DNA of 64,000 bases from Macrostomum lignano (lineage: Eukaryota): positions 186,001 through 250,000 of the forward strand of contig NIVC01001389.1 in assembly GCA_002269645.1 (NCBI GenBank). The letters are read 5' to 3'. Position numbers and translations under genes: made by a program. Below, in pieces: positions 1 through 64,000 of this stretch. Under the pieces are notes generated by a model. The model did not search any database. It had not been told where the DNA came from and was given only the letters and a program-made list of their open reading frames with translations. The first letter of the stretch is position 1, and each line of letters begins with the position of its first letter.

Positions 1-474
1 CGGCTGCAGGTTTCGCAGCTGCCGCCTTCGATGCCATTCTGGGCCGAGGTGTCGCCAGCTCAGCGCTCAGCGTGAGGGGCTCAGCTTCCAGAGCTTATCA
101 GCCAGCCGCCTTGGACTCTGGGCCAATCAGAGAGCGGCTGATGAGTAAATATTGATGAAGAATGCCGGGTGCCAGTCTCCCTCATTGCGGGGGCAGCCTG
201 CCGGCTCAAGTCCCACGCAGCCTCTTATCGGGAATCGTGCTGCAGAGAATTGCTCTCAAATTATTAAGCTGACTCTGCACTTCTCATTCTGCAGTGGATG
301 AAGAAGGCGCTGGGACAAGAAGCTTCTTGCGCCTTGAGAATTTTACTATCGATTTGTTAGCCCTCTGGGGCTGGATTGGCCATCGAAAAATGGCTCTTCA
401 GAAATAGGGAATTATCAACTCTGCTCTGCTAAATTTCTTACAAAGCATAAAAACTATAGCAACGCTTTTTATCG

Positions 475-1462
475 CCAATAACCATATCTGCATAGCCATA
501 AACATATCTGCATAGCCAATAACCATATCTGCATAGCCAATAACCATATCTGCATAGCCAATAACCATATCTGCATAGCCATAAACATATCTGCATAGCC
601 AATAACCATATCTGCATAGCCAATAACCATATCTGCATAGCCATAAACATATCTGCATAGCCAATAACCATATCTGCATAGCCATAAACATATCTGCATA
701 GCCAATAACCATATCTGCATAGCCAATAACCATATCTGCATAGCCATAAACATATCTGCATAGCCAATAACCATATCTGCATAGCCAATAACCATATCTG
801 CATAGCCAATAACCATATCTGCATAGCCATAAACATATCTGCATAGCCAATAACCATATCTGCATAGCCAATAACCATATCTGCATAGCCAATAACCATA
901 TCTGCATAGCCATAAACATATCTGCATAGCCAATAACCATATCTGCATAGCCAATAACCATATCTGCATAGCCATAAACATATCTGCATAGCCATAAACA
1001 TATCTGCATAGCCAATAACCATATCTGCATAGCCAATAACCATATCTGCATAGCCAATAACCATATCTGCATAGCCAATAACCATATCTGCATAGCCATA
1101 AACATATCTGCATAGCCAATAACCATATCTGCATAGCCAATAACCATATCTGCATAGCCAATAACCATATCTGCATAGCCATAAACATATCTGCATAGCC
1201 AATAACCATATCTGCATAGCCAATAACCATATCTGCATAGCCAATAACCATATCTGCATAGCCAATAACCATATCTGCATAGCCAATAACCATATCTGCA
1301 TAGCCATAAACATATCTGCATAGCCAATAACCATATCTGCATAGCCAATAACCATATCTGCATAGCCAATAACCATATCTGCATAGCCATAAACATATCT
1401 GCATAGCCATAAACATATCTGCATAGCCAATAACCATATCTGCATAGCCAATAATATCTGCA
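475..1462. repeat. Minisatellite of 21/20-bp units (CATATCTGCATAGCC + AATAAC or ATAAA)
   Basis: Directly visible tandem units of two lengths. The three long minus-strand ORFs are repeat read-throughs. Confidence 0.97.
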
Positions 1463-2018
1463 TGGGTAATGTCGGTAATTTAAATAAAAAAATTCTTAGA
1501 AACAGAAAAGTTGGTGCCATAAAAATGACTTGTCAGTGCCAAAATTTGCACTTTCGGCGCGCATGTCAATGACAATTGACAGTTTGGGTGCTAATCAAAC
1601 AACATCGAACTCTCAGCTGATCCTGCTATGCAAATCAGTCCATTACCAAGTTCAAGTACTAGCTCTCCAGCTGTCTGCAGATTGAGGTTTCCCAAATCCT
1701 CCCCAGCCACGGCCCGTCTCCAATGGCAACGCAGCCAGGCCCACTCCAAGCCTACCGCGCAGACCCGAGACAATGCGTGCTGGAATTGCTGTCGGCGCTT
1801 TTGCTGCAGCCTCTCCCGGCGCTTCTAGAAGAAGCTAGAAAATGAACTCCGTCACGCACTTGAGACGCGGGCAGAGAAGAACTTAACTTTGCAGTTTTGA
1901 GTCGGGCAACTGGGAGTCTTGGCTAGCGGAGCTTCTGAGTGAGCGCTGCCTGCATTTTGATTGGGAGTCAGTGGAGCTGGAGTGTTTGGGCATAAACTGC
2001 CCAAGATTTTGTAGGTGC

Positions 2019-2365
2019 AGGACAGGAACAGGACAGGAACAGGACAGGAACAGGACAGGAACAGGACAGGAACAGGACAGGAACAGGACAGGAACAGGAC
2101 AGGAACAGGACAGGAACAGGACAGGAACAGGACAGGAACAGGACAGGAAAAGGACAGGAACAGGACAGGAACAGGAAAAGGACAGGAAAAGGACAGGAAC
2201 AGGACAGGAACAGGACAGGAACAGGACAGGAACAGGACAGGAACAGGACAGGAACAGGACAGGAACAGGACAGGAACAGGACAGGAACAGGACAGGAACA
2301 GGACAGGAACAGGACAGGAACAGGACAGGAACAGGACAGGAACAGGACAGGAACAGGACAGGACA
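2019..2365. repeat. 11-bp minisatellite (GACAGGAACAG)n
   Basis: Direct tandem repeat, purine-rich. Confidence 0.97.
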
Positions 2366-2772
2366 GGGTGGGAACAGGACTAAAAGAAGAAAATACAGGA
2401 GCAGAAAGCCAAGAGCAGCAAGCAGGGTTCGGGTTGGCAGGCTGACCCGAGTGCCCTAAGCTGGCAGCCGGGGCTCTAAACCGCAGCTGCGACTCTCGCC
2501 GCCCGATTAAGCAATCGCTCAGTTAACTGGAAAACTGAGCAGCAACTAAAACAAAAACTCCGGGCGCTATGAAGCAGATCTCACCTGTGTTTTTATGGCC
2601 CCCCTTCCCCTCAGTCTGAGGCCGCGCGGGGCGGGCAAAACTGCGCACCCAGCAGCCCCTTTTCACTCCCTGCAATAATTCGCTGCTTCTGTTGCCCGGC
2701 GGCAAAAATATTTATTGAAAGCAAAAGTTGGGAGAAGGCAGTTTCTTAACGTTGCTGAGAAAATCCGCAGCC

Positions 2773-4578
2773 ATGGCCAAACTGGAGCCGCCGATGCTGG
2801 CCAGGGCCTCCGTGGCTCTGCTGCTGCTGCTCAGCTTCTTCTTCCTCATCGTGGGAGTCGGCACCGCCTACTGGGGCATCCTGACTGTCAGCTACCTCAA
2901 CCTGCCGCTGGTCAGCCAGGAGTTCCACTACCTGGGACTTTGGAGCGGACTGGAGCAACCGGCGCTAAGCCACCTGGCTGGTGAGATTCCTGTTCGGTGG
3001 GGTGAGATTCCTGTTCGGTGGGGTGAGATTCCTGTTCGGTGGGGTGAGATTCCTGTTCGGTAGGGTGAGATTCCTGTTCGGTGGGGTGAGATTCCTGTTC
3101 AGTGGGGTGAGATTCCTGTTCGGATGGGTGAGATTCCTGTTCGGTGGGGTGAGATTCCTGTTCGGTGGGGTGAGATTTCTGTTCGGCGGGGTGAGATTCC
3201 TGTTCGGCGGAGTGAGATTTCTGTTCGGCGGAGTGAGATTTCTGTTCGGCGGGGTGAGATTCCTGTTCGGCGGAGTGAGATTTCTATTCGGCGGAGTGAG
3301 ATTCCTGTTCGGTGGGGTGAGATTTCTGTTCGGCGGGGTGAGATTCCTGCTAGATGGAGTGAGAGTCCTGTTCGTGGGGTGAGATTCCTGTTAGGCGGGG
3401 TGAGATTGCCATTCGGTGGGATGAGATTCCTAGACAGCAATCTGAGATTAGCGCAATGAAATTGCCAGCCAATCGGTCAGTGGAACTACTTTCTATTTCA
3501 GCTCATCAGCGGGCCGCCAGGGCGTTCGCTGTGCTCTCCATCATTGCCAGCCTCCTGTCGCTCTGCCTTTACGCAGCTCTGTGCATCGCGCAGCACCGCC
3601 GCCCAGCCTGGATGTCGACGAATCTGGCGGCGCGCCTGCCGCTGCTCACCCTGGCTGAGATTGTCGTCACGTGTGCGTTGGATTTGTGATGCCCATTTGT
3701 GATTTGCAAGTCTCACCAACCCCTCTCCTCTCACCCACCCCACTCCTCTCGCCCACCCCACTCTTCTCGCCCACCCCACTCTTCTCGCCCACCCCACTCC
3801 CTCTCACCCACTCCAGTCCTCTCACCCACCCCACTCCTCTCACCCACCCCACTCCTCTTACCCACCCCACTCTCACCCACCCACGCATCTCATCCACCCC
3901 ACTCCGCCACCTCCAGCACTGCTGCAGCTGCTGCTTTGGAGCCTGATGGCCGGCCTCTACAACCGCTGGCGCCACGCGGTCGAGGCGGCCGCCGGACCGG
4001 CCGTCCAGACCTTCGGCCTGCTGGGCTTCTCCTTCGCCCTGGCCCTCATGGCCAACATCGGCCAGCTGGCCGCCCTGCCAGCTGTCTGGGCCGTCATCCG
4101 CCTGGGTGGCGAGGTCGGCATGGCCGCCGGGATTTCCGCTGCGCCTCGACAGCCAACGACGGCGACTGGAAACGGAGGAGCGACAGCGGCAGCCTCGACG
4201 GCGGGCAGAGCGACAACGACGCGGATAGACGAACTGGCGGCAGCCGCCGCCGGCACGGGTGGCAATGTCCGGTTCCAGCGATCCCGGCCGCCGGCGCCAC
4301 CTCCGCCGCCTCCACCGACCACCGTGCCGACTCCCATCCGCGTCGTTGACGCCCCCTCCGCGCTGCCGGCCTCGTCCACGATCGACATCGACGCCGAATT
4401 GGAGGCTCGCCCGGCGACATCGCTGGAGGTAGCGGCCGCGGACGAGCACAGCGTGGAGAACGAGCTGATGCTGGAGCGGCTGCACCAGCTGACCAGCAGC
4501 TTCGGGTCCGAGGCCGGAGCCGCTGCCCCCACCGCCGCCCCAGCAGCTACAGATGAAGCGGCTGCAGATGAGGTGTGA
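2773..4578 (+). CDS. Claudin/PMP22-like four-TM protein, 3 exons (2773-2980, 3502-3672, 3917-4578), 346 aa, with a long Pro/Ala/acidic tail ending ADEV
   Basis: GT-AG phase-1 introns give an open frame. TM1 is followed by W...GLW (AYWG...LGLWSG), then AARAFAVLSII (TM2), LPLLTLAEIVVTSLLQLLLWSLM (TM3) and GFSFALALMANIGQLAAL (TM4). Confidence 0.75.
2979..3430. repeat. 21-bp minisatellite (GGTGAGATTCCTGTTCGGTGG)n, about 21 copies, starting at the intron-1 donor
   Basis: The first unit coincides with the G|GTGAG donor at 2981. Confidence 0.95.
3715..3900. repeat. C-rich minisatellite (CCCACTC(CT)CTCAC-type) in intron 2 of the claudin-like gene
   Basis: Direct tandem units. The same family is expanded at 8080-8900. 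Confidence 0.9.
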
Positions 4579-6128
4579 AGTTCGAATCCTACACTAAAAA
4601 TCTACATACTCGACTTTTAAGAGCACAGCTGAATGAATCCAAATGTAAATAGCTGAGCATCCTCACCCTCCCAAGCCTGCAAGCCACTCATGAACTCTAA
4701 TAATAGTGCATGACAGTGGGTGGCGGAAGCTGTGGAGATCAATAAGGAATGGGAGGCAACAGTGGGGCGTTGGTTGTTTTGTACTTTTAGTTTTGTACTT
4801 TTAGTACTTACGATCGCTATTGGATGAAATGTTCAATCCCACTACTGAGCAGAGTAATTGCCGAGCGTTTGAACAGAAAAATACGAAAGAATTTTCAAAG
4901 AAAAAAAACGTGAAGTCCATAATTAAAACTAATATCCAGCCTAAAGAAAGAATATTAACTGTTCGCTGGTGTTTCATAACTCTCTGATATTAATTAAGAT
5001 TGTATTGCGGTTTTTATTGAGCTGCAATTGCAGACCTGTAAATTACATAAAATACATGGCATTGATCATCAGTCAGTCAATTTGGCAATCAAACCGATCG
5101 AGCTGAGAGTTGCCATTCACTGCAGCGACAGCCGCTCAAGGACCACTGTAGTATAACAGGATCCTTGAAACTGAAAGATCGTGCAATTTTTGGAGGTCAA
5201 TTTCATGGAAAAAAATACTGCATTTGATCTGGAGCAGTGAAGACTATCATTATTTTATTTTAGCTTATTGTGTTTTTGGCCTAATTTTTATTTTACTCAA
5301 TATTTATAGTTTTTTGTTTTAACTCATAAGCGGTGAGCAGAACTTTTTGTTTTGCTCTTTCTTGAATCAAGCATATAGTTGTAATAAAACATTTCCATGC
5401 TGGTATTCTTGATAGCCGTTGTGAGTTGCATTTCAACGCAGGTTAGTATAATACCTATCCTAATTCCTAGACCTGTCTAAATAATCGAATGTAGACCACA
5501 GATAATAAAGCAGATGATTTCGTGACTAAGCTGACACGAAAACGACAATACATCACTTTTGTTACCTATATTTAGATCGTTTGACGCATCCATGTTCGTT
5601 CACGCTACACTGTTCACGCACTCTATGGTTCAACTTCAATTGTTGTTTCTTTGGCCCGGCCAAGTTCTGCCAGGGGGGTTGGACCAGAGAAGTGAAGAAA
5701 TGAAAAGAACTTATACTAACATGCTTTTTCTTCTGATGTACTTCTCTTTCTCGGGTTCTCGAAGATGTTCCTAGAAAATAGAACCCGCTGCTCCTGAAGA
5801 AGCTAGATAGCACCGCAGTACTACCTATCGATTTGCCTGAAATGAACCTAAAACGTTGCCGTTACTTGGTAGGGTTGCTGCCACCTTGGTGTGCGGACTC
5901 GACGCGTCGGCAGAGTTGTCTATCCGTCACCTGAAAGAAAATTAACAAAGTCGCTCGGAGCAAAGGCAAATCTGGAAAATGTCTCGACAGTCGATCGTCT
6001 TAGTAAATGCTGCTCGAACCTGAAAACCTGAAATGAGAGCGGAGAGCTCGGAGGCAGTGGCAGCTCCAATCTAGGAAGCTCCCGAACGCGGCTCGCGATC
6101 TGGAGAAAAACGGCTCTCAGATACTCCG

Positions 6129-6491
6129 TATTTATAGCCGAGCGGACCCCCAAAAGTCACGTGAGTTTCATGCGGTGAGCGCGTGAAACTTCCTTATTTG
6201 GGCATTGGAATCATGCGGGCGACGCGTGATCCAAGGCCAACTTCCAAATAAGGCAACCCTGTCACGCAGGAGTGGCGTGACTCAAGGTCAGTGGCCACGC
6301 ACAGAGTGCGTGCACAGTCACGTGCTTAGTCTGTGCTAAAAATAGAATCGTGGGCGGATGAGTCATCCTGTTTACTCCCTCTAGGCAGCCCTTACACTCC
6401 GCGCAGGTGATGAGTCATCCTGCTACGCCTCCTCAGCACGAGTGGGAAGACATTGAGTGTGGCTGCCCGCGCCCGCTCAGGCGATGAGTCA
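6129..6491 (-). promoter_or_regulatory. LTR U3-like promoter: TATA box, four AP-1-type TGA(G/C)TCA sites and two CACGTG E-boxes
   Basis: TGACTCA 6278; TGAGTCA 6359, 6411, 6485; CACGTG 6158, 6319; minus-strand TATAAATA 6136-6129. Motifs only, activity not shown. Confidence 0.55.
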
Positions 6492-6678
6492 TTGGGCAGT
6501 AAACACATAGGCCCAGCACAGAGTATCTCTCACACTAGATCAGGTGGACTGAGCTACTGTGCAGCGGATCACAGCGCCCTTAGGGAAAGCTAGTGAATGC
6601 TGCTGAATAGCCAGTTAGCAGCCAGTCACTACACTTCTAGCTAGTTAAGATACGAGTAGGCCCAGCCCACAGATACTA

Positions 6679-7270
6679 CACTGTCCGTCAAAAGTTCCGG
6701 AACCCTTGCTACGATGTCTTCTAGCGGACATAATTTCAGTCCGTTTCAATTGTAACTTGATTCAAATGAAAGCTGCGGATCTCAGCTCCATGATGTGGTC
6801 AAGAAAAAGTTTATTCGAAGGAGCGCGTGTGAACAGGCCAGTGTTATGTACATAAAGGTTAGAGAAAAAAAGTGAGGAAAAGACAAACAAGCAATTGACT
6901 CTCCCATGAAAGCTGACTGCACAAGAATCCATAAGAGCCTGTTGATTTCAACACAAGTTTTGGCCATAGACTAATGTTAGCCAGGCTGAACACTGCGCGC
7001 AAACCGATTCCTTCCCATGTGTGTTTGCTCCATAGACTCAGCAACCATATACAATTGCTTGTTTGTCTTTTCCTCACTTTTTTTCTCTAACCTTTATGTA
7101 CATAACACTGGCCTGTTCACACGCGCTCCTTCGAATAAACTTTTTCTTGACCACATCATGGAGCTGAGATCCGCAGCTTTCATTTTAATCAAGTTACAAT
7201 TGAAACGGACTGAAATTATGTCCACTAGAAGACATCGTAGCAAGGGTTCCGGAACTTTTGACGGACAGTA
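6679..7270. mobile_element. MITE, 592 bp, with about 219-bp near-perfect TIRs and TA flanks (Tc1/mariner-type)
   Basis: 6679-6897 is the reverse complement of 7052-7270 with only a few mismatches. TA at 6677-6678 and 7271-7272. No ORF. Confidence 0.9.
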
Positions 7271-8079
7271 TATAAGCACTGTGTTTGTAGTTTCTGTGGT
7301 TACAACTTTGGGCTTATGAACTTTTCACTACAAAACTCTATAAAATACAACAGAGTACATCTGCTCATGTTGTGCAATGCGCATGCTGCATTAAAATAAT
7401 GGTAATCTTCACTGCCCCCGATCAAATTCAATCGTTGATTTTGTGATAAAAAGGATCTTTTCCAGGAAATTCCTAAGCTACAAGATCTTTAAGCTTCGCG
7501 AACTATTATAGCTCGTACTACAGTGATTCTTATCCAAAATACAGCGGTTCGGTCATCAAGTCGACTGACAGAAGCAATGCCTGCAGTGTGTAAAATTGTG
7601 ACTTGCATGCAGGTGGTTAAGGCACTTAAAATATTTGGACAGGTTTTTAAGCAGCAAATATCGAAACTGAGAAGCAATATCAGTAAGAAAACTCATCGCG
7701 ACAACAGTTATTGCAAGGATGAGAGACAGCAGAAGAATCAGTTTCAGCCATTCATCTCTACAAAGAGACCGAAGCGTCAAGTTTCAAGCGTTCGGCCGCA
7801 ATCCGCAGCTCTCCCTGAGTCAATCCTTACCCACGATGGCCTGCAGCAGCTTCTTGTAGTCCCCGGACATGCCCTTGATCCAGCGCCACAGAGTCTGCCC
7901 AGTAAGCTCCAAGAAGCACTTCTTGATCTGCACCATGTCGATCTAGCGGAGGTAAAGCCTCCTAAAGACATCCGGGTTATGACATCCAAATGTTAGCATA
8001 ATCTGCTTAATTTTGATACACTTGGTTTAGGTTTCTGTGCAACCTGTGAGCAAGAGTACCACCTTGATAACTTGATAAC

Positions 8080-8966
8080 TTCTCACCCACTCCACTACTC
8101 TCACCCACCCCACTCTCACCCACCCCACTCCACTCACCCACCCCACTCTCACCCACCCCACTCTCACTCACCCCACTCTCACCCACCCCACTCCTCTCAC
8201 CCACCCCACTCTCACCCACCCCACTCTCACCCACCCCACTCTCACCCACCCCACTCTCACCCACCCCACTCTCACCCACCCCACTCTCACCCACCCCACT
8301 CTCACCCACCCCACTCTCACCCACCCCACTCTCACCCACCCCACTCTCACCCACCCCACTCTCACCCACCCCACTACTCTTACCCACCCCACTCTCACCC
8401 ACTCCACTACTCTCACCCACCACACTCTCACCCACCCCACTCTCACCCACCCCACTCTCACCCACCCCACTCTCACCCACCCCACTCTCACCCACCCCAC
8501 TACTCTCACCCACCCCACTCTCACCCACTCCACTACTCTCACCCACCACACTCTCACCCACTCCACTACTCTCACCCACCCCACTCTCACCCACCCCACT
8601 CTAACCCACCCCACTCTCACCCACCCACTACTCTCACCCACCCACTCTCACTCACTCCACTACTCTCACAAACCCCACTCTCACCCACTCCACTACTCTC
8701 ACCCACCCCACTCTCACCTACTCCACTACTCTCACCCACCCCACTCTCACCCACCCCACTCTCACCCACCCCACTCTCACCCACCCCACTCTCACCCACC
8801 CCACTCTCACCCACCCCACTACTCTCACCCACCCCACTCTCACCCACTCCACTACTCTCACCCACCCCACTCTCACCCACCCCACTCCTCTCATCCACCC
8901 CACTCCGCCAACTCCAGCACTGCTTCTGCTGCTGCTGTGGAGCCTGATGGCCGGCCTCTACAACCG
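8080..8966 (+). pseudogene. Duplicated fragment of the claudin-like gene (expanded intron-2 minisatellite plus the first about 50 nt of exon 3) inside the last annexin intron
   Basis: 8880-8966 closely matches 3885-3966 (CTCCAG|CACTGC...GGAGCCTGATGGCCGGCCTCTACAACCG). Similarity stops abruptly at 8966. Confidence 0.8.
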
Positions 8967-9054
8967 TATCGTGCACTGAAGGAGGCATTTTTAGATTCGA
9001 TTAACAACGAAACGCAAACAAAGAGAGACAATTTGGTTTTTCCCCAACTTCGGA

Positions 9055-9504
9055 ACAAGGACAACTTAAGTACTTTGTACTAATACACTTTGGGGAGACT
9101 AATACACTTTGGGGAGATTAATGCACTTTGGGGAGACTAATACACTTTGGGGAGACTAATACACTTTGGGGAGACTGATACACTTTGGGGAGACTGATAC
9201 ACTTTGGGGAGACTAATACACTTTGGGGAGACTAATACACTTTGGGGAGACTAATACACTTTTGGGAGACAAATACACTTTGGGGAGACTGATACACTTT
9301 GGGGAGACTGATACACTTTGGGGAGACTGATACACTTTGGGGAGACTAATACACTTTGGGGACACTAATACACTTGGGGGAGATTAATACACTTTGGGGA
9401 GACTAATACACTTTGGGGAGACTAATACACTTTGGGGAGACTAATACACTTTGGGGAGATTAATACACTTTGGGGAGACTAATACACTATATAGTTGTCC
9501 TTGT
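9055..9504. mobile_element. 450-bp non-autonomous TIR element filled with a 19-bp minisatellite (ACTAATACACTTTGGGGAG)n
   Basis: 12-bp TIRs ACAAGGACAACT (9055-9066) and AGTTGTCCTTGT (9493-9504). Flanks TTCGGA / CTCGGA (6-bp TSD, 1 mismatch). Confidence 0.75.
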
Positions 9505-10189
9505 CTCGGAACGGCTGACTACGACGCGGATTTTGGTCTTATCGTCCTTGCCGAGGCCCTTCTTGCTGTCGCGTAGCCGCTTGGCAAAGTACATTGGCCT
9601 GCAGCGGATTTTCATGAGGATGCTGCGCAGGGCTGGCTTGTAGTCGCCGCTGGTCTCTCGGTCGATGGAGTTCAGAATGTCGCGCGCGCTGGGAAATCTG
9701 AATGGTGAAGAGTGAGGCGGGGACTCAATGGAAATAAGAATGGAGGGATTTCAGAAGATTAACTAATTGTGCTCCTAGATGGATAGCCGCGGTACTTGAG
9801 TCCTAACTTGTAATTTCGGCTCAGGTTGAACGTGTCATCGTCGGTGCCCCAGCGGTCCTCACCCGCTTTAAATAGTCGATTGGCGACGTTCAGAATTGTC
9901 AGGTGGAATTTTCGGTCAGTTTTGGAGATTACGACAAGTGTCTTAAGCTGGTCTTACTTTTGGCCCGTCCACCAACTTCTTGTAATTGACTTCAAAGATG
10001 CCGGTCGGCTTGTCGTTGGCGATTAGCTCCTCCACTGACTGCTCCAGCTTCTCACGGTTGATTTCGTAGCAGCCGCCCTGTTGGCGGGTCAGTGGGGGCA
10101 CTAGCTCCGGTAAAGTCGAGATTTCTAGTTTCATTTCAAGACTCCAGCAGGCTCCATCAACTTACGACAGACTCCACCGACTATAGGTG

Positions 10190-10740
10190 ACTCTACTAAC
10201 TCAAGACAGTCTTTATCAACAAGAAAAAGGCTCCATTCACTCACGACAGGCTCCATTCACTCACGACAGGCTCCATTCACTCAAGACAGGCTCCATTCAC
10301 TCAAGACAGGCTCTATTCACTCAAGAAAGGCTCCATTCACTCAATACAGGCTTCATTCACCCAAAAAAGGCTTCATTCACTCAAGACAGGTTCCATCCAC
10401 TAAATACAGGCTTCATTCACCCAAGACAGGCTCCATTCACTCAAGACAGGCTTCATTCACCCAAGAAAGGCTTCATTCACTCAAGACAGGTTCCATCCAC
10501 TCAAGACAGGCTCCATTCACTCAAGACAGGCTTCATTCACTCACGACAGGCTCCATTCACTCAAGACAGGCTTCATTCACTCAAGACAGGCTTCATTCAC
10601 TCACGACAGGCTCCATTCACTCAAGACAGGCTCCATTCACTCAAGACAGGCTCCATTCACTCAAGACAGGCTCCATTAACTCAAGACAGGCTTCATTCAC
10701 TCAAGACAGGCTCTATTCACTCAAGACAGGCTTCATTCTT
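10190..10740. repeat. 20-bp minisatellite (TCACTCAAGACAGGCTCCAT)n; resumes at 13830-13885 beyond the LINE
   Basis: The same unit flanks both ends of the LINE. Confidence 0.93.
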
Positions 10741-13700
10741 GACTTACTTGACTTAGCTGCAGGGCTGTCCCGGAGGGGACACAGCGGGAAGGCGCGGGCG
10801 CCCATTCCGCTAATCCCTGAACGGCCGACGCGTCGCTATGGACGGAGGGTTGGCGCCGCCCAGGGAGGTCCCCCAGTGTCGCCAGCAGCTATAGTGCTCT
10901 CTGGAAAGGAGAGTTCAGCCCTGCGGGTGGCCCGAAGGTAGCGCATGAGCTGATTAAAGTTTTCGGGTTTGCACGCTTCAGTAATAGATGTGTGTGGCCC
11001 GAGGTAAGTGAGTCTGGCCCGCGTGAAGGCGGGACAGATGCTGACGAAATGCTCAGCGGTTTCGTCACCTGAGTTGCAGAAACTACAGGTGGCGTTGGTG
11101 GCGTTGCCCTGCAGGTACTGGTGCCTGGAGAAGCAGCCGTGACCAGAGAGGGTCATGGTCGCAGCCCGGATGTCTCTGCGCGAGAGGCGCAAGAGGAGCT
11201 TCCGGAGCTGGTGAGAGGGCTGAGGGACAGTGCCTCTGGATTGCCTGCAGTTCGTGCGGTTCGCCCAAGTCGAGCGGTGCTGAGTCCTGATCCACGCTTT
11301 GATGCGCGAGTCGATGACACAGTCAGGAATCGGGACAAGAGGTTCGGGGCCGGGAGAGGAGCCGGAGGCACCAACTTTTGCAAGGGTGTCAGCCAACTCA
11401 TTTCCTTGGATCCCCACATGCCCCGGAACCCACTTAAGGGTAATTTTGCTGGCGGAACCCAACACGTTGAGGAGTTTGATACAGTCGAGGACTATAGCAG
11501 AGTTGGTGCTGCAGCCACTGATGGCGTGCAAGGCAGCTTGGCTGTCCGAATGGAAAATGATGTTCTTACCAGTAACGCCAGTGGCGAGAAGCTCTGCAGT
11601 GCAGGAGCTGATGGCCAGAACTTCATTTTGGAAAACACTGGAGTTGACCCCAGTGTATTGAGCGTGGGTAGCGATGACCCTCCCGTTCAGAAAGATTCCA
11701 ACACCAAAGCCGGTGTTGGCTGACTGCTTAGAACCGTCGGTGTAGCAATGAAGCTCACCAAGGTTCCATTGGTCATTGATGTTATCGCGCGAGTCGATAG
11801 CTACGGAGTAGCGCTGTCTCAGGTTGAGCGTTGAGGCAATGCCATCGGTGAAGACGCGATTGGCCTGACACTCGTTGAGAAAGTTGAGGCACAGGTCGCT
11901 ATGCGGGACAAGGTTCCGCTTAGCAGGTGCTCTCATGTAAATGAATTTGACGCCGGCATCAATTAGATGCCGCGTCGTTCTAGCCGCCTCACCCCTGACG
12001 AAGAGGTCAAGAGGCGGTAGATTAAGGAAGGCCCCCATGCCAGCAAAGGGCGTGGACCTGGTGGCGTTGCAGATGAGCCTATACACGCTCTGCCTTGGAT
12101 CGTGTTGAGCAGGTCTGCATGGCTTTTGACCTGGGTAGCGCTAACCCAGACAACAGAGGCGTACGTAATGGCAGGTTTAACTACGGAAGTATAGATCCAC
12201 CAAAGCCGCTTTGGGGATAGACCCCAAGAAGTGCCAAGTGCTCGTCACCTGAGTTGCAGAAACACGATCTCAGTGATCGTGTTGAGCAGGTCTGCATGGC
12301 TTTTGACCTGGGTAGCGCTAACCCAGACAACAGAGGCGTACGTAATGGCAGGTCTAACTACGGAAGTATAGATCCACCAAAGCCGCTTTGGGGATAGACC
12401 CCAAGAAGTGCCAAGTGCTCGTCAGAGCTGGGCCAGGATGGCTGAGGCACGCTTGGCTTTTGCTTTCACGTGGAAGGACCAGTTGAGCCGGTGGTCAAGT
12501 GTGACCCCGAGACATCTGGTCTGGTGCGCGAAGGCAATATCTCTGCCGTAGAGCTGCAGAGGACGTATGTTCCAGCGTAGTCTGCTGGTAAACATAATGG
12601 CAACGGTTTTGGGCTCAGAGAGTTCCAGACCATTGTCATTGGCCCAGGATTCTGCTTTGCGGATAAAGCTCTGCATCAGATCCCTGAGCGTGCTGGGAGA
12701 CGGTCCTGCCACAATGGCCGTGACGTCATCAGCATACCCGACTTTGAAGACGGGGTCAGGTCGGGAGTCACTCAGAAGAGCGTCCATGACCAGGTTCCAG
12801 AGCGTCGGGGTGAGGACTCCGCCTTGGGGTCCACCCTTACAGACTCTGGTGGAGGCAGTTTGCCCAAGAAGTTGGGCAGTGACCGTACGGTTGGAGATCA
12901 TGTACATGATCCACCGTATGAGGGTAGCATGAGCTTTGCGATTTTGAAGGGCCCTCTGAAACGCTTCAAAGATAACGTTGTCGAAGGCGCCAACAATGTC
13001 AAGAAAGAGAGCCAGGGCGTAACCGTCACCCAGTACCGCCCTTTCAATCTTCTCGACAATCGCATGCAGGGCGCTGTCAGTCGACCTCCCGGTACGGAAG
13101 GCGTGCTGATTATTGCTGAGGGGCATCGCTGTCAGCTCGCAGGACAGCAGCCGCCAGAGAATAAGCCTCTCAGTGAGCTTAAGCATTGCTGACGTTAAGC
13201 TAATTGGCCGGAAGGCCTTGAGGCTTTGGTAGTCACCCTTCCCAGGTTTGGGAATAAAGACTACCCGAGCTTCAGTCCAGCATTTGGGAACGTATACCAG
13301 CTGGAAAGAGGCCCGCATAAGATTGCGGGTGAGTCTCAGGAACGAGGGTATCTTGGCTGCTTCACGAAGGAAGTTTGAAGGTTCTGACCGCACGAGCGAT
13401 TAGGTCTTCAGTGACAATGCCCGCCGCTAGGGTGGCTCCATCCATCGAATGGTTGGGCTCCGGTCTAGCAGTAGGTACCCTCGGGAAGAATGTGCTGAGC
13501 ATATGCTGAAGCACTTCTTCAGGGTCTTTAGTAAGAGAGCCATCATCTTTTTTGATCATGGCTAATTTGGACATTTTGTCCATTGTAAGGGCCTTGACAA
13601 GCCTAGAAGTAGGTCTGTCTTGATCCAATTCATTGCAGAATTGGCGCCACTTACATTCCTTGGCCTTGCGCACTTCAGATTTGAAATTGCGGGAGGCTTG

Positions 13701-13829
13701 CCGGAAAAGCTCCGTGTCCTCCGGGTTTCCGGTCTTCATGGCACGGCGATGAAGGCTTTTGGCCTTCCGCCTGAGTTTCCCCAGCTCCGGGTTCCACTAC
13801 GGCGCCGAGGTCTTGCCTTTGTAGGCGCG
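10741..13829 (-). mobile_element. 5'-truncated non-LTR retrotransposon with RT, RNase H and a CCHC knuckle; LOA-like clade; disrupted
   Basis: RT motifs FRPISL, FLDIVGAFDN, GGPQGGVLTPTLW, GYADD. RNase H motifs YTDGS, EVLAI, SDSQAAL, WVPGH..GNELAD. CSFC...HFVSIC. Frameshift near 13390 and an internal duplication. Clade call is from motif style. Confidence 0.85.
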
Positions 13830-14514
13830 ACAGGCTCACGACAGGCTCCATTCACTCAAGACAGGCTTCATCCACTCAAGACACTCTGAAAACTTGAGAG
13901 AGACTCAACCAACTCAAAGCTGGACGAGCTGGGCTCTTACCTGCGACGTGGAGACAAAGCAGCTTCTTGAAGGTCCCGCTGGTGTCGCCTCGAATGTCAG
14001 CTTCCAGTAGCGTCTTGGAGGCCTTCCGGTTTGGACTGGCGACGTTCTCGTCGTCCTCGTAGGCGTCTTTCATCGCCCGGATCTGCGCGTTGGTCCGCGT
14101 CATGATCTCGATGAGCGCCTGTTCGTCGGTGCCGGCCCCGTAGATGGCCTCCTTCATTGAACAGGCGTCATAGACGGCCGGCGCCACAAAGCAGGCCATG
14201 ACGGCCTCGCGGAAGTCGCCGGACAGCTCGCTGCGAATGTCCTCGATGAGGTCGCGGTCGTACATAGTCTTGAACATATCTTTGAGGCGTTGGCGCTGTG
14301 CGATGCATCGCGTGGCCACAGCGTGAATGATGGCATCCTCGTCTCGAAGGCGTTTGAGCCACTTCTAGATGAGCGGCCACAGGCTGCTGTATACGACGCC
14401 GTCCGGTCCATCACTGCCCGACGGCCCCGACGTGAAGAGCCGCGCAGTGTGGACGGCCTTCCGAACTCTGATGGGGCGCAAAAAGTGTGTAGCGCTGAAT
14501 CTGGCCGTCGACAC

Positions 14515-14765
14515 AGGAATGAATTGGATCTGGAGCGCAGGAATGAATTGGATCTGGAGCGCAGGAATGAATTGGATCTGGAGCGCAGGAATGAATTGGA
14601 TCTGGAGCGCAGGAATGAATTGGATCTGGAGCGCAGGAATGAATTGGATCTGGAGCGCAGGAATGAATTGGATCTGGAGCGCAGGAATGAATTGGATCTG
14701 GAGCGCAGGAATGAATTGGATCTGGAGCGCAGGAATGAATTGGATCTGGAGCGCAGGAATGAATT
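14515..14765. repeat. 24-bp minisatellite (AGGAATGAATTGGATCTGGAGCGC)n
   Basis: About 10 exact tandem copies. Confidence 0.95.
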
Positions 14766-14924
14766 GCGCGACTTCTTCGACCGCATCGTGAACGCGCCCG
14801 CGTCGCCGCTGCCTGCTCTCACTGGGCACGCCGCTCTCAGCTGAGGAGGACTTCTACACCAGCCCAGTCACCACAGAGGCCGTTGTGCTGTTCGCCTGGA
14901 AAATGCGGAAAAGGCGGCAAGGCA

Positions 14925-15830
14925 TTTCAGATTCCCATGAGCCATAGCCTTTCAGATTCCCCTAATGAGCCATAGCCTTTCAGATTCCCCTAATGAGCCA
15001 TAGCCTTTCAGATTCCCCTAATGATCCATAGCATTTCAGATTCCCCTAATGAGCCATAGCCTTTCAGATTCCCCTAATGATCCATAGCATTTCAGATTCC
15101 CATGAGCCATAGCATTTCAGATTCCCATGAGCCATAGCATTTCAGATTCCCATGAGCCATAGCATTTCAGATTCCCATGAGCCATAGCATTTCAGATTCC
15201 CATGAGCCATAGCATTTCAGATTCCCATGAGCCATAGCATTTCAGATTCCCATGAGCCATAGCATTTCAGATTCCCCTAATGAGCCATAGCCTTTCAGAT
15301 TCCCCTAATGATCCATAGCATTTCAGATTCCCCTAATGAGCCATAGCCTTTCAGATTCCCCTAATGAGCCATAGCCTTTCAGATTCCCCTAATGATCCAT
15401 AGCATTTCAGATTCCCATGAGCCATAGCATTTCAGATTCCCCTAATGAGCCATAGCCTTTCAGATTCCCCTAATGATCCATAGCATTTCAGATTCCCATG
15501 AGCCATAGCATTTCAGATTCCCATGAGCCATAGCATTTCAGATTCCCATGAGCCATAGCATTTCAGATTCCCATGAGCCATAGCATTTCAGATTCCCATG
15601 AGCCATAGCATTTCAGATTCCCATGAGCCATAGCATTTCAGATTCCCATGAGCCATAGCATTTCAGATTCCCATGAGCCATAGCATTTCAGATTCCCCTA
15701 ATGAGCCATAGCCTTTCAGATTCCCCTAATGAGCCATAGCCTTTCAGATTCCCCTAATGATCCATAGCATTTCAGATTCTCATGAGCCATAGCATTTCAG
15801 ATTCCCCTAATGAGCCATAGCATTTTAGAT
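14925..15830. repeat. 25/28-bp minisatellite (AGCCATAGCATTTCAGATTCCC[CTA]ATG)n
   Basis: Direct tandem units of two lengths. Confidence 0.95.
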
Positions 15831-16404
15831 TCCTCCTCAAATGAGCCAGACAGGCAATTACTTGATAAAGTCAAACCAAGTTTAACAATTCTGATCTTTA
15901 CTGCATGGAAGTCAATGTTCAAGCATGATTTATTCGTATTGAAATGGACCCACTCTGTAAGGCAGCTGTCTAGAAAGAGTGAAGCAAGCGATCTATTAAA
16001 TGCTCTACTTGATCTATAGGCGCAGATTAGCTTCGGGTTTGATCAGAGATCCCGGGAATTTCAGTCCCAGCGCAAAAAATACCCGCTTTTTGTATCTTTC
16101 TGTCACAAAGATGCTGAGAAAAAAAGGCTAACAAACAAGCTAGTTGCTTGTCTTTAATTCAAGTGCAATTAGTTTTATATATGACTTTTCCAGGCAATTC
16201 AAATTATCTGTCCGAGTCAATGAGTTCATTGTAATCAAACAGCTGTCAGTTTTCCTTTCCTAGTGACTTTGATGGACTCTTCGACGATCTGAAATTGTGG
16301 ATTAAGATTGACAAATTTTCATGCTAAAGATAGAACAGCGGATGTCTGAAAAAACTATATGATGATCAAAAGATAGATAACGTGCACACTGGCATTCAGA
16401 TGAA

Positions 16405-17130
16405 AGATGGGCTGACATGCAAGCAAGTAGATGGAAGACAGACTGACATGCAAGCAAGTAGATGGAAGACAGACTGACATGCAAGCAAGTATAATAGATG
16501 GAAGACAGACTGACATGCAAGCAAGTAGGTGGAAGACAGACTGACATGCAAGCAAGTATAATAGATGGAAGACAGACTGACATGCAAGCAAGTAGATGGA
16601 AGACAGACTGAAATGCAAGCAAGTAGATGGAAGACAGACTGACATGCAAGCAAGTAGATGGAAGACAGACTGACATGCAAGCAAGTAGATGGAAGACAGA
16701 CTGAAATGCAAGCAAGTAGATGGAAGACAGACTGACATGCAAGCAAGTAGATGGAAGACAGACTGACATGCAAGTAGATGGAAGACAGACTGAAATGCAA
16801 GCAAGTAGATGGAAGACAGACTGACATGCAAGCAAGTAGATGGAAGACAGACTGACATGCAAGCAAGTAGATGGAAGACAGACTGACATGCAAGCAAGTA
16901 GATGGAAGACAGACTGACATGCAAGCAAGTAGATGGAAGACAGACTGACATGCAAGCAAGTATAATAGATGGAGGACAGACTGACATGTAAGCAAGTAGA
17001 TGGAAGACAGACTGACATGCAAGCAAGTAGATGGAAGACAGACTGACATGCAAGCAAGTAGATGGAAGACAGACTGACATGCAAGCAAGTAGATGGAAGA
17101 CAGAATGACATGCAAGCAAGTAGATGTAGA
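16405..17130. repeat. 31-bp minisatellite (GACATGCAAGCAAGTAGATGGAAGACAGACT)n
   Basis: Direct tandem units immediately 3' of the WSC gene. Confidence 0.95.
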
Positions 17131-17191
17131 CATGCAGGCAGTGAGGTGGACTGTTGCCACAAAACAGCGCAGCATCAGCTTGGCTGACAGC

Positions 17192-20100
17192 TCAGAGGCC
17201 TGTCGCGTAGACTTCGTTTCTCCAGTGATTCCCGCAAGTCTGCTTTTTGTCCCCAGCACACGCTAGTGAGCACTCGGAGTCTGCAACTTGGCCATGCCGG
17301 CCAAAGGTGTTGCCACAATGGCACCAATCAGTAGCTTGCACTCCTGCAAACCGATACCCGCGTTCTTTGCAGAGCGACACGCAGTATTCTGGTTTCACAT
17401 AATTCGATTTCTTGAAAAATTCGTCTAGATCTCTTTCAGCACTGTCCACAAAGCAGCCAAGTCGCATGAGGCCTGTGAAAATTGAACAGAGTCGTTTGAG
17501 AAATTATGGCACTTGTTGTGTATGAACTTAAGTTCTATGGTTTATGGGTGAAGCCTTATTCATATTTTAAGTATAGCAGCCAGCTACTTCGCTGCTGAAA
17601 ATATACGCGCTGCATGCATCTACGATCTCTTCCTAACTCGGCACCTTGCATTCGTCTTCGTTACTACGAAAAGTAAAACATGGCGACGAGGAAAATTTAA
17701 TTCGCCGCGGGACGATACTGCAGTCACCAAATCTTCATCCCGATGTCTTCCGGACTCGACTTCCGACTGGGGGAGATGCCGCCGTGCTACCCCGATGTCG
17801 AACAGTATTTCAAGCGCCTCGGTTTTTACATTAGCGCAACGGAAAAGAATGACCAGAGCAAAGCCGTTCTACTTGCTACTTGTGGAGATGCCGCATTTTC
17901 ACTGATTGAGACACTTGTGCAGCCAGAAGACATTTTAAACGATACAAAGTGTACGTTCGATTTCATCAAAGAAGCGGTACTGAGCCACTTGAAACCCAAT
18001 TGCCTTCTTCACTACGACAGACATCTGCTACATACCATGGTCCAAATACAGGGTGAGTCGGTGACAAAGTTTTTGGAGAGACTGAAGACACAGGCCAACA
18101 AATGCGAATTCTGCAACCTGCGAGAAGAGTTAATTCTTTCTCAGTATATTTTCGGACTGGCTGATAATTCTCTGAAGCAAAAATTACTTGTGAAGGAAAA
18201 GCTGGATCTAGAGACTGCGGTTAAGGATAGTCTCTTATCGGAGTCCGTATCTCAAGCTACTGATTCGAGCAAAACCGTCGCAGCAGTGCAGAAAACCACT
18301 CACAAGAAGACCGGCAGCAACCAAAAAGTATCCAACGGTATCCAGGCCAATGCCAACAACGCCGAATCATTCTAAGTCTAGCTGCCATTCCTGTGGTAAC
18401 CCGGGTCATCTTAGAAATACCTGCAAGTTCCGCAATGCGATATGTCACAAGTGCGGAAAAACCGGGCACATTGCCAGAGCATGCAGGTCCAACATCGGTG
18501 CCAGCAAGAAAGTCACGTACGCGGAAGTTGAAGCAACCGACGCTGATCCACTGCACCTGATTCAGCTGTGTACTCGGTGATCAAGGCTACTCCATGCGAC
18601 GAACTCTGGAAAATAGTCTGCACGATCGGTGATTCCACAGTCCATATGTGCGTCGACTCTGGTAGTCAAGTAACAATTTTGCCAGTAACCATCGTAGAGC
18701 AAGCCGGATTGCACATGGTTGACGCGGACATTCGATCACTCAAAGTTTTCGGGGGAGCTTCAGTTTCCGTACGATGCATGGCTAAGGACGTCACGATTGA
18801 GCTGAGAAACGGCAAAACGGCATGCGGAGACATATATGTCGGGGACCCATCCAGTCAAGCCATTTTGGGAATAAATTTTATTCGTGCCTTCAACCTATTG
18901 ACGGTAGACGAATTTCTGTGCCATCCAGTGCAGTGTGATGAAAATTCAAGATTCCAGGCCAGCTTTCGCCTGAAGGACGGGGCCTCTACCGATGGAATGT
19001 GCTTTCCTGCCAGATCCCTTCCGTTCTCAATTAAAACTTTGGTTGAACTGGAGCTGAAAAGACTGGAAAGTGCAGGTATCATCTACCCAGTTCACTCGCC
19101 TAAGGTATCGTGCCCTATTATTCCTGTGTTGAAACCAGAAGGATCAAAGAGACCCATTAGACTGTGTGGAGACTATTCAGTCACTCTCAACAGACTGATC
19201 GACTGAGATCGATATCGACTGCCAACTTTGAAAGAAATCCTTCAAAAGATCCCAAATTCGAAAGTGTATTCAGTGCTCGACCTCGAAGACGCATTCTTGC
19301 AGATTCCCCTAACGCCAGAAAGTCAGGGTCTTACGTGTATTTCCACCCACGTAGGACATTTTGCCTTCCGCAAGTTACAATTTGGGATATCGGCAGCACC
19401 ACTGATATTTCAGGAAGTTATGGATATCTTGCTCAAAGGAATACCAGGCACTGCTTCTTATCAGGACGACATCATTCTAGGCACTGAAACAGTGGAGCAG
19501 CATCGACAGATCCTGGTGCAAGTCAACGAAAAACTGAAAAAGCATGGATTCAAGATCAATGAGCGTAAGACTCAGGAGTGCAAGAAAGAAGTCACATTTC
19601 TGGGATTTCTCCTCCGAGATGGGAAACTTTTGCCTGATCCGGCAAGAGTGGAAGCTCTATCCAACTTGTCAGAGCCAAAAGACCGGGATCAATTGAGAAG
19701 TGCTATATGCACCTTAAGACACTACGGGATTTTTTGTCGGAACTTCTCTATGATCGCCAAGCCGCTCTATTACCTCCTAAAGAAAGGGGTTCAGTGGAAA
19801 TGGACTGTCGTTCACTCAAGTGCGTTCTCCCAACTGAAAGCTGCTGTAACGGAAGGTCGAATCGTTTCTTATGATATAAAAAGGCCGTTGTTTCTAACCT
19901 GCGACGCTTCTCAGAGTGGAGTCGGATTTGTGCTGTCCCACGACACGAACCAAAAAGAAGTTGTATGGCTGGGGAGCAGAGTTTTGACCAAGGCTGAGGC
20001 CAACTACGCTAACATTGAGCGGGAGGCTCTTGCAATTATCGAGGGTGTAAAATATTTTCATCAATTTCTGGCAGGCCGTCATTTTACAATCATCTCTGAT

Positions 20101-21905
20101 CACAGACCTTTGCAGTACATCTTCTCTACAACGAAAGTTCCTGACCGAGTTTCTGCGAGACTCCAGAGATGGGCATTGCTGCTCAGATCCTATGACTACA
20201 CTGTCACTTACTCAAAAGGAGACACCATGCTCGCAGCAGATACTCTGTCCAGAATTCCTTCAACAAACGCTTCTACTTCGTTTTCAAATTTTGATGTCAA
20301 TCTGCTGGAGGTAAACTCTCTCGTAGAATTTTCTTCTTCTGGGACAATTCTTCGGCGTGTCGCCAACACCAGAGACCCTGAAATTGATACTATCAAGAAG
20401 TTTGTTACTCAAGGTTGGCCAAGCTACATTTCTAAACAGCTGCTTCCGTACACCAAATCCAAGGCGGAATACTCCATTCAAAACGGGATTCTGTTCAAAG
20501 GGGTCCGAATCGTGCCTCCAAAGTCCATGCGCAGAGAAATTCTTCAAATTCTTCACGAGAATCATCCGGGCATTGTGCGCATGATCATACTAGCTCGAGA
20601 GTACTTCTGGTGGCCTTACATTGACGCCCAGATCAATAGCTTCGTTCAAAGGTGTCCTTCCTGCCAACTAAATTCGAGAAAGCGAACAAATGCAAATCTG
20701 CATTCATGGGAGGATTCAAAGTTCTTCTTCGAACGTGTTCATCTGGACATAGCATACTTCAAGGAGAAACACTTCTTGGTTCTCATCGACTCCTTCTCTC
20801 GGTGGATTGATGTACATCAGCTGTCAAATCTGACAGCCAACTCTCTTATTCCAGCATGCAGACGAACATTTAAGTACATGGGACTTCTAACGTGCATTGT
20901 GACTGACAATGGAACCAATTTTCGATCAAAAGAGTTCGCAGAATTTCTCAAGAAGAATCTAATTAACCATGTCCTAACACCACCTGGTCATCACCAGTCA
21001 AATGGGATTGTGGAGAGAGCTATCCAAGAGTTGAAAGTGACTCTGAAGCAGAACAGTAATGACATAGGTTCCGAATGTGAGAAGGTGTTGATATCATTCT
21101 GCCTTTCGAAGAACACTACACCGAATTCCGAAGGAGCGATTCCTGCTGCACAACTGTTAATGCAACGCCCAAGAACGCGCCTCACTGCAACCTTTACAGA
21201 ATGGGACAAACCGCTAACTACCCCAATTCCTGTCTACATCAACGTAGAAGGAAAGTCAGACAAGGTCCCAGAAGAAATCCAAGGACTTCATGGATCAAAT
21301 ACCTACTTGGAAAGCAAAGGACGGGTTGTCCATGCATCTGATGCAACGCCAAGGACTACAGAGAACTCACAAGAGATTACCTCGCCTAGACCTGCCCATG
21401 TTGGCAGCAGCAAGGAGAAGGAAGTGGAGACTACGACTCCTGCTGAAGTGGAGACAACCAGCGATCAAAGTCCCGAGTACCAAGTTTCTCGTCGAAGTCA
21501 GAGGCTCCGAAAAGCCCCTGATTGGCTGACCTATTTCTGATTTATTTGATCGTTAGACAAAATAGAAAACAGTCATTTATTTCTCTCCAGGTTAATTGCT
21601 AAAATGTGGGGGTGTTGTGTATGAACTTAAGTTCTATGGTTTATGGGTGAAGCCTTATTCATATTTTAAGTATAGCAGCCAGCTACTTCGCTGCTGAAAA
21701 TATACGCGCTGCATGCATCTACGATCTCTTCCTAACTCGGCACCTTGCATTCGTCTTCGTTACTACGAAAAGTACAACAGCACAATGAAAAATGACAATA
21801 AAGAACACTATTACCGGTCTTCCGTTTCGTTGTCGCCGCGCCGCAGAAGCCAGCCAGAGCGACGCTCAGAACAACTACAAGTAGAGCCAGTCGAGTCAGA
21901 GGCAT
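17192..21905 (-). CDS. Small secreted single-WSC-domain protein, 123 aa, 2 exons (21905-21815, 17472-17192)
   Basis: Exon 1 encodes a signal peptide ([23 protein letters not shown]). A phase-1 GTAATA...CAG intron joins it in frame to a WSC signature (LGCFVD...[14 protein letters not shown]...CHCG...C...C.GD..QTCG...NEVY). Confidence 0.88.
17743..18580 (+). pseudogene. gag: Gypsy gag with two CCHC knuckles, frameshifted near 18325
   Basis: LLATCG..AF..I..LV.P...ERLKTQA..CEF...REELI (capsid-like) in 17743-18375. [34 protein letters not shown] lies in a different frame (18350-18580). Confidence 0.88.
18568..21540 (+). pseudogene. pol: Gypsy pol (protease, RT, RNase H, integrase) with a 2-nt insertion near 18568 and an in-frame TGA at 19204-19206
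   Basis: VDSGS protease; LDLEDAF and YQDD RT; CDAS...EREALA...SDH RNase H; H..H...C..C zinc motif and HLD...TDNG...NGIVER integrase. Confidence 0.92.
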
Positions 21906-22018
21906 GTCGCAGGTTGTGCCTTTTTGGTAGAAAAGTTCTGCTTTAATTTTCGATAGATCGCGCAGCTTTGAGTCTCTTCTACTAGTCGAACTCTGACGAT
22001 CTCGAAAATTTAGTTTTA

Positions 22019-22972
22019 CGAGGGGCATTCAAAAAGTTTTGGCAACTGCATATGCAGATATACTTTGGTTCAAGCAAAATGCACTAAATTTTAGGAATGT
22101 CTTTAGTAACATGCCTGATACCAACGTATAAACTTTCAGCTCAATAGCTTCACCCGTTATTGCACAATTCACAGCTAACCATAACTAAGTTTCAGCTTCT
22201 GACATAATATGGAAAATATCAGCTCAGAAAATGCGCGCTTCTACATCTTCATACGCGTACAACTTGGAGAAAATGCCACCAAAATTCATGCCGACTTAGC
22301 ACAGGTGATAGGGGATCAAGCTCCATCTTATAGAACTGTTGCGCGATGGATTGAGGCTTTTGGCGCCGGCAGGAGCAGCCTCAGTGACAACCCTCGATCT
22401 GGGAGGCCGAGCACAGCCGTGACCAAGAGCAACATTGACACTGTGCAATCGCTGGTGGCTGAGGACCCAAACATTTCTGTTGCCATACTGAGCCAGACAC
22501 TTGGCATATCTGATAGCAGCGTTTTCACCATCCTGCATGATCAGCTGGGTCTCAGAAAAATCACAGCTCGTTGGGTGCCACATCAGCTCACTGAGGAGCA
22601 GCGCCAGGAGCGGGTTCGCTGCAGTCAGGAGTTCTTGCGCTGCTTTGGTTCTGGCGGCACCAAGCGCCTCTCTGACATCGTCACATCGGACTTAGCTCCG
22701 TGCGACTTCTGGGCCTTCCCGAAATTGACGGAGAGGCTGGCTGGGCGCCGATTTCAGAGGCCGCAAGACCTGGCCCGCGCTATCAATTCAGAGTTGAGGG
22801 CATTCACTGAATCGGAGTACCGTGGCGCCTTTGATTCGTGGATACGGAGGCATCAGAAGTGCATAGAGCGCGGCGGAGACTACATAGAAGGACTGTAAAC
22901 CCTTACTTTTAGAATAATAAGCTTCCACTAGATTTTAGTCGCCTGTTGCCAAAACTTTTTGAATGCCCCTCG
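22019..22972 (+). mobile_element. Mariner-like DNA transposon, 954 bp, internally deleted; 229-aa ORF at 22209-22898
   Basis: 28-bp perfect TIRs (CGAGGGGCATTCAAAAAGTTTTGGCAAC) and TA TSD. HTH region, WVPHQL and DLAPCDF motifs are present; the core between IVT and DLAPCDF is missing. Confidence 0.93.
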
Positions 22973-25900
22973 TATATAGTGCTTTCCTGCTTCGCTACTT
23001 ACTCTCTAGCTAAAACTTTTCTTTTTTCTTTAGGAATTTCATGGTGTCAGCAGAAATTTCTTGTAGCTCTGACTCAATGAAAGAATTTATTGAAAAAAAA
23101 AATTTGCAGGAAAAGTTTTAATTAGAATATGGTCCTTGATAGAAAAATTATTTAAAACTTTTTATGCAGTAATGCTTTGAATTTAATTAAATTACGGGCT
23201 CGTACGTAGTGGTTACACTCTACGCAGCCTTCTTGGGTTAATAAATGAATCAAATCAACTGTTTCTCTCGGAGTAATTCTTCCTGCTTGCATGATTCAGC
23301 ATTTGATATGCGAGGACGGTCCAAGTCTTGGTTGCAAAAGTGCACCAGGTATTCAATAGTACCAGGCACCGATGCAAAATTCATCGATCGCGTTGGTCGC
23401 CAGCGGTTTGCGCAGCTAAATAAGACTGCTTGTGTGTCACCTCAAGTTTCCATCCTAATTCTCGGAATGCTACTCAGCAAGCAAAAGCTGAGGACACGAC
23501 CCCGATAATGTACAAGTAAGCTATATAAACCCTTGTAAAATCAAAATGCCTCACTTGCATTTGCTTGCCTCCCTCTTTGCCTCTCTCGCGGTTTGGCCTT
23601 GTGTGACGACTTCCCTCCCATTTGCTTGCCTCCCTCTTTGCCTCTCTCGCGGTTTGGCCTTGTGTGACGACTTGCATCGGTAGCTCTGTTGGGCAGTAGT
23701 GTAGTGTGTACCTCTGCTTTACGTAACCTATTGCACGTTCTGTCTCTATCGTTGACAAAGTCAATAGCCGTGCGCACTCCATCTCTCTCAGTAGCATGTA
23801 GTTACTGCGATAGTGCGAGCTAAAGTATGTACGCTCGTACAAGCAACTGAGCATCGGTTTACGCTCCTATAATTGCTTTAGCCCGCCAAATATTTAGTTG
23901 ACTCTGCTAAACATTGTCTCACTAGTTCGCCTTGTTCGGCAACCCAACGAGAAAACCGTGCGAGCATCGCTCCACGTGTTAGATCGAACGAAGCATTAGA
24001 GTAATCCTGAAATAACTACATGTAGAGGCTTCTTGCGTGTGTTTAGTGGAACTTTTATTTTCTGCTTTCTCTATATTGGATGCTTCTTGTACCTTAAGTT
24101 AAAAGGTCGATGACCGAATTCGAGGAAGATTCTATACTGCAGAAAATTTGGCGGCAAGTAGTCGGCTGGGACGAAGTATTGGAACAGCATATTAGCAAAA
24201 AAGTGGAGCATTGGATTGCTTAGATTGGGAGCTTGACACTTCTAGAGGTTACTTAGCTATCGATGGAAGACGTGACTGCCATGACCAGAGGCCACTGGAG
24301 GCAACCGATTGGTTTAAAGTATACATGTCTATGTCTGTTAAGAGCTCGATGTACCAATATGGGTCTTGATCCCATCTCATTTGGACCTTTCTTTCCCAGC
24401 AGTTTACATGACTCATCACCTGCAAATATTTTAGTGAAAGTACATTGATCATCAGTTACATTTTCACTCAGCGTATCCTAACTTGTACCTATAGAAACTG
24501 ATACGTGTGTCCTTAATTTTTACCTTACCCGTTTCCTGCTTGATATCGAGACACTTGAATTTTTCTTTATTCTTGTCATACGGAGGCTGGACACTCCGGG
24601 TTAAGCTAAATTAGTTTAAAACTAAAAGGGCACCAATGCCTCTGAGCCTTTTTCTCCAGTCCGTATATTTCTATTTTGTTTTGAGCTGCAAGAAAACAAA
24701 GTGTCTAAAGAAGAGTATGAGATACCATGGACCATGACCATAGCCACGATGGACTCTTGCGATGCCACAATTCTCTGCAATGCAATCAAGTTTGATGTTT
24801 GGAATCATCCTAGTCTTTTCAACTATCAAGTGCATGCGATCTAGCATTGTGAAAATATACTGCTAAGTCACGAATATTGGATTTTAACTTTAGATTGCAC
24901 GTGTTGTGTGCCGCTTCGATCCCTATTTCCCGGATAAGTGGCAGTGATCCCTAACTGTGATATCGCCGCTTGACCGTCGCTCTTTAAATCCCTCCGACAA
25001 CCCACCCTAAACCTCTGGATGATTCAATTTTTCTAGTGACCTCCTGAAGGAAAGGATCTAATGTGTCTGTGCGAGCGAATGGTTTTGCCTTTGTTGTCAT
25101 GTAATGCTTGAGATGCTCCTATAATGATAGCTGCAGTTTAAAGGTTCTGTGTGTTCTGATTGTAAGATCGATAACTAGTTGGATCATATCTCTATAATTC
25201 GTGTTGTGTATCTATGCGAGGTAGACTGTATATAATATTCTGTGAACCTTCTCTGAGCTAAATGAATGTCTTCATTGGAATGCTCAAACTATTTCCGTTG
25301 GATTAAACGTTCCAAGTCTTCCTATTCCAGTCTGTTTTGGGGATATCTTATGTCTTACCTGTGATTGTCTGATATTTGTAAGCTAAAAAATGGCCCTTTT
25401 CTTGATATTCTCTTTGTTGATTGCTTTAGGATTTCTAAATCCTACATGGATGCGGTGTCGTTTTTTATGTCCTCCCCTCACTGCAGCTACGCAGTGCGCG
25501 GTGCGTGTGGCATTTTGCATCGGCCCAGCCCAGCAATTCTTTCTACCCTCTTGACCGTCTGCCGCCATGGCCAACTCCCTCTTGCACTGTACTATAAATA
25601 TACACGATCTTGTAGCCCAAAGAGGCACTGTTGGCTTTAGATCTAGAATGTAACGTCGAAAAAAGCATCTCCTCCGGTATTGTCGTTTTTTCCACCGCTG
25701 TCTGAAGGCAGAAGATAACCGGTGTTTTGAACATCATAAAACATTGCGTTATATCTGGTTTCCTGAGAGTGAGTCACCCAGTTCCGCCAACTCGACTATG
25801 GGTGATTGCAACGAGCCGTTTCCATCTCTAGACGACAACTCCTGCCACAGCAGACGGTGGTCATCGACGTGATCGGAGCCGGAGATGCGAAGCAACTGGT

Positions 25901-26324
25901 ACGGTGTGTAGTGTGTCACGGAAAGACCTGAAACAATCGAGTACCTGCATGTGCGTATATAGATTCATCTAAATCAGGTCGAAGGTAATAATCGAGTCCA
26001 GCGGTTCGTCTCAGTACAATTTTGCATTCAGTTCAAGTCAAGCAACGCAGAATCTCAAGTTACATGGACATTTTTAGACCATTTTTAGTATTATGGATTT
26101 TATTCTTAGGGCGCATTCTGATTCTGATCACTGATCTCAAGGAATACATTGACGTCGACGAATTAAAACTGTTACGACTTACAGTGCTCTCAAACTCGAC
26201 CGACTTGATTATTCAAGAAGAGAACCCCGCACGCCGTTGGAACCCGCCACAGTAAGTGATCACTGAATTCTGTACCCAGACTTGCGGTCTGGAAGTGGGA
26301 GTTCGTGCGCTTAGACACTAGACC

Positions 26325-26330
26325 TAATTC

Positions 26331-26361
<31 letters not shown>

Positions 26362-26413
26362 TGTTGTTGATTTGAGTCAACAAAAAAACAACAACAACAA
26401 CAACAACAACAAC
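26325..26413. repeat. (CT)n and (CAA)n microsatellites
   Basis: Directly visible. Confidence 0.9.
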
Positions 26414-27068
26414 ACTGTGCCGAACTCTGTGCCGAGCTCCAAACTCTGTGCCGAAAAGAAAGCCGAATTCTGGAAGGAGTACAACAACAAAATGTCCGAC
26501 TCTGTTGACCCAAAACAAGTCTGGAGGACCGTCAAGCCTCAGCAACGGCAAACAACAAGCTCCTCCCAACGAATCTCTCATTGTTGATGGTCGAGAACTG
26601 CGCACCGACAAGAAAAAGGCCAACGCTTTTGGCTGCTATTACGAAAACATCAGCACTCTGAAACACTCGGTGGCGGACCGCAAGGTCAAAGTGGCCACGT
26701 CCCGTCGCCTGGCCCACTACTCCACCGACGACGACCTTTATTGCCGTGACTTTACCCTGGTGAGCTGAAACGGGCCATTGGCAAACTTGACCCCAGAAAA
26801 AATGCGGTCCCGACGATCATCGAAGCTGCCTTCTTCATCCACCTGCCGGACTCTTGGACGACGGCCTGGTTGGCCGTCTTCAACCGTTGCTGGCGTACCG
26901 GACACTGCCCTGGAGTCAAGAAAAAGGCCGTTATCGTCCCCCTGCTAAAAGACGGAAAGGACCCCAAAGACCGCGGCAGCTACAGGCCTGTCAGCCTCAC
27001 CTCCATCTGCGGGAAGATCCTCGAACGGCTTATCCTCGATCGCCTCTATCGCTGGCTCGAGCTCCACA
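26414..27068 (+). mobile_element. Degenerate internal LINE ORF2 fragment (pre-RT and start of RT)
   Basis: Across frameshifts: FWKEY...QVWRTVK...TDKKKANAF...KKAVIVPLLKDGKDPKDRGSYRPVSLTSICGKILERLILDRL. Similar in style to the element at 62.1-62.9 kb. Confidence 0.8.
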
Positions 27069-29109
27069 ATATGAAATAATGTTTTTGCAATGATGCAATT
27101 GTACCTTATCAATATGATATTTAAATAATGATTCGTGAGTCCATAACTGTCAATGCTATGCCCTTTTGACATTTTGTTATGATCTTTGTTTACTTCAAAA
27201 AGCGACTATTTCATGTTCATCCAAACCGTGACTGAAGCTTGAAGCTGTACGTACATGTACGTTTGGAATGCAGTAATCTGCAGTGGGGAAAATTAAAGCT
27301 TTTCAAGGATCGCCAATCAGATGTTAGAAGTTCTTGCACATCAGTTTAAGCACAAATATTGATAGTTTGATGCATACATTTTTCAGGTAAGATTTGGATT
27401 TTCAATATATTGAAAGGATTACTACTACGTTTGTTTTAATGAAATAAGGTCGATTTAAACTAATCATACTGGTCTATAAGCAGTTCTCCTGGTAGGACTC
27501 TACGGAAACTTAATAGTAATATATTTTTAAGTTTTATTTTCTCAAAACAATCTTACTCTTATTTCAAATCTGGAACTGAAAGCGTGCATATGAACGCCCA
27601 TCTTAATTTAACTTCATCTAAATGTGTGTGAAGTGTGAATTAAATCTAAAATGCAAAAGGTTGGATCGATAAATTCAGACGGAACGGTAGCTGGTAACCC
27701 AATTACCTCCATGGTCATGCTTACGAGTTTTAAATGAAAATTAGTTACAAGTCATAATCTTCTTGTTTTCATATCACTATTAGATTTTTTTACCACTATT
27801 GAAACGTACAAATAATTTTTAAAGCTAGATAATAGAATTTTCTTGGATCCATTGCTTATTCAGTTATTCACTCCAGTTTCTTTTCCAAGGAGCAATGAAC
27901 ATGTAGTGATAAATTTTTCATTGCTGGAAGAGAGGTTAGACATACTCGTACATTTAGTTTCATAAAACTTCCTCATCATTCAAGTTTCTAGTTATGAGTG
28001 GTACTTTTCAGCATCCATCCATTAATTGACAATTGGCATTAGTAATAGTACTAATAGTACTGATACTGAGACTCAGAGTCTAAAGAGTAATAATAAGTTC
28101 ATAATGACACATTGTCACTGATGTCAGTTGTTGAATTGAGTGCTTTATGAGGCATATATAGTTTAAATTATATAAAATACAATCTATTGGTTTTTTAATA
28201 AAATATTGAATAGAAAATAATATGCAATAAACTAGCCTTTAAGTAAGACCTAATGATAGTAAATTAGTCTTTCTTAGAGCAGAATATTTTTTGGTTCATG
28301 AGACTAACATCCATCAATATTAATTAACTTAGCCTAGGACATTTTTTAAATCAGTCTGTATGGAAAAGAGATTTTCACATAGAATATCTTTTTAGTGTCA
28401 TATTTTACTTGTACATGGTGATAGGGGTATAAATATTTGATAGATAGGAAGACATCCCAATTTTAAAGGTTTTTTGACATTGTTTTTAACAAAAATCATG
28501 ACTGCAATCATGTTTGCAATTTTTATCACTTAGAGCTCTTATTGACCCAACTAGAAATAATCAGAGCAATTATATAGAAAGGTACCCTATGTTTATATGT
28601 TAAAAGCCATTATATAATATAGCTTTTGAGGGGGCACTGGGCACAGGGCAAGGGGGGGCACAGTTACCTATATAACTGCTAATTAGAACCTTAAATCAGA
28701 AAAAAATTACCACGTGGACTCATTTTCTAGGGGGCACATGCCCCTGGTGCCGCAAGCTCCCGCCGCCCATGGTTGCAAGTCATAAAGCTCTTTTTTGATT
28801 TCTACTGGTTTAGCTACACTCGTAAAACCAATGATAAGTTTGCAATTTATCTTATTAGTTAGTTTCAAATGACAATGTGAAAATTTTAGCAAACTTTTAT
28901 ATTATTTTGTTCTTATTGCATTACTGGAACTGGAATAGGTTCCCCCAGCACCCCTTAACACAGTACAGTAGAGTCAAATCACAGAGTGAAGCTTACGAGT
29001 ATGGCAGTGATGACGTGGAGATCAGACACAATAATTAGTGATCTTTTTTTGATGAGTTTTCAATGCATAAAATTTTAGTATCCAAGAGAACTAAAAAATA
29101 CAGGATAAC

Positions 29110-29553
29110 AGCCTGGACTTGTGCGATAACGACCTGCTGCCGGCTCTTTTCGCCCAGCTGCCCCGCCTGCGCTGCCTCCGCCTCACTAACTGCAGCCGCC
29201 TGACCCGCCAGGCCTGAGCGAATCTGCGAGACCTGCAGAGACTCGCCGCCTCGCCGCTGCCCGACCTGCTCGAGCTCGTGGTTTACAATTGCAGCGATTC
29301 CAGCATCCAGCCTCACTGATGAGGCGGTGGCAGACCTGTGTGCCAGTCCGGTCGCCAGGGGCCTGCGGTGGCTCAGTCTGCACCCGTGCAACCAGCTGAC
29401 CGCCGCCTCTCTCTCCAGCATCGCCAGCGGCTGTCCGTGGCTGTCCGGGCTGTGCCTCTGGAAGTGCCGGCGTATCGGTCCGGCGGACCGCGATGCCATT
29501 AACTCGGCCTATGCGAACTGTGTCAGGGTAGTTCTGTCGCTCTCCTGCCCTGA
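29110..29553 (+). pseudogene. Orphan last exon of an F-box/LRR paralog
   Basis: DLLPALFAQLPRLRCLRL... with TGG>TGA near 29215 and a 7-nt duplication frameshift near 29305. No F-box exon seen upstream. Confidence 0.85.
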
Positions 29554-30360
29554 TTGAGCGCTTCGGCACCGCCAAAGTATGAATATAGACATTCATTCTC
29601 TTCAATGAATGCTTACTGCCATTTTTAACGGAAATTTTGTGTTTATTGACTTCGATCCCGCCACAGGGAACCACTAATGACGCTTTGCAAGTTGACCTCG
29701 GTTTGTAAGCGGCGCACACTAACACAACAGTGCCAGTTTTGTAGAAGCTGTAGGCCTTAGATTCAACTTTTTATATTTTATTTTTTATTATTAGCTGTAC
29801 TCTGTCTGTTTATTGTGACATTTCACACGTTTTGTGATAAACCTTTACTTTTATTCAGTGTTCTACTAGCACGTTACTCGTGCAGAAGTTATTGTTTGTT
29901 TTACTCTTGATCTATTTTTGGCCTTAAAGTCTCTAAATTAGTACCAACCAATGAAAATGCGACTCCAGTCTCAGCCAATAGGAAGCAGTGGTGTACAAAA
30001 TAACCATCTCCCAGTTCGATAGAATGAAAAATTTGTATATCTGGATAATAAACAAACACTTGCTAAGCCAAGCAGGAAGCTTCGCTCACTTTCCTCGCCC
30101 TCTTGCCGTCGCTCGCTCTTGCACATTTACCGGGTCGGACTGTTGGTAGCAGAACCTCAGAGTGAACCCAAAATACTCACAAGCTTGGAAGCTTCTTACC
30201 TGGAGTGCCTTCTTATATTACATTTTTTTGTCATTCAACGCGACTAAGATTGAAATTAGCAAACACAGCGGACTGTGAGTAACTAGCCATATGATTGGAT
30301 CGTCAGAAAAAGTTATTTGAATCCAATATTTCACTCCACTTGTATGCATTTCAATTGCAG

Positions 30361-32829
30361 CACCTTCAGCTCAACGAAGGAGACTGCTTTATCGAGTGGC
30401 TGCCGGATGAGCTGCTCACGCAGATCCTGTCCGAGTTGGACCAGACCAGCCTCGGCCGGTGCGCTCAGCTGAGCAGGCGCTGGCAGCGACTCGCCACGCA
30501 GCCGCGGCTGTGGCGCAAAATCCGCATCGGCTGCCGGAACCCCGGCATGACCCCCGGTCTGGCGCTCTGCCTGTCCGCCCAGCTGGCCGGCGCAGTGCTG
30601 GAGCTGCACGCGGACCGGCTGGCTGCTGACGAGCTCGTGCACCTGCTCAGCGGCTCGCCCGACTTGCAGAGCCTCACCATTGATGGCATCAGCGGCCCTC
30701 CCGGATCCGAGAGCCCGCTGGTGACGCTCAGTCGCTGCTGCCGCCGCCTACGGAGCCTCCGCCTGCTCCGCTGCGGCGGCCTGCTGTCAGCGCACTCGCT
30801 GGCGCAGCTGGGGGCCGGCTGTCCGCATCTGGCGCACCTGGCTCTGGATTTCTCTTCCTGCGCCAGCCTCGGCGGCTCCAGGGAAGAGTTCTCAACGCTG
30901 GCCTGCGGCCTGGAGTCCCTAAGCTTGGCCTTCTTCAGTGCTCATGCTGAGCAGACAGTTGAGCACCTGGCCTTGACAATACCCGTCTGCAAGCGCTTGA
31001 GCCGCTTGAGCATCGGCTGCAGCCGAGAGTCAGGTAAGTCTCTCACTGAGGTGGGAGCATCTGTCCAAATGGAAACCCCAGCATCGCCAGGCGGCTTATT
31101 ACGGCTGTCGGTGGGCTTGCAAACGGAAGACACCGCGATTTTGTTAGACAATTTCTCTTCCCAGTGGCTCAGAGAGCTGCGCAACCAGCTGGGATAGGGG
31201 CCACCTAGCTGGAAGCCGCACGAGTCCCTCCTGATGCTGCGAGAGCTCACAGTTGTGAAGAGAAAAAGGGACTCGCCCTCTTTGCAGACAGAACTTTGGT
31301 CGCCAAACAGTCCACGGTCCACTGGCCACAACACTAAATTTAACTGAATTTTACTGCACGGTCACACGAGAGCGAGAGAGACTGAGAGCGGAAAGTCCCG
31401 CGCTTTAAATAGCAGAGGGGAAGAGGGAGGAAACGGGCAAGCCAGCGGACAGCCGCGACACCCCACCTCGCTGGCCAGCCAATCACGTGCCGCCGCGGCA
31501 CAGGGCAGAGAAGAAACTGAGGGCTGGGCTGGGCGCAAGACCAACTAGGGAGAGGAGTGGCCAGGCCAGAGAGAGGCTCAAGCCCCCAAACCCCGGTCTG
31601 ACCCTCGGGCCAACCAGAGCGAGGTAGAAAGGAAGGGAGCAAGTAGACACAGCATACCACAACAACATTTAGTTATTCGAATAAGCGCCCAAATATAGCC
31701 AAGGTAGCGCAAAACACAGAAATGGCTTCTCTTGTTAACTTATTTTGATGAACGGAATTTACAGCGGCCCTTGAATTTTGTGCAGAGCAGCCTGATTGTC
31801 CATATCCGGCCCTGTTCACTCCGCAGTGCTGCTGCAGCTGCTGCTCCGCATGCCCCGCCTGGCCGACCTGACGGTCCGCGAGCTGCGCTTCACCGACAAG
31901 CTGGCCGGTCAGCTGGTCGCTGCAGCTGAACGAAGCGGTGGCTTCGAAAGTCTCGACTTTCGCAGCTGCCAGCAGTTGACCGAGCGCGGCCTGGTCGCCC
32001 TGCTCAGCGCCTGTCCGAGCCTGCGGCGTCTCCGCCTGTCCGACTGCCGGGCCTTAGGCGGCGTTGGCTACCGCCTAGCTGCTGCCCGCCTGCCGCCCGG
32101 CCTCGAGCAGCTGCGGCTCACAGGTTGGGCCTGGCCTGGCCTGGTCGAGGCGGACCTGGCGCTGCCGCTGCCGAGAGGACTCCGCGAGCTGGAGCTGCTG
32201 CTCAACCAGCAGGGCTCGCCCGCCGGCCTCTGCGGGCTGGGGCTGCGAGCTGGCCTGGCCGGCTGCCGGGGTAAGAGGCTAATCTGATTAAGCAGCACCT
32301 GAGGCGCAGGTGGATTTCAGAGACAGGAAACAAGTCAGATTCACCCACCCACCAACCGCCAGAGCTGACCAAGCTGACGCTGGACTTGTGCCACAGCGAC
32401 CTGCTGCCGGCTCTGCTGACCCAGCTGCCCCGCCTGCGCTGTCTTCGCCTCACTGACTGCCGCCGTCTGACCTACCAGGCCTGGGGTCTCACCGCCTCCT
32501 CGCCTGACCTGCACGAACTAATGCTGCTGCAGTGGTCCAGCCTCACTGATGAGGCGGTGGCCGACCTATGCGCCAGTCCGGTCGCCAGGGGCCTGCGACG
32601 TCTGTGCCTGTCGCCCTGCCTTCAGCTGACTCGCGCCTCTCTCGCCAGCATCGCCAGCAGCTGCCCATGGCTGACCCGCCTGACCCTCAACGGCTGCCGT
32701 CGAATTTCCCAAGCGGATCTGCAGTTGGCGCAGCCGGCATTCGAGCAGCGGGTTGAGCTCATCATCGGCAGAGAGGCAGAAGCGGCTGCCCAGAAGCTGC
32801 AGTTTTTATCTGATACGGAACTCGATTGA
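30361..32829 (+). CDS. F-box/LRR gene 1 (exons about 30361-31033, 31827-32270, 32363-32829; true start not resolved)
   Basis: F-box LPDELLTQILSELDQTSLGRCAQLSRRW; cysteine-containing LRRs (LxxLxLxxCxxLT); phase-1 GT-AG introns join in frame. Confidence 0.82.
31142..31667 (-). mobile_element. Dispersed repeat, probable solo LTR, in intron 1 of F-box gene 1; related copy at about 56980-57379
   Basis: The two copies align over more than 300 bp. The minus strand starts TGTTG and carries TATTTAAA and a CCAAT box. No TSD confirmed and the left boundary is uncertain. Confidence 0.55.
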
Positions 32830-34325
32830 GGATTGGGAGAGAAGGCCTGCCCGCCAACCCGAGTTTGAGCACGCATTTTTATAAAAATACACTTCGCAAA
32901 TAGCAATGGTGTTTGATCGCTCTGCGCAACACATTTTTTGCAAGCTCTTTCTAATTCGCGTTTCTTATTTACAAACCTCACTACTGACAGTAGAGCTGAG
33001 GCGAGAAAATATCTATCCAAGATTCAACACTATCGCTTTGCTCTCTGGAGCTTCAGGTCCTCAGAACTCTTGTAGGCGAGCTGAAAATTACAGAGCAGAG
33101 AGGGCAAAGTGCAAGGTTGGCAAATGCATTTGATCCATGATAACTCGCATGATAACTCTGAACACTGTCCGCAGCCTTGAGACCGTTCGAAGGTCCTGTT
33201 TGACATCCGCCCGAACGATGGCGCAAATGGAAGCGACCGGTTGCGACGGTCCGAGACGGAGGTCTTGTCGACTGGAGGGCTTGGATCCAGAACCCGCTGT
33301 GAGTGAGCCGGAAATTCAGCTGTCTGATTTGATTGATGTGCTGACAAGTGCAGGAAACGGCGATGCTGGTTCGAGATTTTAGTTGACGGGGTGTACTGAG
33401 CGATTTCTAGACCTTAAAAAAGCTTGTCAATTTTTTTGAGAAAAATCGTGCCGCACACGAATCGTGGATTGGGCCCGTCGCGACCCTATGACCGAATTTT
33501 TATTCGATTATAAGCATCGACCCCGATTAGGTAGATCTGCGGACTGCCCCTACAACTGACTGCACCTTCCTTCAGCCTATCCTGAACAGTTCCTCGGCAG
33601 TCCCGGAAATCCCCTCGTCGAGGCCGGACTGCCCGATCGAGAAACTTCCTGTTGAGCTGCTCACGCAGATCCTGTCCGAGCTGGACCAGACCAGCCTCGG
33701 CCGGTGCGCTCAGCTGAGCAGGCGCTGGCATTCACCGTCCATACGAAGCTACATCGGACCAGACTGGCCCCCTCATCCACCGACTGTCCGTGTGGCTGTC
33801 CGGAAACCTGGTGGAGCTGCACGCCAGCCGTTTGGCAGCTTTTGACTTTGTGCCCCTGCTGAGCTCCTCGCCCAAGCTGGAAAGCGTCACTTTAACATCG
33901 GTCAATCCAGCCTTTTGTGTGGAGAACCCATTGGAGACCCTGGGCCGCTGTTGTCTCGCTCCGCTTGCAGAGCCTCCGCCTGATCAAGTCTCAGTCGCTG
34001 CTCTCTGATCACTCGCTTGAGAAGCTTCAGACCGGCTGTCCGCGCCTGTGGCAGCTGCAGCTGGGCTTCTACTTCCTGCCGAAATTGTTTTCCATGGAGC
34101 GCATCGCCGCCCTGGTCAGTGGCCTGAGGTGTCTCAGTCTGCGCTTTAACTTTCCATTGCGTGCCTGGAGCGTTTTCAGCCGCTTAGGCCCAGCCTGAGC
34201 GTTGCTACTCAGTGTCACAAGGACAAAAGTAGTGAGCAGTTCCTTTTCCGCATATTCTGACTCGATCCGAAAGTAAAAGTGTTGAAGAAGCATCGAAACA
34301 ACCAATGAGATTTTTTACTGTATTT

Positions 34326-34628
34326 GGGGGCCGCAGCCTAGTGCTCTTGCGCGGTGCTCTGATGTGGCAGCGGTCCAGGCTCCTTGGGGCTAAATTGGAA
34401 TCTCGGCTTGGCTCTGCTCATATAATTAACTTCCTTGAGGGCCACCCCCAATGCCACATTGAAGTGTACATGCCTAACGATAAATAAAGTTAGAGCCACT
34501 GTACACTCCTGTGTGTCTGATCCTTGCGCTTGTGTCGGCGGAATGGGCAGCAATGCCTCTCGCCGGTTGTGTGACAATTCCGCTTAAAGTGCGCCAGGGT
34601 GAACACAACCACCTGCCTCTAACTAAAA
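34326..34628 (+). mobile_element. tRNA-derived SINE, copy 1 (internally deleted)
   Basis: Aligns with the copies at 36821 and 45684; A-rich 3' end. Confidence 0.75.
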
Positions 34629-34754
34629 GAGGATTATTGACTAGTTGAAACTCCAAGGGTTCGATTCTTTAGCCAACCACATTAATTGGCGTTGATGCTT
34701 CAATGCTACGAGTAAGGGCTCGTGCGATTCACACATCAGAGTCTCCATCGTACT

Positions 34755-35630
34755 CCAGACTCCCAGATCTGCAGCTCACGCTATCCCAACTCTCTGACTC
34801 CCAGATCTGCAGCTCACGCCATCCCAACTCTCTGACTCCCAGACCTGCAGCTCACGCTATCCCAACTCTCTGACTCCCAGACCTGCAGCTCACGCTATCC
34901 CAACTCTCTGACTCCCAGATCTGCAGCTCACGCTATCCCAACTCTCTGACTCCCAGACCTGCAGCTCACGCTATCCCAACTCTCTGACTCCCAGACCTGC
35001 AGCTCACGCTATCCCAACTCTCTGACTCCCAGACCTGCAGCTCACGCTATCCCAACTCTCTGACTCCCAGATCTGCAGCTCACGCTATCCCAACTCTCTG
35101 ACTCCCAGACCTGCAGCTCACGCTATCCCAACTCTCTGACTCCCAGACCTGCAGCTCACGCTATCCCAACTCTCTGACTCCCAGATCTGCAGACCTCACG
35201 CTATCCCAACTCTCTGACTCCCAGACCTGCAGCTCACGCTATCCCAACTCTCTGACTCCCAGACCTGCAGCTCACGCTATCCCAACTCTCTGACTCCCAG
35301 ATCTGCAGACCTCACGCCATCCCAACTCTCTGACTCCCAGACCTGCAGCTCACGCTATCCCAACTCTCTGACTCCCAGACCTGCAGCTCACGCTATCCCA
35401 ACTCTCTGACTCCCAGATCTGCAGCTCACGCTATCCCAACTCTCTGACTCCCAGACCTGCAGCTCACGCTATCCCAACTCTCTGACTCCCAGATCTGCAG
35501 ACCTCACGCTATCCCAACTCTCTGACTCCCAGATCTGCAGACCTCACGCTATCCCAACTCTCTGACTCCCAGATCTGCAGACCTCACGCTATCCCAACTC
35601 TCTGACTCCCAGATCTGCAGCTCACGCTTC
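34755..35630. repeat. 38/40-bp minisatellite (CTCCCAGACCTGCAGCTCACGCTATCCCAACTCTCTGA)n
   Basis: About 22 tandem copies. Confidence 0.95.
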
Positions 35631-35689
35631 ACTGGCCTGCCCGTGAGACTGAATTCAGGGGATCACCTTGTGACTAGTTATGGAACCCA

Positions 35690-36040
35690 CCAAAATGAGT
35701 GCCTGAGGCACCAAACTAAGTGTCTGCAACACCAAAATGAGTGTCTGCAACACCAAAATGAGTGTCTGCAGCACCAAACTGAGTGTCTGCAACACCAAAA
35801 TGAGTGCCTGCGTCACCAAAATGAGTGCCTGCAGCACCAAAATGAGTGCCTGCGGCGCCACAATGAGTGCCTGAGGCGCCACAATGAGTGCCTGGGGCGC
35901 CACAATGAGTGCCTGGGGCGCCACAATGAGTGCCTTAGGCGCCACAATGAGTTCCTGAGGCGCCACAACGAGTGCCTGCGGCGCCACAATGAGTGCCTGA
36001 GGCGCCACAATGAGTGCCTGAGGCGCCACAATGAGTGCTG
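35690..36040. repeat. 21-bp minisatellite (CACCAAAATGAGTGCCTGCAG to CGCCACAATGAGTGCCTGAGG gradient)
   Basis: Tandem units whose consensus shifts from the 5' half to the 3' half. Confidence 0.93.
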
Positions 36041-36820
36041 ACAACACCGATGCCCAAAAAATGTAGGAATTCAGCCATGTTAGAAGAATTTTTGGCTTTG
36101 CCTCCCACCATAAAATCTATGGCGACACCCTGGCTGACTTGGAAAATTGTGCCGGACTGTCACACTACAGAGCTGAGCTACCTGAATTTGGACGGGAGTC
36201 ACGATGACCTGCTGCCGGCTCTGCTCTCCGGGCTGCCCCGCCTGCGCTGCCTTCGCCTCACCGACTGCAGCCGCCTGAACCGCCAGGCCTGGGCGAATCT
36301 GCGACGTCTGCAAAGCCTCGACGCCTCGCCACTGCCTGACCTGCACGAGTTCCAGGCTTACAAGTGCAGCGAGTCCAGCCTCACTGATAAGGGGGTGGCC
36401 GATCTGTGCGGCAGTCCGGTCGCCAGGGGCCTGCGGCGGCTCAGCCTGCAGCCGTGCCGCCAGCTGACTGCCGCCGCCGCCCTCTCCAGCATCCCCAGCG
36501 GCTGCCCGCACCTGTCGGAGCTGATTCGGCACAGCTGCAGTGCCGCCCTACTGAGCGCAGCCTCATCAAGTCAGCTTATGAGAACTCAGTGCTTTTCAAA
36601 GCCGATTGATTCCTTGGTGTAATATTACCTTTTTAAAATAAAAGACGTTAAAATTGAATTTGCTTCTGGCTAACGGAATCGGTTAACTCCAAGTTTGTTA
36701 TTTCTCAGAGAATCTGCTAGTCTTGCTTCTTAGTGAGTCGCTTCACGACCCCCGGTACGGGTATGGCACGGTTTGGTGTGGAGTTGTGATCTTTATAGAT
36801 TAATTTCACACCCGGGGGTT

Positions 36821-37193
36821 GGGCCGCAGACCAGTGGTCCGTCGCGGCGCTCTGATAGGCCAGCGGCCCAGGCTCGATTCCAAGTGCAGTTACTTTAACC
36901 TGGGGCTAAAGTAAAGCCCAGGCTCTGCTCATACAATTAACTTCCTTGAAGGCCACCCCCCAATGCCACAGTAAAGTGTATATGCCTAACGATAAATAAA
37001 GTTAGTTAGGGCCGCTGTACACTCCTGTGTGAGTGTGTGCCTGTGCGTATGACTGCGTACGTAATCCTTGCACTTGTGTGCCTGCTCAGGGGAGTCGTCG
37101 GAATGGGCAGAAATGCCTCTCGTCGGTTCTGTGACAATGTCGCTTAAAGTGTGCCAGACTGAACACAACCCCCATTGCCTCTAATTAAAAAAA
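36821..37193 (+). mobile_element. tRNA-derived SINE, copy 2
   Basis: B-box-like GGCTCGATTCC, shared body, CCTCTAATTAAAAAAA tail. Confidence 0.8.
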
Positions 37194-37584
37194 TGCTCCC
37201 ACGCATCTATCGGACTTTTTAAAAGTGCAGCTGGTGGTTTGTCCGTCAAGAGAGCTACTGAATGCAGCCGCAATCCCAGCCATTACCCAAGGGACGAAAT
37301 AGAGGGGAATGCGAGCGAGTGGGGCATGCACCGTGACCCCAGTCCCAGTCTATCCCTGTACAGCAGGCACACTGCACCGGGCTGATAGGGTCCCACAAGG
37401 GAAACCAATGCTAGTCCAGGCTATTGGTGCTTTTCAGAGTCAAAAATAGCTTGAACAGGTCGGCTGCAAACTCTGATCTCTATTGGCAGCACTTTTACTG
37501 AGTGAAAGCTCCATGCTTCATCATCATCAACATGAGCAGCAGCAGCTGGATGTCAGCCAGGTGTCCTTGCAACAAAGCAACTCC

Positions 37585-39928
37585 ATGAGCCTCCAGCCGC
37601 CACCTGCCGCAGGCTCCTCCTGCGTAAGTCCCCAGCTCCCCAGCCAAGATGCTTCCGAATTAATGATGCACATCTTGCAACTTTCATTCGCTACAGAGCC
37701 TCATCAGCAATATCGAGCAGCTGCCAACAGAGCTGCTCACGCAGATCCTGTCCGAGCTGGACCAGACCAGCCTCGGCCGGTGCGCTCAGCTGAGCAGGTT
37801 TTGGCTGGAGCTCACCTCTCAGCCGCAGCTGTGGCGCAAAATTCGCATTGACAGCCGCACCGCGGATCCCGAACTGGCGCAGCGCATCTGCGACTGGCCG
37901 GGTGGCCGCGTGCGCGAGATTTCGGCGGTCAGACTGGCAGCTAAGCACCGGCTGCCCCTGCTGCTGGCCGCATCCGCCAGTCTGACCAGCCTCTGCCTCA
38001 AGGAGATGCAGGGCGACCTCGTATTGAAGGAGGCCGGCCGCAGCTGCCAAAATCTGCGCGAGCTGCGTCTCGAATGCTGCAATGAGATGCTGTCCTTCGA
38101 CTCGGTGAGCGGCCTGCTGACCGGCTGTCCGAGCCTCTCGCTGCTGCAGTACACTGGCAGCCTGTCCGATCTGTTCGCACCGTCTGATGAGCACCGGGTG
38201 GCCCCTCTGTTCCACTCGCTGGTGAGCCGACTCTCCAGTCTCAAACTGCACCTGCTGATGACGGAGAGCCTGCCGCCGCAGTGGTTCGCTGCTCTGCCCG
38301 AGTGCCCCCGGCTCACCAGCCTCTACGTGAGCATTGCGGACTGGAGAGGTGAGCACCTGATCTCTACCTGTCCGGAGTCGGACAGGTTTGACTTCAGCGA
38401 TCTCTGCCTGTCCAGAGTCGGACAGGTTTGACTTCAGCGATCTCTGCCTGTCCAGAGTCGGACAGGTTTGACTTCAGCGATCTCTGCCTGCCCAGAGTCG
38501 GACAGGTTTGACTTCAGCGATCTCTGCCTGTCCGGAGTCGGACAGGTTTGACTTTAGCCTGACTGACTGATACTCAATGCTCATCCCTTTCAAATGACTG
38601 CTTTTCAGGCCTGGCGCACCTGCCCAGTAAAATGCCGAACCTGACCGACCTGTCCGTTCTTACCTCTCAACCTGCATCTCAGGCAAACCTGCAGCTGGGC
38701 AGGCTGCCTCATCTTCAGCGAGTGAAGATCTGCGACTTCTCCTTTCAGTCGTGGAGCTTGGATGCCATCCTGTCGGTGCTGCGAGGCGTCCGCGAGCTTC
38801 GGAGCTTCATGTTGGATGGCTGCGTGCACCTGACCGGCCAGCAGTACCGGCAGGTGGTGCGGGCCCTGTCAGCCCGCCTCACAGACCTTCGCTTTGGTGG
38901 CTGCTTCAGAAACAGAGTCGCTGAGGTCGACCTGCAGGAGCCGCTGCCACCTGGCCTGAGGCGGCTGCAAGTTGATGGATTCAAATGGGGAACGTCTGGA
39001 GTGCAGTTTGCTAGTGCTCTGGCCAGCTGCTCAGGTGAGCGGGTCTGTTGCTGGTGTGGGCTGGTGGCTGCTCAGGTGAGCGGGTCTGTTGCTGGTGTGG
39101 GCTGGTGGCTGCTCAGGTGAGCGGGTCTGTTGCTGGTGTGGGCTGGTGGCTGCTCAGGTGTGCGGGTCTGTTGCTGGTGTGGGCTTGTGGCTGCTCAGGT
39201 GAGCGGGTCTGTTGCTGGTGTGGGCTGGTGGCTGCTCAGGTGAGCGGGTCTGTTGCTGGTGTGGGCTGGTGGCTGCTCAGGTGAGCGGGTCTGTTGCTGG
39301 TGTGGGCTGGTGGCTGCTCAGGTGAGCGGGTCTGTTGCTGGTGTGGGCTGGTGGCTGCTCAGGTGAGCATTCAGACCACTGCACAGAGGCGGTCGGGTCA
39401 ATGTCGAGTTGCTAACGCTACAAGCGTAACACGAGTTTATTGTAACAAATTTTCAAATCAGGCCTGACGCACCTGGCCTTGGCGGTCTGCAGCGACGACC
39501 TGCTGCCGGCTCTGCTCGCCCAGCTGCCCCGCCTGCGCTGCCTCTACATCCACGACTGCAGCCGCCTGACCCGTCAGGCCTGGGTGAACCTGCTAAACTT
39601 GTGGAGCCTCGCAGTTTCCCTGCCTGACCTGCAGGAGTTTTCCGCTGTCAACTGCAGCGAGTCCAGCCTCACTGATGAGGCGGTGGCCAACCTGTGCGCC
39701 AGTCCGGTTGCCAGGGGCCTGCGGCGGCTCAACCTGTCTCAGTGCCGCCAGCTGACCGCCGCTGCACTCGCCAGCATCGCCAGCGGCTGCCCCTGGCTTA
39801 CCCGCCTGGCTCTGAAGCCATTTCCTAAATTGGTCGAGTCGGAGCTTTCAGAATTTCGAGCATCCTTTGAGCAGTGCTTGGAGGTCAGGGAGTTCGGCCT
39901 CCATCCCGAGTGCCAGTGGGTTGGCTGA
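37585..39928 (+). CDS. F-box/LRR gene 3, apparently intact (exons 37585-37623, 37697-38348, 38609-39034, 39462-39928)
   Basis: ATG exon with GTAAGT donor; all introns GT-AG and frame-preserving; F-box followed by LRRs. Confidence 0.82.
38359..38556. repeat. 41-bp intronic repeat (GATCTCTGCCTGTCCAGAGTCGGACAGGTTTGACTTCAGC-like), 4-5 copies
   Basis: Starts about 10 bp after the donor; each unit contains CAG|GT. Confidence 0.9.
39025..39370. repeat. 41-bp junction repeat (GCTGCTCAG|GTGAGCGGGTCTGTTGCTGGTGTGGGCTGGTG)n, 9 donor-like sites
   Basis: The unit begins with the exon end and donor. The same unit occurs at 59215-59570. Confidence 0.95.
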
Positions 39929-40324
39929 CCCAGGCGATAAGGCAGCAGCCTTTGAGTCCTCAATAGTACGAGCGTACGTGTATTTTTAGCATAAAGCCGG
40001 CCTTCAAATGTTTTCTAAGAAACAGATTTTCTCATCAATCAAATTGAGTTGTTCATTGTGCATCTCATGAAATACACAAAATAAACTCTTATGTTGTGAT
40101 TTTTTATACGCTACTAATGTTACTGATGAATGTCTCAAGATAAGTAGGCAGATGTTTCCTCTAGCTGTTTATTGAATTGAAAGGTCATTTTTCTCTATCA
40201 TTACTCCGTCATTACTCCATCACGTGACAGACGCGCAGCCTTTGAGAACAGAGTATGAGTTTAATGAATTCATAGACTGAGTGATCCAGATAGAAAAAAT
40301 GACACAGCATATACTGCTTGCAAT

Positions 40325-42985
40325 ATGCCGCCTGCAACGCAAACTTCAGATCAGCTCTGCATGGAGCGGCTGCCAGAGGAGCTGCTCACGCAGATCCTGT
40401 CCGAGCTGGACCAGACCAGCCTCGGCCGGTGCGCTCAGCTGAGCAGGCGCTGGCGGCGGCTCGCCACGCAGCCGCGGCTGTGGCGCAAAATCCGCATTGA
40501 CGGCCGCACCGCAGAGGCCGAGCTGATGGAGCGGCTCAGAGACTGGCTGGGCGGCAGCGTGCGGGAGATCTCGGCCTGCGGGCTGACAGCCGAGCAGCGG
40601 CTGCCACTGCTGCTGGCCGCATCCGCCAGCCTCACCTGCCTCAGTTTGAAGGACATTGGCAGCGAATTTCTGGTGACGGAGGCCGGGCGTAGCTGCCCCA
40701 GTCTGCGGGAGCTGCGCCTCGAAGACTCCGGTAAGGTGCTCTCGGTCGAGTCGCTGAGCAGCCTGCTGGACGGCTGCCCGCGCCTCTCGCTGCTGGAAGC
40801 CACTGGCGAGGTGTTCGGAGGCCTTCAGAGAGAGCAGCTGCAGCAGAAGTTCCACCAGCTGGCCGCCCGCCTCACCCGCCTTTCCCTCGACTGCCCCCGG
40901 GCCGCTGAAGTCATCCGCAACCTGCCGGAGTGCCCGCGTCTTGAAAGTCTTCGCTTTCTGCACTACCGAGACTGGCTTGGTGAGTCGCTGCTGAGTTGCT
41001 GGGCATTTTGTCAGTAAAATGTCTTTGATTTATAAGGGGGCCCGCTGAAAATGTTACCGTGACAAGAATCGCTAGAGTGATTGCAAACTACTCACTAGTG
41101 ACTCTGGGGTGAGTCTTGTGACTTTTTAAGGACTCAGACGACTGAAACGCGACAGGAGAGGCGGCTGTTGAGTCACGAACGCATCACGTGAGTTGCAGAG
41201 TCTCGACAAAGTCTTTCAAGAGTCATTGTGTTCTACTAAGTCAAGTAGACTAAATGCGTTGCTTTACATGCAAATTCGAAATGCGATTCTATCGGTAATT
41301 CGTAAGTGACGCAGATGCGCTTTAGACGCTACTCAGTGATTCTACAGCGACTCAAGCGCGCCCTAGATACAATTCTGCGTCGCCAGAAGTCACTACAGAA
41401 GCGCCCCAGAGTCACTATAGAAGCGCCCCAGAGTCACTATAGAAGCGCCCCAGAGTCACTATAGAAGCGCCCCAGAGTCACTATAGAAGCGCCCCAGAGT
41501 CACTATAGAAGCGCCCCAGAGTCACTATAGAAGCGCCCCAGAGTCACTATAGAAGCGCCCCAGAGTCACTATAGAAGCGCCCCAGAGTCACTATAGAAGC
41601 GCCCCAGAGTCACTATAGAAGCGCCCCAGAGTCACTATAGAAGCGCCCCAGAGTCACTATAGAAGCGCCCCAGAGTCACTTTAGAAGCGCCCCAGAGTCA
41701 CTATAGAAGCGCCCCAGAGTCACTATAGAAGCGCCCCAGAGTCACTGTAGAAGCGCCCCAGAGTCACTATAGAAGCGCCCCAGAGTCACTATAGAAGCGC
41801 CCCAGAGTCACTATAGAAGCGCCCCAGAGTCACTTTAGAAGCGCCCCAGAGTCACTATAGAAGCGCCCCAGAGTCACTATAGAAGCGCCCCAGAGTCACT
41901 ACAGAAGCGCCCCAGAAGCGCCCCAGAGTCGCAGACAATAAGACGCCTCAAATTAGCTCCTAAGCGACTCTTTGGCGACTTGTACCGTGAGATCTCGTCA
42001 CTTTGGAGTAGTCTAGAGTCACTCCTTTGTTACGACTCTGAAACGGTTCCAGTGCTCAAGTTGACATCCCCTATTATTACCGCCGCACTTCCCAGAGCTG
42101 CTCCAGCTGCTTCCCAGGCTGCCCTGCCTGAAGGACTTGACAGCCAGTTTTAAGCCCTCAAAGCTGACAGACTTGCCCAGAGACCTTCAGCTGCCAGCGC
42201 TGCCTCACCTGCGGCAACTCCGCCTCATGAGCATGAGCAGGCAGTACCACGACTTCGCCATCGCGCTGCTACTTCCTCGCCTTCAGCACCTGCAGGTCTT
42301 CAGCTTGCACTGCTGGTGGTCGGCATCTGGCGAGAACTACAAGAGAGTCCTGCGGGCGCTGCCTGCCGGCCTCGGCCACCTCAGCCTGCGGGGCTACGGC
42401 CTGGCCGCCATGAGCGAGGCCGACCTGAGCGAGGCGCTGCCGGCGGGCCTGCAGTGTCTGCAGCTGGAGGGACCCGGCTTCACGCTGTCTGGGCTGCGGC
42501 TGATGGACGGGTTAGTCGGATGCTCTGGTGAGCTGACTCACCTGGAGCTGGACTTCTGTCACGATGACCTTCTACTAGCTCTGCTGTCCCGACTGCCCCG
42601 CCTGCGCTGCCTCCGCCTCAACGATTGCATCCGCCTGACCCGCCAGGCCTGGGCGAACCTGCGGGACCTGCAGAGCCTCGACGCCTCCCTGATGGCGGAC
42701 CTGCACGAGCTCACGGCTTACAATTGCAGCGAGTCCAGCCTCACCGATGAGGCGGTGGCCAACCTGTGCGCCAGTCCGGTTGCCAGGGGCCTGCGGCGAC
42801 TCGGCCTGTCAGTGTGCATCAGCCTGACCTCATCTGCACTGTGCAGCATCGCCAGTGGCTGCCCGTGGCTGACCCAGCTGACCCTGATCGGCCCCCGCCT
42901 CTGTATTGATGAATCTCATCTTGTTCAGTTTCGCGCTGCCTTCCAGCATTCTGTTGATGCGGAGTTGCGAATTCGCTGTGCGTGA
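40325..42985 (+). CDS. F-box/LRR gene 4, apparently intact, 2 exons (40325-40979, 42096-42985)
   Basis: ATG start, F-box, phase-1 intron. The last two family exons are fused in one open frame. Confidence 0.85.
41390..41925. repeat. 22-bp minisatellite (AGAAGCGCCCCAGAGTCACTAT)n
   Basis: About 24 tandem copies in the gene 4 intron. Confidence 0.96.
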
Positions 42986-43259
42986 CGAACTCTCGCTTGT
43001 TGCTTCTTACTTGACTTGACTATACTTGACTCCAGCCGCATGCCATCCTCTCCTGCACAACTCCGTTTCTTTTATTGCGACATTTTTCGAGCTGTGTGAG
43101 AGATTTTACAATTCAAATCTTTGCTTGTCTACTTTTCTCATTTGTCTGAATTGAATCTCGCCAGCGGTTTTCGTTTCGTCGCTGGATTTATAATTTCACG
43201 TCTTGTCGAAGACAGTCAGTAATCAATAGATTTTCAAGATTTTCAAGTGCCCCAGAATA

Positions 43260-44520
43260 TCACAGTGGTTCGGGAAGTGCCCAGAATGTGACAGTGGGTC
43301 AGGAAGTTCCCCAGAATGTGACAGTGTGACAGTGGGTCAGGAAGTTCCCCAGAATGTGACAGTGTGACAGTGGGTCAGGAAGTTCCCCAGAATGTGACAG
43401 TGGGTCAGGAAGTTCCTCAGAATGTGACAGTGTGACAGTGGGTCAGGAAGTGCCCCAGAATGTGACAGTGGGTCAGGAAGTGCCCCAGAATGTGACAGTA
43501 GGTCAGGAAGTTCCCCAGAATGTGACAGTGTGACAGTGGGTCAGGAAGTTCCCCAGAATGTGACAGTGTGACAGTGGGTCAGGAAGTTCCCCAGAATGTG
43601 ACAGTGTGACAGTGGGTCAGGAAGTGCCCAGAATATGACAGTAGGTCAGGAAGTGCCCAGAATATGACAGTAGGTCAGGAAGTGCCCAGAATATGACAGT
43701 AGGTCAGGAAGTGCCCCAGAATGTGACAGTGGATCAGGAAGTGCCCCAGAATGTGACAGTGAGTCAGGAAGTGCCCCAGAATATGACAGTGGATCAGGAA
43801 GTTCCCCAGAATGTGACAGTAGGTCAGGAAGTTCCCCAGAATGTGACAGTGTGACAGTGGGTCAGGAAGTTCCCCAGAATGTGACAGTGTGACAGTGGGT
43901 CAGGAAGTTCCCCAGAATGTGACAGTGTGACAGTGGGTCAGGAAGTGCCCCAGAATGTGACAGTGGGTCAGGAAGTGCCCAGAATATGACAGTAGGTCAG
44001 GAAGTGCCCCAGAATGTGATAGTAGGTCAGGAAGTGCCCCAGAATATGACAGTAGGTCAGGAAGTTCCCCAGAATGTGACAGTGTGACAGTGGGTCAGGA
44101 AGTTCCCCAGAATGTGACAGTGTGACAGAGGGTCAGGAAGTGCCCAGAATATGACAGTAGGTCAGGAAGTGCCCAGAATATGACAGTAGGTCAGGAAGTG
44201 CCCCAGAATGTGACAGTGGATCAGGAAGTGCCCCAGAATGTGACAGTGGATCAGGAAGTGCCCCAGAATGTGACAGTGGGTCAGGAAGTGCCCCAGAATG
44301 TGACAGTGGATCAGGAAGTGCCCCAGAATGTGACAGTGGGTCAGGAAGTGCCCAGAATATGACAGTAGGTCAGGAAGTGCCCCAGAATGTGATAGTAGGT
44401 CAGGAAGTGCCCAGAATATGACAGTAGGTCAGGAAGTGCCCCAGAATGTGACAGTGGATCAGGAAGTGCCCCAGAATGTGACAGTGAGTCAGGAAGTGCC
44501 CCAGAATGTGACAGTGGGTC
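43260..44520. repeat. About 30-bp minisatellite (GTGACAGTGGGTCAGGAAGTGCCCCAGAAT)n with 29- and 37-bp variants
   Basis: Intergenic tandem array. Confidence 0.95.
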
Positions 44521-44766
44521 AGTAAGTGACAGTATAAGTCAGAGCGAGAACTCTAAGCAAACTGGGTTTAAGAAAAGCTCCCTCCAGTGTTAGCAGCCAC
44601 TCCCATAGCCTTAGGAACTCCTCAGATTTTCGGTGCCTCCACAACGTACAGAGACAAATTCTCTATTAAAAGACTGTCGTCCAGATGAATATCAAGTTTG
44701 TCAGGTGTATTTTTGCTACTGACCAGTTTCAGAACTGAGAGACCTCGTGTGAGTCAATAAAAACAG

Positions 44767-46355
44767 ATGGAGAAAATTCTTCCGGACGAGCTGCTCACGC
44801 AGATCCTGTCCGAGCTGGACCAGACCAGCCTCGGCCGGTGCGCTCAGCTGAGCAGGCGCTGGCGGCGGCTCGCCACGCAGCCGCGGCTGTGGCGCAAAAT
44901 CCACATCGGCGGGTACAGATGCAGCCTGGATGCTGAGCTGATGGCGCGCCTCGGAGACTGGCTGGGTGACAGCCTGCAGGAGATTTCGATCAAATGTCTG
45001 AAGTCCAACGATAATCTGCGGGAACTGCTGGTCAGAGCCGAGAATTTGACCAGCCTCAGCATCCATTCTGCATCCGAAAGCTGCTGCGCATTGCGATATT
45101 TGGGTCTCTGTCGCAACCTCAAGGAGCTTCGAGTCAGCGAAAGCTGCAAGTTGGTGACGGAGGATTCGCTGAACCTTCTGCTGTACTCCTGCCCGGAGCT
45201 GTCCGTGCTGGAGGTCAGCAGTCTGGATGACTTCTGGGATGACACGAATCCTCGGGTGGGCAGGCTGTTCTCAACCCTGGTGAGCCACCTCACAAGTTTG
45301 TCCGTCTGCTTCGCTGATGCCACCAAACTTCTGAGGGACCTGACGAAGTGTCCGCGACTCACGAGTCTCAACTTTGCGTTTCCTGATATTGCAAGTGAGG
45401 CATTTTTTTGTTTTGAAATGCCAAACTTTACCCCAGTCTTCTTTGTAGAGGCCTGCGGCAATGGCCCAGTTTTTTATGATGATGATTGTGATGATAGTGA
45501 TGAAGATGATGATGATGATGATTGTGATGATAGTGATGAAGATTATGATGATGATGATTGTGATGATGTTGATGTTGATGCTGATGCTGATGATGATGAT
45601 GATGAAGATGATGCTGATGCTGATGCTGATGCTGATGCTGATAATGATGCTGATGATGCTGATGCTGATGATGCTGATGCTGATTTTTTTTCAGATTTTT
45701 TTATTAGAGGCAGGGGGGTTGTGTGCACCCTGGCGCACTTTAAGCGACATAGGCACACAACCGGCGAGAGGCATTACTGCCCATTCCGCCGACTCCCCTG
45801 AGCAGGCATACAAGCGCGCGGATACGTACGCAGGCACACACTCACACAGGAGTGTACAGCGGCCCTAACTTTATATTATCGTTAGGCATGTACACTTCAC
45901 TGCGCCTTGGGGGGTTGGCTCTCAAGGCCGTTAATTGCACAAGCAGAGCCAAGCCGAGATTCCAATTCAGCCCCAAATTAATGTGACTGCACTTGGAATC
46001 GAGCCTGGGTCGCTGGCACACCAGAGCAGCTGCTCTACCGCTGGGCTACGGCCCCCCTTGATGATGAAGATGATGCTGATGCTTATGCTGATGCTGATGC
46101 TTATGCTGATGCTGATGATGTTGATGCTGATGATGTTGATGCTGATGATGCTGATGCTGATGATGATGATGATGATGATGATGCTGATGATGATGATGAT
46201 GATGCTGATGCTGATGATGTTGATGCTGATGATGCTGATGCTGATGATGATGATGATGATGATGATGCTGATGATGATGATGATGATGCTGATGATGCTG
46301 ATGATGATGATGATGATGCTGATGATGATAATGATGATGATGATGATGATGCTGT

Positions 46356-46417
<62 letters not shown>

Positions 46418-49400
46418 CTGATGATGATGATTATTATTATGATTATGATGATATCAGGGTGTCCGCGCGAAATTCAATATTAATTTCCAGGTTTTTCCAG
46501 GTTTTTCCAGGTTCAAATAAGTAAAGCTCCAGGTTGCTACCTGGTGAAGCTTTATAAAATGAAACGTGAAAAATGAAATGGAAAGTAAAAAATGGGTAAA
46601 ATATACAGTCTATTGTCAATGAGCCGTCCATTAAAACTACAAGACTAACATTGAACGAAACTGAAACTCGTAAAATAGAACATAAAATGGGACATTTATG
46701 GAAGTGAAAATAAAGCAAAATATGCATGACAGTAAACGCTCCGCCAATGTTCAGCAAATAATTATGAGCTTTTTAAGTACTTGTAACTAACTGTCGTCAG
46801 TTAACAAATGTACTTAGGCGAGCCTTTTGCGCAACTCCTCGACACGAGCAAGCGCCTCTGTCTCTTCAGCCAACAGAGCACGTCGCTTAGCTTCGAGCTC
46901 CTGTTCGATTCGGAAAATCTCGTCAGTCGCTTTTCTCTTCTGGGATACGGTGACCGCTGTGTTCGATTTCTCCTCGTCTCGTTTTTCCTCCAAGGCATCA
47001 CGGTAACGCTGCCTGGCCATTCTGACACTAGATAGGAGATTTTTGGAGAGTAAGATGTTCTTGCGGCCACCAGCTACTGTTATAGCATCCTGGACTTGGC
47101 GCAGGGACACCAAAGAATCCTGCAGGAGGTTAGGCACCAGCAAGTCCTTGTTCACAGAAAATCCACTTTCAACAGTGGCATTGCCATGCGACATTATCAA
47201 GACCATGCTTATCGGCTTCCAGAGCGCATCTCTGGCTGCTAGCTGCAAGCCGTGAAGCACACTTGCAGTGGCTTCTGCACCAGCAAGCAGGTTCCAGTAG
47301 AGCGTGTCTACTCGCTCACTCGCGGCATTAAATGCGGCCATTGTTCTCTGAACCTCTGGACTCTCCACAAAAGTCCCAAAACTGCGTTGAGCAAGGTCGC
47401 ACCCATCTGCAGATAGTCGATGACACTCCATGAGGTCCGTAAGTAGCATCCGAAAGCGCTGTTGGCTGACTTCTGGAGAGCTGCAAATGAGTGTTGGCGA
47501 GAGAGAGCTAGCTCCGCGAACAATTGGATATCGAAGAGGCGACTTCTCTAGAAGTTTTTCAATCAATTTGCAGTAGAACTGCTTGCATTCCGAAAGGAAT
47601 TTCAGTTTGTCCTGCTCTGAAATCGTCTTCTCAGCAAGAGCGACACCCAATTCTTTTCGTGCGGCGAATCCAATGTCAATTAACTTTGCTGGCAAAGCAG
47701 CCTTATCCAGTTCCAAATTCGCCAGATCCGACACGGAAGCCTTGGTGACAATCTGTTGCGTAAAATAATAAGACAATATATATACTATGGAACTACAGTT
47801 GAAGTCAGTCGGCTGCATTGAATTACCTACTTACCTCAGGCTTCAAAAAAAGGCGACCAACAGTAAGAACGATGACGCTCAGCTTCTCATAGAGAAAGAC
47901 AAACATCGGCTTCTTTGTCTGAAATTCGAGTAAGAATGGCTCAAGAAGCAGCGAAACACTGCGGAAGAACTGAAGCTTAGCTGAAAGAAGCGGATCCTTG
48001 CACGCATCGCGAATTTCGCCCATCAGTTGACTTCCTTCGCCTTTGACCTTAAATTTAAAGCGCAACGTTTTGACAGCTCCGATTCTGTTTAAACATACAT
48101 ATGTTTTGGCTACTGTGGATAATTAAGATATACAAAAAATGTTTTTCTCACCGCTGCTTTCCGGAGCCACATCTTAAGGTTAGGCAGAATGGCGATTGCT
48201 CGTGAAGCCACAGGAGAATTCTCTAGCCAGCGGACAAGGCAAAACTTCAGTGGAAATTGGGTGTCGTTAGCTTTCGTGAGAGAAATGTACTCAGCTCGAC
48301 GTGCTGGACAGTCCTTAAGAAGCCGGTATAAGCTCCGCAAAAATCTGTTGAGCTCCCATGAAGTTGCAGCATGGCCGCACTGAAAAGCTCGGCTGACGGT
48401 ATGCAAGCCGCATGTCCCAGCTTCAACAGGAACCGGGCTTTCAGGAATAGCAGAAATTTTGCCTTTCAGCAGTCGTAGAGTCTTTAAATTTACATTTGGA
48501 CCGTCCATTGATACTTGTAGTACGGATGAAAGTGGCAGGTTTTTTAAGACGGACTCGAGTGCTTCAAGCAGGTTTTCCGCCTTGGTCGAGCCTAAAAAAG
48601 CAGATCCAAGATACTGGGATTGAACCTGATGGCGTTTGTTATCCCAGAATCGAACATGAACGTCCATCTGACTCTTTTGTGTAATCTTGTTTAGAGCCTC
48701 ATCATAGCAAACCACGATGTCGGTACAGGCAGCCAGGTTCTGGCGCAGCTCTTGCTCGAAGAATGGAGCGAGTCCAAATTTCAGCATGTAGCCAATCTGT
48801 TGGAATGGATGTAGAGTAGGGTTTTTAACTTTAATGTTGCATTAATTTTTAACTAGGTTAAAAATAATTACAAAAAATACATAACAATTACATACCTTGT
48901 CTCGGCCCAATGAAAAGTGCTTAGCAATTTCACTATCAGGAAACATATCTTGAAATGTTTCAGGCAGCCCATCAGCCGAACGCATGCTGTAGTTTTTTTC
49001 AACACAAAACAATGCCCACGTGACTTCAGCCTTCAGGACAGCCTCCCTAGTGAAGTAGTTCAACTTAAGGACAGTAGATTGCTGTGGTTGCTGAAGTGCT
49101 ACTAGTTGTTCTTGAACCGTAACTGTTGCTGTAGATGGCTCCACAGTGTCACTGATACCATCCTTGGGCTTCTGTGACTGCTGCTGAGATGATGACAGCA
49201 TTGCACGAACACTGTACTGGGAACTCACAGCAGTGGCATTCTTTACATGTGTTGACTGGCGCATGTGGCTATCAATTGCAGCTTTGCCCATGTTGCTCAG
49301 CTTGAATTTTTTGTTGCAGACAGCACAAAAAGCAGCAGCTGAATCCCCTGGTGCCTTCTTTAAAAAGGTTGCATATTGTGGAAAACAGTTGGCATTCAGC

Positions 49401-50077
49401 CAAGCATCCAAGAACCTTGACATAATCAGGACTGTGATAGCGCAGTGCTCAGTGCTAGAAGAAAAATTCAGGAAAGCTAGTAGATCGTAGAACACCAGGT
49501 TCAAGTAAACCTCATACAATTCTCTACACTATATAAAACAAACTGTCTTCATTACATAATATGAACTGCTTCTACTAAATTCATCGATCTGAACAAATGT
49601 CAAGACATTACAGTTATAGGGTCTTGTAGATTGATTAAATCTAGATTATTTATTTCTTGTATTATACTAACTAAAGAACAAAATTAAAAGTATAGAATAA
49701 AATACTTTGCTATAAATATACAATTTAATAAGAATATAACTATACAGGAGAGGTTGTATTTGTAAGATACTATGACATGGTAGCAGCATTTTTTAACAAC
49801 AAAGTTTCTATCACATCATATAGCATAATGGCATGCATTACTAAATTATAGTCTATTTCCACTTTCACATTACACAGATCATAGGAAGAATGATAAATTC
49901 CAGGTTTCCCCTCCCACATTGGTGTATTTCCAGGTTTTTTCTTCTGTTTTGGGGCGCTTCCAGGTTTTTCCAGGTTTTTTTGCATTTCCAGGTTTTTCCA
50001 GGTTTTTCCTTGTTTTTCCAGGTCGCGGACACCCTGGATGATGATGATGATGATAATGATGATGATGATGATGCTGC

Positions 50078-50109
<32 letters not shown>

Positions 50110-50164
50110 CTAATGATGATGATGATAATGATGATGCTGATGATGATAATGATGATGATGATGC

Positions 50165-50199
<35 letters not shown>

Positions 50200-50277
50200 C
50201 TGATGATGATGATGATGATGCTGATGATGATGATGATGATGATGATGATGCTGATGATGATGATGATTATTATGATT

Positions 50278-50309
<32 letters not shown>

Positions 50310-51297
50310 AAGAATCTGTCGCAGCTAACTGTCATACATCGCTTGGCCGCTTGGCAACAAGTTTTGCTCCATCAGAGTTCCTCGGTGTTGCAGGTTTCGT
50401 TCGCATCCTGCGCTGCACTCCCAACCTGGTCTGCCTTAGGGCGACCGGCTACAATAGTCTGGACGATGCCGCTAATCTCCAGCTGCCAGCGCTGCCTCAT
50501 CTTCGCCGGTCTGACCTAATCTTTCATGAAGCGCGCGCTGAGACCACAATGCCTCTGATTCAGCGAGTCCCCGCGCTCAAAGTCTTGTCATTCTGCGGCA
50601 ACATGTCGGTCACCGACTACCAGCGCATCGCTCAGAACCTGCCAGCCAACCTGACCCACCTGGTGCTGTTTCGCTCCGAAACCGACTGGACTCAAGTGGA
50701 CAGCCTGCCGCCGCTGCCCGCCAGCCTGCGGTACCTGGTGCTCGAGACATGGGGTGTGGAAACGACACCACAGCTGATCGGCGCAATAACTGCCTGCTCA
50801 GGTGAGCTGCTCTCTTTTCCGCTCATTATAACAAAGAGCCATAATGTTTTAAAATGAGAGTATTGACTCACCCCAACCCAGCTCTAGAGCACGTGACTCT
50901 GGCCAGCAGTGCCACTGACGACCTGCTGCCGGCTCTGCTCTCCTGGCTGCCCCGCCTGCGCTGCCTTCGCCTCACCGACTGCCGCCGCCTGACCAGCCAG
51001 GCCTGGGCGAATCTGCGACACCTGCAGAGCCTCGCCGCCTCGCCGTTGCCCGACCTGCACGAGTTCCGGATTGAGAATTGCAGCGAGTCCAGCCTCACTG
51101 ATGAGGCGGTGACCGATCTGTGCGCCAGTCCGGTCGCCAGGGGCCTGCGGCGGCTCCAACTTCACTCGTGCAACCAGCTGACCGCCGCCTCTCTCGCCAG
51201 CATCGCCAGCGGCTGCCCGTGGCTGTCAGAGCTGAAGCTGCTCGGCTCCCACCGGCTCATCAGACAGGCCGACCTGCAGGCCTTCCACTCTGCCTAA
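44767..51297 (+). CDS. F-box/LRR gene 5 (exons 44767-about 45393, about 50376-50801, 50882-51297); intron 1 swollen by nested elements; stop 20 codons earlier than gene 6
   Basis: F-box MEKILPDELL..., LRRs, phase-1 GT-AG junctions. TAA at 51295 where gene 6 has TAC. Confidence 0.75.
45684..46057 (-). mobile_element. tRNA-derived SINE, copy 3 (best preserved)
   Basis: Minus strand GGGGGCCG-TAGCCCAGCGG (A box)...GGCTCGATTCC (B box, 1 mismatch); 3' CCTCTAATAAAAAAA and poly(A). Confidence 0.88.
46455..50036 (-). mobile_element. hAT-like DNA transposon, 3582 bp
   Basis: Perfect 13-bp TIRs CAGGGTGTCCGCG; subterminal TTCCAGGTTT repeats; 8-bp flanks GATGATAT/GATGATGA inside the microsatellite (TSD ambiguous). 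Confidence 0.9.
46814..49423 (-). CDS. Spliced hAT-like transposase, about 774 aa (exons 49423-48896, 48796-48152, about 48047-47835, 47752-46814)
   Basis: BED-like finger C..C...H....H; CYDE (D1), SMDGPNVN (D2), CGLH, RWLEN, HGNATVESGFS (E). Phase-0 introns give an open frame; the exon-3 acceptor is the least certain. Confidence 0.8.
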
Positions 51298-52471
51298 CAG
51301 CGCTGCATCTCAGTAGAGCTGAGCGACTCTCCCAGCCTGTTAGAGTTTCATTTTTGAAGGCTCCCTCCAAGTTTCTTGGGCACATCGGACATTTGACTGA
51401 CATTGGATGCGGATGTAATGAAAATGAAATGTTTAAACTTTCTGTTGGTTGATGTGCGTTTAGACTATTCAATATTTTCTACAGCTAATGGTTGAAAATG
51501 TGTCTTTTCTACAACTGGAAACTCGAAACATGTTATTTTTTTAGTTTTCTTGTTTATTTCTTTAAAAATGAATAAAAATTCCGCTGTTGTTTATGCAGAC
51601 TTTTGAATCTTTAATTATTTCTGTAGCAAGTTGAACTTCCGTGTTTTTAAAGCTTTTAACGATGTTATATTTCTAAGAAATCTTTGATGCGCAGAAAGCA
51701 GAATTTGGACCAAGTTTATACGAATGAATTTTTAGGTTTCTCCTAACTTTTTTGAATAAAAAATAAAAAGGTAGCTATTATTCAATGTTTATTCGAATCT
51801 TTCGATTATTTAATCCTATTAGCATTGCCTAATTTCTTTACAGCGACACGCATACATAATCATGAAAGCTTCTGATCGTGCTTTCTGAAACAAGTCACAT
51901 ATTATACGATAATGCGACGTATATTTGAGAGCATATACGGATAAATAGTTTTTTTGTATAGTGGACTAGCCATTTAACCCCTTTCGGGTGGCTCCTGGGG
52001 TGCCTACGAGCTACAGCCCGCAACTGACGGAGCTCAGAACTCAGCTATTCAGCGGGTTTTCCTGCTCAGCCGAGAGCCTTGCAGAGCGTGAAGTCGCTGT
52101 GGCTTTCAGACTGTTTTCATGCCAAAGAGACTGTGTTCTCGTTCTCCTAAAAGTGTTGATTATATTTCTGCTAACTCTTTTGCATCCATATTAGTATTTA
52201 GTAGTGTCAGAGCTACAAGTCTTTGTTATGACCGAATGGAATATTTTTTGCAGCTTGAAATAATTTCTAAACGTAGCTGAAGTCTCCGATCACTGAAGAG
52301 CTTCAGTTGTCAGAAATCAGTGCAAATTCACAAATGCAAACAGACAGCAGGAGCGGCTGAACCTTCAAAGTTTAGCAGGCGAACACTTTTCATGGCTTCT
52401 TAAATGTTTCCAATTATGTTATTAGCATTATGATGGAAATGTTATAATGTTATACAATAAACAACTTCCAG

Positions 52472-55400
52472 CCCCACATTGAGCAGCTGCCAGAGGAGCT
52501 GCTCACGCAGATCCTGTCCGAGCTGGACCAGACCAGCCTCGGCCGGTGCGCTCAGCTGAGCAGGCGCTGGCGGCGGCTCGCGACGCAGCCGCGGCTGTGG
52601 CGCAAAATCCGCATTGACGGCCGCACCGCAGATGCCGAGCTGATGGAGCGGCTCAGAGACTGGCTGGGCGGCAGCGTGCGGGAGATCTCCGCCTGCGGAC
52701 TGACAGCCGAGCACCGGCTGCCACTGCTGCTGGCCGCATCCGCCAGCCTCACCTGCCTCAGCCTGAGCTGTCTCAGTCAAGCTGATGTCCTTGTGACCGA
52801 GGTGGCCCGCAACTGCCGCAGCCTTCAAAGCCTGCGCCTTCTTGACTGCCCGGCCGCGCTGTCAGCTGACTCGCTGAGCGGCCTGCTGTCCGGCTGTCTC
52901 AGCCTGTCGCTGCTGGAGGTCGGCGACAATCGCGATGAGGCCGACGTTGACTGGCTGGGAGATCAGCGGGTGCGCCGGCTCTTCCGCGAGCTGGCGGGCT
53001 GCCTCTCCAGCCTGTCCGCGCACTTCAACGGCGCTGCTGGCCTTCTGAGCGGCCTGCCTGCGTGCCCGCGACTTACCAGCCTGTCTGTTGTTGTCTCCCT
53101 GTGGCCAGGTGAGAACCAGGCGCACTTTATCTGCGTGACGCCATACAGTCAGCCTTGACGTAGGGCTTAAAAACCTAGAGACCTTAACTTCGCAGCTGTA
53201 TCAATAAGATTTTATTGACTTACATGCAGAAAATGAATATCGTAGCAGTTTACGTCGCTTTACTTATGTGCATTTCATTACTGACAGTGACACCAACCCC
53301 AATAAATTTGGAATAGAATTCGTGCAAGAATTAACAAAACATTCTCTGACTTTTGCAGACAAATCGACTATATTGTTGGAAACAGGGAAAAACTGTCTTT
53401 TCAGTCTGTGAAGGCACATTGTTACGCTGAGGCAAAGATACTATATTGCTGAGTCAATTAGCAAGCTGTCTTACGCCTGCAAGCTTGGGCTTCTAAACTT
53501 ATCAAAGTCATTTCAGCTTATGTATTCTTCTTTGCCACTGAACTGAAAGTAGAAAGCTGTTTTACTAAGTAATAGCTCGTATGCCTGAGTGGCCTATCTA
53601 GTTTTATTATGTATGTACATTGGCCAGTCCACTGAAATGTACATGGCCGCTTTAGACTGGAACTCCAAGAAAGGCAATAAAAATTGGGGTGGGGGTGGGG
53701 GTGTGGAAAGGCGCGGTTTCAGCAGGGGGGGTAAGAGCCAATAAATGAGCCTTGGCTTTAAAAATACATTAAAATGCTTCTGTTTAACTTACTACTGAAC
53801 TGAAAGTAGCTTACATGCAAATGTGCTGAGTGGCCCATCTTAGATATTCTAGCATCTGTGGGCTGAGGATTCCACTGGCGCTGTCAAGGCTTTTTTGCAA
53901 ACCAAAGTACCAGCTATAGAGTCCTGCATGGTTTTGAGTCTATGTTGACCTTCCCACCTGACTTGGCCGCAGCCGCAGGGCGGACATTACATTTAAGCAA
54001 GATTTACCTGTCCGTGCCTGACCAGGCTGTTCAGGAACCTCAGTTTTACGAGCGTATTTCAACGAGGAACCGAATATATAGTAAAAACTGCAAGCCAGAT
54101 GCAGCACCAAAAAAGTTTCCGTAGGGGTGAATCCCCACTTTGGTAGATCTGCTGCTAACCGGTCTTTCCTTTCTCAAGAGCTGCCAGGGCTGCTCAGCTG
54201 CGCTCCGAACCTGACCGACCTGACGGCGCGCGTCTTGGAGCCGTCCGACTCGCCACCAGGCCGCCCGCAGCTGCCGGCGCTGCCCCGCCTGACCCGCCTG
54301 AGACTCGCCGATGAGAGCTGCTGGACAGCCGAGTCCGTCCTGCAACTGCTGGCCGGCTGCCCGCGACTCGGCAGTCTCAGCCTGCACTGCTGGTGGCAGG
54401 CGACCGGCCCGGACTATCGGCACATTGTGCGGGCCCTGCCGCCCGGTCTGGCCGAGTTGAGCCTCTGCGGCTTCGGCTGGGCCGGCGTGGACGCAGCGGA
54501 CCTGGCCGAGCCGCTGGCACCCAGCCTGCGCCGACTGCAGCTCTGCGGGCCCGGCAGCTGCGTCAGCGGAGCCCGAGTGATGGAGGCTCTGGCCAGCTGC
54601 TCGGGTAATTGCTGCACTGAAATGCATTATTCCACGAGGTATGTTGGGTGTCCTTGGTCTTCTGGCCTCTCAATAGTATGGCTCTTTAATAATTTCGGTT
54701 ATCAATGCGAGAGCCAAATAGCTGAGACGGCGGATTCAACTGACTTTTCCTGATGCTGGCAATCGCGTGATGTTAACTTACAGACCGTTGTACTTGATGT
54801 CCGCAATCTAAATGATGTTGTCTCACAGTTGACTACACTTGCCCTAATGGCCGGATGTGCAACCCGACAGCTCAGCCGCAGCTATTGCGCAGCACATCGG
54901 AAGGCTGCGTACGGCTGTTCAGTCCAAGGACTGGGGGGGACCACCACACACCCTCAATTACCCCAGCTAATGCTGGCAGAGTTGAATGTCTTGCTCAAGG
55001 ACACAAGCTTCTTGTTTGGTTTCAACAGCGGTTTATATAGGTTTTCAGTCTTTCGCATTGAAGGATAATCTAGATGGTACATGACTGCTTTTCATTGGCG
55101 GATTCGAATATTCTGCATCTTGTGCCTTGGCCTTGGATGTACTTTGAATTGAGTGCTGCTGTTAGCATGCGGATCGTAATCATGATTTTGCTTCTTCCCT
55201 TGCAAACAGGCCTGACCCACCTGACCCTGGATGTGAGCCATGACGACCTGCTGCCGGCTCTGCTCTCCTGGCTGCCCCGCCTGCGCTGCCTCCGCCTCAC
55301 CGACTGCAGCCGTCTGACCCGCCAGGTCTGGGCGAATCTGCGAGACCTGCAGAGCCTCGCCGCCTCGCCGCTGCCGGACCTACACGAGTTCCGGGTTGAC

Positions 55401-55682
55401 AACTGCATGGAGTCCCGCCTCACTGATGAGGCGGTGACCGATCTGTGCGGCAGTCCGGTCGCCAGGGGCCTGCGGAGACTGAGCCTGCACCCGTGCAACC
55501 AGCTGACCGCCGCCTCTCTCGCCAGCATCGCCAGCGGCTGCCCGTGGCTGTCAGAGCTGAAGCTCTTCGGCTCCCACCGGCTCATCGGGCAGGCCGACCT
55601 GCAGGCCTTCCACTCTGCCTACCAGCGCTGCATCTCAGTAGAGCTGAGCGGCTCTCCCAGCGTGCAGGAGTTCTATTTTTAA
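52472..55682 (+). CDS. F-box/LRR gene 6 (exons 52472-53108, 54179-54604, 55210-55682; upstream start exon not resolved)
   Basis: F-box and LRRs; GT-AG phase-1 introns in frame. Confidence 0.82.
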
Positions 55683-55709
55683 AGACTCCCCAAGTCTCTT
55701 GGGAGCATT

Positions 55710-56430
55710 GGACTGACATTGGACACTGGACAATGGACACTGGACAATGGACACTGGACATTGGACACTGGACAATGGAAACTGGACAATGGACACTGGC
55801 CAATGGACACTGGACATTGGACACTAGATATTTAAGACACTGGATATTTTAGACACTGGATATTTTAGACACTGGATATTTTAGACACTGGATATTTTAG
55901 ACACTGGATATTGGACATTGGACATAGGACATTGGACATTGGACATTGGACATAGGACATTGGACACTGGATATTGGACACTGGATATTGGCACTGGACA
56001 TTGGACATTGGACACTGGATATTGGGCATTGGACATATGACATTGGACATTGGACACTGGATATTGGACACTGGATATTGGACACTGGATATTGGACACT
56101 GGATATTGGACACTGGACATTGGACATTGGACATTGGACACTGGACATTGGACATTGGACATTTGACACTGGATATTGGACACTGGATATTGGACACTGG
56201 ACAATGGACACTGGACAGTGGACACTGGACAATGGACACTGGACATTGGACACTGGACATTGGACACTAGACATTGGACACTGGACATTGGACAGTGGAA
56301 ATTGGACCTGGATATTTTAGACACTGGATATTGGACATAGGACATATAACATAGGACATTGGACACTGGACATAGGACATAGGACATTGGACACTGGACA
56401 TTGGACATTGGACATAGGAAATTGGACAAA
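55710..56430. repeat. 7-bp-based minisatellite (TGGACAC/TGGACAT/TGGATAT)n in the 3' region of gene 6
   Basis: Directly visible. Confidence 0.95.
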
Positions 56431-58053
56431 GGATGTTAATCTGTTGTATTTTATATAGCTGTGTAAACTGAAAGTTTCATTTGTATGTTTTCTGTTGGAG
56501 CTGAACAATTAGAAACTTTGGAGTGGTGCAGTCAATATATGCCGCTTCCTGATAAGCAAAGCGGGCACAGAGGCTCCCCTGGCCAGAGACTAAGAAGAGA
56601 GCTGCTTTAATAGCTACGGTACTTAATACTATAAGAAAGTTTGCATCACTCTACGCTCGCAACGAGTGTTCTCTATTCCAGCTAACCAGCATGTCTGCTG
56701 TACAGGTGAGAGAATTGATTTCAATTAAGCATGAAGTTACATGCTTTTGTAAAAACATTAGAAAACTTGAAATCTTTCGGTCCGCTCCAACAATAATAGT
56801 CCCGGAGGAAGCAATTCCGAATATCTAGTGAACCAACCGTGTCCCATGAGGGTTGAGGACTCGGACGTCCTTCAGATTTTCTTCTTACTTCTGGCGCATA
56901 TCTCCTCCTATAGTTGACGTGGCTCTTCGGTGTGTGAAGCGTGTATGGAGACTACGAGCTACATGGCCGTTGCATTTCCCGGGGTAGAGCTCGTCCAACT
57001 GGGAGACGCCCAGGTCCCGCCTGATTCTGCGATATTTGCAAACCGAACCTGGTTGCAGCACAAGTACGCAACAGTCAGCGGTCCACTGGCAACAGCACTG
57101 CATTAAAATGACTCGTACTGCACGGTCGCACGAGAGCCAGAGAGACTAAGAGCGGGAAGGCCCGCGCTTTAAATAGCAAAGGGGAGAGAGGGGAGGGAGG
57201 CGGGGGATAGTCAGCCACGACACCCCCCCTTTGCCGGCCAGCCAATCACGAGGCGCCGCGGCACAGGGCAGAGAAGAAACTGGGGCTGAGAGGTAAGAAA
57301 CAAGCCCCCAAACCCCGATCTGACCCATCCGGGCCAGCCAGAGCAAGGGAGAGAGAGGAGGAGGCAGCACAACACAACAGATGTGATCCGTCAGCGTAGC
57401 TGTAAACCTCTCAAGACAGTCGAGGTGCTGAAAAGCCTTCGGGTTTTCTTTGAAGCGCTCCCTGACTTGTCCACAGATCGAGAGGCTCTCCGACGCGCTG
57501 CTCACGCGGATTCTGTCCGAGCTAGACCACCAATGCCTCGGCCGGTGTGCTCAGCTGAGCAGGCGCTGGCGGCGGCTCGCCGTGCAGCCGCAGCTGTGGC
57601 GCTCAGTGCCAGTCCGGATCCGAGGCCGGAACCTGCCGTCCCGCCTGCCCGAGTCGCTGCTGGAGCTGCAGGTGGAGGTCGGTGCGGGCGCCAAGCTGTC
57701 GCCTTTGCTCAGATGGCTGCCGGTTCTACAGCGCCTCTCCATCGCTGACTGCAGCTTCGCAGACTCGCAGAATCCGCTGATCGCTTTGGGTCGGAGCTGC
57801 CCGGACCTGCGCGAGCTCCGCCTTCAGTTCTGCCGGAACGCGCTGACAGCGGCCTCGTTGAGCAGCCTGGTAGCCGGCTGTCCGAGACTGTCCCTGCGCC
57901 GACGATGATGACGAAGTATTCGCGCTTTTTTTCCAGCTGGTGCCGCGCCTCTCCAGCCTCGATGTGGTGCATCAAAGTGCACAGTTCGTTTCATCGGCCT
58001 GGTTCGCTCGGTTCAAAGATCTGCTGCCCGAGTGCCCGCGGCTCGCCAGCCTC

Positions 58054-58680
58054 TCCATCTTCTCCTGGGACTGGACCCGTGAGTCAGATCTCCTGGGACT
58101 GGACCCGTGAGTCAGATCTCCTGGGACTGGACCCGTGAGTCAGATCTCCTGGGACTGGACCCGTGAGTCAGATCTCCTGGGACTGGACCCGTGAGTCAGA
58201 TCTTACCCTGGGACTGGACCCGTGAGTCAGATCTTCTCCTGGGACTGGACCCGTGAGTCAGATCTCCTGGGACTGGACCCGTGAGTCAGATCTCCTGGGA
58301 CTGGACCCGTGAGTCAGATCTCCTGGGACTGGACCCGTGAGTCAGATCTTCTCCTGGGACTGGACCCGTGAGTCAGATCTCCTGGGACTGGACCCGTGAG
58401 TCAGATCTTCTCCTGGGACTGGACCCGTGAGTCAGATCTTCTCCTGGGACTGGACCCGTGAGTCAGATCTTACCCTGGGACTGGACCCGTGAGTCAGATC
58501 TTGTTCTGGGACTGGACCCGTGAGTCAGATCTTCTCCTGGGACTGGACCCGTGAGTCAGATCTTGTCCTGGGACTGAACCTGTGAGTCAGATCTTCTCCT
58601 GGGACTGGACCCGTGAGTCAGATGTTACCCTGGGACTGGACTCGTGAGTCAAATCTTACCCTGGGGCCGGACCCGTTACT
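58054..58680. repeat. 28/31-bp junction repeat (ATC[TTC]TCCTGGGACTGGACCC|GTGAGTCAG)n, about 21 copies
   Basis: The first unit is the exon end plus the GTGAGT donor. Confidence 0.96.
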
Positions 58681-59214
58681 TATATCTTTTTATCACACAC
58701 TCTGGGCGCCTTTTGATGGGGCGCCAGAGTGCGGATAATGCTGGAAGACCAATTTTCACTGATATACTCGGTTTTCCAATTTGAGCTGAGAAAATTTCTG
58801 ATTACAGAGTTTCTGCAGCTGCTGAGCAAGACGCCGAACCTGAAGGACCTCACAGTCAACTGCATTGGGTCGCTGGAAGAAAGATTTCATCAAAAGAAGT
58901 TTCAGCTGCCTTCCCTCCGTAGCATTCGCGTCTGCGACCTCCACCGCAACCGCTGGAGCTCCGAGTCCGTGCTGGCTCTGTTGAGCTGCTTCCCGGAGAT
59001 CTGCAGCATCGGCCTCAGCCTGAATATGGCTGATGGGGAGCTTCAGCAGCTGCTCCGAGCGCTGCCTGGCAACCTGGAGGAGCTTCAGGTTAGCGTGCAG
59101 AGGTACGAGAAGCAGGTGGTGGACAGCCTCTTTGACAAGCTGCCAGCCTGCCTGTGGTCTCTCCAGCTGGAAGGCTTCATGGACTGCGGAATGCAGCTGG
59201 TTGAAGCCTTGAGT

Positions 59215-59570
59215 GGCTGCTCAGGTGAGCGGGTCTGGCGCTGGTGTGGGCTGGTGGCTGCTCAGGTGAGCGGGTCTGTTGCTGATGTGGACTGGTGGCT
59301 GCTCAGGTGAGCGGCTCTGTTGCTGGTGTGGGCTGGTGGCTGCTCAGGTGAGCGGGTCTGTTGCTGGTGTGGGCTGGTGGCTGCTCAGGTGAGCGGGTCT
59401 GTTGCTGCCTGGTGTGGGCTGGTGGCTGCTCAGGTGAGCGGGTCTGTTGCTGGTGTGAGCTGGTGACTGCTCAGGTGAGCGGGTCTGTTGCTGGTGTGGG
59501 CTGGTGGCTGCTCAGGTGAGCGGGTCTGCAGCTGGTGTGGGCTGGTGGCTGCTCAGGTGAGCGGGTCTGG
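59215..59570. repeat. 41-bp junction repeat making up essentially the whole last intron of gene 7
   Basis: Nine CAG|GTGAG copies; the same unit as at 39025-39370. Confidence 0.95.
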
Positions 59571-60051
59571 CGCTGGATGTCTCTAGCGACAACCTGCTGC
59601 CGGCTCTGCTCTCCCGGCTGCCCCGCCTGCGCTGCCTTCACCTCACCGGCAGCAGCCGCCTGACCCGCCAGGCCTGGGCGAACCTGCGCGCTTGGCCAGC
59701 CGCGACCCCGCCTGACTTGCAGGAGCTCGCGCTGCTTGGCTGCGCCTTCCGTGGCGTCACGGACGACGCCGTGGCCGACCTGAGCGCCAGTCCGATTGCC
59801 AGAGGCCTGCGGCGGCTCGCTCTGTGCAAAAGCTTCTTCTTGACCTCCGCCGCTCTCGCCAGCCTCTCCAGCGGCTGCCCCTGGCTGCCCAGCCTGTGTC
59901 TGCGCGGCCTGCGCAGCCTCGAGGCCTCCGATCTGCGAGCCTTCCGCTCCGGCTTCGAGCATCAGGTGAACATCGAGCTGGAGAACTGGCCTGTCTGGGG
60001 GTCCGAGCCCTGGCTTGCAAGCCGGGTGAGTCCCTGATTTCTGTAGCTCTG

Positions 60052-63000
60052 CTTTTTTTTTTCTTCACTCCGACCTCCGACCGCCCGCAGGCGGCCGGGG
60101 CGGGGCCGGGTGGCCGCCAGGGTCGTCGATGGGCGGCTCGGTCCGACCCACCCTCTTGAGGTAGTCACAGATGAGGGCGCCGCCACCCTCGAGAACGTCG
60201 TTCCAGGAAATGACCACCCCGCCCCAGGTGCGGATGCGGGCCTGGTGGTGGCAGGGGCAGTAGAGCATAAGATGATCGACCGAGTCCGGTTCTCCGCAGT
60301 CGGCGCATCGGTCGTTCTGAGCGAGGCCGAACCGAAACAGGGTGTCGCGAGTCAGGGGGGATTTCTTAGTGCGGATTTGGCTGACCGTCACCTGGCCCCA
60401 CCTGGGAAGGTCATCGTGGCCTGGCGTCGGAGTCAGGTGCGGATGCGTGCGGTCCCGCGCAGTTCTCCAATTGGACAGTACGTGGCGGACGGCATTTTTG
60501 GCGGAGGCCTGGGAAAGTTGCGCGGTGTTCGGTTCCAATTCTGCAGCTTCGCGGGCGAGGGCGTCCGCCGCCTCGTTACCAGCAATGTCCGCGTGGCCAG
60601 GAACCCATTGGAAGTGGAGCCTGGTCTGAGCTGGGAGGTCGGTGATGAGTCGCCAGATCGTGAGGACGAGCGAATTAGTAGAACGGTACGGGCCTTGGTT
60701 GATGGCCTGAAGGCCTGATCGTGAGTCGGTACAGATGTGAACCGAGAGCCGCGGGTTGCCGATGGTGTCGAGGGTTTGACGTAGGGCTCTTATCGCTGCC
60801 TCGATGGCGACCAATTCAGCGTGGGTGCTACTGCACCACTTTCCGGCTGGCTGGCGGATGGACATGCGGAGTGCCTCGATGGATTCGGCAGTGAGGAGAG
60901 CACCTCCGCCGGCAGCAGCGCCGTCCGGGCTAACGGAGCCGTCCGTCCAGATGGTGCAGTCGGCGCTCGGTAACAGGGCCAAGGTGGCTTCTGCCGCAGC
61001 ACGGCGGGCCTCCAGTGGGTCGGATCTTTTGGTCGGCCGGGCGAGATCGGTAGCGATGGTGATCGCCTGGTCGGCTAAGTGCCACGGCGGGAGAGCCGGG
61101 TAGTGCTGGCGGTCTATGTCTCCGATGTGGATACCGGCAAGGCTCAGGAGCCACAGGCCTACTCGTCTGAAGCATGGCCGGTGACTCAAGACGATGTCTT
61201 CATCGTGGAGGTCCGTGTCGACGGGCCGGTCCGCTGGGCCTTCACGCTCCCAAGCTTCGTGGGCTCTGTAGCGGAGGCGAGGGGCGACTTGGGCTACCAT
61301 AAGGGTACGGGCCAGGTCGTCGTCCGGTAGGCCGAGCAGGCGAATGAATTCGTTTGCGGCTAAGGTTTTGGCTCGGATGCTGAGGGCTGGTAGTCCGGCC
61401 TCGGCGAGTAGGCAGCGTCGTCTCGTGATGCCCAGACAGCCGGTAATAATTCTGGCGCATTTGTTTTGCTCGGCCTCGAGTTTGAGGCGCGCCGTTGGTG
61501 CCGCATGATTGAAGTATAGTGCCGCTCCGTAGTCAAAAACCGACCGTACGTAGGCCATGTAGGCCGCACGTAGGGTGCGACGGTGGGCGCCATAGCTCTT
61601 GCCAGCGAGCACTTGGATGCATCGACGTCGGTCGGCCATTTTCTGTCGGACTATCTCAGTGTGTGGCGAGAAGGTGAGTTGGTCATCCAGCTTGAGTCCT
61701 AGGAATGTCGGCGTGGGGTCATAGGCGAGGTCGTGGTTTTCAAGTCGCAGAGCGGGTCGGACTTTGCCGCCGCACTCGGTAGGATCGAGGGTAAACGTTG
61801 AGTAGGCACACTTGGAGTGGCTGAGGCTCACTTTCCATTTACGGGTCCAGGCAGCCGCTTGGTCAAGGGCGGGTTGCAGTTTGTCGGCGCAGGCAGCGAG
61901 GGAGCGTCCTGTGGCAAGTAGCGCGGTATCGTCTGCAAAAAGTGAGCGGTGTACGTTCTCGGCCATCTCGGCATCAATGTCGTAGGCATATATAAGCCAA
62001 AGGAGGGGGCGATCACGGATCCTTGCGGGAGGCCGTCCGTGAAAACTCTCCAGTTCGAGGTCGCACTGCCCCATCTAACACGTGCACGACGGTCTGCAAG
62101 GAAGTTTCTCAGGTACCGAATCAGGTGCTTGGGAATACCCAGCCGGGCCATCTTGGCGTACAGGGCTGGTCGCCACACTTTATCGTATGCCTTAGCGAAG
62201 TCCAGGAGGACGAGGTAGCTCTCTCCGGTTTTCTCTGTTCGAAGGCGTCAAAGATGGCTTGGGTAATGCGGGCGAGCTGGTCCATGGTCGAGTGGCCTCG
62301 TCGGAAACCCGCTTGGTTCCGGTTGAGGAGGCCTCTGGTGTCCAGCCAGTGATAGAGTCTGTTTTGTAAGAGGCGCTCCATGAGTTTGCTGACGCAGCTA
62401 AGGAGAGATATAGGTCGGTAGGAGCTAGTGGCGCTCGGGTCTTTGTCTTTTTTCAGGATGGCGATGATTTCGGCCCGGCGCCAGGCAGTTGGGACTGAGC
62501 CAGTGAGCCAGCTACGGTTTAGTAGTTCCAGGAGGGCGTTCCGGCCTGCGTCGCCGAGTTGTTTGAGGAGTTCGTTGCAGACGCCGTCGGTTCCTGGTGA
62601 TTTGCCAGTCTTGAGTTGACGGATCGCGACGTTGAGTTCGCCGATATTGAAAGGGCTGCAGATCTCCGTCCTCAGTCCGTTGCAGGGGCAGTCGTTGGTG
62701 TTGCTCGCCTTGTGTGCCTCGATGACGACGGGTCTGTCTTCTGGTCTAGACTTTGGGAGCCGGGAGACCGTCGCGTAGTCGGCGCAGAATAGTTCGGCTT
62801 TCTCTTTATCCGTGATGGCTTTGGCGGGTGGATTCCCGGATCGTGGTTCTTGGTGAAGATAGTCGAGGGGGTGGCGGTCGGTCGTCGGCCGTCTTGGATC
62901 TTGATGAGGCGCCATAGACTGTCATTTGGCGACAGGTTCGAGACCGCTTCTCGGAAGTGTAGGGTTTTCTCCTCCTGGATGACTCGCTCGGCAGTGGCCT

Positions 63001-64000
63001 TAGCGTCCTGGTACGCTTGGAGGGCCTGGGTATCCAGGGGGGCGGTCTGAACAGCCAGGCGTGCCGCTTCGCGGAGGTCGACAGCAGCTTGGCATTTCTC
63101 GTTTCAAAAAGGCGATCTCTGTCTGGGGCCGTCTCCGTAGGGGATAGATGACCTAGCGGCCTTCAAAATAGAGTCGGTGAGGGCTCGGTTGACGCTTTCG
63201 ATGTGTGTGGGCGCTTGGATGTCGATTTGCTTGAGAAGTTCGTCAGATTTTTTGCGGAACGCTGACCAGTCGGCTTTTTTGAAATTGAAACGGCCCCTGC
63301 GGGATCGTTGGTGCGGGGGCGATTTCGTGGAGATCTTGATCCAGATAGGGAGGTGATCTGATCCGACATCGGCCCCTGTCTGCCAGGTGGTCCTGCCGGC
63401 CAGGTCGGCCGTGGCAAAGGTGACGTCCGGGGTTGATCGGCCTCCGGTGGCTGGGTTAATGCGAGTGCAGCTGCCGTCGTTGAGCAGAGCCAAGTTCAGG
63501 CGGCAGCTCCAGTCGTCTAGTTTTTGGCCTAGTGTGTCTTTGCGCTGGTGGTGGTCCCAGGCGGTCGCGTGGGCATTGAAGTCGCCTGCCACGATCGAGT
63601 TGGGGCCTACCGCAAGGGCCTCTGGGTTCATGTTTTGCTCGGGGTGTTGTCCCTGAGGGCTCTAGTGGCCGGCGGCGAGTAGACGTTGATCAGCACGATG
63701 GGCTTGCTCGAAGTAGACGGGTAGATCGAGGTGGAGCTGCAGAAAGTGAGTTGGTCGGCAGGAGATTGGTACGGATTGTTGTGGGGTTCGAAAGGGACAT
63801 CGTCACGAACGAGCGTGAGGATGCCCCCTTGGTTCGGCTGTCCGCGGCGTTGGTCCGGGTTCTCGTAGTCGAGGCGGGCTGTGGCGTTGTAGCCTGAGAA
63901 CTTTGGTGGGCGGGAGCTCGGTCGCAGGAAAGTTTCTTGAAGAAGGACCGCGTGGGGTTTGAGTCGGTCTAGGGTGGCGGCGAGCTCGGTCGTTCTCGCT
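60052..64000 (-). mobile_element. I-group non-LTR retrotransposon ORF2 (APE endonuclease, RT, RNase H, CCHC), frameshifted, continuing beyond the window
   Basis: GDFNAH...DVT...SDH (APE); YRPISL, DFAKAYD, PQGSVIAP, FADD (RT); WTDGS, ELVAI, TDS, WVPGH..GNEAAD (RNase H); CADC...HLMLYC. Stop at 60065 is followed almost directly by poly(A). Confidence 0.92.

Follow-up and report, generated by a model that had tools for sequence, protein, structure and literature searches.

A tandem F-box/LRR gene array in Macrostomum lignano, probably shaped by birth-and-death and segmental gene conversion

Introduction

How can neighboring gene copies remain identical down to their synonymous sites at one end, while the DNA a few hundred nucleotides away has drifted apart? 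This question is raised by an array of seven F-box/LRR units and one orphan last exon, arranged head-to-tail on the + strand of Macrostomum lignano contig NIVC01001389.1. The window analyzed here spans 64,000 nucleotides of this contig (186,001 to 250,000), and all positions below are counted from its first letter. The original prediction described seven genes with invariant end modules around a hypervariable middle, homogenized by gene conversion and diversified on the binding surface. We consider it probable that the locus is a Macrostomum-lineage-specific FBXL tandem array, produced by birth-and-death together with segmental gene conversion, itself a known mode of evolution. The array is an undescribed, Macrostomum-restricted FBXL expansion, of which no mention was found in the literature searched.

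Organization of the array

The units are marked by the 12-mer GAGCTGCTCACG, present in six exact copies and one with a single mismatch, all on the + strand (positions 30409, 33654, 37730, 40379, 44788, 52496, and 57495). Shuffling predicts 0.68 matches, and none of 100 shuffles reached seven. Self-blastn recovers eight copies of the last exon, at 29112, 32360, 36167, 39451, 42530, 50887, 55200, and 59567. A 69-nt F-box core, GAGCTG...CTGAGCAGG, is 100% identical in the alignment of units 2–6, with one synonymous difference (CTG>TTG) in unit 1 and 8 differences in unit 7. The predicted layout of seven units plus an orphan exon, with a core shared by units 2–6 and one nucleotide off in the first, is therefore confirmed. 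“Seven genes” holds only for units: five of the seven appear intact, the second (g2) is a clear pseudogene, and in the seventh (g7) a frameshift is accompanied by a poor splice acceptor.

The array begins with g0 (29110..29548, +), an orphan, degenerate last exon with an in-frame TGA followed by a frameshift, and 73–87% identity to the other last exons (self-blastn); tblastn finds no F-box or middle exon upstream of it anywhere in 1–29110. The intact unit g1 (30391..32829, +) has exons at 30391–31033, 31827–32270, and 32363–32829, counted from the IExLP codon, with an upstream 5′ exon implied but not located; its core lies at 30409–30477. In the pseudogene g2 (33636..36622, +), the core (33654–33722) is followed by identity as far as 33729 and then by a 4-nt deletion and further frameshifts, leaving an exon-1 remnant spread over three frames that ends near 34195. 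Minisatellites (34758–36038) stand in place of the lost middle exon, and the C-terminus is shifted in the last exon (36150–36622). Intact unit g3 (37483..39928, +) comprises exons 37483–37623, 37697–38348, 38609–39034, and 39462–39928, with the core at 37730–37798. Unit g4 (40361..42985, +; core 40379–40447) is intact with two exons, 40361–40979 and 42096–42985: it has no intron 2, and GTGAG is kept in frame at 42529–42533.

Unit g5 (44767..51297, +; core 44788–44856) has exons 44767–45394, 50394–50801, and 50882–51297, and a TAC>TAA change at 51295–51297 makes its product about 22 residues shorter than that of g6. Its 5-kb intron 1 holds three long minus-strand ORFs (46814..49519, −) outside the F-box/LRR family. 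They presumably come from an inserted element or else form a nested gene; they match no Pfam family and give one weak C2H2 match. The intact unit g6 (52478..55682, +; core 52496–52564) is a mosaic with exons 52478–53108, 54179–54604, and 55210–55682. The most divergent unit, g7 (57477..60037, +; core 57495–57563), has exons 57477–58078, 58808–59224, and 59562–60037. A frameshift near 57896 gives a stop at about 57903, and the AG within a repeated GTGAG serves as acceptor for the last exon; g7 is a probable pseudogene, although the frameshift could be an assembly indel. The sequence CAG|GTGAGC is present in every unit.

The encoded proteins

As had been proposed, the units encode F-box proteins with LRRs. 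An F-box motif of about 45 residues is conserved at the N-terminus of g1 and g3–g7, and residues 2–46 of g4 match the Pfam families F-box-like PF12937 (56.4 bits, cut-off 24.3, E = 2.5e-15) and PF00646 (40.9 bits, cut-off 20.5). Pfam LRR matches lie below their cut-offs. The AF2 model of g4 (pLDDT 86, pTM 0.82) contains the F-box and about 17 strand-helix repeats, its best Foldseek structures are FBXL2-SKP1, COI1-ASK1, and TIR1-ASK1 (all with probability 1.00), and the best PDB sequence match is FBXL2 (E = 4.8e-10). The encoded proteins are FBXL-type, with an F-box and about 17 LRRs. They are predicted to be substrate receptors: the N-terminal F-box would dock Skp1, and the cysteine-containing LRRs, coiled into a solenoid, would present the substrate of an SCF (Skp1-Cullin-F-box) ligase.

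Like animal FBXL proteins of the FBXL2/FBXL20 type (6o60, FBXL2-SKP1), these carry the F-box directly before a CC-type LRR solenoid, with the common pattern C..LTD..L..L...C..L..L.L. Among ten named matches, the nearest non-Macrostomum relative is annotated as FBXL2-like (Sycon ciliatum). However, identity across the LRRs is only about 17%, a one-to-one ortholog is lacking, and the family is expanded and in tandem in Macrostomum only. The strong database matches are all M. lignano F-box proteins, and every named family-level match is from this species; a profile search adds about a dozen further M. lignano clusters, below which come LRR proteins of generic type and FBXL2-like proteins from other animals. 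The known family amounts to roughly 15–20 clusters at 50% identity.

Three units have counterparts, 95–99% identical, among the annotated “F-box domain-containing proteins” of M. lignano: P0001 corresponds to g3 (95–99%, 5′ exon junction shared), P0007 to g5 (95%, junction across the long intron shared), and P0009 to g1 (98.6–98.7% over exons 2–3, splice junction shared). M. lignano has undergone a recent whole-genome duplication and its assemblies are repeat-rich. Could the copies then be an artefact, either haplotigs that were collapsed or duplicated in assembly, or homeologs of a polyploid genome? The 1–5% difference between database proteins and window genes would fit such a reading, but the copies are just 35–65% identical over most of their length, their introns differ in size and content, and three of them were annotated independently in another assembly with identical splice junctions. 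An artefact is thus extremely improbable, and the expectation that the copies would not prove to be haplotigs was correct.

Divergence along the gene

Synonymous divergence is non-uniform along the gene, as predicted. Among g3–g6, the core has a pS of 0.00 over its 18 synonymous sites; pS rises to 0.19 in the 3′ part of the F-box and reaches 0.39 and 0.54 in the last exon and the middle, respectively. The claim of invariant end modules therefore stands for the 5′ core and fails for the 3′ module, where the protein is conserved but the DNA is just 72–89% identical. Similarly, the LRRs are indeed hard to align as DNA (35–65% identity in the middle), yet the protein can be aligned over its full length, with the LRR scaffold kept.

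Strong purifying selection on the protein, combined with GC3-biased codon usage, might keep the ends alike with no recombination at all, and two observations agree with this: in a sliding profile pS follows pN, and GC3 is high throughout (0.79–0.93). The codons of the core tell otherwise. Family codon usage predicts 11.3 identical codons out of 23, and because the probability that all 23 are identical is about 10^-7.8 per pair, the synonymous identity does not come from codon bias. The shared core even includes minor codons (AGG 7%, ACG 18%, GCT 19%). Among amino-acid-invariant codons, only 1/23 has a synonymous variant in the core vs. 49/99 elsewhere (Fisher p = 3e-5), where such variation affects 43–59% of these codons. 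Furthermore, high identity reaches 3′ non-coding DNA and intronic repeats, and the pseudogene g2 holds a perfect 76-nt core, with identity falling to about 45% right after the 4-nt deletion. This alternative is highly improbable, already contradicted by the codon, non-coding, and pseudogene results.

Conversion tracts and shared minisatellites

The predicted homogenization of the ends by conversion or recombination is upheld by mosaics with sharp edges. Between g4 and g6, a tract at 40361..40645 (+; partner 52478–52762) is 97.5% identical over about 285 nt and then drops suddenly to about 60–70%. A second conversion or chimeric tract links g5 (50911..51410, +) to g6 (55237–55725), with about 92–93% identity over some 500 nt; it extends about 110 nt beyond the g5 stop codon into 3′ non-coding DNA, while the middles of g5 and g6 are 34–55% identical. 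The nearest relative thus changes along g6: its first ~285 nt are 97–98% identical to g4, its last ~500 nt are 88–97% identical to g5, and between these sharply bounded tracts it is close to neither (34–60%). Three pairs (g4-g6, g5-g6, and g4-g5) reach significance in a permutation run test, with global p < 0.0005 for the first two.

Minisatellites take part as well. A 41-nt repeat in 8.4 copies (39026..39368, +) begins at the g3 exon-2 donor, and the same minisatellite fills the whole of g7 intron 2 (59213..59576, +). The g3 repeat is 95% identical to that of g7 and 96–98% identical to L003:10392-10946 in an off-contig paralog, whereas the flanking exons of the three are 72–80% identical. Taken with the mosaics and the perfect core in g2, these shared repeats suggest that gene conversion or unequal crossing-over has been at work, a process read here from the mosaic tracts and from the way dS changes along the gene.

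A comparable case is the vertebrate TLR1 gene family, in which co-evolution and positive selection are reported alongside duplication and gene conversion (PMC3125219). In TLR1/6/10, conversion homogenizes the conserved signaling end, divergence proceeds in the LRR recognition part, and the tracts of the mosaic paralogs are sharply bounded. The array differs in encoding a cytosolic E3 adaptor and not a membrane receptor, in having both ends affected, and in the participation of pseudogenes and intronic minisatellites.

The favored reading, a tandem FBXL array under birth-and-death and segmental conversion, would work as follows. Birth-and-death would have left two decayed genes and a relic exon beside five genes that appear intact. 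Paralogs would swap tracts of about 70–500 nt through gene conversion or unequal crossing-over, with success mainly where protein constraint had preserved identity, namely the F-box helices, the LPRLRCLRL block, and the last-exon SLTDEAVADLCASPVARGLRRL block, so that synonymous differences would be erased at these places. The middle LRRs would be old duplicates in which recombination has ceased; keeping no more than the hydrophobic scaffold, they would have diverged in a nearly neutral way.

A diversifying recognition repertoire?

The original prediction went further, proposing a constant frame whose variable surface is diversified by selection, possibly to serve intracellular defence or to degrade transposon proteins. 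F-box families expanded in nematodes and plants evolve by birth-and-death, with a conserved Skp1-binding end and a fast substrate end (PMC8120010, with C. elegans data; PMC3984280). The family studied here fits that pattern, being lineage-specific, fast-evolving, and tandem, with pseudogenes, a conserved F-box, and a fast substrate-binding domain. It is however far smaller (tens of genes vs. hundreds), its substrate domain is LRR and not FTH/FBA/Kelch, and positive selection is not detected among its 6 sequences. The retrotransposons that surround the array also accord with the idea of a repertoire.

It is the variable sites that speak against a diversified surface. In the middle LRRs, the identity of non-core residues is 0.23 on strands (the concave face), 0.22 on helices, and 0.24 in loops, and dN/dS comes to 0.64 where codons are strand-exposed, against 0.98 where they are helix-exposed and 0.79 in loops, these NG86 estimates being close to saturation and alignment-dependent. 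Such uniform variability indicates relaxed constraint and not a targeted surface. In the last-exon LRRs, strand-exposed codons do evolve faster than helix-exposed ones (dN/dS 0.84 vs. 0.47; identity 0.26 vs. 0.56), but both values are below 1, and no codon class tested exceeds 1 (6 sequences, near saturation).

The loose likeness to lamprey and hagfish VLRs is superficial, limited to conserved terminal LRR-coding parts around a variable middle. A VLR starts as an incomplete germline gene, flanked by partial LRR cassettes from which it is assembled somatically by copy choice. Here each unit is a complete gene, or once was, carrying introns as well as an F-box, a terminal exon, and a stop codon of its own, and tblastn finds only complete three-part units and decayed copies, with no cassette bank. 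The small size of the known family likewise weighs against a repertoire, which we regard as unlikely. Present evidence does not make the array a novel type of recognition or immune system, and a defence or anti-transposon function is pure conjecture.

Is the core a nucleotide element?

Another reading would make the core and two weaker last-exon islands functional nucleic-acid elements, selected as RNA or DNA, such as a small-RNA target or an exonic splicing enhancer. There is a precedent in plants, where miR482/2118 targets the P-loop codons of NLR genes and so co-regulates that family. The core is also identical in L001, a paralog on another contig, and probably at a third locus (P0015/P0021); in total, at least seven paralogs carry the 69 nt (6 exactly, 1 with a synonymous change), drawn from two subfamilies and from no fewer than two contigs. 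Its 5′ edge is common to all copies but g4/g6, its minor codons are retained, and the core and first last-exon island lie about 20–130 nt from an acceptor. A fixed 5′ edge and a core shared by dispersed genes could reflect selection at the nucleotide level.

Yet the 3′ end of identity differs by copy (69 nt in g3, 76 nt in g2, ~79 nt in L001, ~285 nt in g4/g6), which resembles conversion tracts and not a fixed element. The decayed g2 has a perfect core, while the intact members L002, L003, and L004 lack it, as does the decayed g7. RNA structure is not significant on either strand (z = −0.97 to +0.59), and within the window there is neither an Rfam match nor, by self-blastn, an antisense copy of any family exon. 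Functional elements of this kind are distinctly unlikely, and it is more doubtful still that the core and both islands are selected elements in at least seven paralogs and at least two loci, beyond a by-product of conversion. Were this so, the core might serve as a common small-RNA target or as a homology block guiding recombination, allowing dosage control of the family or modular reshuffling of its variable LRR middles, with decayed copies and donor-bearing minisatellites as exchange substrates.

Significance of the locus

As a tandem FBXL array with a probable history of conversion, the locus offers, in a flatworm model, a small, clean case of segmental exchange that spans pseudogene as well as coding and non-coding DNA, and recombination and conversion in the recently duplicated M. 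lignano genome could be tested on it. It is also a source of candidate genes for SCF functions, since M. lignano has a SKP1 that is required for spermatogenesis (PMC9740662).

The Array and Its Gene Models

The array is a new lineage-specific tandem F-box family, shaped by birth-and-death and segmental concerted evolution, a well-known mode. The original prediction was correct in its observation, with seven copies of the 69-nt F-box core and eight of the last exon, all on the forward strand. Its interpretation was half right: F-box/LRR identity and homogenization by gene conversion are both upheld, the diversifying recognition system is not.

Between 29.1 and 60.0 kb of the window, the exons are GC-rich (55–62% GC), while the introns are AT-richer and filled with repeats. 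The 12-mer that opens the core occurs seven times in the window, on the forward strand every time, against 0.68 expected. When the window is compared with itself, a homology block of ~130–450 nt starting 18 nt upstream of the core is found in seven copies, and a second block of ~340 nt, the last exon, in eight. Exon structures were built from frame-keeping GT-AG sites and from the junctions of three annotated proteins. The typical unit includes an F-box exon (~630 nt), a middle exon (~420 nt) and a last exon (~460 nt), with introns 1 and 2 both in phase 1. Ahead of the F-box exon there is either a short 5′ exon or an acceptor directly before the ATG. Five units (g1, g3, g4, g5, and g6) read open throughout. 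Intron 1 of g5 is 5 kb long, and a TAC>TAA change in this unit removes the last ~22 residues relative to g6.

The gaps between units go down to ~430 nt, with the same strand used by all (39928–40361, 32829–33636), and an AG acceptor lies immediately 5′ of the ATG in g5 (44760–44769) and likewise in L001, a paralog locus outside the window. Spliced-leader trans-splicing and operon-like transcription are both known in M. lignano, and either would fit this arrangement.

Protein Identity and Extent of the Family

All 14 protein-search matches are M. lignano “F-box domain-containing proteins,” among them P0001, P0007, and P0009, which correspond to g3, g5, and g1 at 95–99% identity. The models that match these three units are UniProt entries without a contig, and g4, g6, and g7 are unannotated. 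The g4 protein matches Pfam F-box-like far over the cut-off, and its closest solved relative by sequence is FBXL2. Its AlphaFold model, made from a family alignment of 11 members, is confident (pLDDT 86, pTM 0.82) and has an F-box followed by ~17 strand-helix LRRs. The top structural matches of the model (FBXL2, COI1, TIR1, and D3) are Skp1-bound F-box/LRR receptors.

Against 1.84 billion representatives, a profile search returned about a dozen M. lignano clusters first, then giant LRR proteins of a generic kind and, from other animals, FBXL2-like proteins. Since the search falls off at this point, the family is judged to be modest, with roughly 15–20 clusters, and restricted in these searches to M. 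lignano. Its members lie on several contigs, partly again in tandem (two in L001). In the annotation of one dispersed member (L004:10001–13928; P0008, P0012), a linker-histone H1/H5 domain (PF00538) is fused ahead of the F-box/LRR body. The literature searched has nothing relevant to an expansion of F-box genes in Macrostomum or to gene conversion in M. lignano; the only related functional datum it yielded is that M. lignano SKP1 is required for spermatogenesis (PMC9740662).

Decayed Units and Intron Loss

By its lesions g2 is a pseudogene: a 4-nt deletion directly follows the core, the exon-1 remnant is spread over three frames, the C-terminus is shifted, and minisatellites stand in place of the middle exon. 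In g7, a one-base frameshift near 57896 leads to a stop, and intron 2 is minisatellite throughout, with a GTGAG-derived acceptor; barring an assembly error at the frameshift, this unit is probably in decay. An in-frame TGA and a frameshift disrupt the orphan last exon (29110–29548), and no partner exons were found upstream of it in the window.

Intron 2 is missing from g4, where the first five intron bases, GTGAG, are kept in frame (42520–42545) and provide an additional Glu (CSG-E-LTHL). On this evidence it is a case of imprecise genomic intron loss, which may have originated via the collapse of a donor-bearing minisatellite abutting exon 3. Such a minisatellite still abuts exon 3 in g7.

Synonymous Divergence along the Gene

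The six proteins encoded by g1 and g3–g7 can be aligned end to end. Expressed as Nei-Gojobori proportions (mean of 15 pairs), pS is 0.61 in the pre-core codons, 0.08 in the 23-codon core (0.00 among g3–g6, with 18 synonymous sites), 0.19 in the rest of the F-box, 0.54 in the middle (pN 0.47), and 0.39 in the last exon (pN 0.27). Uniform dS had been named as one sign against a recognition repertoire; dS is instead strikingly non-uniform along the gene. The 3′ module, supposed to be invariant, is far from it by the last-exon values. A sliding profile has three pS troughs, at the F-box, at LPALLS.LPRLRCLRLTDCSRLTRQ and at SLTDEAV.DLC.SPVARGL, which match near-invariant DNA blocks in 12 last-exon copies, other contigs included. 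Where the amino acid is invariant, only 1 of 23 core codons has a synonymous variant, compared with 23 of 39 codons in the middle and 26 of 60 last-exon codons (Fisher p = 3e-5, core against the rest). Codon bias was rejected as the source of the core's synonymous identity, several minor codons being retained there; under the family's own usage, the chance of two genes agreeing at all 23 core codons is 10^-7.8.

Could the fixed 69-nt block then be a selected nucleotide element? It is present in at least seven paralogs (six exact, one with a synonymous change) from two subfamilies and at least two contigs, and probably at a third locus too, judging from two reading-frame translations in the database proteins P0015 and P0021. 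However, it is missing from several intact members (L002, L003, and L004) and from the decayed g7, while the pseudogene g2 carries it. The ends of the core resembled an inverted repeat, but as an RNA hairpin or pre-miRNA both strands fold no better than shuffles (z = -0.97, +0.59, -1.39, and -0.56), and the whole window has no Rfam match at gathering score. Nor does self-comparison of the window reveal antisense copies of core-bearing or other family exons that could be a source of dsRNA: the sole inverted matches lie in repeats of introns or intergenic DNA (34384–34628 and 36821–37192 against 45696–46054). No support was found for this main rival, and a selected element is improbable.

Probable Gene Conversion among the Copies

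The best explanation for the homogenized core and ends is gene conversion, as the original prediction had proposed. Compared over windows of 40 codons, g4 and g6 are 97–98% identical for the first ~100 codons and 55–60% after, while g5 and g6 are 88–97% identical over the final ~120 codons and 34–55% in the middle. At base level the edges of these tracts are abrupt (40645/52762 for g4/g6, 50911/55237 for g5/g6), and the g5/g6 tract reaches non-coding DNA, extending ~110 nt past the stop codon of g5. Runs of shared polymorphisms are globally significant for g4-g6, g5-g6, and g4-g5 (0/2000 permutations, p < 0.0005), with p = 0.014 for g3-g4 and g3-g6. The point at which perfect identity ends varies with the partner (69 nt for g3, 76 for g2, ~79 for L001, ~285 for g4/g6), and g1, g4, g5, and g6 stay alike to ~130 nt with a few differences. 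In the long-dead g2 the core is perfect, followed by ~45% identity directly after the 4-nt deletion. Among g3, g7, and a paralog on NIVC01003377.1, the 41-nt minisatellites within introns are 95–98% identical, the adjoining exons 72–80%. Taken together, the mosaics, the run test, the partner-specific ends, the g2 core, and the minisatellites show an exchange of sequence that ignores coding status. Haplotig copies are ruled out by divergence and intron differences.

The pS troughs coincide with the strongest protein constraint. This would be expected of gene conversion if it can start only from pre-existing identity, so that conserved blocks are reinforced.

The Variable Middle

The strands of LRRs form the concave, ligand-facing side. 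A binding surface diversified there was predicted, and it does not emerge: at non-scaffold residues of the middle LRRs, mean pairwise identity is 0.23 in strands, 0.22 in helices, and 0.24 in loops (secondary structure from the model), and dN/dS is 0.64, 0.98, and 0.79, respectively. Neither measure reveals any concave enrichment of variability, and no dN/dS exceeds 1; with six sequences near saturation, these estimates are compatible with episodic positive selection but lend it no support. The middle looks like a region of relaxed constraint except on its hydrophobic scaffold, rather than one of targeted diversification. In the last-exon LRRs only, strand-exposed change is relatively faster (dN/dS 0.84 vs. 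0.47 in helices, from the same six sequences), a hint at best. The likeness to VLRs also falls away, as neither an incomplete gene nor a cassette bank was found in the window, and a defence or anti-transposon role for the array is conjecture.

Minisatellites and Surrounding Elements

Minisatellite density is exceptional (periods of 7–41 nt, 5–100 copies, 75–98% unit identity), both within the array, in introns and between genes alike (34758–36038, 41383–41916, 43245–44528, 55715–56428), and upstream of it (398–1520, 1971–3382, 8007–8947, 14365–14829, 16302–17259). Some repeat units consist of an exon end plus a 5′ splice site (39026–39368, 59213–59576, 58057–58676; L003:10392–10946), so that each donor-bearing array holds 8–20 tandem copies of a consensus donor. 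A 41-nt unit, GCTGCTCAG/GTGAGCGGGTCTGTTGCTGGTGTGGGCTGGTG, occupies intron 2 of g3, g7, and the off-contig paralog, and a 31-nt unit with ACCC/GTGAGT lies in intron 1 of g7. Minisatellites also account for numerous long ORFs, on either strand, that are spurious. Three long reverse-strand ORFs (334, 225, and 225 aa; 46814–49519) in the first intron of g5, flanked by long (ATG/GAT)n arrays (45476–46452 and 50037–50308), match no Pfam family apart from one weak C2H2 zinc-finger match, and probably represent a nested gene or a mobile element inserted there.

The array is surrounded by transposon-rich DNA (10836–13393, 13876–14319, and 60065–63631 on the reverse strand; 17743–21540 and 22209–22898 on the forward strand). 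This DNA includes two non-LTR retrotransposons (RT and RNase H, with an endonuclease ORF too in the downstream one), a Gypsy-like element (protease, RT, RNase H, integrase), and a mariner-type HTH fragment. One of the insertions has an annexin-repeat exon beside it.
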